Below are positions 1-64,000 of a DNA stretch of 64,000 nucleotides, one piece after another (within the stretch, counting starts at the first letter, position 1; each line of letters opens with the position of its first letter). The notes under the pieces were generated by a model, which was not told the DNA's origin, did no database searches, and saw nothing but the letters and a program-made list of their open reading frames with translations. The DNA comes from Macrostomum lignano (Eukaryota): contig NIVC01001242.1 of assembly GCA_002269645.1 (NCBI GenBank), forward strand, positions 215,954-279,953, written 5' to 3'. A program made the translations under genes and the position numbers.

Positions 1-432
1 CGGTACCGTATCGACGTATCGTATTATTTTTTAAAAATTAGATTCTATATTTGAAAGTTAAACTGTTGTGCTACCTTAGATACATTTTTTCTGGTACAAA
101 AGTCTTCAGTTTTAAATGTATTGTGATAAAACTTAAAAACTCTCCTGCTTCTATCATGAAAAAGTTATAAAATCGAAAGGTAAGTCTAGTTTTGTTAATG
201 TTTTCCGTAAAGCTGTTGACAACAAGAATGAATTACCTTTTTTATTTGTGGCAGGCGGGATGCCACTGAGTTGAGTAGTTTTTTTAACAGTCGATGACTA
301 AATCTTTATTTTGGTCAGTCCGTGCGCTGATCAATAAATTATTTTCCCTTGCTTGGAGTTGTCCAGCCGATGCTCCATCGAGTGTTCCACGCTCTGTACG
401 CTCGCGTCCCCGCGCGGGAACTTTGTTGGAAT

Positions 433-470
433 CACAGATACTAGAACAACTAGTTGTTCTAGTATCTGTG
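433..470. repeat. Perfect 38-bp loopless palindrome
   Basis: CACAGATACTAGAACAACT followed directly by its exact reverse complement AGTTGTTCTAGTATCTGTG. Confidence 0.95.
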
Positions 471-1172
471 GGTCTACCAGTAGACAATGAATCAAGAACA
501 GGCTGAGCGGAGAGTCCCAGACACTGGGAACGCAAACGAACCGGAAAGGAGGAACAAAAAAGGGGGAGCGCAGGCAGCCAAAAAGACAACGGGACGGGAG
601 AGGGAGAACGGGAGGGAGCTAGAGGGAGAGCTGCGGCCAACAGCTCAGATGGGTCTTTTGTGTTGCGTCAGACACGCAAGCTTAAAGTAGAAGTCCTTGA
701 GCGGAGAGTTTATGAGTTAGTTAGCACGGTATTGCAATCTTGCAATCGGAATTGCGAATACACGGCTGGCTTAAATTCAATTTAAATAGACAAGGAGTAA
801 AAGCCCGAAAAGCACTTTTATATAGCGTTCGTATAAATGTATATATTGATATAATATTTCACCATGTCTACTTCCGCTCAGAAGCAATTGTCAGTAGCAT
901 AAAATTAAACGACAATAAAATGTTACATATACTGTATCGCTCGTACATGTACAAATCAGAGAAAAAAGCAAGTCATAGCAGTTTGAAATTGAGCGTGCAT
1001 GAAAGACAAACAAGTGGGTTGTAAAATATATAAATAAAGTAAGTAAGTCAATGGGGAAGGCAGCGCCGGAATAAAAGTTAAAAGCTGGACCCAATGTACT
1101 TTAAAACATGTTTAAAATTAGTTGCAGGTGGGGCGCGCACCTGCTGCTTGTTTTTGTTAATCTCTAAGCGTT

Positions 1173-4100
1173 CTAAGCAACGCCGAAATGAACCGATTTC
1201 GAGCGTCGACGAGCAATCAATCGGCTGCGTTCGGTTTCGCCAAAGGCTCGAATTCTACGGAATAGCCAGTAGCCCGCGCAGAGCAGCAGGCACAGAACGT
1301 ACAGGCCGAGCCAGTAGAACCTGCGGCAGTGCGGATGGCCTTACGGTGACTTCATAGATTGGGCAATGGAGGATAACATTATAGCTAGTCCTTAGGGTGT
1401 GTCCCAGTTCCAGGTGTGGCTGAGCATAGGATGTGTCTCAGTTCCAGGTGTGGCTGAGCATAGGATGTGTCTCAGTTCCAGGTGGGGCTGAGCATAGGAT
1501 GTGTCTCAGTTCCAGGTGTGACTGAGCATAGGGTGTGTCCCAGTTCCAGGTGTGGCTGAGCATAGGGTGTGTCCCAGTTCCAGGTGTGGCTGAGCATAGG
1601 GTGTGTCCCAGTTCCAGGTGTGGCTGAGCATAGGGTGTGTCCCAGTTCCAGGTGTGGCTGAGCATAGGGTGTGTAACAGTTCCAGGTGTGGCTGAGCATA
1701 GGGTGTGTAACAGTTCCAGGTGTGGCTGAGCATAGGGTGTGTAACAGTTCCAGGTGTGGCTGAGCATAGGGTGTGTAACAGTTCCAGGTGTCACAGTGTC
1801 TCACAGGGCATACCTGGACACAGCCAGAGGCTAACACACAGGTGTCTCACAGTGCATACCTGGACACCAGACAGAGGCTAACACACAGGTGTCTCACAGC
1901 GCATACCTGGACACCAGCCAGAGGCTAACACACAGGTGTCTCACAGTGCATACCTGGACACCAGCCAGAGGCTAACACAGGTGTCTCACAGTGCATACCT
2001 GGACACCAGCCAGAGGCTAACATAGCAGACGCGGCCGTCGCTCTCCCGCACGGCCAGGTAGCCATAGGCCACCTCCAGAGTGCCCATCCGGTAGGAGCAG
2101 GTGGGCGAGCCGATCTCATACACTATGCCATCAGTGAGGGTAAACTTTGCCGAATCAAGCGGCTCAGTAGCGTAGGGTCCACCGCGCTTATCAGGATAGG
2201 GCGCCATAGTCTCGGCGCCGGCGGGTGACCAGCAGCCGTCGCAGCGCAGAGCGAATGCCCGATGCCTGTGACCGGTGATGACCAGGTGAGGCCGGAGCAG
2301 GCGCAACAGGGGTCTAAACTGGGTTGGCCGTTGGGTAAGCAAATTGGCGTGATTGGCTAGGATGCGAAATCCGGCCGACCCGGTCTCCGGCGTGTCTGCA
2401 ATATTGCCGATTTATACTACTTAGTAAGTAGCTTAAAATACTCCGCGTTCGCTTCAATATTGGTGGTCGGTTGGCTGTCGTGCTTTTCATGCACCCATTA
2501 GGGTCATCCCCCCCCAAGGGACAGAGATTGTACATGCCTGACGATTAGAAAGTCAAAGGTCGCTGTACATCCTGTGTGAGCGTGTAAGAGTGCTCAGTAC
2601 ACATACTAAAACAACTACAATAGATTGGCCACTCAGGCATATATTACTTAGTAAAACAGCTTTCTACTTTCAGTTCAGTAGCAAAGAATACATTAGCATT
2701 TTATAAAAATAAAGGCAGCTGAAATGACTTTGATAAGTTTAGAAGCCCAGCAAGCTTACAGGCGTAAACAGCTTGCTAATTGGTTCAGCAATAATGTACA
2801 TTAGCCAGTCCACTAAAATGTACGTGGCAGCTTTAGGCTGGAATTCCGAGAAAGGCAATAAAAATTGAGGTGGGGCGGAGGGAGGTGGGTAGTTTGGAAA
2901 GGCGCGGTTGGAGGGTTTAAGCTGGGGGGGGTAAGAGCCAATAAATGAGCCTCGGCTTTAAAAGTGCATTAGAATGCTCCTGTTTAACTTACTACTGAAC
3001 TGAAAGTAGCTAACACGCCAATGAGCTGAGTGGCCCATCTAGTCTAGTCTAGTCTAGTTATTCTAGTGTTTGTGAACGTTGTAGGACAATGTCACCGATG
3101 ACACCACAACCCTCCCTGCGAATATTTCTATCTAACTTTTAGAGATCTTCCCATGCCCAAATGAATTTCTCCCAGGCGGCTTACTAGGCGCCAGGTGAGC
3201 GTAGGCGGACGCAACGTGGCGTTCGATCTCCCGCTGACAGCGAAACGCATCAGCGTAGAAGCGCAGCCACAGCATCCGCATGGACTGGCCGGCCTTGTCC
3301 GAGCCCTCCAGCCGGCCGAACTGTCTCTCGTAGTCGGCCACCCGGCCGGAGTTGACCGGCTCGGCCTCGCCGCCAACGTCATTGTCGCCGGCCAAGATGA
3401 GCCAGCGGCGCTTCGGCCAGAGGAACAGGCCGCGGAATCTGGCCATGTAGTCGGACAGGGCAGCCGGCGGCGCGGACAGGCCCTCGTCGATGAGGTCGCC
3501 GGGAAACAGCACAGTGGAAGGCTTGGCGGCGCTCAGTGCGGCGGAGTAGCCTTTGAAGAGGAACCTGCGACGGGCCATGGATTAATAAACTCTACTATAT
3601 TTATGGACCTGAGCTGAGGGATCAAAGCCTCCACCAGCTTACATGTCAGCGTCCCATCTGGTCAACCAGCCGAGCGCCTGGCTCTCGTCCCGATAGCCCT
3701 GAATTTGCGGATCCGACGCAATTAGAAAGGTGACGTCTCCCTCAGGTGAGCCGCTGAAGATTTAAATCAAATATTCATTACTAGCGATATACACACATAT
3801 CCACTTTTAATTGTTCTTATTAGTAGCAAGTAGAGAAATTAAAAGTAAAAATTACAAAAGGGCAATTAAGGTGGGCTAGATAAGGAAAGGCAATTAAGGT
3901 GGGCTAGATAAGGAAAGGCAATTAAGGTGGGCTAGGTAAGGAATATACAAAAATACAATGAAATGTCATAGATACAATAAATTTGCAAAATTCTATACTA
4001 CTCAATGAACAGTAGCTTAATAATAATAGCGCATATGAGGTAGATTGACATAAAGATAAAGTGCGACCCTAGCATCTCAATAAGAAAATGTTGCTTAATG

Positions 4101-4323
4101 TTACATATCGGTAGTTCAATTTATACGAGCTTAAACACAGCTGAAGCCATCATTAATATTATTTTGAATCGAAAAACACTCACCAAATGCTGTAAATTTT
4201 CCACCACCAAGCCCAGGAATAGTAATAGTATATAATTAGCTCGTTGAAGACAACTACGCCAAAAATAATTTTCAATTCCATTGGCCAGTTGGCCAGCAAG
4301 GGCCGAAGTTTGGACAATCGCAT
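1173..4323 (-). CDS. Cdc1/MPPE1(PGAP5)-family metallophosphoesterase, 5 coding exons, ~390 aa, intact
   Basis: Exons 4323-4184, 3753-3643, 3564-3185, 2395-1999 and 1320-1173 join in frame with GT-AG ends. Calcineurin-like motifs: FLIASDPQIQG, GDLIDEG, GDNDVGGE, ILANHA, VITGHRH, EIGSPTCSYRMG. N-terminal TM segment (VVFNELIIYYY) and C-terminal TM segment (FYWLGLYVLCLLLC). Confidence 0.85.
1397..1790. repeat. Intronic minisatellite, 34-bp unit, ~11 copies
   Basis: Unit GTGTGTCCCAGTTCCAGGTGTGGCTGAGCATAGG in the last intron of the phosphoesterase gene. Confidence 0.95.
1791..2021. repeat. 47-bp minisatellite (~5 copies) made of the exon end plus splice donor
   Basis: Minus-strand unit GTTAGCCTCTGGCTGGTGTCCAG|GTATGCACTGTGAGACACCTGTGT; the true donor is at 1998. 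Confidence 0.9.
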
Positions 4324-4416
4324 TGCGGTGTCAGCAGCTGGCAATAGTAAATCTGGTGGTATAAATTACAGCTTCCAGTTGATGGGATAAAAAGGAATGA
4401 TGCAATGCATTAGCTA

Positions 4417-6383
4417 CGAGGTGTATTCTAAGTTCTTTTCGGTTCACCAAGTTATGACTATGGCCTAAACGTTCCTAGGGTTTAAAGCCTCAATCAAGGA
4501 ATTCTAAATCCTACTAGAATGACAACTGAAACAGAGGTGTGGACTTTTTATACAAGATGAGGCTTACTGCGATTGCCACAGACATAGGATTTGTTTGCCA
4601 CTAAGAAGAATCAGCTTCGTTCGCCCTATTTTGTCTTAGCCTGTAAAAGTGACTTTCCTGAAGCCAAGTCTCTGCGTCCTCTGCATGCCAAATAAATGCG
4701 CCGTTTTTTGGCTGCAACTCCGGCAGCGAGTCTGCAACGGCACGGTCAGCGAGGATTTCATTCCACAAGTTTCCGAAGCTGGAAAAATGTTAAAGAGCAT
4801 TTCCCTAGAAGCAACTTTCAAGCCATCGAAGCACACTCGAATTTGCTGTCTTCACTTCACGGAATCAGATTTTATTACTGATAATCCGGACAGCAATGCA
4901 TATCGAAAAAAGAAGCGACACGAAGGTTCAAATCTTGTAAAAAGAAGATTTTAGAGAGGGTGCAGTTCCCATCCAATACAGCACGATCAGCAGGCCATCA
5001 TATTTAACAAAAAGTCCACCAGCTTCGCGATCAGAAAACGCATCGTCGCAACGGCGTCACGAGATTGATGTCGCACGGGTGGAACAACAAGAGAGATTAT
5101 TTTTCCAGTGAAAGAATTCGCTCACTTAATGATTTGGTCGCTAAGTTTTCGAAAGAGAAGAAGCCGTCCGGATTTGCTTCGCATCAATCAGCAGACACTC
5201 TCAGCATTATGCTCATACGCTCGTAGCTAATGGTCTATCTCCAATGATCAAGAGTTCCTTGCCTCAGTTTGCAACTAGTGTTTGAGCAGCGAACCTTTCT
5301 ATCAGCTACCATTCAATTTTTTGGCCCGGCTGAGCTGAATCATTTTCAAAAACAAGACGTTCGAAGCTTGATGAAGTTTCAGTTTTTGCAAGGAGACTGA
5401 GCAGACAGTTCGAAAATGGTACCGGCTGTTTGCTGATGGAAGAGAGCGTTGAGGACATTGATCGCTCTGGAAGGCCGATGACTGACTGCAACCAACGAGA
5501 CTGCTGTGAAGAAAGTGCAAGAGCTCCTGGATGATGATCGGCGACGTACTTGCGAAGACTTTGGAGAAGACGTTGGTGTGTCAGTAGGAAGCGTCCACAC
5601 CATTCTGACTGAGCGTCTTCACCTGCAGAAAAAGTTCTGCAAGTGGGTGCCACACCTGCTGACAGGTGAGCAAAAGATGCAGCGAACTGTAGCTTCAAGC
5701 AGCCACCTGCTTCGGTTCCATCGAGAAGGGGAGGATTTTCTATCAAGATTTGTTGCTGGAGACGAGCCGTGGGCTTACAGCTGGGATCCTGAGACAAAGT
5801 CCCAGTCTGCCGAATGGCTTCCAGCACATTCTCAAAGACCTCAGGTCATCAGGAAGATCATGCACGTCATGTTTTTTGAATCCCAAGGAATTCTGCTAAA
5901 CTGGGCAGTCCCCAAGGAACCACCATCAATGGGGACTACTACAAGTGGATTCTGCAGAAGTTGCGCCCAGCAATACGAAAGAAGCGCCCTGGTCTGCTGG
6001 AGTCTGGCGTGATCCTGCTGCACGACAATGCACCAGCACATCGCAAGCACAACGTCGTGGAACTCCTGAGCAAATGGGTCTGGGAAGTGATCCTGCAACA
6101 TCCACCCTATTCGCATGATTTGCCACTGTGCGACTTTTCTTATTTTCATCAGTGAAGAGGCACGTTCGGGGCATTCGATTCGACAGCGTCGAGCACATCG
6201 AAGCTGCTTGTAGTCAAGCTGTGTGGTGTGAGTTCCGGAATCAGAGGCCTGGTACATCGCTGGCAGAAGTGCAAAGATATTTGCGGTGAATATGTTGAGT
6301 GTCAGAATCATGTTAAACAATCTAACAGTGTTTTCATAGTTCCAGTGATTTTGTGTTCAGTTTTGTAGGGCACCGAAAAGAGC
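4417..6383 (+). mobile_element. Decayed mariner (DD34D-type) transposon with internal THAP-transposase fragment
   Basis: Left end TA|CGAGGTGTATTCTAAGTTCTTTTCGGTT. Transposase relic ~5350-6200 with DRSGRP, WVPHLL, GDEPW, HDNAPAH and HPPYSHDL..CDF across frameshifts and stops. Partial right TIR ACCGAAAAGAGCT at 6372-6384. Confidence 0.8.
4685..5290 (+). pseudogene. THAP-domain N-terminus of a P/Galileo-like transposase, frameshifted
   Basis: Joining frames gives MPNKCAVFGCNS...ISFHKFP...FKPSKHTRICCLHFTESDF...REGAVP (C2CH THAP signature plus AVP-like box), followed by a decayed basic/coiled region. Confidence 0.7.
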
Positions 6384-6870
6384 TAATTAGCTAATGGGGA
6401 AAGCTAACTAACTGATGGAGAGCTAAGTCGCTAATAGGGAGAGCTAAGTAGCTAATAGGGAGAGCTAAGTGGCTAATGGGGGGAGCTAAGTAACTAATGG
6501 GTCGAGAGCTAAGTGGCTAATGGGGGGAGCTAAGTAACTAATGGGTCGAGAGCTAAGTGGCTAATGGGGAGAGCTAATTAGCTAATGGAGAGAGCTAAGT
6601 GGCTAATGGGGAGAGCTGAGTAACTAATGGGTCGAGAGCTAAGTGGCTAATGGGGAGAGCTAAGTGGCTAATGGGGAGAGCTAAGTGGCTAATGGGGAGA
6701 GCTAAGTGGCTAATGGGGAGAGCTATAACTAACTGATGGGGAGCTAAGTGGCTAATAGAGAAAGCTAAGTGGCTAATGGGAAGAGCTAAGTGGCTAATGA
6801 AAAGAGCTAAGTGGCTAACTGAGGAAGCTAAGTAGCTGATAGCGACCGTACAGTGGCTAATAGGAGTAGC
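6380..6870. repeat. Minisatellite, ~21-bp unit
   Basis: GAGAGCTAAGTGGCTAATGGG repeated ~22 times, starting at the right end of the mariner. Confidence 0.9.
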
Positions 6871-7182
6871 TTAGTAACTAAAATCGCATTAATTGACTGC
6901 AGGGATCTATCCACCTTGAAGTTAATTATAAAAAATTTACCAACAATGGACACTCAACAATCGTTTTTTTAACAAAGAAACAATTTTCAACTTGAAAAAA
7001 ATGCAACTTTATGATGAAATAATATTCAACGCAGTAATTTCCCAAGTTGTCATACTAGTAAAAGTAGGGAGAGAAAGGCAGCACCAAGCATATTATTAAT
7101 GACGCATGCTTTAAATGAAGCGGAAATTATGAAATTATTTGGGAAAACTATAACTCCAGTAGACGGGAAAAATAGGAAAGGA

Positions 7183-7515
7183 GAAATTCAATTCAGACAA
7201 TTCAGACTTGGGACAATTTTGTCTATGGCTAAAACTTGCTTTGGTTGCATAATGGATAAATAATCAGCGGTCCCAGTGCGTGACAACGATTGTCTGGCGA
7301 GCGCCGGTAGGCGCGAGCCATAGACAAATCGTTGTCACGTGCTGCGACCGCTGATTCTTAGCATTGTTTTTCTGTTTGACGATCCTACAGACAATGCATT
7401 GTTTGTAGTAGTGGATTGTTCTGCCTTAAAAATGTGAACAATGATCGTCAAATTGCTAAACAATGTTTTGAACTGGGGTTTATTGCCCCAGTCTGAATTG
7501 TCTGAATTGAATTTC
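7183..7515. mobile_element. MITE-like element with ~29-bp TIRs and an internal 95-bp hairpin
   Basis: 7183-7212 GAAATTCAATTCAGACAATTCAGACTTGGG is the reverse complement of 7487-7515 (1 indel). Internal imperfect palindrome at 7262-7356. No TSD identified. Confidence 0.65.
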
Positions 7516-7994
7516 CGCTAGTTTTTTTTAGAACTGGACTTAGATCAAAATTGAACGTGAAAGGTGCACTGAGCAGGCAGGCGCCGAACCAGCAGTTCCG
7601 GATTGGTCGATTCGACAACAAACCGATCGAGTTCCGGCTCGGCATCCGGATTAGCTGGTGGCGGATTTTGACAAGCTATTTGAACCACCGCGTCCGGAAT
7701 CTTATTGAGGCTGGCCAGGGTCTCGCCGGACACCAGGCCGAGCTGGGCGGAGGTCAGATGGTCAATCAGTTCAGAGTGGAAGCGGCGAAGGCGAAATATG
7801 GGAACCTCCATTGGCGGGCCGGGCTTGTCGAACAGTTGAATCTGTGCAGGTGTGGATTGATTTTGCAGTGCAGCTGGGCCGCTGTGTGCTACAATATTAT
7901 AGATAGGCAAGCATGAGTCATCGGCCACTCAGCGCTTGGCAAGCACACGGAATATATGTACACACGCTCATGGGTCTACGACTTTAGACTGAGA

Positions 7995-9046
7995 GAAGAC
8001 AACAATTCAGCTGACACAAACTGACTGCCGACCCTAATCCTAACCTAAACTCTAACCTAAGCCCTAACACAAACCCTAATATAAACCCTAACACAAACTC
8101 TAACCTAAGCCCTAACACAAACCCTAATATAAACCCTAACACAAACTCTAACCTAAGCCCTAACACAAACCCTAATATAAACCCTAACACAAACTCAAAC
8201 CTAAGCCCTAACACAAACCCTAATATAAACCCTAACACAAACTCTAACCTAAGCCCTAACACAAACCCTAATATAAACCCTAACACAAACCTAACCTACA
8301 CTATAACACAAACCCTAACCTACACCATAACACAAACCTAACCTACACCATAACACAAACCCTAACCTACACCATAACACAAACCCTAACCTACACCATA
8401 ACACAAACCTAACCTACACCATAACACAAACCTTAACCTACACCATAACACAAACCCTAACCTACACCATAACACAAACCCTAACCTACACCATAACACA
8501 AACCTAACCTACACCATAACACAAACCCTAACCTACACCATAACACAAACCCTAACCTACACCATAACACAAACCCTAACCTAAACCCTAATAACACAAA
8601 CCCTAACATAAACCCTAATAACACAAACCCTAACCTAAACCCTAATAACACAAACCCTAACCTACACCATAACACAAACCCTAACCTAAACCCTAATAAC
8701 ACAAACCCTAACCTACACCATAACACAAACCCTAACCTAAACCCTAATAACAAAAACCCTAACCTACACCATAACACAAACCCTAACCTACACCATAACA
8801 CAAACCCTAACCTACACCATAACACAAACCCTAACCTACACCATAACACAAACCCTAACCTACACCATAACACAAACCCTAACCTACACCATAACACAAA
8901 CTCTAACCTAAGCCCTAACACAAACCCTAATATAAACCCTAACACAAACCTAACCTACACTATAACACAAACCCTAACCTTAAACATAACACAAACCCTA
9001 ACCTACACCATAACACAAACTCTAACCTACACCACAACACAAACCC
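7995..9046. repeat. Intronic minisatellite, 24-bp core unit made of the exon end plus donor
   Basis: Minus-strand unit GGGTTTGTGTTATGGTGTAG|GTTA; the exon ends ...CCAGGGTTTGTGTTGTGGTGTAG|GTTAG at 9027/9026. Confidence 0.85.
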
Positions 9047-9928
9047 TGGAGACCACAGCAGAACGGTGGTCTCCTTCATGACGGTCTCCGGCACGGCCTC
9101 CAGCTGGCTGTCCAGGGTGTACAGCCACACGAATCTGCTGCCGTCGGAGCCGAAGCGCAGAGCGGTGAACTGCTGGCCATCGATCAGCCCGCCGACGTCC
9201 AAGAAGGCGTCGGCCTCCTCGTCCGCGTCGCTTCTTCGTTGTCGCCGGTGTCCTCGAACTCGGCGGGTTCAGCTGCCTCGCTGGCGACCTCGCTAGCAAC
9301 TTCGAATCCCCATTCGTCCACTTCCGGCTCGATAGTTAATTGATCTTGGCTCAGCGGAAGCGGAAGAAGCAGAAGCTTTAGAAGCCGGCGGGTCTCGGCG
9401 AATTGATTATTGCAGGCGTTTTGGGCGCCGCAGCCGCCGGGATCAGTACGGAGTCATCAAGGTTGACCGGGTCGCCCGGGTAGTACATCATGCGGCCGAG
9501 CATGTCTTCAACGCGCAGGGCGCCCTCGGCCACCAAGCTGGCTTCCAGAGTCTGGCACTGAGCTGGCAGAGCAGTGCCAGATTGCTCGGCCGCCTTGCGC
9601 CAGAAATAGTTGCGCTCGGTGCCGCGCGGCTGTATCAGGCTTCGCGTGACTGCTAGCAGATCGGCGTAGTCAGATGGATCAGGCGCTGGCTGCTTCGATG
9701 TACAGACGAGATTGACAGGTTCTGCGTGCGCTGTTTCAACGGTTCCTCAAATGCCTCAGACCGTTGTCGCGACCTGGGCGGCGACGGGCCCAACCGGGAC
9801 TGCACCGGAGGGCGCCGCTCGGACTGTATTGACTGAGTCGACGATGACGAAAACAAGTTCGACTGCGCGGCTCGAGGATTAGCGGCGAAGATGAAACTCT
9901 TTCTATCGCCACCGCCGGCACCGGCGCC

Positions 9929-10100
9929 TCTGCTATTAAAGCCGTCACCACCGCCACCTCTGTTGCTAAAGCCGTCACCACCGCCACCTCTGTTGCTAAA
10001 GCCGTCACCACCGCCTTCTCTGTTGCTAAAGCCGTCACCACCGCCACCTCTGTTGCTAAAGCCGTCACCACCGCCACCTCTGTTGCTAAAGCCTCCGCCG
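9929..10100 (-). repeat. Coding 30-bp repeat (GFSNRGGGGD x ~6)
   Basis: Period 30 (e.g. TGTTGCTAAA at 9961 and 9991), in frame within the LOTUS ORF. Confidence 0.9.
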
Positions 10101-10694
10101 ACGCCGCCTCTGTTGCCACCTTCTCCGCCGAATCTACAATACTGATAAGACGGCCTCTGGCCGCGAATGGCGCCCCGATGCGCCGGCAGAAAGGCGGAAG
10201 CGGTGCTAAACGACGAAACAGACGAGGCAGACGACATTGAGCTGCGGCCGCGCAAGCTAGCGGAGCTGCCACTGCCAAGAAGCGAGTTGCCGCGACTGCC
10301 CCTGCCGCCTCTTGCGGAGGGGCGCTTCTTCTTTTTGCTCCTCTGCTTAGAAATCAGCGCCTCAATGTGGGAGCTGCGCTCAGAGCCGACACCGTGGCAG
10401 ACTACTTCGCCGTTTACATTGGACAGGCGCACAACCTCCGGAATGCTGCGAAGGTAGGCAGTCAGGTTTGGATAGCCCTGTGGGTCCAGATTGGCCGAGG
10501 CCAGCTGACGATAGTCCCTCATCAGCTGACTGAGAGGGACGCCCTCCTTAAAGGAGATTAAGACGCATTGTAAATTGATTTTCTGATCATCGGCCATTGT
10601 GTTAGATAAGGAAAAAACAGTGATGGAGCCTGTAAGTTACAATGCGGAATGCTTCCTTGTAACAGTTGCACTGGAAATGGATGAACTGATGAAC

Positions 10695-10984
10695 AAATCT
10701 ACCGACTGCAATACTGAATCTACCGACTGCAATACTGAATCTACCGATTGCAATACTGAATCTACCGACTGCAATACTGAATCTACCGACTGCAATACTG
10801 AATCTACCGATTGCAATACTGAATCTACCGACTGCAATACTGAATCTACCGACTGCAATACTGGATCTACCGACTGCAATACTGAATCTACCGACTGCAA
10901 TACTGAATCTACCGACTGCAATACTGAATCTACCGACTGCAATACTGAATCTACGGACTGCAATACTGAATCTACTGACTGAAC
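10695..10984. repeat. Minisatellite, 21-bp unit, ~14 copies
   Basis: AATCTACCGACTGCAATACTG, ~100 bp upstream of the LOTUS start codon. Confidence 0.95.
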
Positions 10985-11871
10985 TACTTAATCTAGTGCT
11001 TGATCTCAATCCCAATGCTTGACACAAACCCACCAATTAAAGCTTGGATTCGGACGCATTTCATCCGATATTAGCAGAAAGCAACTCATAAAACACAAAA
11101 GAAACTTGTAACGCTGCAGACCCCCAATAAACCGATCGTGTTGTATTAGCCTGACTTGAAGAACTTGTATTTTTAGTAGCATTGCTTGCCTTTGTAAACT
11201 GCGTTGGAAATGGTAAGCAAAAAATACGAATATTGTTTGTTTGTTTGGTGTTTATTTGTTTGTTTATTATGTTTATTGTTTGTTTAGGCTTGTCATAAAC
11301 AGTCACACGTGACAAAAATGTACTTTAAACCCGCGACTGGCATAGCAACATATTGGCAATATGAAGCGTTTTATAATTTGTTATTGATAGTTATTTTAGA
11401 CTGTTCAAAATGATGTTTTTTTAATACCATACATGTAGGCATATAGGCAGCCCCCAGATTCTGAATAATCAAAGATTTAGAAAAGAACGGAGTTAAGCCT
11501 ATTGTAAATAAACAGATCCCGATTTCATAATATATTTATATATATAAATATACTAAACTAAAGAAAGGGAAAATAGGAAGAAGCGAACATAGCGATAGAA
11601 ACAGCTTGTCATTCACTGGTTGCAGAGAATCAAGAATGTCCATTCAGAGACATCCTCGCTCATCTCCTTGGCCGTCTCCAGTTCGGCGGCCTCGCGTTCG
11701 CGACGCTCCTCGGCGCTCTCCAGATCCTCGGTGTACTTCTTAGGCGGGTAGCGCATCGCGCGGACGGACTGCTCGCGGACCTGAGATGAGCCGAGGGGAG
11801 AGCTTTGTATGGGATTTATAGGGAGCATAGGCAACTCAAGGGAGCCAGAGTGATGATGCTAAAGCATCAGA

Positions 11872-12020
11872 GAGGAACCAAGATGATGATGCTGAAGCAG
11901 CACACAGAGAAACCAAGATGATGATGCTGCAGCAGCACACAGAGAAACCAAGATGATGATGCTGCAGCAGCACACAGAGAAACCAAGATGATGATGCTTA
12001 GGATGCTTAGCAACACCAGA
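11872..12020. repeat. 35-bp minisatellite, ~4 copies, in the last PSMD3 intron
   Basis: ACCAAGATGATGATGCTG(A/C)AGCAGCACACAGAGAA, period 35. Confidence 0.85.
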
Positions 12021-12266
12021 GGGGTGATGGTGTGAAGAGCAGGCAGTACACAGGTGCCGATCAATCCGGAGGCCTCACCTGCAGGCAGAAGTTGATCCGC
12101 TGCTGAAACTGGTCAGCGGGCTCGGCAGTGCCGTACAGGTCGGCGGTCTCCCGGCTGCTCAAGGTGCCGGCCTTGTGATCGATGGTGGCCTCGATCACGC
12201 CGTCGCGAATAGCCTTGGCGGCCACGTATTCGGCTTCCTCGGCCGAGTCCAGCTGCAGCTGCAGCT

Positions 12267-15200
12267 ACAAACATTATTGTTGAGCGAAATCGCTTTTGGA
12301 CCCGGCAGCAGAAGGAGGGAGAAGCATTTTCTGATTTTTTGATGGAATTACGAGACCTCATGAGAACTTGTGCGTTTTGTCAGCATGCCGACGATCTATT
12401 GAGAGATAAAATTGTCCTGGGAATACGAAACCCGGACACAGTTAAAAGACTATTAGCCGAGCCAAAGCTTAGCTTATCAGAAGCGGTAACCATTTGCCAA
12501 GCTGAAGAAGCGTCTATCAAACAGCGGGACGAAATTTGCAAGTCAGCGAGCCTGAATGCGCTAAAAATATCTGCGTACAGGACGACTAAGCACCCGGGAT
12601 TCCTAAAAGGACAACCCCAGACGAGCAAAAGTCAATCGTGTGGCTACTGCGGTAAGCAAAAGCACTCGGGTGAGACATGTCCGGCCAGAGACAAAACTTG
12701 TCGTCGCTGTGGCAAAAAAGGGCACTTCGATAGAGTGTGCCGCTCGAAAAATACACTAAGCAAAAAACCCAGTGAATCGTCGCGAAAAGGAAGCATTCAA
12801 TCGCTAATAGCCATGTTGCAACCTGATTGTCCCGTAGTGAATGTACAAATCGGAGGTGTCACACTAACAATGATGCCCGACACTGGCTCAAATATAACCG
12901 CTATCAGAGTAGAAGACATGCAAAAGCTGGCAAGGAGGCCACGAATTTTAGAAGCCGCTGATGGTCCAACAGCCGCGAATGGACAGTACATGAAAGTAAT
13001 AGGAAAGTTTCGCGACTCAATCTCGATCGGTGAGACCAAGATCACAACAGACATTTACGTTCTTGATCGCCTGACGGTACCGGTCTTGTCATGGAGAGCA
13101 TGTGTTGATTTGGGAATAATTCCCAGGTATTTTCCTCGACAACAAATCAACTCGATCGCCACAAGAACTGCTACAGCAGAAGACCTAATCAGCGAATTCC
13201 TGGCTGTATTCGATGGGATAGTAAGACCAATGAAGGGTGAAGCATTTTCGATCAAGCTTCGTGAAGACGCTCAACCTTTCTCCATTAAGACACCAAGGAG
13301 GATACCGTTCCCATTGTACGAGCATTGGATACGGATGTGCGTCGACTTTCGGGAATTAAACAAATATGTTATTCGACCAAGGTACCAGTCTCAGACGCCA
13401 TTGGAAGTCGTTGCAAGCACAGATGCTAGTCGCGCCAAGTATTTCTCTGTAGTTGACGCCTTGAAAGGATACCACCAAATACCGCTGGCTAAAGAAAGTA
13501 TGCACCTGACAACGTTCATCACGCCGTTTGGTCGTTATATGTTTAGGATGGCACCATTCGGTATAAGCTCTATTTCTGAGTATTACAACCAGAGACTTGA
13601 CGACACTTTTCAAGGACTCAAGGAAGTTCGGCATGTCGTTGATGATTGTCTGGTCGCAACTTCTGACGAGGAATCACACGTACAAGCGGTTCGTCAGTTT
13701 CTGCAGCGCTGTCAAGACAATGGGGTAGCATTAAATAAAAAGAAGTTTGCATTTTGCAAGACTCAAATTGATTTTGCCGGATTTCGATTGTCAGCTGATG
13801 GCTACAGCATTGATCCGGAGCTTATGAAAGCGGTCAGACAATTTCCCACTCCAAACAATATTACCGACCTACGCGCGTTCTTTGGCCTAGTCAACCAAGT
13901 CGGCACGTTTACGTCAGACATAGCAGAAGTCACAGCCTCGTTAAGGCCGCTGCTGTCCGAGAAGAATTTATTTCAATGGGGAGACGAACATCAAACGGCA
14001 TTTGAAGAAGCCCGTCGCCGCCTGGCAATTGCTCCTACACTGGCCTATTATGACCAACGCAAGCCAACAGCCCTGCACACGGATGCATCTCGACTTAAGG
14101 GAATCGGATTCTTGTTCAAACAGCAGCAGACCGATGGAAGCTGGCGTGTGGTTCAAGCTGGCTCGAGATTCATTTCAGAGACCGAGTCACGCTATGCCAT
14201 GATCGAGTTGGAACTGTTAGCTGTGGTCTGGGCGACTCAGAAGTGCAGACTCTTCCTTGAGGGGCTTCATGAGTTTGAAATTGTAACCGACCACAAGCCG
14301 CTGATACCAATCCTGAACAGTTACCAGCTGGATCAAATAGAAAATCCCAGAATTCAGCGTCTTCGAGCGAAACTGAACCGCTACGTATACAAGGCGCGAT
14401 GGGTAAAAGGCAAGGACAATGCCGACGCAGACGCTCTGTCGCGAGCACCAGTGGACAATCCGACTGCACAGGATGAACTGGGCGAGTCTGCAGATTTTCA
14501 ACTTACCAATCAGCTCTTAATGCACCTCGAATCAGCAGAGCTGGATCCTATTCTGCAAAGCGTGCGACAAAGCACAGCTTCTGATCAGGAGTTGCAAGAC
14601 CTGATGCAATATATTCGGGATGGCTTTCCCAATGACAAGGCAAACTTACCTCTTTGCATTCGGTCATTTTGGCATGTAAGAGACAAGCTCTCAGTCGACG
14701 ACGGCATCATTCTATGCGGATGTCGTTGCGTCATACCACATGCAATGAGGAAGCAGATTTTGACGGACTTACACGCAAGTCACCAAGGTCTGCACAAGAC
14801 AAAGCAGAGAGCAAGGATGGTCGTCTACTGGCCTGGCATCGATCGGGACATTGAAAATACAGTCAAGCAGTGTCAGTCCTGTCGGGAACATCTACCATCG
14901 CAGATCAGGGAGCCGATGACAACCCAGGACCAACCGGATCGATGTTTTCAACACATACATGCAGATTTCTGCGAGCATGCCGGCAAGAAGTTCCTTGTGC
15001 TCGTGGATGCATACTCAGGCTGGCCAGCGTTCTGTCATTTCGGTGATCGAGCACCCACGTACAAGCTGATAAACGCTTGCCGCGAATTCTTTTGCCAGAC
15101 AGCTGTACCGGAGAAATTCTGTGCAGACTGTGGGCCACAATTTAAAGCACAGCCGTTCGTTAATTTTCTACGTCGCTGGGGTGTGAACATCAAATACTCA

Positions 15201-16056
15201 TCTCCGTATTACCATCAAAGCAATGGAAGAGCAGAAGCTGCCGTGAAAAGTATAAAGAAGATCGTTCGAGGAGCATGGGACAGTCGCTTGAATGACTTGG
15301 ACAAAGACAAGATGGCTCAGGGTTTGCTGCAGCTGCGAAACACGCCCATGTACGATGGCAGAATTCCATCTGTAATGGTCTATGGACACACAGTCAGAGA
15401 CACGCTGCCCGCGCATAGGAAAAGTTTTGCAAAGGAATGGAAGGACAAGGTCTGGAAAATGGAGGAAAAAGCTGCAGAAATTCACGCTAAAGTTCATCAA
15501 CACTACAATGCTTCGAAGCGACAACTGGAACCTCTCCGAGTCGGCAGTCACGTTGTTCTTCAAAACCCTGTCACAAAGCTTTGGGACAAGAAGGGCGTCG
15601 TAGTAGAAGTTGGTCGGCACCAGGACTATATGGTCAAGTTAGTAAGCGGCCGAATTTTCCGTCGCAATCGTGTGTACATCCGCCGATGTCTACCACAAGA
15701 ACAGCTCTCTACTACTGGTGCATCTCAGAAGGAAGGTGAAGCACAGGACGCCCCGGACAAGCCAAAGACCGCACAGCCAAGGCGAAGTCAACGGTCGAAC
15801 AAGGGAGTCCCGGCACCCAAGTTGCATTACAGGAAGTTGGGTGAACCAGTTAACGCTTAAAAGGGGAGATGAGGAAGAAAGAACTGTAAAACTGTTTTGC
15901 TTAAAAGGGGAGATGTTGTGTGCGTATGCGAATATTCGTCTATGTGCGAAACCATCTGCCCCCGTTTATATATCGACCCCAAACAAGCGACCAAATATAT
16001 AAAAATCATTCTCGGCCTAGCACCGATTACTGTGGCTTAATGCCAAGAACATAACA
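12267..16056 (+). mobile_element. Ty3/Gypsy LTR retrotransposon (Mag-like gag-pol), 5'-truncated, with 3' LTR
   Basis: One open frame 12267-15860: gag (NIIVERNRF..LRDKIVLG), two CCHC knuckles, protease DTGS, RT (DALKGYHQ, VVDD), RNase H (TDAS, ELELLA, TDHKPL), integrase (HASHQG..CQSC, HADF, ADCGPQF, NGRAE). PPT AAAAGGGGAGA precedes LTR TGTTG...TAACA at 15914-16056. Confidence 0.92.
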
Positions 16057-16102
16057 TAGCCGGCGTTTTATTGCCTGTGACTCTATACTGACTCTATACT
16101 GG

Positions 16103-17050
16103 CCCAGAAACCCAGAGATTGAAAAATGTCTATGGCATCAAAAACCATCTCCCAATCACTAAAGCAAGTGCCCAGTATGGCCTGCTGTGCAGGCCATGAC
16201 TGATTTAAAGACGTCCATTATGCATTTCCATTGTGTATTCACTCAAATGGGAAATGTTAAAGGGGAATTAAAGCGTGAATGAATTAGCATTGATCTGGAC
16301 AGAGACCAGGATTTCCGGGACATTGGCTGCAGCAAAATACTGTCTTCTTAGCTGGAACGTCAGGTTTCAGATTCGGAATCGTTTGCTTGGGCGAGTCTGG
16401 GCTTCCGTTGCAGGGAGTCGTCCGTGTATATATGGTATCCTTCGCCCAGCACTTCGCGGCTAAGCTCAACAACAACTCTCGCTCTCTTCCTCGCCATTTC
16501 TGCACTCTCCTGCTGGAACTCCCTGACAGCCAACCGCATTCGCTCATTGGTCCATGTGACAAGACTGTGGTGAGAAACTCTTCAGTCAGGAAGATTGATA
16601 AAAATTATTTCATACTTTCGTCTGGATTTTCTGGTAGACCAGTGCTTAGATTGATGGTCGAAAACCCTCGGAATTCCGGCACCCCATCGTGGTCAAACGA
16701 GTTGTCATTTCCAGGGGTTACTTCAACCCATTCCGCGGTCGCCTCATCTTGGCTCTGATCAATTTCTGGATCCATGCCTTCCGACTCCGTTTCTGACTCA
16801 AAAACCGTCGAGTCATTGCTTGATAAAGCGTCTTCCGAATCGGAATCGAGTCCCAGTCTACGCAAGGCGTCACTTTTAGCTCTCCTATTCGGCCGCGTAA
16901 AAGCCATTTGTGGGTAGGAAGGTTTGAACAGGAGCTAGCTGAAAAACTATGTGATATACTTTACTTCTGGGCTTCTAGGGTGTGCACTCGATTCAGCAAA
17001 AAAGACAAATTTGTCTATGGACTGCTCTGCAGGCCTTTCGGCTTTTAAGC
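16103..17050 (-). mobile_element. Internally deleted piggyBac (PGBD4-like) relic
   Basis: Acidic N-terminus (SDSEDALSS..), FLSIFLTEEFL..VTWTNE, VVELSREVLGEGYHIHTDD and a C-terminal Cys-rich KTVFCCSQCPGNPGLC. TIR-like CCCAGAAACCCAGA (16103) versus CCCTAGAAGCCCAGA (reverse complement, ~16980). TTAA TSD not clearly present. Confidence 0.7.
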
Positions 17051-17083
17051 CATCTTACAGAACCAAGCTTGGGCGCGAAGTGG

Positions 17084-18157
17084 ATAATGACTCTGGGGCC
17101 CCTGTATAATGACTCTGGGGCGCCTCTATAATGACTCTGGGGCCCCTGTATAATGACTCTGGGGCGCCTCTATAATGACTCTGGGGCGCCTCTATAATGA
17201 CTCTGGGGCGCCTCTATAATGACTATGGGGCGCCTCTATAATGACTCTGGGGCGCCTCTATAATGACTATGGGGCGCCTCTATAATGACTCTGGGGCGAC
17301 TCTATAATGACTCTGGGGCGCCTCTATAATGACTCTGGGGCGCCTCTATAATGACTCTGGGGCGCCTCTATAATGACTATGGGGCGCCTCTATAATGACT
17401 CTGGGGCGACTCTATAATGACTCTGGGGCGCCTCTATAATGACTCTGGGGCGCCTCTATAATGACTCTGGGGCGCCTCTATACTGACTCTGGGGCGACTC
17501 TATAATGACTCTGGGGCGCCTCTATAATGACTCTGGGGCGCCTCTATACTGACTCTGGGGCGCCTCTATAATGACTCTGGGGCGCCTCTATAATGACTCT
17601 GGGGCGCCTCTATAATGACTCTGGGGCGCCTCTATACTGACTCTGGGGCGCCTCTATAATGACTCTGGGGCGCCTCTATAATGACTCTGGGGCGCCTCTA
17701 TAATGACTCTGGGGCGCCTCTATACTGACTCTGGGGCGCCTCTATAATGACTCTGGGGCGCCTCTATAATGACTCTGGGGCGCCTCTATAATGACTCTGG
17801 GGCGCCTCTATAATGACTCTGGGGCGCCTCTATAATGACTCTGGGGCGCCTCTATACTGACTCTGGGGCGCCTCTATAATGACTCTGGGGCGCCTCTATA
17901 ATGACTCTGGGGCGCCTCTATACTGACTCTGGGGCGCCTCTATACTGACTCTGGGGCGCCTCTATACTGACTCTGGGGCGCCTCTATAATAACTCTGGGG
18001 CGCCTCTATACTGACTCTGGGGCGCCTCTATAATGACTCTGGGGCGCCTCTATACTGACTCTGGGGCGCCTCTATAATGACTCTGGGGCGCCTCTATACT
18101 GACTCTGGGGCGCCTCTATAATGACTCTGGGGCGCCTCTATACTGACTCTGGGGCGC
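17084..18157. repeat. 22-bp minisatellite, ~48 copies, made of the PSMD3 exon end plus donor
   Basis: Plus unit TATAATGACTCTGGGGCGCCTC; minus GCGCCCCAGA|GTCAGTATAGAG. The exon ends ..GGCAGCGCCCCAGA|GTCAGT at 18148. Confidence 0.9.
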
Positions 18158-18814
18158 TGCCATGAAGCAGTAGGCAGTAACAAACCTACATTTTGGTGCA
18201 GATCTGACGAAATCGCAGAGCCCGCTGACCACTGGCAGCTTTAGCGCAGCGCCTGCTGCAGATGCTGAGCGGCCCGGCCCAGGTAGAATTGGTACCTGGC
18301 CAGCTCGTGATTCGGCGCCAGCTCGGGAAAGGCGCACTTTTTAACTAGCCTGGCGGCCTGGTCTAGCAGGCGGTCCATCAGGTAGGAGCGCAGCAGGCAG
18401 TTGGTGAGGGTGGCGCAGCCGCTGCAGCATCTGGGGCCGCACGGTGGCCAGCTGGCCAGCTGAACTGGCCGGTGCGTTGCCATAGCAACTGGGAACAGCT
18501 AACAGCCTCAGCTTGGCGATTCGAGTCGAGCAAGTGTAGCAGCAGCAATAGGTGAAGAAACACTTCCGTTTCTGGGAGCAGGCGGTGGGAGGCCTGAGCA
18601 CTCTGGCCTGTTGGGTGGGGGGGAGGTTTACAGTTGGAAGTGTGGCATACAAGGGTTTAAATCAATAATAAAGAGGACATTGTGCCATAACACTTCTGAA
18701 CGACTTCTGATAGGGTCAGGTATACCCGTTTCGGTGACACCAGAGCAAGCAACGCACACGTATCACCCCGAAAACAGCCTAATTTTTTAAGCCTGCTTTT
18801 CTCCCTACGGGCGG

Positions 18815-19390
18815 CCTATCCCCCGCTCCCCCAAAGAAAATTTCCCTCCCTAGGGGAGGCCTATCTTCCCCTCCCCTCCCCCCCCCGAAGAAAATTTCCC
18901 TCCCTAGGGGAGGCCTATCTTCCCCTCCCCTCCCCCCCCCCGAAGAAAATTTCCCTCCCTAGGGGAGGCCTATCTTCCCCTCCCCTCCCCCCCGAAGAAA
19001 ATTTCCCTCCTTAAGGGAGGCCTATCTTCCCCTCCCCTCCCCCCCGAAGAAAATTCCCCTCCCTATGGGCGGCCTAATCCCCCCCGAAGAAAATTCCCCT
19101 CCCTATGGGCGGCCTAATCCCCCCCGAAGAAAATTCCCCTCCCTAGGGGCGGCCTATCTCCCCGCAAAGAAAATTCCCCTCCCTATAGGCGGCCTAATCT
19201 CCCCCCGAAGAAAATTCCCCTCCCTATGGGCGGCCTAATCTCCCCCCACGAAGAAAATTCCCCTCTCTATGGGCGGCCTAATCTCCTCCCCCCCCCGAAG
19301 AAAATTCCCCTCCCTAGGGGCGGCCTAATCTCCCCCCCCCGAAGAAAATTCCCCTCCCTAGGGGCGGCTTATCTTCCCCGAAAAAAATTT
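18815..19390. repeat. C-rich intronic minisatellite, ~40-55-bp variable unit
   Basis: CCCCCGAAGAAAATTCCCCTCCCTA(G/T)GGGCGGCCTA(A/T)C recurs ~12 times. Confidence 0.9.
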
Positions 19391-19697
19391 CTGGCTAAGC
19401 ACCTGATACGGATACAGTATGTACAAAGGCTCCAGCTCACACCGGGTGTTCAGCGGTCCTGACTGCCTCCATAGTCAGACATGTACACTCTCTGTGCAAG
19501 CAAGATTCAAAAGTCACAGCTACGAGTATTGCGTCCGGAAAGTTAAAAAACAACACACTGTATCACCGGAACCGGAACTGGCAGCCGACAGGAAGGCCAG
19601 GAAGGCGTCTTTGCTGGGCGACACGCCGGGGAAGTAGGCCTGGGCCAGGCGGAGCAGCACGGCCTCGTTCAGGCGACACCGGAGTGGCACCAGCGAG

Positions 19698-22600
19698 CTG
19701 TCTGGGGGATGCTTGCTACCTGGGGGATGCTTGCTGTCTGGGGGATGCTTGCTGTCTGGGGGATGCTTGCTGTCTGGGGGATGCTTGCTGTCTGGGGGAT
19801 GCTTGCTATCTGGGGGATGCTTGCTGTCTGAGGGATGCTTGCTGTCTGGGGGATGCTTGCTGTCTGGGGGATGCTTGCTATCTGAGGGATGCTTGCTGTC
19901 TGGGGGATGCTTGCTGTCTGGGGATAGTTGCTATCTGGGGGATGCTTGCTGTCTGGGGGATGCTTGCTGTCTGGGGATGCTTGCTGTCTGTGGGATGCTT
20001 GCTATCTGGGGGATGCTTGCTGTCTGGGGGATGGTTGCTATCTGGGGGATGCTTGCTATCTGGGGGATGGTTGCTATCTGAGGGATGCTTGCTGTCTGGG
20101 GGATTCTTGCTATCTGGGGGATGCTTGCTACCTGGGGGATGCTTGCTGTCTGGGGGATGCTTGCTGTCTGGTGGATGCTTGCTATCTGGGGGATGCTTGC
20201 TGTCTGGGGGATTCTTGCTGTCTGGGGGATGCTTGCTGTCTGGGGGATAGTTGCTATCTGGGGATGCTTGCTGTCTGGGGGATGCTTGCTGTCTGGGGGA
20301 TGCTTGCTGTCTGTGGGATGCTTGCTATCTGGGGGATGCTTGCTATCTGGGGGATGGTTGCTATCTGAGGGATGCTTGCTGTCTGGGGGATTCTTGCTAT
20401 CTGGGGGATGCTTGCTACCTGGGGGATGCTTGCTGTCTGGGGGATGCTTGCTGTCTGGTGGATGCTTGCTATCTGGGGGATGCTTGCTGTCTGGGGGATT
20501 CTTGCTGTCTGGGGGATGCTTGCTGTCTGTGGGATGCTTGCTGTCTGGGGGATTCTTGCTATCTGGGGGATGCTTGCTACCTGGGGGATGCTTGCTACCT
20601 GGGGGATGCTTGCTGTCTGGTGGATGCTTGCTATCTGGGGGATGCTTGCTGTCTGGGGGATGCTTGCTGTCTGGGGGATTCTTGCTATCTGGGGGATGCT
20701 TGCTACCTGGGGGATGCTTGCTGTCTGGGGGATGCTTGCTGTCTGGGGGATGCTTGCTGTCTGGGGGATGCTTGCTGTCTGGGGGATGCTTGCTGTCTGG
20801 GGGATGCTTACTATCTGGGTGATGCTTGCTGTCTGGGGGATGCTTGCTATCTGGGGGATGCTTGCTATCTGAGGGATGCTTGCTGTCTGAGGGATGCTTG
20901 CTGTCTGGGGGATGCTTACTATCTGGGGGATGCTTACTATCTGGGGGATGCTTGCTGTCTGGGGGATGCTTACTATCTGGGGGATGCTTGCTATCTGGGG
21001 GATGCTTGCTATCTGGGGGATGCTTGCTGTCTGAGGGATGCTTGCTGTCTGGGGGATGCTTGCTGTCTGGTGGATGCTTGCTATCTGAGGGATGCTTGCT
21101 GTCTGGGGGATGCTTGCTGTCTGGGGGATGCTTGCTGTCTGGGGGATGCTTACTATCTGGGGGATGCTTGCTGTCTGGGGGATGCTTGCTATCTGGGGGA
21201 TGCTCGCTATCTGGGGGATGCTTGCTATCTGGGGGATGCTTGCTGTCTGAGGGATGCTTGCTGTCTGGGGGATGCTTGCTGTCTGGGGGATGCTTGCTGT
21301 CTGGGGGATGCTTGCTGTCTGGGGGATGCTTGCTGTCTGAGGGATGCTTGCTGTCTGGGGGATGCTTGCTGTCTGGGGGATTCTTGCTATCTGGGGGATG
21401 CTTGCTGTCTGGTGGATGCTTGCTATCTGAGGGATGCTTGCTGTCTGGGGGATGCTTGCTGTCTGGGGGATAGTTGCTATCTGGGGGATGCTTGCTGTCT
21501 GGGGGATAGTTGCTATCTGGGGGATGCTTGCTGTCTGGGGGATGCTTGCTGTCTGTGGGATGGTTGCTATCTGGGGGATGCTTGCTATCTGGGGGATGCT
21601 TGCTGTCTGGGGGATGCTTGCTATCTGGGGATGCTTGCTATCTGGGGGATTCTTGCTGTCTGGGGGATGCTTGCTGTCTGGGGATGCTTGCTGTCTGGGG
21701 GATGCTTGCTGTCTGGGGGATCTTACTATCTGGGGGATGCTTGCTGTCTGGGGGATGCTTGCTATCTGGGGGATGCTCGCTATCTGGGGGATGCTTGCTA
21801 TCTGGGGGATGCTTGCTGTCTGAGGGATGCTTGCTGTCTGGGGGATGCTTGCTGTCTGGGGGATGCTTGCTATCTGAGGGATGCTTGCTGTCTGGGGGAT
21901 GCTTGCTATCTGAGGGATGCTTGCTGTCTGGGGGATGCTTGCTGTCTGGGGGATAGTTGCTATCTGGGGGATGCTTGCTGTCTGGGGGATGCTTGCTGTC
22001 TGGGGGATGCTTGCTGTCTGTGGGATGCTTGCTATCTGGGGGATGCTTGCTATCTGGGGGATGGTTGCTATCTGAGGGATGCTTGCTGTCTGGGGGATGC
22101 TTGCTATCTGAGGGATGCTTGCTGTCTGGGGGATGCTTGCTGTCTGGTGGATGCTTGCTATCTGAGGGATGCTTGCTGTCTGGGGGATGCTTGCTGTCTG
22201 GGGGATAGTTGCTATCTGGGGGATGCTTGCTGTCTGGGGGATGCTTGCTGTCTGTGGGATGGTTGCTATCTGGGGGATGCTTGCTATCTGGGGGATGCTT
22301 GCTGTCTGGGGGATGCTTGCTATCTGGGGGATGCTTGCTATCTGGGGGATGCTTGCTGTCTGGGGGATGCTTGCTGTCTGGTGGATGCTTGCTATCTGAG
22401 GGATGCTTGCTGTCTGGGGGATGCTTGCTGTCTGGGGGATGCTTGCTGTCTGGGGGATGCTTACTATCTGGGGGATGCTTGCTGTCTGGGGGATGCTTGC
22501 TATCTGGGGGATGCTCGCTATCTGGGGGATGCTTGCTATCTGGGGGATGCTTGCTGTCTGAGGGATGCTTGCTGTCTGGGGGATGCTTGCTGTCTGGGGG

Positions 22601-23300
22601 ATGCTTGCTGTCTGGGGGATGCTTGCTATCTGAGGGATGCTTGCTGTCTGAGGGATGCTTGCTATCTGGGGGATGCTTGCTGTCTGGGGGATGCTTGCTG
22701 TCTGGGGGATGCTTGCTATCTGAGGGATGCTTGCTGTCTGGGGGATGCTTGCTGTCTGGTGGATGCTTGCTATCTGAGGGATGCTTGCTGTCTGGGGGAT
22801 GCTTGCTGTCTGGGGGATGCTTGCTATCTGGGGGATGCTTGCTACCTGGGGGATGCTTGCTATCTGGGGGATGCTTGCTGTCTGGGGGATGCTTGCTGTC
22901 TGGGGGATGCTTGCTATCTGGGGGATGCTTGCTGTCTGGGGGATGCTTGCTGTCTGGTGGATGCTTGCTATCTGAGGGATGCTTGCTGCCTGGGGGATGC
23001 TTGCTGTCTGGGGGATGGTTGCTATCTGGGGGATGCTTGCTATCTGGGGGATGCTTGCTGTCTGGGGGATGCTTGCTGTCTGGGGGATGCTTGCTGTCTG
23101 GGGGATGCTTGCTGTCTGGGGATGCTTGCTGTCTGGGGGATGCTTGCTGTCTGGGGGATGCTTGCTGTCTGGGGGATGCTTGCTGTCTGGGGGATGCTTG
23201 CTGTCTGGGGGATGCTTGCTATCTGGGGGATGGTTGCTATCTAGGGGATGCTTGCTGTCTGGGGGATGCTTACTATCTGGGGGATGCTTGCTATCTGGGG
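19698..23300. repeat. 18-bp minisatellite, ~200 copies, abutting the PSMD3 acceptor
   Basis: TCTGGGGGATGCTTGCTG and variants; the minus unit carries CATCCCCCAG|ACAG and runs straight into the exon. Confidence 0.95.
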
Positions 23301-23374
23301 GGCACTAGAAGGGGGCACTAGATTGCTAGTCAATACATTAATAACATAGATAGTTACCAATCAATCAAACGAAC

Positions 23375-25078
23375 CTGATTGACAGATTTCACAAGTCCAT
23401 CAGAGTACGGATCGCAGCCGCAAATTGTATAAAACGAGAAGAGAGTGTAGCCAGCGAATAGAACAGAATAAAAAGCAGGGCCACACCAGGTACGTTAATT
23501 AGAATCGACCTTCAATGAGTTGAACAACTTATCTGAATTTTGTGCTCAATTAATTGGCCTTCTCTCGCGCGGAATTCTGTTTGGTACGATTAGAGAAAAA
23601 GAGAGGGATAGGAGAGAGGGGGCGAAGAGGGATAGAGAAAGAGGGGCGGAGATGGATAAGAGAGAGGGACTTAGAGGGATAGAGGGAGAAAAGTACGGAG
23701 AGGGATAAGAGAGGGACATGAGTAGTGACTGCCGAAATAGAATATCTCTGCCGGCGAACCTGGAAATATGACGCACTTTTATGCAGCTACTGTCAGTAGT
23801 GTGAGTTTAAGGCACAAATTAATTTTTGTCATAGCTAAATCTAAACTGAATCTCAACTGAATCTCAACTGAATCTCAACTGAATCTCAACTGAATCTCAA
23901 CTGAATCTCAACCGAATCTCAACTGAATCTCAACCGAATCTCAACTGAATCTCAACTGAATCTCGACTGAATTCCAAACTGAATCTCAACTAAATATCAA
24001 CTGAATCTCAACCAAATCTCAACTGGGTTCAACTGAATCTCAAATGAATCTCCAAGGTATGCAAGCCGTGGCTCAACTAAATTGGAACTATTTTGAAAGT
24101 CGATACCATAAAGTTCATGCGTTTTTCACCTGCAAACTGATTAGAATAAGCAGCTCAATGCCGGGAACCCAATACGATCTCTCAGTCAGTTTGCGGACTG
24201 CGTCACCGATAGCAAAATTCGAGTTGATTCGAATTCAAGCACTAAGCGTGTTTATATGCAGCTGTTCTACCTGTCTGTGAATCTCTTGACCGATTATGCA
24301 AATTGGCTGCTTGTTGAGTGACTTCTTTAAGCTGGAGAGGTGTCACCTTGGATCATCAGTTTCCATTAGTAATGAGTTGCTATACTGTCTTTTGACTAGT
24401 TTGAAAATTGACTCAATTTAAACAATTGAAATACGTTAGATTCAGTTGAGATTCAGTTGAGATTCAGTTAAGATTCAGCTGGGATTCAATTAAGATTCAG
24501 TTCAGATTCAGTTGAGATTTAGTTAAGATTCAGCTATGATTCAGTTGAGATTCAGCTGAGATTCATTTGAGATTCAGCTGAGATTCAATTAAGATTCAGT
24601 TGAGATTCGGTTGAGATTCAGCTGAGATTCAGTTGAGATTCAGCTGAGATTCAATTAAGATTCAGCTGAGATTCAGTTGAGATTCAGTTAAGATTCAGTT
24701 GAGATTCAGTTGAGATTCAGCTGAGGTTCAGTTAAGATTCAGTTGAGATTCAGTTAAGATTCAGTTGAGATTCAGTTAAGATTCAGTTGAGATTCAGTTG
24801 AGATTCAGCTAAGATTCAGCTGACATCCACGTACATCAAAAGCAAGCTGTCAGTCTTGTAATCATTACATGACACAAACGTACTACCTAGCAGAGAAATG
24901 GCGGACCAATTAAGGACACAAGAATTGAGATGGCCACCGGTAGCAACTGCAGATTTCGGTTGCCAAGCAGGTACTCTCTGGTAGTTTGTTGCCGGCCGCC
25001 AGTGCACGAGGTGTACACCCCAATAGCAACAGATGACAGACAGATCAAGGCGATAAGGACGTAGTCTATGGGGTGCAT
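23375..25078 (-). pseudogene. SLC5 (SMCT/SMVT/NIS-type sodium:solute symporter) fragments
   Basis: First exon 25078-24887: IDYVLIAL..SVAIGVY..GGRQQTTREYLLGNRNLQLLPVAISILVS..SAISLLG (frameshift). Second piece ~23520-23375: INVPGVALL..SVLFAGYTLFSFY..CDPYSDGLVKSVNQ|GT (frameshift). Intervening and 3' exons not found. Confidence 0.75.
23840..24820. repeat. Two inverted arrays of an 11-bp unit around a ~400-bp spacer (foldback-like)
   Basis: (CTCAACTGAAT)n at 23840-24040 and its reverse complement (ATTCAGTTGAG)n at 24435-24820. Confidence 0.85.
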
Positions 25079-25269
25079 GACGGCGGGATGGAGGAAATTT
25101 TTGGAAAATGTTGCTGTGTCGAATAAGAACCGATCGATTTGTTCAAATATAGAATAGAGTTCTTTCTGTATTGCGAGTGCGCGTGGTTATGCTCGTAGTA
25201 TTAGGCTCGTAGTAGGTACGCTCTGATTGGCTCCATGAGAGTAGTGCAGGACCAAAACTCTATCAAAAC

Positions 25270-25520
25270 AATCTCTCTCTCCCTCTGCAATCTTAGCAAT
25301 CTCTCAACAATCTCTCCTCAACAATCTGCTCAGCAATCTCTCAACAATCTCTCAACAATCTCTCAGCAATCTCTTAGCAATCTCTAAAACAATCACTATC
25401 ACATTCTCTCAACAATCTCTCAGAAATCTCTCTGCAATCTCTCAAGAAATCTCTCTAGAAATCTCTCAGCAATCTCTCAACAACAATCTCTCAGCAATCT
25501 CTCAGCAGTCTCCCAACAAT
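25270..25520. repeat. Degenerate CAATCTCTC(AG) microsatellite
   Basis: Roughly 20 imperfect 9-13-bp units. Confidence 0.75.
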
Positions 25521-26315
25521 ATCTCTGGGTCTGTGAGGCTTCTATATTTTTTCATGACACGCATTATAGATGTAGCTATCAATTTGTTTTCAAACTGTCT
25601 GTTTTTCATTATTTATATCGTAGTTCAATCGATCTGGGACAACCTACTTATTAATTAATGGAATGGTTTTCTTGTCTGTTTATCAAAATAAATGGTTCAG
25701 AAAGTCGTCGGTTTGTATTTTTAGGCAGAGCTGAAAGTTTAAAAAAATATATTTAGGAGTATTACCCACCTCAGTATGTCTTGTTAAACTGAAAAAGTTA
25801 GCGTTTGTTTTTCTGTTAAGTTTAATGAATTTAAAAAATATTTTTCAAAGAAACTCGACAAAATTTAATTAAAGTTAGATCAGAACCAATAATAATACTC
25901 ATTCATTCATTCGAGTGCTTGTACGAGTGTCTGAAGAAATTGACTTAGTTATTTATATGTTATTATTGTCAGTCTTAGTGTTATCGAGATTTTTGTGGTA
26001 GTTTGATTATCAGAAGCTGGCCCTATGCTTTGGTTATAAATATAAAATATATATCATATTCAAGTTAAAATAAAGTGAATCGCCTTACCTTAGGCTTAGC
26101 TCAAAGCCTCATTTTTTATTTTTAGATTCAGTTGGATCTAGGCCTAGTAGAGTCATTAAGTTTAAAAATTCATATACTACTGTAAATTCACAACTGAAAC
26201 AAATCATCAGTCAATTCAAAAATGACAATGAAAGCCTTTGGATTTATTATATAATTATAAGTATTGGTATGTTAAATTGATAAAACAGTTGGCGTAATTA
26301 TATATAACTAATAAG

Positions 26316-29300
26316 ATGTCTACAGCAAATGAGTCTGTAAAATGGCAGGACTTATTAGAAAAAGAGTTTGACAAATCCTTTGCTGATCTAGAGCTTCTAT
26401 TGCATAAAAATCTATCATCTAACAAAGAGTTATATACAAATATAACAAACTATCTAAATACAATCTGTAGCACATTTTCTCAATTGAACCAGCGTGCCTT
26501 AACAATTTTCTATAATAATGCAAAGCTTGAAGTAAGTTGCCTTGCTTTTAAATTAATTTTTTTATTATCGTATATTTAAACTATATAGTGTAGGTCAATG
26601 CCACTAGGCCTAGGCTTATAGCATTATATAATATATATTTAGGCCTATGTTATAAATAGTTGCCTAAATATTTTTAATATTAAGATTTACTAAAATGCTT
26701 ATTTACTACACATTTTAGCATCTTAACAATAGACAAGTAGGCTTTATTGTTGCTTTTATACTATAGTTCAGATTGTATATTAGTGCATACCAAGTTTAAT
26801 ACTGGAATAAATGATGAGACCTCGTTTGTATGCCAGGTTTGTATGAAATGCCAATATAAAAAATTGTCATTTGACACAATGAATTTAATGTTATATATGC
26901 TAGTATATATCTTGATATAGGCCTATGCTCATACATGCGCAACTGCTGGCCGACCTAGCCGATCTGGCCACCGTAAATCGTGGCTGACCAGGGGTAAGTC
27001 GCAAAATTGAGTCAACCAAAAACAGAAAAACACAAGAACCAAGAAAGGCAAGAGGAAAGCAAAAGAAAGTTCAGTTCAGGGAAAATGGTGAAGCAAAAGA
27101 AAAACAATTCGCAAAAGAAGCAAACTAAGTTGTAAAAATAATCAGGTAAGTCGCAAAAAGGATCAGGTAAGTCGCAACAGGAATCAGGTAAGTCGCAACA
27201 GGAATCAGGTAAGTCGCAAAAGAAGCAAACTAAGTCGCAAAAAGGATCAGGTAAGTCGCAAAAGAAGCAAACTAAGTCGCAAAAAGGATCAGGTAAGTCG
27301 CAAAAAGGATTAGGTAAGTCGCAAAAGAATTAGGTAAGTCGCAAAAAGGATCAGGTAAGTCGCAAAAGGGTTAGGTAAGTCGCAAAAGGATTAGGTAAGT
27401 CGCAAAAGAATTAGGTAAGTCGCAAAAAGGATCAGGTAAGTCGCAAAAAGGATCAGGTAAGTCGCAAAAGGATTAGGTAAGTCGCAAAAGAAGCAACTAA
27501 GTCGCAATAAGAGGGAAGTAAGTCACAATCAGAGGCAATCAGGGGGTAGTAGGTGCAAGTGTGGCAAGAGAGCAAAAACAGAATAGAAGCCTTCAACCAC
27601 AGACAAGATCTTTGAAATCAGAAGCCCGCGTCAACAGTTTCCCATTGATTTCTTAAACTCTGGAGCAGGGGTTGGCAAACTCTGGCTCGCGAAGCCCCTC
27701 TATCTGGCCCTCGCCCCTCGGGTTCTTTGAAACTTCCTAACTACGAGTAGCAAGGTTGGTGTCTCTTCAACTCTCATCTCTCTCTTCTTCTCTACCTTGC
27801 CTCCCCTCTTCTCTCTCTCCCCCTTTTCCCTCTTCTCTCTCCTCTCATTTTTACTCTCCTCTCTTCTCCCCCTTTCTCTCTACCCTTTCTCCTCAATGCC
27901 CTCTTCTCTCTTATCTTCAGCAAAAATATGTGCGTATTTTCTTACTTCAAAGTAGAGGGAATAGAAGATTAGAGATAAGCAAACAGAGGAGAGGCGAGCG
28001 ATGCGATGGGAGAAAAGATAGAAGAGGAGAGAAAAGCTGAGGGAGGAAAAAGAGATGAGAGAGAAGAGGAGATGAGAGGAAAGAGGAAAGAAAAGATGAT
28101 GGATGAGATCAGAAGAGAGGAAAGAGGAAAGAGGAGAGAGTAGATGAGAGAAGAGAGGATAAAGAGGAGATGAGAGGAGAGTGAAGAGAGGAGAGATGAG
28201 AGAGTAGAAAAGAGAGGAGAGATAAGATGAGAGAGTAGAGTGGAGAGAGACGAGAGGGAAGATAAGATAAGAGAGTAGAGTGGAATGGAGAGAGACGAGA
28301 GGAGAGATAAGAATGTAGAGAGGAGACAGAAGAGATAGGAGAGGAGAGGAAAGAGAGGAGAGAGGAGAGGTAAGAGAGAAGGGATAAGGGATGAGAGAGA
28401 AAAGAAAAAGAGGATGAGAAGATTGAGGAATGGAGAGAATTTGCAAAGGCCTCAAATCTTAGTTTAACATGCATTACTCCCATCTTTGCCTTTTTCCTAA
28501 CTGTTAACAAGTTTTTGTTTGAGCATGACTTCAAATGTAGAATCTATGCAAAACTAGTTCCGGGAATTAGAATTCAGTGGTTTAAAAATCTGTGGGTTTT
28601 CATAGCTTGTATCTCTACTGGATTCGTATTCTGCATCTGATGAGCCATCTGAATCAGGGCTCTCATCTTCCATGCCAAATCGTCTAGCAAATCGTTCTTG
28701 AGCTATAGGTCACACTGTATTCACTTCAATTACTTCTGGACATTCATGAATCATGACTTTTGTAGTATGCTCACTACACTGTACTGACAATTTACCAATT
28801 GCTTCATGCCGCCACTAGATGACATACTGATTAGCTGTTATAAAAACGCGGAATCTGCACGCAGCACTAATTAGCTGGCGAGGCATTTAGCTTTAAAAAT
28901 ATGGTCATAGTTACTCCTGCCGTTTACCTAAAGTTTTTGCTTGGCTCTTTCATAGGTAAGTCGCATTTTTTATCGAAAACTAAGTCGCACGGCCAGCGTA
29001 ATTTCAGAAGTTGCGCATGTATGCCTATGCTGAAAAATGGTAAGACCTTTGTTATATGCCAGCCTTCTAAACTATGGCTTTTATAAATATATCTCATATA
29101 AGTCACTCTTAAAGATATGATAGCTATGTTTATAATGCAAAAACTTATAGAAATGGCAACTGTCTTTAATAGTGCCTAGGTTTATACTTATAGACATGCC
29201 TACTATTTATATAATTAGAGTCTATAAACATGGCAGCTATGTCTTTAATATAAAATGCATATTATATTAGTGATGTATTGTCTGTGTCAATAAAGTCTAT

Positions 29301-32300
29301 ATAGTGCCAATGGCCATGTTAATATTAAATGGGTTTATACATAGACTTAAAGATATAGAAGGTGGCTATGTTCCTAATATAAAATTCGTTTGGCATTAAA
29401 GTCAATGGCTATCTCCTTATTGCCAAAATTTAAAGCCATGGTATACTATACGCAGTATAATACTCAACCATGGGGATACAATTACCTTCCTTTTAGGTAG
29501 AGACAAAAAAAAGGCAAATGGTATCTAATCCAATTTTTGCCAAAATAGAAAGCCATCAATTTGCCCTTCCTTCCTTTGCCTTCGTTGACTTTCTAGAATC
29601 TATCCCCTCAATAAACTTCTAGTTATGCTATTGAAAATAAATAAAATGGCTAGTTAAGAAATGTCTATTCAATGTTTTTTTATACTTGTAATACCTTTTA
29701 TATTCAATTTATCTTTTCTTATATCTAAAGCTAAGTGGGTAGACTGTTAGGTTTGATGCATATCTTCTCCTAGACAGCTGGCAACTCAAATATAAATGAA
29801 AGTTAATTTATATTAACTTAGTTATAACTGAAGAAGTTAAAGGTTCTTTTCATAGGCTCTGAAATTTGCAACATTCATTTATTTACTTATTGCTTTACCC
29901 TTTACCAATGAAATCAAAGGCTTTCAATAGTCCTTTAAATCACAGTAAGTAAGTGGCCAATATTAGCAACCAGATGCAACATATATATATATACCCTATA
30001 GATATGAAGCGCAGTCTGGACCTAGGCATTATTAGAGACAAGGTATATTTATATCTCTACAAACTTTATCAACAACTTTATTAACAACTTACCTTGTGTA
30101 TATCCAAATCAATGGCAGAAATCTAAGCTAAAGAATACTATAGTAAATATGGTAAAATGGGTATCTATAATGGCTATATTGGTATATATAAAAGCTAACA
30201 ACTGCTCTTATGCCTTTGACAATGACAATATAATGTAGTCTTTAAATCTATCAAAATACTTATCTCTATCCTACCCTTTATATTTCTAAACCTCTGACCT
30301 ATAGAAGCTTTTAATCTATAAACTCTATGTTTAAAATTAACTATTGAAATGTTTTAAAATCCACAAAATCCCAAAATGCTCCAGAATATTATTAATTATA
30401 GAAATATGGAACTGAAATTACCTAATGTAAGGCTGTTCAGTCCAATGACTGGGATGGGGGGTTGCCAAACAGCCCTCAATTACCCCAGCTAATTTTGGCA
30501 CCCAATTTTACAGCTGGGTGAACTGAAGCAATGTAGAGTTAAGTGTCTTGCTCAAGGACACAAATTGTTCCAGTGGGATTTTAAGAATCAAAACCCTGAC
30601 CTTACAGTTGTAAGACTGGCTACAACCCTCTATCACAAAACACTGAGCTTATAAGAAGGCTCTAAATTGTCTGTAAAGTTATACAATAAATAGGTAACAT
30701 GCATTTACTATAATATTAACTAAAATGTACTTTCAATAAAAGTAACCACGCACCAGCCTCTAAATAAAAAGTAAAACTTGATGAATCAGTCTGCCATAAT
30801 GGTATTGTAAAAAAGACAACATTTTTTTAGGCTCAGCTGGTATCCATGCGCACAGACCTGGCCTCTGCTCAGGCCGCAGCTGCAAGCTCTGCTGGTGCAG
30901 CATCAGCCAAAGCTTCATCATCACTAGCAGATGTTGATGCCCAGCCTCCGCAGCCCGCATCCTCAGACTCTGCCAAGTCTGAGATTCTGAAATTCGAACG
31001 GGATATTGTTGTGAATGAGAATGCCGAGCTCAGACGGTACTGCCTGGCTCTGCAGACTGAGCTGTATGCTGCCCGCCTGACTGCCAAATACCTCAATAAG
31101 GAGCTGGCAGGTCGTGTGCAACAGATGCAGCTGCTGACTGCCAGCAGCAATGGGACTGGTCTGGGTGAGTGCCAGCCTTACTGGGCCAGCCTCCCAGATC
31201 CTCAGTTGCTGGGCCAGCCTGCCAGATCTTCAGTTGCTGGGCCAGCCTCCCAGATCCTCAGTAGCTGGACCAGCCTGCCAGATCTTCAGTTGCTGGGCCA
31301 GCCTCCCAGATCCTCAGTTGCTGGGCCAGCCTCCCAGATCCCCAGTTGCTGGGCCAGCCTCCCAGATCCTCAGTTGCTGGGCCAGCCTCCCAGATCCTCG
31401 GTTGCTGGGCCACCCTTCCAGATCCCCAGTTGCTGGGCCAGCCTCCCAGATCCTCAGTTGCTGGGCCAGCCTCCCAGATCCTCGGTTGCTGGGCCAGCCT
31501 CCCAGATCCTCAGTTGCTGGGCCAGCCTCCCAGATTCTCAGTTGCTGGGCCACCCTTCCAGATCCCCAGTTGCTGGGCCAGCCTCCCAGATCCTCAGTTG
31601 CTGGGCCAGCCTCCCAGATCCTCGGTTGCTGGGCCAGCCTCCCAGATCCTCGGTTGCTGGGCCAGCCTCCCAGATCCTCGGTTGCTGGGCCAGCCTCCCA
31701 GATCCTCATCAGTTGCTGGGCCAGCCTCCCAGATCCTCGGTTGCTGAGCCAGCCTCCCAGATTCCCAGTTGCTGGGCCAGCCTCCCAGATCCTCGGTTGC
31801 TGGGCCAGCCTCCCAGATCCTCAGTTGCTGGGCCAGCCTCCCAGATCTTCAGTTGCTGTGCCAGACTCCCAGATCCTCAGTTGCTGGGCCAGCCTCCCAG
31901 ATCCTCGGTTGCTGGGCCAGCCTCCCAGATCCTCAGTTGCTGGGCCAGCCTCCCAGATTCTCAGTTGCTGGGCCACCCTTCCAGATCCCCAGTTGCTGGG
32001 CCAGCCTCCCAGATCCTCAGTTGCTGGGCCAGCCTCCCAGATTCTCAGTTGCTGGGCCACCCTTCCAGATCCCCAGTTGCTGGGCCAGCCTCCCAGATCC
32101 TCAGTTGCTGGGCCAGCCTCCCAGATCCTCGGTTGCTGGGCCAGCCTCCCAGATCCTCATCAGTTGCTGGGCCAGCAGCCTCCCAGATTCCCAGTTGCTG
32201 GGCCAGCCTCCCAGATCCTCATCAGTTGCTGGGCCAGCAGCCTCCCAGATCCTCATCAGTTGCTGGGCCAGCAGCCTCCCAGATTCCCAGTTGCTGGTCC

Positions 32301-35300
32301 AGCCTCCCAGATCCTCAGTTGCTGGTCCAGCCTCCCAGAGTGTCCGTTGCTGAGCCAGCCAGCCTCCCAGATCATCATTGTCTGGGCCAGCCTTTAAAAC
32401 GCATCATCAACTCAAATCAATCCATTTCAACTTTTCATTTTTACATTTCAGACGGTGTCAGCGGTGCTGGCAGCGGAGGCAGCGGCGGCGGCCGTCACCC
32501 GATGGGCCCTGGCGAGCGCAGGCGGCTGTGGTCGCAGCTGGAAGCTGAGATCCGACTGCACAGGTGCAAAACTTTGCTTCGAGCGAGTCGCGGTCGTTCC
32601 GTTGCCAGGTCGGTGAAATCTGCGATTGTCGATTGTAAAGACTGATTCGCCTGACCTTGAGCACAGGCTATTATTAATCTTCCCCGATTCCCCTTAAGAA
32701 TCTCTCCCTATTCCTTTAAGAATCTCTTCCAATTTCCCTTGAGAATCTCCTGCCAAATTCCCTGGAGAATCTCCTAAATTCCCCTTTGAGAATCACCAAA
32801 TTCCCCTTGAGAATCTCCTGCCAATTCCCTTGGAGAATCTCCCTAATTCCCCTTGAATCTGCTGCCAATTCCCTTGGAGAATCTCCCAAATTCCCTTTGA
32901 AAATCTCCTGCCAATTCCCTTGGAGAATCTCCCAAATTCCTTTTAAGAATCTCCCCACCATTCTCTTGAAAATCTCCCCTAATTCCCTTAATAATCTCCC
33001 CTGGATTCCCCTTAAGAATCTCCCCATTCCCTTTGAGTATCTCCCCCTCTCAATTCCCCTCCAGAATCTCCCCCAATTCCTCTTGAGAATCTACCCCAAT
33101 CCCCTTTGATAATCCTTCCCAATTATCCTTGATTATCTCCCCCAATTCCCTTTGAGAAACTCCCCCAATTTCCCTTGATTATCTCCCCCAATTCCCTTTG
33201 AGAAACTCCCCCAATTCCCGTTGAGTATCTCCTCCAATACGTCTCCCCCAATACGTATAGAGAATCTGCCACAACCCCTTGAGAATCTGCCATAATTCTC
33301 CTAAAAAATGCTTCTCGCTACTTTTAGTAGACAAAACTCAACAAAATGCATTTTAGGTTCCTACCAAACAACGGCTTGGCCCCGGGTCAGGAGGAATCGC
33401 TGACCGACTGTTCACCGCGTCAAGTCAGCGTCAGCAAGGATCCCGGTGAAGGCCTTGGCGTGTCCATTGTTGGAGGCCGCGAGCACGGGGCCCCAATTCT
33501 CATTTCCGAGCTGCATCCGGGTCTGCCAGCTGCTCGATGCGGTCTGATTCGTGTTGGCGATGCCATTCTGTCTGTTGACGGAGTGTCGCTCAGAGAGGCT
33601 CGACATCACGATGCTGTACAAGTGCTGAGTCATCTTCGAGAGTCCACTGTGGAACTCACTCTGGTCTTTGTTGCCGATGTTGACCAGCCAGGGAGTGCTG
33701 ATGATGACGAAGTGACTGATGAAGATGAGGACGACCGGTTTGTGGATCTGGCCACTGGATACAGGTGGGTTGTGTCTGTGGGATACAGGTGGGTTGTGTC
33801 TGTGGGATACAGGTGGGTTGTGTCTGTGGGATACAGGTGGGTTGTGTCTGGGATACAGGTAGGTTGTGTCTGTGGGATACAGGTGGGTTGTGTCTGTGGG
33901 ATACAAGTGGGTTGTGTCTGTGGGATACAGGTGGGTTGTGTCTGTGGGATACAGGTGGGTTGTGTCTGTGGGATACAAGTGGGTTGTGTCTGTGGGATAC
34001 AGGTGGGTTGTGTCTGTGGGATACAGGTGGGTTGTGTCTGTGGGATACAGGTGGGTTGTGTCTGTGGGATACAGGTGGGTTGTGTCTGGGATACAGGTAG
34101 GTTGTGTCTGTGGGATACAGGTGGGTTGTGTCTGGGATACAGGTGGGTTGTGTCTGTGAGATACAAGTGGGTTGTGTCTGTTTGATACAGGTGGATTGTG
34201 TCTGTGGGATACAAGTGGGTTGTGTCTGTGGGATACAGGTGGGTTGTGTCTGTGGGATACAGGTGGATTGTGTCTGTGGGATACAGGTGGGTTGTGTCTG
34301 TGGGATACAGGTGGATTGTGTCTGTGGGATACAGGTGGGTTGTGTCTGTGAGATACAGGTGGGTTGTGTCTGAGGGATACAGGTGGGTTGTGTCTGTGGG
34401 ATACAGGTGAGTTGTGTCTGTGGGATACAGGTGGGTTGTGTCTGTGAGATACAAGTGGGTTGTGTCTGTTTGATACAGGTGGATTGTGTCTGTGGGATAC
34501 AGGTGGGTTGTGTCTGTGGGATACAAGTGGGTTGTGTCTGTGGGATACAGGTGGGTTGTGTCTGTGGGATACAGGTGGATTGTGTCTGTGGGATACAGGT
34601 GGGTTGTGTCTGTGGGATACAGGTGGATTGTGTCTGTGGGATACAGGTGGGTTGTCTGTGGGATACAGGTGGATTGTGTCTGTGGGATACAGGTGGGTTG
34701 TGTCTGTGGGATACAGGTGGGTTGTGTCTGTGGTATGCAGGTGGGTTGTGTCTGAGATGCAGGTGGGTTGTGTCTGTGGGATACAGGTGGGTTGTGTCTG
34801 TGGTATGCAGGTGGGTTGTGTCTGAGATGCAGGTGGGTTGTGTCTGTGGGATACAGGTGGGTTGTGTCTGTGGTATGCAGGTGGGTTGTGTCTAAGATGC
34901 AGGTGGGTTGTGTCTGTGGTATGCAGGTGGGTTGTGTCTAAGATGCAGGTGGGTTGTGTCTGTGGGATACAGGTGGGTTGTGTCTGTGGTATGCAGGTGG
35001 GTTGTGTCCGATGCACACTAGTTATTGCTTAACTTAATTACCCTCCAGGTTCCGCATGTACGATGATGAAATGACAACTTGTCATGGAAATCAGTTACGA
35101 AAGAAGTTGAAGAACAAAACTGAAGTCAAACTCCAGCCAAGGTAATTTTTTTACCATTGCAAAAACGTTTTTTTATAATCATTTTGTCTATGCCAGGCTG
35201 TTTTTTTAAGTTTCACTGTGGTAAAAAAATAATCGCAAAATAACAATTCTTTTTTTTCTATTTTCAGCTGTAGCACTCAAGAAGGTAAAGTCTCAGCACA

Positions 35301-35373
35301 GGCTGGTTGTGCTAATAGTGCCAACGATGACAGGTACTTCTCTGCACCAGACAGTCTGGACAAATTGGGCTGA
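26316..35373 (+). CDS. GOPC: Golgi-associated PDZ and coiled-coil protein (PIST/CAL), 6 coding exons, intact
   Basis: Exons 26316-26531 (LLEKEFDKSFADLELLL..AKLE), 30831-31164 (AQLV..LYAARLTAKYLNKELAGRVQQMQLL), 32452-32608 (LWSQLEAEIRLHRCKT..ASRGR), 33357-33764 (PDZ: [34 protein letters not shown]), 35049-35141 and 35268-35373. Splice phases are consistent. Confidence 0.9.
27140..27505 (+). repeat. ~21-bp array containing the consensus 5' splice site (CAG|GTAAGT)
   Basis: AGGATCAGGTAAGTCGCAAAA and variants; about 15 GTAAGT copies, sense to GOPC. Confidence 0.9.
27666..27715 (+). mobile_element. hAT (Charlie/SPIN-like) 5' terminus fragment nested in the TIR element
   Basis: CAGGGGTTGGCAAAC..TGGCTCGCGAAGCC resembles common hAT termini; the partner end was not found. 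Confidence 0.4.
30431..30628 (-). mobile_element. SINE copy 2 (CORE-like)
   Basis: Reverse complement aligns with 37758-37963 over ~200 bp. Confidence 0.8.
31175..32395. repeat. 28-bp minisatellite filling GOPC intron 2 (~43 copies)
   Basis: CCTCCCAGATCCTCAGTTGCTGGGCCAG. Confidence 0.95.
32680..33300. repeat. Degenerate ~23-bp CT-rich minisatellite in GOPC intron 3
   Basis: GAGAATCTCCCCCAATTCCCCTT-like units. Confidence 0.85.
33757..35008. repeat. 24-bp minisatellite (~50 copies) made of the GOPC exon end plus donor
   Basis: Unit GGATACAG|GTGGGTTGTGTCTGTG; the exon ends ACTGGATACAG|GTGGGT at 33764/33765. Confidence 0.95.
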
Positions 35374-36319
35374 GAATGATCTGTCGCAATCCTTCTAGCT
35401 GAAAATAATTGAAAATCTTGAAGACATCTGGCTTTGCTTTGTTCAACGGGTCCATTCGTGCCATTTGATACTTTGCCTGGGTCATATATGTATATTATTT
35501 TTGTTTTAATGAATTGTTTTCTATTATCAATTACCGTAAGAATCTATTCATAAGTAGTTAACATCTATCAAATAGATTTTTATCTGATTGTTTTATAATT
35601 GATTACAAAATGAACTTACTGGATTACAAGCTAAATATATTTGATATATTTAAAACAAAGCATTGTACGGGCGTGCATGTAGTAATATCATAATGTATGT
35701 CATGTCATATTTTGCAACGGGAAAAAGCTTACATTAGTGCAAAGCAAAAGTGTCACAATTTATATAAGCAATTCCATGTGTTTTTTAATTTCAGTAATTT
35801 TCTGATAAATTTTGTATCTGTGATTTTTCTATTTTCATTTCATTTAATTTCTTGTTTTAATCAGCACTATCACCCGATTCGAATTCACAAATTCATAAAT
35901 TCACAACTTATTCAGCATTTTGTCTTTCTATCTGTGTCGGAGCAACTCCTGAAACACTCCTGAATATCATTATATGCAGAACCATAATTGGCATTCATAG
36001 TTTTAATCCATGCCTTTTATTTTACAGTGGTCGTGTCGCATATAAATGTGACCTACTTCGACCAGCAAAAACTATATTTTGTTAATTTCAGCTTTATTTA
36101 CCATTTTCCATTCCTGTAGTAGGTATAGATGGTCACAACGAATAATTTATACGGTTTTATAAAACTGTCAACTACTGTGAGGTGATTAATTGGTATTAAT
36201 GAAATATATACTCAGTAAAGTGGTGTTTGCTAACTTATCAAAACTATTGTTCTTTTTTTATTTAAACTTTTCTTAGTTTCAATCGTTAAGATTTCTAGGA
36301 AAATATTGTAGGAAAGATC

Positions 36320-36600
36320 TTTGAACGTCACGTCATTCGGGTGGTTCTGATTTGATGAAGGCCGCAGTCAATGATCATGGCAGAGACCTTCAAGTGCTCA
36401 GCAGTTTCACTAGTCGTGAAATTTGGCTGAGTTTTTTTATGAGCAGTTTCAGCTGCTGAAGATCGAGCTCAGGGGGGAGACTAGAGCGCCTTTTGTTTTT
36501 CATTGATTCGTCACCCTTCTTCAATAATTGGGCAAACCACCGGGAATGGTATAGCTTTCGATGCACCTCCGCTGCCGTGTCTTCTCTGGGTCTGGGTCAT
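36320..36600 (-). mobile_element. Degenerate mariner transposase N-terminal (HTH) fragment
   Basis: Frames give AAEVHRKL..RWFAQLLKKGDES and PELDLQQLKLLI..TTSETAEHLKVS..GLHQI, resembling Hsmar1-type N-termini. Confidence 0.45.
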
Positions 36601-37027
36601 TCCGTTGCTGAGTTCTAGCTCATTATTAAGTGACGAGGTCCAATAAAGTGTACTGCGATTTCGACCTGAATACTACCCGAGAAAAAACTTTGTCTATGGC
36701 CGCAAAGATTTATTCTTACAGTCAGTTTCAAGCTGAGACGCATTTTTATGCAAAATATTTATCCATTGAGGACGATCACCGTCGCCAACTTCCCAGGCAG
36801 CTCATCGATGGCCTAGCAGTAGACAGCGAGAAGGTCATGTGAAGCACTAAATGTTGCTCTTTAAGCTGAAAAGCTATACGCAAACGATCACTATCCCAAG
36901 CAGATGACCCTTGTAGAATCTTTTAACTAATAAGTCTCAGTGACTTATATAGGCTAGCTACGCTTCATAGACGTGAAGAATCGAATGTCTTAAAGGGTGC
37001 TTGACCTTTTTGATCGTATAAAAATTC

Positions 37028-37627
37028 ATGTCTCAACAACCGCAGAAATCAGCTGGTTCCGCTTTGCTGCGAAAAGCCCTAACAGCTTTTAGTAGCGCCA
37101 ACAGCAAAGAAGCCAGTTGTCAGGATGACGGATGGAGCGACGCTGAGGACACGGAGGCGTCAAAGTCTAGCGTAAAGAAATCTTCCGCTAACACAACTGC
37201 TATTAGAAGCAGCAACATCGGAGTCGCTCGCAGGCGCAGGGCAGAGAAACGACGCGAACTGGCTAAGCGAGAGCTGACCCTGCGAAAGAAGCTGGTCAAG
37301 TCTCGAACCGATCGGCTTGTTGAGTCAGCCGCCGCTGCAGAGGCCAACTCAGCCGAAAAACAATCGGCTAAACTTCGATTGAAAAAATATCGCACTTTGC
37401 TTCAACAAGCTACAGTGGAATTGGAGCGCGAACTCGCGACCTACAAGTCGGCCGGTCTAATTAAAGGTGGCCGAGGTAATAAAGCGATCGATAAACAAGC
37501 CGAAGCGTCTCAGGCTAAAGATAAGCGACAACAGAAACAGCTGGCTCTGGCTAGAGAGCTCGACTTTAAGCGGTTCAATCAGAGTCTCAGAGAAATCCTT
37601 GTGTCCACTACTGGTTCCGCTAAGTAA
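37028..37627 (+). CDS. RPS19BP1: Active regulator of SIRT1 (AROS)-like protein, single exon, 199 aa
   Basis: SALLRKAL (cf. SAALLRRGL), GGRGNKAIDK (cf. NRGRKACDR) and ELDFKRFNQ (cf. EEDFQKFQQ); basic and coiled-coil-like. Confidence 0.65.
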   Translation: MSQQPQKSAGSALLRKALTAFSSANSKEASCQDDGWSDAEDTEASKSSVKKSSANTTAIRSSNIGVARRRRAEKRRELAKRELTLRKKLVKSRTDRLVESAAAAEANSAEKQSAKLRLKKYRTLLQQATVELERELATYKSAGLIKGGRGNKAIDKQAEASQAKDKRQQKQLALARELDFKRFNQSLREILVSTTGSAK

Positions 37628-37757
37628 CACTGGTCTTTGTTTGGCAATTGACAGTAAAGCTTTGATAACTGCGATCGAGTAATGATTGAAATAAAACGGC
37701 ATTTTTTCCTATTTTTAACTTGCAGATTTTGACTCGGTTGTTTTATTGCTATTTTTT

Positions 37758-37963
37758 GGGGTTGTAGCCTAGTGGTTGGAGCGTCCGATTCTCGACTTGA
37801 AGGTTGGGGGTTCGATTCCCTATCCCACTGGAACAATTTGTATCCTTGAGCAAGATTACTTAACTCTGCATTGCTTCGGTTCAATCAGCTGTAAAATGGG
37901 TGCCAGCATTAGCTGAGGTAATTGAGGGTGTGTGGCGACCCCCAGTCCTTGGACTGAACAGCC
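37758..37963 (+). mobile_element. tRNA-derived SINE with a CORE-like body
   Basis: Pol III A box TAGCCTAGTGG and B box GGTTCGATTCC. Body TCCTTGAGCAAGATTACTTAACTCT..CTGTAAAATGGG resembles the MIR/CORE consensus. A second copy lies at 30431-30628. Confidence 0.8.
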
Positions 37964-38187
37964 GTACGCAGCCTTCAGATGCGCCGCGCAATAGCTGCGG
38001 CTGAGCTTGCGCTCTTATTTCAAGTGCATTTGCATTAATTTCGGGCTATATTGAAATCTCGGCTGGGGTCTGTTCGTGCAATTAACGCCCTTAAGGGCCA
38101 GGCACCAAGGCTACCGATAAATAAAGTTATAGGGCGGCTGTACTTGCTGTGTGTGCCTGCTCAGGTGAGTCGGCGGAATGGGCAGTA

Positions 38188-38907
38188 ATGAGCCTTGAAA
38201 ATACTTTAATTCATGATCTTTCCGATATGCCACCAATTATCGAAAGCGGCTCTGCAGGTCGCATTGGAAACTCTTGTAAATCAATCAAGTGTCTTATATT
38301 CTACCTAGCCTGTCCTGTCCAGCTTCTATGTGGCTTCATTATAGCCGGATGCCAGTTGCTAATTCACAGTTTAGGAGGCGGCTCCTCTGACGACAGTCTG
38401 GTAGCTGTTGGCTTGGTCACAGGACTGCTGCTTGTTGTTGCCAGCTTGGTTGCCATGGTGAACTTGTCAAGAAGAAAACTCCATATAGCAAGTACTGCTG
38501 TTAAAGTACCGCCTTGTCTAGTTGCTAGCCTGTTGCTAGGGTTGGCCTGCCCTCCGGGTTGCTTAGCAACCGGGATCATCCTGCTGCGTCACAGTTTGGC
38601 TTCATCAGTCAGCCAGGAAGCTGCGTGCGGTGACCCACCCCTGCTAAATGAGATCGCTTCCGGTGCTAACTATACTACTCAGTCTAGCCGCATCGCCAGT
38701 AGTAGTAGCATTGAAGCGCCGCTAATCTGGTCTCGAGCTTGTCTGCTAGCCTCTCTATCCGTTGCCATGGTAACTGCTTGTTTGTTAACTGTCGCTCTGG
38801 CGATGGAAATTCGTAGATTCCGTCGGATGAGGCATCGAATGGAGCGAACTCTGCTGCACCGAATGGACTCAGACGGGCACAGATGCGATGATGGGGCTGT
38901 GGCATGA
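38188..38907 (+). CDS. Uncharacterised multi-pass (about 4 TM) membrane protein, ~239 aa
   Basis: Non-repetitive ORF with four hydrophobic segments and a basic cytoplasmic tail; topology loosely MS4A/CD20-like. The start is uncertain (a donor-like CAG|GTGAGT sits at 38165). Confidence 0.55.
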   Translation: MSLENTLIHDLSDMPPIIESGSAGRIGNSCKSIKCLIFYLACPVQLLCGFIIAGCQLLIHSLGGGSSDDSLVAVGLVTGLLLVVASLVAMVNLSRRKLHIASTAVKVPPCLVASLLLGLACPPGCLATGIILLRHSLASSVSQEAACGDPPLLNEIASGANYTTQSSRIASSSSIEAPLIWSRACLLASLSVAMVTACLLTVALAMEIRRFRRMRHRMERTLLHRMDSDGHRCDDGAVA

Positions 38908-39169
38908 TGCTGGGGAATTGAATTTTTTGTATCTCCCATCTTCTCTGGCTAATCTCAGGTTCTGTGCGTTTTCATAGATAGGTTTCTATCAATTCGATGT
39001 TCATTCACGTGTAAATTTAGCATAGTTAGATTTCGGGGCTGGCTCTCATGCTGCTTCAAGTTTTGTGTATAAAAATGTCAATAATCTTGCAAATAATATT
39101 TTTAAAAAGTATTTTTAACCTCTAGCGATAAAATTTCAATAGATAGCTATTAGCGTTCATATTGCTCAC

Positions 39170-40900
39170 TTAAGTCCCTATCGGATCCCGATTCCCCTCA
39201 TGATACTCCCCGAAATTCCCTATCGGATCCCGATTCCCCTCATGATACTCCCCGAAATTCCCTATCGGATCCTGATTCCCCATGTGGGGTTCATGATCTG
39301 CCCGAAATTCCCTATCGGATCCTGATTCCCCCATGTGGGAATCATGATCTGCCCAAAATTCCCTATCAGATCCTGATTCCCCCATGTGGGGTTGTGGATG
39401 TGGGGTTCATGATCTGCCCGAAATTCCCTATCAGATCCTGATTCCCCATGTCGGGTTGTGGATGTGGGGTTCATGATCTGCCCGAAATTCCCTATCAGAT
39501 CCTGATTCCCCCTTGTTGGGGTTGTGGATGTGGGGTTCATGATCTTCCCGAAATTCCCTATCAGATCCTGATTCCCCCATGTGGGGTTGTGGATGTGGGG
39601 TTCATGATCTGCCCGAAATTCCCTATCGGATCCTGATTCCCCCATGTGGGGTTGTGGATGTGGGGTTCATGATCTGCCCGAAATTCCCTATTAGATCCTG
39701 ATTCCCCTCATGATACTCCCCGAAATTCCCTATCGGATCCCGATTCCCCTCATGATACTCCCCGAAATTCCCTATCGGATCCTGATTCCCCTCATGATAC
39801 TCCCCGAAATTCCCTATCGGATCCTGATTCCCCTCATGATACTCCCCGAAATTCCCTATCGGATCCTGATTCCCCTCATGATACTCCCCGAAATTCCCTA
39901 TCGGATCCTGATTCCCCCATGTGGGAATCATGATCTGCCCAAAATTCCCTATCAGATCCTGATTCCCCCATGTGGGGTTGTGGATGTGGGGTTCATGATC
40001 TGCCCGAAATTCCCTATCGGATCCTGATTCCCCCATGTGGGGTTGTGGATGTGGGGTTCATGATCTGCCCGAAATTCCCTATCGGATCCTGATTCCCCCA
40101 TGTGGGGTTGTGGATGTGGGGTTCATGATCTGCCCGAAATTCCCTATCGGATCCTGATTCCCCCATGTGGGGTTGTGGATGTGGGGTTCATGATCTGCCC
40201 GAAATTCCCTATCAGATCCTGATTCCCCCTTGTTGGGGTTGTGGATGTGGGGTTCATGATCTGCCCGAAATTCCCTATCGGATCCTGATTCCCCCATGTG
40301 GGGTTGTGGATGTGGGGTTCATGATCTGCCCGAAATTCCCTATCGGATCCTGATTCCCCCATGTGGGGTTGTGAATGTGGGGTTCATGATCTGCCCGAAA
40401 TTCCCTATCGGATCCTGATTCCCCCTTGTTGGGGTTGTGGATGTGGGGTTCATGATCTGCCCGAAATTCCCTATCAGATTCTGATTCCCCCTTGTTGGGG
40501 TTGTGGATGTGGGGTTCATGATCTGCCCGAAATTCCCTATCAGATCCTGATTCCCCCTTGTTGGGGTTGTGGATGTGGGGTTCATGATCTGCCCGAAATT
40601 CCCTATCAGATCCTGATTTCCCCTTGTTGGGGTTGTGGATGTGGGGTTCATGATCTGCCCGAAATTCCCTATCAGATCCTGATTCCCCCTTGTTGGGGTT
40701 GTGGATGTGGGGTTCATGATCTGCCCGAAATTCCCTATCAGATCCTGATTTCCCCTTGTTGGGGTTGTGGATGTGGGGTTCATGATCTGCCCGAAATTCC
40801 CTATCAGATCCTGATTCCCCCTTGTTGGGGTTGTGGATGTGGGGTTCATGATCTGCCCGAAATTCCCTATCAGATCCTGATTCCCCCTTGTTGGGGGAAT
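39170..40900. repeat. Composite minisatellite with 42-bp and ~65-bp units sharing one core
   Basis: Core CCCGAAATTCCCTATC(A/G)GATCCTGATTCCCC with alternative linkers; periods 42 and 65. Confidence 0.95.
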
Positions 40901-41276
40901 CCCCGTTGGGTTTTAAACCCCTCATAACACTCATTCCCTATCTGATTCAACCATAGAACTATACCGTACGTTATTTTCATATCTGCATGCTTTTTTAGTA
41001 CCATGAAACTTATTAAAGCTGTATTTTTCATGTTTTATCATATTCACTAACATATTTATAAACGTAATAATAAGCGCAATCATTATTTAAAATTCGTAAG
41101 CTTATCTGGCACTCGCTATGTGTATGACGCGTTAGCGCAATTGACTGATAGTTTTACAATAAACTTGTTGAATAACACGATTACATGTAGCTCTGCACAC
41201 AGCGCAATTTATATGTTGAACTTTTTGGCTTACATTTAGTATTTTTTGTCTGTAATTTTCATTTTGACCCTAAGGG

Positions 41277-42683
41277 TAGGGGGCGACCGGGACGGCCAAG
41301 GTCGGGCCCGGGTCGGGCCTCGGGAATTCGGGACAAGATCTTTAGGACAGCTCAATAATTGGAAAAAAATCATAATAAATCTTAATACTTTTAGCATATG
41401 CGGATTACTATTAAATATATAATAAATATATGAATATATTAAATTTAATATAATATATTAAATGTATAATAAATATATGATAAACATTAAATATATTATA
41501 ATAAAATATATAAGTATATTAAATATATAATAATATATAAATATAATAAATGTAATATATTATATTAAATATATAATAAATATTATTATTATTTAATACA
41601 TTAGTTAAGACTTCAGAATAGATAAGAGTTACATTAAAAGACCTAATACTCAAATATCAATACACTCAATAGTTCACATTCAATGTCACTGTGTGGCACA
41701 AGTACTGTGTGTGCCAGTGACAGTGACACTAACAGGCAGTGAGGTAGACAAGCAGGCACTGCAGCAGTGCGGCTGGCACTGGCAGTGGCAGTAAGCAAAA
41801 AGAAGAAAAGCTGAAGCATTAAGTGTAAGGCACTTGGCATTGGAAGCAGTAAGGAAGTAAGAACCAAATCAATTGATTGATTCTTTTATTTGAATTTTTA
41901 GTTCCTTTACATAGCTTCAATGTAAAGAGCCATGTACACAGTCAGTATTCAGTAAGACAACAAGACAAGACAACAGAGCAGAACACACACAAGTGAAGTG
42001 ACAACACAACACAACACTCAACTGTCTCAACAGAACAGGCAAACAGACAATGGAAATACAAGTAATTAGCTGATACCTGCCTACCTGCTCACCTACCTAC
42101 CTAAACGAATATGATTACGAATACGATACTATGAGTCTACTACTACGACTACCTACGAATACGATACAAATATGAACACGATTACAAACTCTGATAGATA
42201 GCAAACTTCTTGGAAAAATGGTTGCCTTGGCCCTTAATAGGTACTTCTTGGAATGTAAATAGGAAATGTTATTTACAAAAGCTTAAAAATGACAAATCAA
42301 CTTTTTAAAGAATCATATTTTTGCTTTTAGGCTGCAGCCTGCAGCGTGTAAAGTGGAATCAATATTGCAAAAAAGTATTGCAAAACTATGTTTTAATTTT
42401 ATCTTCCTGGAAAAAATCCGATCTTCCTGGAAAGTGGAAACTGGCTGTGGCTGACGCTCACGGTCACAGACAGTTGCAGTTGCAGTTGTATTTTCCTGGG
42501 GCTGGAATTAAAGGTAAATTAGTGTGAATGTGTTGAAAAATAATTTTTTCTTATTCGCACGCGGTTAGTGCCTTTAGGGAAAAAAGACTTGTCCCGATTT
42601 CCCGACTTTTTAAGGGTCGGGCCACGATTTTGGTCGGGATTCCCGACTTTTCGGGCCCGGGCCCGGGACTGGGTCGCCCCCTA
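41277..42683. mobile_element. Non-autonomous hAT element, 1407 bp
   Basis: 12-bp TIR TAGGGGGCGACC; 8-bp TSD CCTAAGGG at 41269-41276 and 42684-42691; subterminal TCGGG/CCCGA clusters; no transposase. Confidence 0.9.
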
Positions 42684-42704
42684 CCTAAGGGATCCTATCG
42701 GCGT

Positions 42705-43395
42705 GTCACTTCCGGTGTGGGACATCATGTGTCACTTCCAGAGTGCGTGTGTGGGATCATTTGTCACTTCCCGTGTGCGGCATCATTTGTGTCACTTCCG
42801 GTGTGCGGCATCACTTGTGTCACTTCCGGTGTGCGGCATCACTTGTGTCACTTCCGGTGTGCGGCATCATTTGTGTCACTCCCGGTGTGCGGCATCATTT
42901 GTGTCATTTCCGGTGTGCGGCATCATTTGTGTCACTTCCGGTGTGCGGCATCACTTGTGTCAATTCCGGTGTGCGGCATCATTTGTGTCACTTCCGGTGT
43001 GCGGCATCACTTGTGTCACTTCCGGTGTGTGGCATCATTTGTGTCACTCCCGGTGTGCGGCATCACTTGTGTCACTCCCGGTGTGCGGCATCATTTGTGT
43101 CACTTCCGGTGTGCGGCATCATTTGTGTCACTTCCGGTGTGCGGCATCACTTGTGTCACTTCCGGTGTGCGGCATCACTTGTGTCACTTCCGGTGTGCGG
43201 CATCACTTGTGTCACTTCCGGTGTGTGGCATCATTTGTGTCACTCCCGGTGTGCGGCATCACTTGTGTCACTCCCGGTGTGCGGCATCATTTGTGTCACT
43301 TCCGGTGTGCGGCATCATTTGTGTCACTTCCGGTGTGCGGCATCACTTGTGTCACTTCCGGTGTGCGGCATCATTTGTGTCACTCCCAGTGTGCG
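42705..43395. repeat. 28-bp minisatellite, ~24 copies
   Basis: GTGTCACTTCCGGTGTGCGGCATCA(T/C)TT. Confidence 0.95.
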
Positions 43396-44090
43396 GCATT
43401 TTTTTATCACTTTCGGGTGTGCGAAAACGTTAATTTCACTTAAATGTATGGTCCTATACAGCAGCAGCATCTGTGTCAAATCTACATGTAAAAAAGCCTT
43501 TAGATTCCTTTTTTGGCGAGCGCCTTCAGACTCAGACTTGAGTCCTACTGGCTATGTTTGACAAATGGTTGTCACCGTTGTTTCCTGTCGAAATTCGGAC
43601 TCAGTTCTAAGGTCGAATTTGCATTACGAAACATTTAAATCAAATTTTAATTCAATTAGTATACTGTTAGTTTACACAATTTCAAAATCAGGATTCAACA
43701 AACAGATATGCGTAATTTTCCAAAGGATTATCTAAATAACGAATATATTGAATAAAACCATATTTAAATTTCCTGCTTATTGTTTCTACCTACAGTGTTA
43801 TCGAAAATGTTACTCTTAGTAGGGTCTTCAGGGATTTTATTCTTTATTAGTAAAAATGTAAATTTTCCGCCTGAAAGCTGAAACTGTAAAGCATGCAGCA
43901 GCTCCATAGATAAAAAAATTAGGCCAATACTGAATGAAAATTTCAACTTTTTGTACTAGGAAAATATTCGAAAAACTATTAACTATCGATTACTCAAGGA
44001 ATCAAATCACCTGAAGTTCGTACTGAAGTTACCAATTCTGAAGTCTTGTTGACGTAAATAAGTTTTTTAAATATAGTTTCTTGTTTGCCT

Positions 44091-46489
44091 TCAGTTGGAG
44101 AGGTATGGCTTGACGATGTTCTGAGTAAACCAGGTGTCCGTGAACTGCAGGTGGTCGCCCTCGCAGGCCAGGAACTTCAGCTTGCCGGCAGCATCCATCG
44201 CTTTCAGACCCAGACGGTCCTGAAAATGTGCAAAATTTTTATTCATTTTATTGCTTTGCACCATATTCTACTTCAACCCTTCCTTTGTTTTGTGTCCAAT
44301 AAATTTCATCTAGCTATCAAGTAAAATCCAGTCACTCCATGAGCTTCAGTTCACTACAAAATCCAGTCACTCCATGAGCTTCAGTTTACTACAAAATCCA
44401 GTCACTCCATGAGCTTCAGTTCACTACAAAATCCAGTCACTCCATGAGCTTCAGTTTACTACAAAATCCAGTCACTCCATGAGCTTCAGTTCACTACAAA
44501 ATCCAGTCACTCCATGAGCTTCAGTTCACTACAAAATCCAGTCACTCCATGAGCTTCAGTTCACTACAAAATCCAGTCACTCCATGAGCTTCAGTTCACT
44601 ACAAAATCCAGTCACTCCATGAGCTTCAGTTCACTCCCAAATCCAGTCACTCCATGAGCTTCAGTTCACTACAAAATCCAGTCACTCCATGAGCTTCAGT
44701 TCACTACAAAATCCAGTCACTCCATGAGCTTCAGTTCACTCCCAAATCCAGTCACTCCATGAGCTTCAGTTCACTACAAAATCCAGTCACTCCATGAGCT
44801 TCAGTTCACTACAAAATCCAGTCACTCCATGAGCTTCAGTTCACTACAAAATCCAGTCACTCCATGAGCTTCAGTTCACTACAAAATCCAGTCACTCCAT
44901 GAGCTTCAGTTCACTACAAAATCCAGTCACTCCATGAGCTTCAGTTCACTACAAAATCCAGTCACTCCATGAGCTTCAGTTCACTCCCAAATCAGAGGGA
45001 GCAATTCAAATCTTCAATCACTTTAACTTACCATAAACAATACATGTACTTAAATATCAAGTCGCTCACCTGGGTGTACAGAGTGGTATTTCGCAATGGC
45101 AGCACCGTCTTGTCCTGGCCAGGCTGATAGAACCCGAACCACTCGCTCTCCCGCGGCTGCACCATGCTGTCGCTGAGGAACTTCACCAGCACCAGATTCT
45201 TCAGGGTTTGCAGATTGGCTGCGTAAGACCGGTTTACAGTCTGAAGTTTTAAATCAAATTGAAGTAAAATTTACTTTTGTTGTCTGTGTAGAAAAGTACA
45301 CATTGATATGTCATACCAATTCATTGTTGATGTCGGCGATGAAAATTGATTTCTGCTTATATTCCTCTTCGTTTAATGGATCGTGCCAGTATTGGGCTTG
45401 GATGAGGCTGGAGTGGATTTGAATATGATTAATTATGTTATAGTTTATAGGCAGGCAAATCCCTTGTGCATTGATATCGTGATTTTTCATACAGTGCAGA
45501 ACTTATTCAACGAATTGGCGCCTCATCCAATCAACTGGCGCCTCAGCCAATGATCTGGCGCCAAATACAATGAACTGGCGCCTCTTCAATCAACTGGCGC
45601 CTCAGCCAATGATCTGGCGCCAAATACAATGAACTGGCGCCCCATCTAATCAACTGGCGCCTCTTCCAATGAACTGGCGCCTCTTCCAATCAACTGGCGC
45701 CTCATCCAATGAACTGGCGCTTCATCAAAAGAATTAATGCCTCATCTAATCAACTGGCACCTCAGCCAATGATCTGGCGCCACATACAATGAACTGGCGC
45801 CTCATCCAATCAACTGGCGCCTCATCCAATCAAATGGCGCCTCGCTAATAAACTGGTGCCTCATCAAATCAACTGGCGCCTCATCTAATGAACTGGGGCC
45901 TCGCTAATGAACTGGGGCCTCGCTAATTAACTGGGGCCTTGTCCAATTAAATGACACCCCATAAAAAAGAATCTGAGGTCTGAGCTCACTTGTTCTGTAC
46001 GAAGCTCACGTAAGCTCCCAAATTGAGCAGCTCGCGGACATAGTTGCACAGCGTTACATTGGTGCCCGGACACCTGGGGAAACCGTACACACCCTGGTGC
46101 TGGCCGCCGATGGACACCAAGTTGCGCATTGGCGGGTTGGGGCAGCGCTGCACCAGAGCTCGGAGAAACTGAGCTCCCTGCGAGAACCCGATGGAGTTGT
46201 AGCCGCCCTTCAGTTTGGGATTGGCTCTGATCGTCTGGCACACCTGTTCCACCTGCTTGTTGGCGTTGGACAGGAACCCGTTCTCGATGTCTTCAACCAT
46301 GTTGTTGCCGATCTGCACCGAGTAGACGTACACCCCAGGCAGCTGCTTCTCCAGCATGCGCTTGATGGCGCCCAGAGATAGCGGGTTGCAGCAGCTGTCA
46401 CCCATGCCGTGCCATAGCACTATGGGAGTGACAGCTTCGGTGACTGATAGCGCAGCCAAGGCTAGGACTAGGCAAACGGCAAGTCTCAT
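44091..46489 (-). CDS. PPT1: Palmitoyl-protein thioesterase 1, 4 exons, intact
   Basis: Exons 46489-45990, 45407-45317, 45240-45070 and 44219-44091. Signal peptide, [18 protein letters not shown] (Ser), KFLSDSMV (Asp), GDHLQF (His), QAQYWHDP. Confidence 0.95.
44324..44998. repeat. 35-bp minisatellite, ~19 near-identical copies, PPT1 intron 3
   Basis: GAGCTTCAGTTCACTACAAAATCCAGTCACTCCAT. Confidence 0.95.
45510..45940. repeat. ~21-bp minisatellite, PPT1 intron 1
   Basis: AACTGGCGCCTCATCCAAT(C/G)-like units. Confidence 0.9.
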
Positions 46490-47990
46490 TGTGTCGGCTC
46501 TCTCTGTGTATGCATATGAGGGTTGTTGCGGATTTTAATAAACCTTTGTTTTAATGACAGCTACATGTATAATTACGAGTACTAAAATTTCCATTTAAAA
46601 TCGCCAAATTTATTTTAATATTTGAGTGACGTTTGCACGAATGTACTCTTTTGCCATAGACAGGGGAAATTGTGGGAAATATTATAGTATATCGTTCTTA
46701 TATTACGATACCATTAACTTTTTGAAGTACAAATAACATTAAAATTATACGTTACAGCAAAAATTTCATTACTTTTTTAACTTACCTTCAATTATGCTAT
46801 ACTGCGAAATCTTCAATATCAAGATATTTTCTGCTGGTGAATTTCAGTTGGAATTTTTGCAGTAAATAGCTTATATGAAATTGCTGGTGGTTTCAAAGTT
46901 AATCGCAGGGTAAGAGAGCTGCCGTAGTGACTATGTACATTAATTTAGCCAGCAATGTACAGAGCTGCCCTGCAGCAGAAGCCAATTCTCTTTGACCAAC
47001 TGATACAGAAATAAGTGTCAAGCAATATAGCCCTATACTATTTTATTTATCTACATGTAGTTTAGATTCTATTTAAATATAAACCAAATCTATATGTGTA
47101 TCAACATGTACATGTGTCTAACATTTTTGCAGTGAGTTATTTTGTTTGAATTTGATTTTGGCCGATATTATCAATTAGTGTAAATAATATGTATGACCTA
47201 AATCGCCACGGACCCACTCGCTAAATTCAAAGTCACACACCAAACTGCCAAAATTGTGACTGACACCCAGAACGAATAAAATTTAGCATAATTTGGCCTC
47301 CAAACTGTTGGCTTGCATTGATATAATTTCTCTGTGAACTATACATTTACTGAACTCTAGGATGGTGGCAAATCGGACATCAGGGAGGTGGCAAATCGGA
47401 CATCAGGGAGGTGGCAAATCGGACATCAGGGAGGTGGCAAATCGGACATCAGGGAGGTGGCAAATCGGACATCAGGAAGGTGGCAAATCGGACATCAGGG
47501 AGGTGGCAAATCGGAGGAGGATATTCATTTGAGGATATTCGGAGTTCGATTCGTCTTCAATAGCAGATTAGCGTTAGCAGATTCGATCTGCCAATATAAC
47601 TCGCAATGTGTCGAGAAAGGAAGCGAAAAAATGGCATTGCTACTTCCAGTAATATGTACGGTATAAACTATGTAATAAGCTTTCAAAACACAAAAAAATT
47701 AATGCCCATTTTTAAGCAGTCTTATATGTGCTTAGCTACATAAATACTTTCCAAATAAAAAGTTCTGTAAATTCTCAATAGCCACGAGTCGTAACTTCGC
47801 GGGTAAAAACATTTTGATGATCCAACAAAATGGTAGCTGTGTAACAGGTCGCTTATTATCGGTAGTCTCTGATTATAACAGTTTTTATTCCTGCTATATT
47901 ATGCTCACAAGCCAGAAAGAATTTCTAACACACTGGCCTCTGAGGGCCCTATTATTGAGTGTGAGGCCCACATCTTCGAATCGGGTCCAT

Positions 47991-48365
47991 GTGAATTGCC
48001 CGCGAGTGAATTGTCCGCGAGTGAATTGCCCGCGAGTGAATTGCCCGCGAGTGAATTGCCCGCGAGTGAATTGCCCGCGGAGTTTTTCCCGCCGAGGTTT
48101 GCCCGCAATGCTTTTTTTCCTGCAGTGCGTTATTTAGCCACGTGGCAGATTTTGTCTGCATTGCCTCCCAATGCTTAGTACATGTACATTTAGATCTTAA
48201 TAGAGATTTACACGATCAAAACGTTTTGATAGTAACTGCATATCAAATGCATATTTTTTGGTAAAACTCCGCGGGCAACTCGCTCGCGGGCAAATTGCCC
48301 TGCGGGAAAATCTCGGCGGGAAAAGCTCGCGGCGGGCAAATCTCGGCGGGCAATTCGTCTGCGGG
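47991..48365. repeat. Inverted arrays of a CCCGCG-containing unit (foldback/MITE-like)
   Basis: (GTGAATTGCCCGCGA)x5 + TTGCCCGCGGAGTTTT versus AAAACTCCGCGGGCAA.. at 48262 onward; another AAAACTCCGCGGGCAAC at ~49012. Confidence 0.7.
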
Positions 48366-49126
48366 CATTTCTCGTGCTCCCCTCCGAATCTCCCTGTAGC
48401 CGCAATTTATTCAAGACAGTGTATTTTTTAGGTTTAGTTGACAAAATGAAGAGCAATGCATAATTTGAGCGGGGCAGGACTATCGCTCGAGTAGTTTTAT
48501 CTGTCCTAACCCTCCCCCCCAAAGCATTGCTGAGAGTCTGTGTCACGTGACACGTGTCACGCGTTCGCAGGCTGCTGGCTTGGCCTTCGAACCTCAGCTT
48601 TATTATCTGCCCTTTAGTGTAGGGCTGGTTTGGCTGGATTGCAAAATTTCCTGTTTTTAGCTACTAATTAGCTGCCGAGGCAAATTTTCAATATACTCAT
48701 GCTTTTTACCCGCCGGTCGAGAAAAGAGGAAACGAGAAAAGCCTTGTTTTATCGCTTCGATCTAAGCACAATGAAGCTTATTTCATTTTCTACACTGTAT
48801 AACCATTATATGCTGAGAGACAGTTTTTTTCACATTAATTAAGCCACCCGGAATTATCATCAATTGTTCTGTTAGACAGCCATTGGTTTCGCTTTGCAGT
48901 GACGCTTAGGCGGTTGCCATGGCCAGTCACTGTGAAAGCTCCCTTCGCCACGGGAAGGCTGCTGTCTATGGATCCGCGTTTTTTTTTCTTTTTTTTTCTT
49001 TTTTTTTTGGTAAAACTCCGCGGGCAACTCGCTCGTGGGCAAATCGCGGGCAAAAAAGTTCATTTTTTTTCAAAAAAAAACGAGAGGAACTACTGAAGTA
49101 GCTTAAGTTTATTTGCAACTTATTTA

Positions 49127-49453
49127 CTAATTATCAGAGTTAAAATATTCAATAATATAATCAATGGTTTGAAATATCCTACTAGGATCTTCTCTGTAAT
49201 AGTTCAATAAACGATTTCTCCCTACCTGAAAGATAGCAGTAAAAATCGTCGTAAAATTTCTCCCTCTCAACCTATCAGCAATTTCACGAATAATATCAAT
49301 TCCTGTAATTATAAGATTTGGATTTTCTCTCAAAAAATTAAACAAATAAGTTGCAACGTTACTTAAGATGCTCCACATGTCGCCGTCGCGCCCAGAAGGC
49401 GTAACAAAAAAGCTTCCGTTACGACTTTGGTTTTCGACAGTAGTGTTAGACAT
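49127..49453 (-). CDS. Orphan 108-aa protein with an internal two-fold repeat
   Basis: The paralogue at 61779-62021 differs by many synonymous changes; internal motif LxNxxRExPxxIxxxIDxIxE occurs twice. Confidence 0.5.
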   Translation of the reverse strand: MSNTTVENQSRNGSFFVTPSGRDGDMWSILSNVATYLFNFLRENPNLIITGIDIIREIADRLRGRNFTTIFTAIFQVGRNRLLNYYREDPSRIFQTIDYIIEYFNSDN

Positions 49454-50169
49454 GTTTGCCGATCCTCTAATTACTTCTGCACTCGCCCAAAGCTAGTTTT
49501 ATAATGAACTTCGCTTATCTCTGTCCTCGGCAAGGTCTTCTCCCATTGGCTGGGCTGCACAGCCATACGCAGAGGCCAAGCAATAAATGTATCGCATACA
49601 GCAGGCTTATCAGCACTAGCGCAAATTCTGTGTTTATCAATGCTGTGTTTACCCAATGCTGTCGTCACCAATGCTGTGTTCACCAATGCTGCGTTCACCA
49701 ATGCTGTGCTCACCAATGCTGTATTCACCAATGCTGGTGCCTAAAAATAAAAACGTGTAATTAGATTGCCTTACAAGTATTTATTAAAATTTATTTATCA
49801 AGTATACAAAAATTAAAATCAAAATATCTTTATGATGCGGCGAGTCCAGATATGGGATCCCAAAGGTAGGACAGGTAGGGGAGAAAGGTAGAGAGAGTAC
49901 ATGGTAGTCGGAACTTCTCACCGTTTGCTTGTCACTGACTTTCATTTTCATTGACTTTATCCAACATTTCTATTGCCTTGCCATCATATACAGGTTCATT
50001 CACACTTCCGACCCGTTTTTGCTCATGGGCGCAGGAACATTTCAAACACTGGGGGGGCAGGTTCAGTGGCGGATTTAGGGGGGGCACAGGGCACGCCCCC
50101 CCCCCGTCGAGTGTGATTTTTTATATGGAAAATGCACATTATCATGTACCGATTATTTTCAGGATCGGT

Positions 50170-50885
50170 GTTGTCAGCACTCATTTTAGCGCTAAAAGCA
50201 TCCATTTTAGCGCCGCAGGCACTCATTTTAGCGCCAAAAGCATCCATTTTAGCGCCAAAAGCACTCATTTTAGCGCCGCAGGCACTCATTTTAGCACCAA
50301 AAGCATCCATTTTAGCGCCGCAGGCACTCATTTTAGCGCCAAAAGCATCCATTTTAGCGCCGCAGGCACTCATTTTAGCGCCAAAAGCATCCATTTTAGC
50401 GCCAAAAGCATCCATTTTAGCGCCGCAGGCACTCATTTTAGCGCCAAAAGCATCCATTTTAGCGCCGCAGGCACTCATTTTAGCGCCAAAAGCATCTATT
50501 TTAGCGCCAAAAGCACTCATTTTAGCGCCGCAGGCACTCATTTTAGCGCCAAAAGCATCCATTTTAGCGCCAAAAGCATCCATTTTAGCGCCAAAAGCAT
50601 CCATTTTAGCGCCGCAGGCACTCATTTTAGCGCCAAAAGCATCCATTTTAGCGCCGCAGGCACTCATTTTAGCGCCAAAAGCATCCATTTTAGCGTCAAA
50701 AGCATCCATTTTAGCGCCGCAGGCACTCATTTTAGCGCCAAAAGCATCCATTTTAGCGTCAAAAGCATCCATTTTAGCGCCGCAGGCACTCATTTTAGCG
50801 CCAAAAGCATCCATTTTAGCGCCGCAGGCACTCATTTTAGCGCCAAAAGCATCCATTTTAGCGCCAAAAGCATCCATTTTAGCGC
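50170..50885. repeat. 21-bp minisatellite with two interleaved variants
   Basis: CATTTTAGCGCCAAAAGCATC / CATTTTAGCGCCGCAGGCACT, ~34 units; preceded by hAT-like termini CATGGGCGCAGGAAC (~50024) and CAGTGGCGGATTTAGGGG (~50064). Confidence 0.9.
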
Positions 50886-51015
50886 AATGCTGGATTTGTC
50901 AAAAACTCCCAGTGAATTTCGCTTGCAGAAGCAAAAGGTTTTCGAAATGCTATGGAAAGAGTCTGGTGAGCAACAAATCCATGAGCAGGTGGTGCGTAGG
51001 ATCAAGGCTTAGCGT

Positions 51016-51538
51016 CAAAGGCCTGGCTGAGCATGCTACCTGTCGGAGTCACCTGACCGAGGCAGGCGGAGGTCAGACTGGATGGACACTGGGGTGCCAT
51101 TTGAGGTGTCTCCCGAAGACGATTACCAAACAAAAGCTTCAGATTCGCAGCAAGGACAAACCGAAAAGGGCAAAAGTGCCACAGGTGGCACCTCAAGGCA
51201 GACACTGTAGAAAAACAAGATAAGTGGAGCCACCGAAGCTGCACCTGAGCTCAGATCAAGCAAGGTCTTCCCGATAAGAGAGTCGACCGATAAGGGAGCT
51301 CACCTGAGAAGAGCAGTCATGCAGCCCCAAGAATCAGCTGACACTGACGTCAATAGTCGTAAGCAACACTGGGCAAGAGAGCTGCATGAGCAGCAGTTCA
51401 ACTGTGAACTATCTTGAGTAGCTGCGCGAATTTTGAAAGCTTTGTGATAAGATAAACATTGTCAGTCTGTTGTGGAGCTCACAGTGAGACGCTTTGGCTG
51501 CAGCGGAAAGTTCAAGAATCGAGCCATTGTGCTGTTCA
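51016..51538. repeat. Dispersed ~520-bp repeat, copy 1
   Basis: Direct, diverged match to 55666-56190, from TCAAAGGCCTGGCT to CATTGTGCTGTTCA. Confidence 0.85.
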
Positions 51539-51659
51539 GCTAATCCTTTGCTACGTGTGTGTTTGCATGTGGTTATGGTTCAGCATTTTTTCATTCGTAA
51601 AATTATTTGGTAGCTGAAGAAGCACGGCTTTAAAGTGAGCTGCATTCGAGTTGGCTCAG

Positions 51660-53427
51660 AGATGGGCTGATTGAGAGTGCTCAGAGTAGGGCTGATTGAG
51701 AGTGCTCAGAGTAGGGCTGATTGAGAGTGCTCAGAGTAGGGCTGAATGGGAGTGCTCAGAGTAGGGCTGAATGGGAGTGCTCAGAGTAGGGCTGAATGGG
51801 AGTGCTCAGAGTAGGGCTGAATGGGAGTGCTCAGAGTAGGGCTGAATGGAAGTGCTCAGAGTAGGGCTGAATGAGAGTGCTCAGAGTAGGGCTGATTGAG
51901 AGTGCTCAGAGTAGGGCTGAATGAGAGTGCTCAGAGTAGGGCTGGCTGAATGAGAGTGCTCAGAGTAGGGCTGAATGGGAGTGCTCAGAGTAGGGCTGAA
52001 TGGGAGTGCTCAGAGTAGGGCTGAATGGGAGTGCTCAGAGTAGGGCTGAATGGAAGTGCTCAGAGTAGGGCTGAATGAGAGTGCTCAGAGTAGGGCTGAT
52101 TGAGAGTGCTCAGAGTAGGGCTGAATGAGAGTGCTCAGAGTAGGGCTGAATGGGAGTGCTCAGAGTAGGGCTGAATGGGAGTGCTCAGAGTAGGGCTGAA
52201 TGGGAGTGCTCAGAGTAGGGCTGAATGGGAGTGCTCAGAGTAGGGCTGAATGGGAGTGCTCAGAGTAGGGCTGAATGGGAGTGCTCAGAGTAGGGCTGAA
52301 TGGGAGTGCTCAGAGTAGGGCTGAATGGAAGTGCTCAGAGTAGGGCTGAATGAGAGTGCTCAGAGTAGGGCTGATTGAGAGTGCTCAGAGTAGGGCTGAA
52401 TGAGAGTGCTCAGAGTAGGGCTGGCTGAATGAGAGTGCTCAGAGTAGGGCTGAATGGGAGTGCTCAGAGTAGGGCTGAATGGGAGTGCTCAGAGTAGGGC
52501 TGAATGGGAGTGCTCAGAGTAGGGCTGAATGGAAGTGCTCAGAGTAGGGCTGAATGAGAGTGCTCAGAGTAGGGCTGATTGAGAGTGCTCAGAGTAGGGC
52601 TGAATGAGAGTGCTCAGAGTAGGGCTGAATGGGAGTGCTCAGAGTAGGGCTGAATGGGAGTGCTCAGAGTAGGGCTGAATGGGAGTGCTCAGAGTAGGGC
52701 TGAATGGGAGTGCTCAGAGTAGGGCTGAATGGGAGTGCTCAGAGTAGGGCTGAATGGGAGTGCTCAGAGTAGGGCTGAATGGGAGTGCTCAGAGTAGGGC
52801 TGAATGGAAGTGCTCAGAGTAGGGCTGAATGAGAGTGCTCAGAGTAGGGCTGATTGAGAGTGCTCAGAGTAGGGCTGAATGAGAGTGCTCAGAGTAGGGC
52901 TGGCTGAATGAGAGTGCTCAGAGTAGGGCTGAATGGGAGTGCTCAGAGTAGGGCTGAATGGGAGTGCTCAGAGTAGGGCTGAATGGGAGTGCTCAGAGTA
53001 GGGCTGAATGGAAGTGCTCAGAGTAGGGCTGAATGAGAGTGCTCAGAGTAGGGCTGATTGAGAGTGCTCAGAGTAGGGCTGAATGAGAGTGCTCAGAGTA
53101 GGGCTGGCTGAATGAGAGTGCTCAGAGTAGGGCTGAATGGGAGTGCTCAGAGTAGGGCTGAATGGGAGTGCTCAGAGTAGGGCTGAATGGGAGTGCTCAG
53201 AGTAGGGCTGAATGAGAGTGCTCAGAGTAGGGCTGAATTGGAGTGCTCAGAGTAGGGCTGAATGAGAGTGCTCAGAGTAGGGCTGAATGGGAGTGCTCAG
53301 AGTAGGGCTGAATGGGAGTGCTCAGAGTAGGGCTGAATGGGAGTGCTCAGAGTAGGGCTGATTGAGAGTGATCAGAGTAGGGCTGAATGGGAGTGCTCAG
53401 AGTAGGGCTGAATGAGAGTGCTCAGAG
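51660..53427. repeat. 25-bp minisatellite (~70 copies) with higher-order structure
   Basis: GAGTGCTCAGAGTAGGGCTGAATG(G/A); the +4-bp variant GCTGGCTG recurs at 51941, 52420, 52899 and 53103. Confidence 0.95.
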
Positions 53428-53794
53428 AAGACTCCAAAGCTAATGCTAGAGAAACACTCACCGTTAAGTAAGTTAAGTAACAATTCTAAGCAGTTTGGTA
53501 CACATTCTGGTTTGAAGGGCATTATGAGGCTTATGATCTGCGGCGAGTGTGAGGCCATTTAGTTATTTTTTAGGTGAATAACGCCTCGGTGAATGCAAGC
53601 GACTGGTTGATTGGTGCTTGATAAATTATTGAAACAGTTTCACTGAAAACTTCTAACTAAACCAGACTGCCATTTTGGTATTAAATCTATTTCAGTTTTC
53701 ATATTCTCCCTAAACTGGTTCTGTGTTATGCTATTGTTAGCACCTAGACTGTTGAAGTACCTTGATACTCAGTTTCTTTTTCCTCAGTTCCTTT

Positions 53795-54302
53795 GGCACA
53801 CACAGCTACAGCACTTAAAACAGCTACAGCACAAACAGCTACAGCACACAAAGCTACAGCACACACAGCTACAGCACACACAGCTACAGCACACACAGCT
53901 ACAGCACAGATCCAGCACACACAGCTACAGCACACACAGCTACAGCACAAACAGCTACAGCACACAGCTACAGCACACACAGCTACAGCACACACAGCTA
54001 CAGCACACAGCTACAGCACACACAGCTACAGCACAAACAGCTACAGCACACAGCTACAGCACACACAGCTACAGCACACAGCTACAGCACACATAGCTAC
54101 AGCACAAACAGCTACAGCACACAGCTACATGTACAGCACACAGCTACAGCACACACAGCTACAGCACAAACAGCTACAGCACACAGCTACAGCACACACA
54201 GCTACAGCACACAGCTACAGCACACAGCTACAGCACACAGCTACAGCACACAGCTACAGCACACAGCTACAGCACACAGCTACAGCACACACAGCTACAG
54301 CA
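53795..54302. repeat. 13-15-bp (CA)nCAGCTACAG minisatellite
   Basis: CACACAGCTACAG repeated ~36 times. Confidence 0.95.
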
Positions 54303-54349
54303 TGCAAATTATCCCTAATTGCCTCAATTCGCATCCTCTCAGACCCGAA

Positions 54350-54823
54350 GGCCCCCCGTTCCTGGAGCGCTGGGACGCCGTTCGCCTCATCGGCCGCGGA
54401 GGCTTCGGCGAAGTCCACGAAGTTCGAACTGACACGGGCGTCACGTGCGCTGCCAAGACTCTCAGACTGCCTGTGCAGCTCGGTGATGAACTGCCCTCTG
54501 TGAGCACAGAGATCCAAAGAGCTGTCGAGAGCGAGAGAAACCTGTGCCAACATCGTCAGGTTCTTGCACATCGCTCAGCCGGAGCCCGCCACAGTCGTAG
54601 TGTTCATGGAGCTGCTGGACGGCCGAAGCTTGGAGAGGTTTATCGACAACAAGCCGCTGGACGAACCAAAGATTCGTGAGTTCAGCGTGTAGGCGACCAT
54701 TGTGCATCCTTGATGCTCCTGTTCCATGTTCCCATGAATGATGACTGCTCACTGACCGACCGCTCGCAGATCTGCCGCGCGCTACTCTACCTGCACAGCC
54801 GGCAGCCGCCCGTGATCCACAGA
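54350..54823 (+). pseudogene. Ser/Thr protein kinase N-lobe pseudogene
   Basis: IGRGGFGEV (G-loop), CAAK, frameshift, NIVRFLHI..VFMELLDGRSL, stop/insertion, QICRALLYLH..VIHR, then truncated before the catalytic Asp. Confidence 0.8.
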
Positions 54824-55665
54824 TCCGCTAGCAGTATGTCGGTACCTTTGCAACTGCCACCGCCGGAGCCTTTTGATAAACAGAAAGAGCCACATAACCT
54901 ATCGGCAAGGTGGGCAGAATTGGCCAACCGTCTCAAGTGCTTCGTCACTTCATGCGGCATCGAGGACCCTACTCTACTTTTTTCCATTCGCAGTTAATTG
55001 AGCCTTTATCCAGATGAACCTTTAGGGAATGAACCCAGGCAGTAATCAACTAAATGTTCCTGCGAGAATAGAAAATGTTATTAGAACAAGTCATGAAGTT
55101 GCTATAAATTCATGGAAGCAAGTAATCCATGTCCTGCGAAGTTGAAAGTCCTCAGGTTTGAATTCTGATGGAGAATGGGGAAGCTGTGTTGAGCTAGAAT
55201 CTGATGGTGAATGGGGAAACTGTGCTAAGCTTGGATCTGATGAAGCAGAGAGCGGCAATCATTGCACAAGAGTTTTGCATTGGTTTCCACAGAAGTATTG
55301 AAGCACATTGGAGTTCATTCATTAGCTGAGGCAGGGTTCGTGTCCTCAGATTTGTCGGCTGGGCACACGCATTGGCTGAAAGCAAAGTCCTGACAGTTGA
55401 ATTGGGATGCATTACAGCACAAATACTTCACTTCATCATGTTGCAGAATTGGAATAAATGCCAAGCATTAGCAATATGACTGCCCCCAAGCCGAATCATG
55501 TGCATTTGAGTTTTTTATAAGTTAAACTTCTTCAGCTGATAACTTGTCTGCACATTTTCCATGCATTAGCCATGAGTGCTTGGTTTTCATGATTTTATTA
55601 GAATGGAAAATCAGATCCATGACTTGCAGAGGCTGAGAGGCTGTCTTGGAGTGGAGTCTTTTGTT

Positions 55666-56190
55666 TCAAAGGCCTGGCTAAGCATGTTAGCTCGTACCTG
55701 TCGGAGTCACCTGACCGAGGCAGGCAGATGTCGAACTGGACACTGGAGTGTAAGCGAGATGTCTCACGAAGACGATGACCAAACAAGAGCTTCAGATTCG
55801 CAGCAAGGACAGACCGAAACAAAAACAAAAATTGCCGCAGGTCGCACATAGAATCAGACCCAGGAGAAAACAAGATAAGTTGAGACACCGAAGCAGCAAC
55901 GCAGCTCAGAGCAAGCTCTTCCCCAATAAGAGAGTCGCAAAGAGCTGATCTGAGGAGAGCAGCTAGCCAAATGCAGCCCCAGGAATCAGCTGACACTGAC
56001 GTCAAGGGTCGAAAGCAACACTGGGCAAGAGAGCTGCGTGAGCAGCTGTTCAACTGTTGACTATTTTGAGCAGCTGTGCGATCGTTGAAAGCTTTGTGAT
56101 AAGATAAAGATTATCAGTCGGTTGTTGTGCTCACAGTGGAGCAATTTAATTGCAGCGGAAAGTTCAAGAATCACGCCATTGTGCTGTTCA
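55666..56190. repeat. Dispersed ~520-bp repeat, copy 2
   Basis: Direct match to 51016-51538. Confidence 0.85.
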
Positions 56191-56394
56191 GAAATCCCTT
56201 GCTGCTTTCGCCTTGCATGTGATCATGATTAAGCCAGCTGGCTCCACTTTATAATACTATAAGAACTTATTAAAGATAAAGTTGCTTCTTGTTGTTTGAA
56301 TTTGAAACCGAAAAAATCTGAGAAATTATTTTAGCTCTTATTATGCAAAATTTAAAATTAAGTGTGTAAAATTCTAATCGGGTTGAGCTTATAA

Positions 56395-58055
56395 GGTGCT
56401 GAGAGATTCTGAGATGATGACAGATTCTGAGATGATGACAGATTATGAGATGATGACAGATTCTGAGATGATGACAGATTCTGAGATGATGACAGATTCT
56501 GAGATGATGACAGATTTTGAGATGATGACAGATTCTGAGATGCTAAGAGATTCTGAGATGATGAGAGATTCTGAGATGATAAGAGATTCTGAGATGCTAA
56601 GAGATTCTGAGATGATGAGAGATTCTGAGATGATAAGAGATTCTGAGATGATGAGAGATTCTGAGATGATAAGAGATTCTGAGATGAGGACAGATTCTGA
56701 GATGATGGGAGATTCTGAGGTGATACATGTAAGATATTCTGAGATGCTAAGAGATTCTGAGATGCTAAGAGATTCTGAGATGCTAAGAGATTCTGAGATG
56801 CTAAGAGATTCTGAGATGATGACAGATTCTGAGATGATGACAGATTCTGAGATGATGACAGATTCTGAGATGATGACAGATTCTGAGATGATGACAGATT
56901 CTGAGATGCTAAGAGATTCTGAGATGATGACAGATTCTGAGATGATGACAGATTCTGAGATGATGACAGATTCTGAGATGATGACAGATTCTGAGGTGAT
57001 GAGAGATTCTGAGGTGATGAGAGATTCTGAGGTGATGAGAGATTCTGAGGTGATGGGAGATTCTGAGATGAGGACAGATTCTGAGATGATGACAGATTCT
57101 GAGGTGATGAGAGATTCTGAGATGATGGGAGATTCTGAGGTGATACATGTAAGATATTCTGAGATGCTAAGAGATTCTGAGATGCTAAGAGATTCTGAGA
57201 TGCTAAGAGATTCTGAGATGCTAAGAGATTCTGAGATGATGACAGATTCTGAGATGATGACAGATTCTGAGATGATGACAGATTCTGAGATGATGACAGA
57301 TTCTGAGATGATGGGAGATTCTGAGGTGATGAGAGATTCTGAGATGATGGGAGATTCTGAGGTGATACATGTAAGATATTCTGAGATGCTGAGAGATTCT
57401 GAAATGATGGGAGATTCTGAGATGAGGACAGATTCTGAGATGATGACAGATTCTGAGGTGATGAGAGATTCTGAGATGATGGGAGATTCTGAGGTGATAC
57501 ATGTAAGATATTCTGAGATGCTAAGAGATTCTGAGATGCTAAGAGATTCTGAGATGCTAAGAGATTCTGAGATGATGACAGATTCTGAGATGATGACAGA
57601 TTCTGAGATGATGACAGATTCTGAGATGATGGGAGATTCTGAGGTGATGAGAGATTCTGAGATGATGGGAGATTCTGAGGTGATACATGTAAGATATTCT
57701 GAGATGCTGAGAGATTCTGAGATGATGGGAGATTCTGAGGTGATATATGTAAGATATTCTGAGATGCTAAGAGATTCTGAGATGCTAAGAGATTCTGAGA
57801 TGCTAAGAGATTCTGAGATGATGACAGATTCTGAGATGATGACAGATTCTGAGATGATGACAGATTCTGAGATGATGGGAGATTCTGAGGTGATGAGAGA
57901 TTCTGAGATGATGGGAGATTCTGAGGTGATACATGTAAGATATTCTGAGATGCTAAGAGATTCTGAGATGAGGACAGATTATGAGATGATGACAGATTCT
58001 GAGATGATGGGAGATTCTGAGGTTATGAGAGATTCTGAGATGCTGAGAGATTCAT
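56395..58055. repeat. 18-bp minisatellite with a recurring 24-bp variant
   Basis: GAGATTCTGAGATG(A/C)T(G/A)A; variant TGATACATGTAAGATATT at ~56721, 57141, 57363, 57495, 57681, 57741 and 57927. Confidence 0.95.
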
Positions 58056-58889
58056 AGCGAGAGCATCGCCGAATACACGTAAACAAGCGGGCCTTCAAAT
58101 AATTTTGCGTTAATTGATCTTGCCTCTTTCACTGGTTGGAATATCGGCTTCACTCGCCAAGCGTCACCTACATTCCCCAGACCCCTAGTGGTCCGGACCG
58201 CCACAAGTCACATCCGGATACCTTACCCAGCATCTTTGAGCAACCCGTACCCGTGACTGCCTGAACCTGGTCCTTTGCCTAAAGCTTTTTAGTGGCCTTA
58301 AACTCCAAGCAATCACGGAAGTTTATCAATACTCACTGCCAGCCCTACCAACTCTACTGAGGTCTGTTGCCCTGCGGAACCAGCATTGCGATCTGTCAAC
58401 AGTGCCGGTTCTTCCGGACGAGCTGCTTAGCACGGACCACTGGCTCGAGTCGCTCTTTGAGGCGATTCTTATTCTGAGATCAGACAGTTCCGCCCTTTTT
58501 GCCAGCTGTAAAACTTGACTCAATGTACGGCTGAGGAGGAAACCCTCACCTGTTGCTCTTGTTGCTTCTACCATTTTTAAACCAATTGGGTGCTTCTGAT
58601 TGATTTGCGCTACGGCGCTGACCGGCGTTTGTGTACGCTGCCCACCCCCTCGTGTGTTTGCATCTCCCCTCGCCAACACGCACCCCTCCTCCTCGTGGGG
58701 GTGGGGCCGGGGGGTTTTATGCTGTGTTTTGGGGCAGTTGCATCGCTGCCTTGGTTGATTTTTTAAGATTCATAGAATATTGCATGACGAATGAACTGGG
58801 TCAGCTTGCCGGTTTCTTTTGACTTCCTCGCTGAGAACTTAAGAGTAGCTGACCACTGTAGCCCTCTCAAACTGGAAGGCAACATTTTA

Positions 58890-59130
58890 AATCTACACCT
58901 CTTACCTTCCAACTCTCTGAACCTGAGACGAAGCTGCTAAATAAGAGACTCGATTTTATTCCAACCCAAGCTCCTGACACTGATGATCTGGGAACTGTAT
59001 GCTGGAATTTCATTGCACACTTTTTCAGAAAGACTTTTTCAAACAAAGGGATCTTGCCAAAAGCAGCCTCCCCCTTAGAGAAATCAGTGAAGAAGGTTTC
59101 CCCTGGATTTCAAAGTAATGAGTGCAACCT
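58890..59130 (+). mobile_element. Possible Penelope-like retroelement fragment
   Basis: STPLTFQLSEPETKLLNKRLDFIPT resembles the pre-RT motif LS..E..LL.KGL.F.PT; a weak CLNL/GPLPKAF motif lies upstream at ~58260. Confidence 0.35.
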
Positions 59131-59576
59131 GTTTGCTCTTGAGAACCAGAAACTCGTAAATGATCCATACCCGACTAGATCGGATGCTGAGATAATAAAA
59201 CCGAGTAAAAAATAATAAAACTGGCCGAGTGACGTTGCTGTGTAAGGTTTAATCAAAGAATGCTACTGTAAGTAGAGCAATGCACACATGCGCAGCAAAA
59301 CTTAAGCTATGAATCAAGTTACTATTTATATCTAACAAATGACACCCGCACCTCCTACACGCATTGCTCTGCACAGCTCCCAGTGCTGCACGGTCTGTGG
59401 ATCATATGTGTAGCAGCCCATGAGATCCAGCACAGCCATCCCGTGGCAGTCGCAGCCGCGCAGTCCTGCTTCCAGCCTTCGCTGAGGAGTAGTAGCTGTG
59501 CACCAGTTGGAGGCCAGGGTCGCAAAAGCCGAATCTGTTGCCAGCAGGCGTGTCAGCGATAGGCAGCACAGGGAGG

Positions 59577-62500
59577 GGGCAAATCGGACATCAGGGAGGT
59601 GGCAATTCGGACATCAGGGAGGTGGCAAATCGGACATCAGGAAGGAGGCAAATCGGACTTTAGGAAGGAGGCAAATAGGACATCAGGGAGGTGGAAATTA
59701 AATCGGACATCAAGGAGGTGGCAATTAAATCGGACATCAAGGAGGTGGCAATTAAATCGGACATCAGGGAGGTGGCAATTAAATCGGACATCAAGGAGGT
59801 GGCAATTAAATCGGACATCAAGGAGGTGGCAATTAAATCGGACATCAGGGAGGTGGCAATTAAATCGGACATCAAGGAAGTGGCAATTAAATCGGACATC
59901 AGGGAAGTGGCAATTAAATCGGACATCAAGGAGGTGGCAATTAAATCGGACATCAGGGAGGTGGCAATTAAATCGGACATCAGGGAGGTGGCAAATAGGA
60001 CATCAGGGAGGTGGCAATTAAATCGGACATCAAGGAGGTGGCAATTAAATCGGACATCAAGGAGGTGGCAATTAAATCGGACATCAGGGAGGTGGCAAAT
60101 AGGACATCAGGGAGGTGGCAATTAAATCGGACATCAGGGAAGTGGCAAATCGGACATCAGGGAGGTGGCAATTAAATCGGACATCAGGGAGGTGGCAAAT
60201 AGGACATCAGGGAGGTGGCAATTAAATCGGACATCAGGGAGGTGGCAATTAAATCGGACATCAGGGAGGTGGCAATTAAATCGGACATCAGGGAGGTGGC
60301 AATTAAATCGGACATCAGGGAAGTGACAAATCGGACATCAGGGAGGTGGCAATTAAATCGGACATCAGGGAGGTGGCAAATAGGACATCAGGGAGGTGGC
60401 AATTAAATCGGACATCAGGGAGGTGGCAATTAAATCGGACATCAGGGAGGTGGCAATTAAATCGGACATCAGGGAGGTGGCAATTAAATCGGACATCAGG
60501 GAAGTGACAAATCGGACATCAGGGAGGTGGCAATTAAATCGGACATCAGGGAGGTGGCACATCGGACATCAGGGAGGTGGCACATCGGAAATCAGGGAGG
60601 TGGCACATCGGAAATCAGGGAGGTGGCAAATCGGAAATCAGGGAGTTCGCTTCATCTTCAATAGCAGATTAGCAGTAGCAGATTCTCCCAATATAACTTG
60701 CAATGTGTCGAGTAGGAAAGAGAAAAAAATGGTTTCGCTACTTCCAGTAATATGTACTGTATAAGCTACATGTATGTAATAAGCTTTCATACTACTTAAA
60801 AAATTAATGCACATTTTTAAGCAGTCTGCATAGCTACACAACAAATAACAAATAAAGAGTCGTAACTTTGCGGGAAAAACATTTATTGATGATCCCACAA
60901 AATGGTACTGTAACAGGTTATCATAGGTAGTCTCTGAAGGCCTCTCACACCAACTACCTTACACGCCTGCTACCCCTCTGCCTCGGCAGACAGAAACTTC
61001 GAAAAGCTGAGACAAGTCCTTCTCTTAGGTTTGAGCTCAAACTTTACTCAACTCGGCAGTGGAGAAGCATTGTGCTGGGGGCAGTGTTGGGGTGGTGGCG
61101 TGATATTTTTTCGCCCCACCCATCTTATTTGCTTGTTTGCATAGTTAGCTAGTTAGATGAATTAACACAGAGAGGGCACGCTGGGTCTGTGTGACTGTTT
61201 TAGTGCAGGCAAATGGATGGGTCTAACATTAAATACTATGATAGTTTGTAACAGCATATCAGCATTTTGAACGCTGATAGGTGCAAGTTTAGTGAAAATT
61301 GGTTAAGCAAAGTCAATCTAGTTCATGAACCTTATTTCATATATTTACACTGTATAACCATATGCTTAAAGACTGATTTTTACATATTAATTAAGCCACC
61401 CGGAATTATCATCAATTGTTCTGTTAGACAGCCATTGGTTTCGCTTTGCAGTGACGCCTGCAGGCATTTTGCTTTGGCAGTCACTGTGAAAGCTACTCAC
61501 ACGGATCGCCACGGGAAGGCTGCTGTCTGCGGATCCGCATTATTTATTTTTTTAAATAAAAATAATAGTTTTTTTGTTTTTTTGTTTTTTTATCTTTTTA
61601 ATTTTATTTATTTATTATTATTATTATTTTAAAAAATAAAAATTGGGAGGAGCTACTGAAGTAGCTTCAGTTTATTTGCAATTTATATACTAATTATTCG
61701 AGTTTCGATTTACTATATATTGAGTAATATTGTCAATGGTTTGAAATATCCTACTGGGATCTTCTGTGTAATAGTTCATTAAATGACTCCCGCTACACTA
61801 AAGATGGCAGTAAAAATTGTAGCAATATTTCCTCCTCTCGATCTATCAGCAACTTCACGAATAAAATTAATTCCTGTATTTATAAGATATGGATTTTCTC
61901 TCAAATAATTATATAAATAAATTGCAACGTTACTGAATATACTCCACAGGTCGCCGCCGCGCCCGAAAGGCGGAACAGAACAGCTTCCATTTAGACTTTG
62001 GTTTACGACAGTATTTGACATGCTTGCAACTCCTCTTTAAACTTCTTCACTCACCCAAAGCTGTTCTTTTTATAATGAACTTGTCTTAACTCTGTCCTCG
62101 GCAAGGTCTGCTCCCATTGGCTGGGCTGCACAGCCATACGCACGAGGCCAAGCAATATATCGCATGCAGCCTGCAAATGCTGTGTTTACCAATGCTGTGT
62201 TCACCAATGCTGTGGTCACCAATGCTGTGGTCACCAATGCTGTGTTCACCAATGCTGTGGTCACCAATGCTGTGTTTACTAATGCTGTGTTCACTAAAGC
62301 TGTGTTTACCAATGCTGTGTTCACTAATGCTGTGTTCACCAATGCTGTGGTCACCAATGCTGTGTTCACCAATGCTGTGGTCACCAATGCTGTGTTTACT
62401 AATGCTGTGTTCACTAATGCTGTGTTTACTAATGCTGTGTTCACTAATTCTGTGTTTACCAATGCTGTGTTCACTAATGCTGTGTTTACTAATGCTGTGG

Positions 62501-63740
62501 TCACCAATGCTGTGTTTACTAATGCTGTGTTTACTAATGCTGTGTTTACTAATGCTGTGTTTACCAATGCTGTGTTCACTAATGCTGTGTTTACCCAATG
62601 CTGTGGTCACCAATGCTGTGTTTACCAATGCTGTGTTCACCAATGCTGTGGTCACCAATGCTGTGTTTACTAATGCTGTGTTCACTATTGCTGTGTTTAC
62701 CAATGCTGTGTTCACTAATGCTGTGTTTACTAATGCTGTGTTTACTAATGCTGTGTTTACTAATGCTGTGGTCACCAATGCTGTGGTCACCAATGCTGTG
62801 TTTACCAATGCTGTGGTCACCAATGCTGTGGTCACCAATGCTGTGTTTACCAATGCTGTGTTCACACAATGCTGTGGTCACCAATGCTGTGTTCACCAAT
62901 GCTGTGTTCACCAATGCTGTGTTCACCATGCTGTGTTCACCAATGCTGTGTTCACCATGCTGTGTTTACCAATGCTGTGGTCACCAATGCTGTGGTCACC
63001 AATGCTGTGTTCACTAATGCTGTGTTTACCAATGCTGTGTTTACCAATGCTGTGTTCACTAATGCTGTGTTTACCAATGCTGTGGTCACCAATGCTGTGT
63101 TTACCAATGCTGTGGTCACCAATGCTGTGTTTACCAATGCTGTGGTCACCAATGCTGTGTTCACCAATGCTGTGGTCACTAATGCTGTGTTTACCAATGC
63201 TGTGTTTACCAATGCTGTGTTCACTAATGCTGTGCTTACCAATGCTGTGGTCACCAATGCTGTGTTCACCAATTCTGTGTGTCACCAATGCTGTGGTCAC
63301 CAATGCTGTGGTCACCAATGCTGTGGTGACCAATGCTGTGGTCACCAATGCTGTGGTCACCAATGCTGTGTTCACCAATGCTGTGTTCACGCAATGCTGT
63401 GTTCACCAATGCTGTGTTCACCAATGCTGTGTTCACCAATTCTGTGTTCACCAATGCTGTGTTCACCAATGCTGTGGTCACCAATGCTTGTGCTTAAAAA
63501 ATGATAATTAAAATACTTTTACGTTCTATCCTTGCGGCCTTTTTTCTGCAAAAAATGATGACGCGGCGAGTCAAGATATGGGATTACAAGGATAAGAAAT
63601 GGGGATAGAGGTAGAGAGAGAGGTAGTCGGAAATTGTCACCGGGTGATTGTCACTGCCTTTCATTTTCATTGACTTTATCCAACATTTCTATTGACTTGC
63701 CATCATACAGGTTCATTCATACTACCGACTCGTTTTGCTT
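59577..63740. repeat. Segmental duplication, copy B, with greatly expanded arrays
   Basis: 23/27-bp array GGTGGCA(ATT)AAATCGGACATCAGGGA at 59577-60640; 15-bp array CCAATGCTGTG(T/G)TCA at ~62175-63490; flanks align with copy A. Confidence 0.9.
61700..62021 (-). pseudogene. Paralogue of the 108-aa orphan ORF, frameshifted near codon 78
   Basis: MSNTVVNQSLNGS..YLYNYLRENPYLINTGINFIRE..; after a 1-nt loss, another frame resumes LMNYYTEDPSRIFQTIDNI. Confidence 0.6.
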
Positions 63741-64000
63741 GCAAAAATTGATTCGTTCCATTCTGATTCTTTTGTTAAAAGTGTAGCATTGTAAGACTCC
63801 ACTAACTTTGGCACCACCCAGTGTACGACCTAGAAGTGCTTTTTTAAGTAAAATATCACCAAATTTTAATCTAAAAGCTCTTGATTTCATACTTATGCAA
63901 TCGCTGGTCTCTGTTTGCTGTTTGTTTTAAATGTCGAAAGCTCGAGCTGACAAATTCTTTCCTCTGGTCTGAGCGAACTGTTCGCGCGCCTGCATTTTGT

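Follow-up and report, generated by a model that had tools for sequence, protein, structure and literature searches.

Minisatellites that repeat splice junctions in a Macrostomum lignano locus as probable neutral by-products of tandem-repeat birth in short introns

Several intronic minisatellites within a 64,000-nucleotide stretch of the Macrostomum lignano genome (the window) are built of serial copies of the splice junction that they adjoin. These arrays, of the type called 'mirages' in amphioxus, are probably neutral by-products of a very active birth of tandem repeats in the short introns of this flatworm. The window matches contig NIVC01001242.1 of assembly Mlig_3_7 at 100%, and PPT1 is 99% identical to an M. 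lignano protein, which led us to reject an amphioxus source that the literature on mirages had suggested. All positions given here are those of the window.

Slippage or unequal exchange would duplicate a stretch of 18–47 nt in place, and the resulting pair would then grow into an array. With ancestral introns of only about 60–200 nt, a large share of the possible seeds would overlap an exon-intron boundary, and a seed of this kind would give rise to a unit composed of the last (or first) exon bases and the splice site. The exon-proximal copy would be the original junction, still chosen by the spliceosome, and the copies beyond it would be plain intron; seeds lying wholly within exons would be purged by selection. 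The expected outcome is introns that consist mostly of array, some of them with their own splice site silently repeated 4 to about 200 times. Continued use of the exon-proximal copy is shown indirectly for the GOPC gene, and for the other arrays we infer it by analogy with the experiments on F7 IVS7.

Tandem arrays make up 38% of the window. The gene-poor interval at 46.5–56.5 kb, 10 kb with zero called genes, carries them at the same density as the rest, and the arrays are therefore not specific to introns. An earlier, sequence-only reading had named five arrays as copies of splice junctions, and these, together with the other intronic arrays that it listed, were all recovered by TRF, with copy numbers of 5 (47 bp), 41 (24 bp, LOTUS gene), 49 (22 bp), 201 (18 bp) and 53 (24 bp, GOPC). 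Homologue searches with the PSMD3, GOPC, MPPE1-like and LOTUS sequences returned none of the annotated M. lignano proteins for these genes. Set against exon models built accordingly on homology, phase and annotated product length, the assignments to junctions are solid for the GOPC 24-bp array and the 47-bp array of an MPPE1-like gene, and rest on homology for the 18-bp array at a PSMD3 acceptor. Exact coincidence with a donor had been claimed for two further arrays; the 22-bp PSMD3 array is off the junction, and the LOTUS 24-bp array is compatible with several donors. The 28-, 23-, 34-, 35- and 20-bp arrays had been described as lying away from junctions, and are indeed 16–103 nt from them. 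In a scan of the whole window the GOPC, 47-bp and 18-bp units were confined to their own arrays, with no occurrence of the 47-bp unit elsewhere, and the exon bases within the unit (8 nt in GOPC, about 23 nt in the MPPE1-like gene) are not chance matches.

In GOPC, on the forward strand, exon 4 (33357..33764) encodes the PDZ domain (Pfam PDZ, 1e-17) and ends in GGATACAG directly before the donor GTGGGT at 33764|33765, and exon 5 (35049..35141; FRMYDDEM...) follows the acceptor ccctccag|G, with both exons placed by CDS model and alignment. The minisatellite detected by TRF at 33757..35008 comprises about 52 copies of GGATACAG|GTGGGTTGTGTCTGTG, so that each 24-bp unit repeats the donor as 8 nt of exon followed by 16 nt of intron, and it takes up 1244 of the 1284 nt of intron 4. 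The exact sequence CAGGTGGGT is present in 37 copies and NAGGT in 49. Splicing from the first copy restores across the junction the motif G[FHY]R[YF]R, which is conserved in six aligned homologues; since GGATACAG encodes the G-Y-R of this motif, the unit holds genuine ancestral exon sequence. The predicted product of 437 aa equals the public transcript-based gene model in length, and at the sequence level homology, phase and annotated length together establish the junction. Each further unit, in frame and stop-free, would add WVVSVGYR. In three gene copies the annotated product has 437 aa and hence no extra units, which suggests that the exon-proximal donor is used exclusively or predominantly.

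The same 24-bp array is found in two other gene copies. In one of them (g3) it is split by a TE-like insertion of at least 2.8 kb, with 8.3 units on the exon 5 side against 52.8 units in the window. Gene copies also differ in the PPT1 35-bp array (19.2 versus 28.1 repeats), and by these copy numbers the turnover of arrays between gene copies is fast.

Other GOPC introns are also occupied by minisatellites located by TRF on the forward strand. The 28-bp array of intron 2 (31181..32393) begins 16 nt past the donor TGG|GTGAGT and in its present form does not span the junction. In intron 3 of the CDS model, a 23-bp array (32676..33256) is separated from the donor by 67 nt and from the acceptor by 100 nt. 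Intron 1 contains a 21-bp array away from the junctions (27141..27507), in the sense strand of which CAGGTAAGT occurs nine times and TAGGTAAGT six times; a lone unit of this array is present at 26993. A cassette exon at 26922–26995 in the same intron, with AQLLADLADL similarity and a GTAAGTCGCAAAA donor, was rejected as part of the main CDS, as exon 1 joins 30831 in frame to give the 437-aa product.

The second solid case is found on the reverse strand, in a gene which we take to be an MPPE1-like phosphoesterase from tblastn with a human MPPE1 query. A 47-bp minisatellite of 5 copies (1792..2022, TRF) spans the donor of its last intron. The final ~23 nt of exon 4 (1999..2395; CDS model and tblastn), GTTAGCCTCTGGCTGGTGTCCAG, form the start of the first repeat unit, and CAG|GTATGC recurs in register in all five copies, confirming the junction array of the sequence-only reading. 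An acceptor in phase 2, ccgcag|G, precedes the last exon (FYWLGLYVLCLLLCAGYWLF... to the stop; 1173..1320, CDS model), and the frame continues into this exon if the donor is 1999|1998, by which the first unit would comprise about 23 exon nt and 24 intron nt. This donor yields a 391-aa model with a C-terminal transmembrane helix (KD19 1.86) and a GC3 of 0.60, versus 0.38 for the alternative donor, TAT|GTTAGC at 2022|2021, which coincides with the first base of the array. Predicted frame, hydrophobicity and GC3 lead us to prefer 1999|1998; as both candidates lie inside the array, the donor is repeated either way. An internal copy used as donor would produce a frameshift and a TGA. The remainder of the intron is taken up by a 34-bp minisatellite of 11.7 copies (1393..1791, reverse strand, TRF), which spans neither junction, the acceptor being 72 nt away.

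An acceptor appears to be repeated in a PSMD3-like copy on the reverse strand. Here tblastn, with a human PSMD3 query whose sequence was verified against PDB 12bm_V, and a phase check place an exon at 19567..19701 (..SSLVPLRCRLNEAVLLRLAQAYFPGVSPSKDAFLAFLSAASSGSG) with the donor CCG|GTGATA at 19567|19566. The adjoining 18-bp minisatellite (19697..23301, reverse strand, TRF) consists of about 200 copies of AAGCATCCCCCAGACAGC, with 154 occurrences of CCCCCAG. The final AAGCATCCCCCAGACAGC unit stops where PSMD3 homology starts, which is consistent with an array that repeats the acceptor, either CCCCCAG|AC or ACAG|C. The 22-bp minisatellite of 48.8 copies (17084..18157, reverse strand, TRF) had likewise been assigned to a donor; it starts about 30 nt beyond the sole homology-compatible donor, AAT|GTAGGT, where the homologous frame hits a stop, and the assignment fails. 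Coding that would run into this array (LLLHGSAPES against ELLLGEIPDR) was discarded as a partly repeat-made match with E of about 6. Deletions of 10 aa and ~35 aa and an in-frame stop mark this copy, and no equivalent of the PCI core (human PSMD3 residues ~330–428) was returned by tblastn with three references, a motif scan or a maximum-sensitivity profile search. Judged by its predicted product, which lacks the complete PCI domain and ORF of a functional PSMD3/Rpn3, the copy is decayed. Two of the five claimed examples lie in this decayed copy, one of them being the array off the junction. The 200 copies of the 18-bp array may have accumulated only after selection on the PSMD3 copy was lost.

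In the LOTUS gene, a telomere-like 24-bp (4 x 6) minisatellite of about 41 copies, with 45 TTAGGG (8039..9047, reverse strand, TRF), begins 3 nt before the first GT past the last conserved codon (CCAGG|GTTTGT). Several donor candidates are compatible in phase; alternatively, the ORF runs 27 codons into the array and then meets a stop. An older gene model of M. lignano, UniRef A0A1I8FH85, which matches the C-terminal exon of LOTUS, was set aside as transcript evidence, as it is a chimera of LOTUS and MPPE1 with shifting frames.

Array-free introns in the window measure 76–126 nt; eight others bear arrays and have defined ends (GOPC intron 1, of 4.3 kb, left aside), and their non-array remainder is 40–390 nt. 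Taking this present remainder as the ancestral intron and assuming uniform seeding, a neutral model in which tandem-duplication seeds fall at random gives, for the 14 arrays of this one window, 3.3 junction-spanning arrays, against 3 observed (P(>=3)=0.70). Junction-spanning arrays are thus no more frequent than the neutral expectation. The earlier proposal that junction duplications are tolerated since the exon-proximal copy preserves the message agrees with GOPC, where the first copy yields both the conserved motif and the 437 aa, and it is supported by the match between modelled and observed counts. The companion proposal made splice junctions hotspots of minisatellite birth, through R-loops or co-transcriptional or spliceosome-linked repair. 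This would suit the three to four junction arrays in 35 kb and two more that begin just 16–42 nt from a donor, but it is superfluous where neutral seeding already gives 3.3 of 14; moreover, most intronic arrays lie 16–213 nt from either junction and the density is equal where no genes are called, and we regard such hotspots as unlikely. Shuffling of arrays within introns, the test suggested for them, cannot yield exon-overlapping arrays and would show enrichment automatically.

The coincidence of arrays and junctions could also be artefactual, a product of mis-placed junctions, pseudogenes or assembly problems. For part of the original claim this is so, as seen from the PSMD3 copy, with its missing PCI core, in-frame stop and two internal deletions, the 22-bp array off the junction, the ambiguous LOTUS junction and the many frame changes in the older locus gene model A0A1I8FH85. 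As a whole it is nevertheless improbable, given that the GOPC junction is fixed via homology, phase and annotated length, that the MPPE1-like array contains copies of the donor whichever of the two plausible sites is taken, and that two further gene copies carry the same GOPC array.

We likewise give little credence to a genome-wide growth of M. lignano introns by junction copying, in which arrays would be preferentially junction-born or in-frame decoys used at some level. If true, there might be GOPC isoforms in 24-nt steps, or the array might delay splicing kinetically or be removed recursively, and M. lignano would offer a natural system, with 50–200 identical competing sites, for spliceosome choice. 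Recursive splice sites juxtapose 3' and 5' sites as a pyrimidine tract-AG|GTAAGT in long introns and are seen as saw-tooth RNA coverage. The GOPC units contain AG|GT, with an upstream tract that is G/T-rich and not pyrimidine-rich, in introns of ~1.2 kb. That the repeated sites are functional, as decoy or alternative sites for regulated 5'/3' choice, recursive splicing or control of splicing rate, with in-frame units giving protein-length variants, is very improbable: the GOPC, LOTUS and PSMD3 units have lengths divisible by 3 (24 nt, 18 nt), open in frame throughout in GOPC and PSMD3 (in LOTUS for only those 27 codons), the decoy donors have the same sequence as the authentic one and the separate 21-bp array holds perfect CAG|GTAAGT sites, but annotated GOPC has zero extra units in three gene copies, an extra unit would disrupt its conserved junction motif, internal 47-bp copies, if used, would shift the frame, copy number varies freely between gene copies, and the pseudo-sites of F7 are silent (PMC1557585).

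Neutral seeding stays the preferred reading, and by it chance alone should yield junction-spanning minisatellites wherever introns are short, so that tests which shuffle within introns only would return false positives. As many as ~50 donors or ~200 acceptors in these introns have the sequence of the authentic site, which puts the positional choice of splice sites to an extreme natural test, and given the transgenesis and RNA resources of M. lignano, the GOPC intron could be put to use as a ready-made minigene.

The finding carries a known curiosity into a new phylum and is not a new mechanism. In the Rogers model, tandem duplication of segments containing AG|GT is said to bring about intron gain and sliding, and human introns were reportedly derived from tandem arrays (Zhuo et al., 2007). 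As in that model, tandem duplication in M. lignano carries splice signals and supplies material from which introns could arise or shift. Whereas the Rogers intron is the duplicated segment only, at a lineage-specific position, the M. lignano introns still end in unique 3' tails, each with an acceptor of its own (40 nt in GOPC intron 4, 72 nt in the MPPE1-like last intron and 157 nt in the LOTUS intron); the arrays thus enlarged pre-existing introns and did not create them.

Although the array class had been presented as new, it has been named in amphioxus, and human cases in F7, IFI6, CBS, LMNB2 and PDGF are published; within the literature searched, junction-spanning arrays appear not to have been reported in Macrostomum. 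In the 37-bp VNTR of human F7 intron 7 the first monomer spans the boundary and splicing uses only the most upstream site; minisatellites of IFI6 (6-16) intron 2, CBS intron 13, LMNB2 and PDGF share this architecture, with pseudo-sites after the authentic donor, of which a few proximal ones are used in IFI6 and CBS (PMC1557585). The M. lignano arrays resemble F7, IFI6 and CBS in placing identical copies after the authentic donor. The five human arrays are single loci of 5–26 copies, whereas several occur here in 35 kb and one repeats an acceptor. Amphioxus mirages, in Adh3, the globins BflGb6 and BflGb9, troponin C and PGBD5, have units of 10–160 bp that span the exon-intron boundary at donor or acceptor; AG/GT is retained in many units, mRNA splicing is unaffected and haplotypes differ in copy number (PMC3087553, PMC3902484). 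The M. lignano units likewise span the boundary and are unstable in copy number between gene copies, but they belong to a flatworm and not a cephalochordate, measure 18–47 bp, reach ~50–200 copies, and lie where tandem repeats make up 38% of the sequence, within a partly duplicated genome.

Exons of the genes in the window were placed by tblastn together with phase continuity and GT/AG boundaries. For GOPC, on the plus strand, exons at 26316-26531, 30831-31164, 32452-32608, 33357-33764, 35049-35141 and 35268-35373 form an open 437-aa protein, and the PDZ-gene product annotated at this position is exactly 437 aa in all three gene copies. The PDZ exon ends in ...CTGGCCACT GGATACAG, followed by the donor GTGGGT. 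The unit of the 24-bp array (33757-35008, plus strand) is GGATACAG GTGGGTTGTGTCTGTG, composed of 8 exon nt, GT and 14 further intron nt; the exact CAGGTGGGT is kept in 37 copies and NAGGT in 49. Intron 4 (1284 nt) is made up of 1244 nt of array and a 40-nt unique tail bearing the acceptor. Joining the first-copy donor to exon 5 yields ...TGYR|FRMYDDEM, and the motif G[FHY]R[YF]R[MLI][YF]D occurs at exactly this junction position in six homologues from an annelid, molluscs, amphioxus, a shark and an acoel (alignment A1). One extra unit would add WVVSVGYR, in frame and stop-free, and would thus break the conserved motif and make the protein longer than the annotated 437 aa. Use of the exon-proximal donor by GOPC is in this way shown indirectly, and the claim that the array copies the splice junction is confirmed.

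In the gene copy g3, on public locus L003, a repetitive, TE-like insertion of at least 2.8 kb (19541-22327) interrupts a 24-bp unit; 8.3 units are left on the exon-5 side, and the annotated product has 437 aa here as well. Deep within GOPC intron 1 lies a 21-bp array (27141-27507). Its sense strand carries 9 CAGGTAAGT and 6 TAGGTAAGT, a motif present at no other place in the window. The unit also stands alone at 26993, 130 nt upstream of this array, where it directly follows a 74-nt open stretch that is AG/GT-bounded and weakly similar to the start of exon 2; the stretch could be a candidate poison or cassette exon with a copied donor. Just upstream of the 28-bp GOPC array (window 31161-31208) the junction reads CTGG|GTGAGT|GCCAGCCT, and the array unit begins CTGGGCCAGCCT. 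The unit resembles the junction minus six donor bases, a likeness that could be accidental or could be the trace of an earlier junction array from which the decoy donors were lost.

The MPPE1-like phosphoesterase was modelled on the minus strand with exons at 4323-4184, 3753-3643, 3564-3185, 2395-1999 and 1320-1173, encoding 391 aa. Each of the 5 copies in its 47-bp array (1792-2022) contains CAG|GTATGC. The donor at 1999|1998 (phase 2) is compatible with the acceptor ccgcag|G and gives a product with a hydrophobic helix at its C-terminus, FYWLGLYVLCLLLCAGYWLF, and basic residues after it (Kyte-Doolittle 19-residue maximum 1.86; GC3 0.60 versus 0.73 in exon 4). The alternative donor at 2022|2021 (TAT|GTTAGC) gives 356 aa without the helix, at a GC3 of 0.38, and we would therefore prefer 1999|1998. 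With the preferred donor the unit comprises ~23 exon nt and 24 intron nt; with the alternative, the first intron base is the start of the array. As the donor lies in the repeat under both choices, it is repeated either way, and this array too stands as a copy of the junction. An internal copy, if used, would lead to a frameshift and a TGA.

The PSMD3 copy (11652-19701, minus strand) was compared with the human sequence, which is 100% identical to PDB chain 12bm_V. Homology is confined to human residues ~98-135, 151-194, 244-294, 429-485 and 486-528, and the PCI core (human ~330-428) was not found anywhere in the window, whether by tblastn (three references), by motif scanning or by an unfiltered profile search. 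The exon encoding ...LLRSYLMDRLLDQ...ARYQFYLGR lacks 10 residues of the homologues and reaches an in-frame TAA, beyond which the reading frame changes, with ~35 further residues missing upstream; both 3' exons, splice sites included, appear intact. On its sequence, this is a decayed copy, and a dying paralogue is unsurprising in a partly duplicated genome. A Ty3/gypsy element sits amid the remnants; its pol frame (12213-15857, plus strand) is open over 1215 codons, with Pfam matches to protease, RT, RNase H and integrase. A piggyBac-like fragment (~16287-16934, minus strand) was also recognized there by eye only, as was, upstream of PSMD3, a minus-strand exon (24890-25186) that resembles a sodium:solute symporter at its N-terminus.

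The 18-bp array of this gene (19697-23301, minus strand) has the gene-strand unit AAGCATCCCCCAGACAGC, with CCCCCAG in 154 copies. The final copy extends to 19697, and homology to PSMD3 (..SSLVPLRCRLN) begins directly after, placing the acceptor, CCCCCAG|AC or ACAG|C (19702/19698), within the last unit. By homology, the proposal that this array repeats the PSMD3 acceptor would fit, in a copy that is probably under no selection. The 22-bp array (17084-18157), put forward as a copy of a PSMD3 donor, fails: the homologous frame ends ...FRQICTKM-stop, AAT|GTAGGT lies ~30 nt ahead of the array, and the frame that would carry the exon into it has no homology.

In the LOTUS gene, similarity to the older M. 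lignano model stops at ...KETTVLL, and the next GT (CCAGG|GTTTGT, 9045|9044) lies 3 nt within the 24-bp array (8039-9047). Phase-compatible candidate pairs of donor and acceptor are 9045/7882 and 9031/7889; joining to the strong acceptor at 7991 leads, in all phases, to a stop only a few codons further on. The ORF could also end 27 codons into the array without splicing. The unit consists of four degenerate hexamers (GGTTAG GGTTTG TGTTAT GGTGTA), and TTAGGG occurs 45 times in this 1-kb array versus 12 times in the remaining window. The array resembles an interstitial telomere-like tract, and may derive from telomere-like sequence and not from the junction. A 30-bp repeat (6.6 copies; 9919-10116, minus strand), its unit a multiple of 3, forms a coding minisatellite in the long first coding exon. 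The older gene model UniRef A0A1I8FH85 (P0175), labelled 'PI3K/PI4K domain-containing protein', fuses the LOTUS C-terminus to the MPPE1-like gene with parts of both in wrong frames, and is likely an annotation artefact.

The sequence-only reading had listed five junction arrays; two are solid (GOPC and MPPE1-like), the 18-bp array is homology-based, the LOTUS array is a candidate only, and the 22-bp assignment was wrong. The GOPC and MPPE1-like units match 8 and ~23 exon nt exactly, and such matches are not accidental. As the units contain true exon sequence, were not found elsewhere in the window and, in GOPC, include exon bases encoding conserved residues, the arrays were seeded in place. 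Slippage or unequal exchange would have produced them; the number of units varies from one gene copy to another. Such duplications would be tolerated because the exon-proximal copy stays the authentic site, with internal copies kept silent by positional selection, and the suggestion that junction duplications are tolerated is supported.

We compared the number of junction-spanning arrays with a neutral model that assumes uniform seeding of u-nt tandem duplications along an ancestral intron (length L0), boundary-overlapping seeds being tolerated and purely exonic ones not. Array-free introns measure 76, 78 and 126 nt, with a fourth of 789 nt that by eye appears to hold an inverted-repeat element; in array-bearing introns the non-array remainder is 40-390 nt, the 4.3-kb GOPC intron 1 excepted. 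The chance of spanning a junction, 2(u-1)/(L0+u-1), is 0.13-0.53 for most arrays in the window. Introns whose ends are defined hold 14 arrays, of which 3.3 are expected to span a junction and 3 are observed to do so (P(>=3)=0.70). Junction-spanning arrays are not over-represented, and the proposal that junctions are hotspots of repeat birth is unnecessary. The control suggested with it, shuffling arrays within introns, cannot yield exon-overlapping arrays and would show enrichment by construction.

Tandem Repeats Finder identified ~43 distinct arrays, together 38% of the 64 kb. In the published genome of M. lignano, a free-living flatworm, more than half is repetitive, simple and tandem repeats make up 15%, near-identical duplicated blocks are extensive, and a genome-guided transcriptome underlies the GenBank annotation (PMC5730564). 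Window positions 56489-34091 are 100% identical to the public locus on contig NIVC01001242.1 of GCA_002269645.1 (assembly Mlig_3_7; L002), and the region has two further copies, L001 (94-98% identity) and L003. Contigs paralogous to NIVC01001242.1 are NIVC01003373.1 and NIVC01001300.1. PPT1 (minus strand; exons 46489-45990, 45407-45317, 45240-45070 and 44219-~44100) is 99% identical to the M. lignano protein BOX15_Mlig029227g4. The ~10 kb without a called gene in the public annotation (46500-56489) is still dense in arrays, at a density equal to that elsewhere. A 15-bp unit, AATGCTGTGTTCACC, recurs at 49624 and 62176, and a 23/27-bp unit, GGTGGCAAATCGGACATCAGGGA, at 47364 and 59581; flank pairs are ~82% identical (49062-49736 with 61623-62302; 51015-51552 with 55666-56203). 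The recurring units and similar flanks across 47364-63488 suggest array-bearing mobile or duplicated segments. Mariner-like transposase remnants (LHDNAPAH...HPPYSHDL) were recognized by eye only at 5309-6356; the single fragment scanned (5482-6009, plus strand) gave no Pfam match.

Full-text literature searches returned no earlier report of junction-spanning minisatellites in Macrostomum. In human F7, IFI6 (6-16), CBS, LMNB2 and PDGF, the first monomer of a minisatellite lies across an exon-intron boundary, and in F7 intron 7, which holds several identical donors, experiments showed exclusive use of the one furthest upstream (PMC1557585). Functional use of the internal copies in the window is unlikely. 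The same class of array is described in amphioxus as 'mirages', at donor and acceptor boundaries alike; these are length-unstable, leave splicing undisturbed and have been discussed as a source of new introns (PMC3087553, PMC3902484). The Macrostomum arrays share with the human and amphioxus examples the boundary-spanning unit and belong to this already known class, standing out mainly by copy number (~50 identical donors, ~200 acceptors) and local density.
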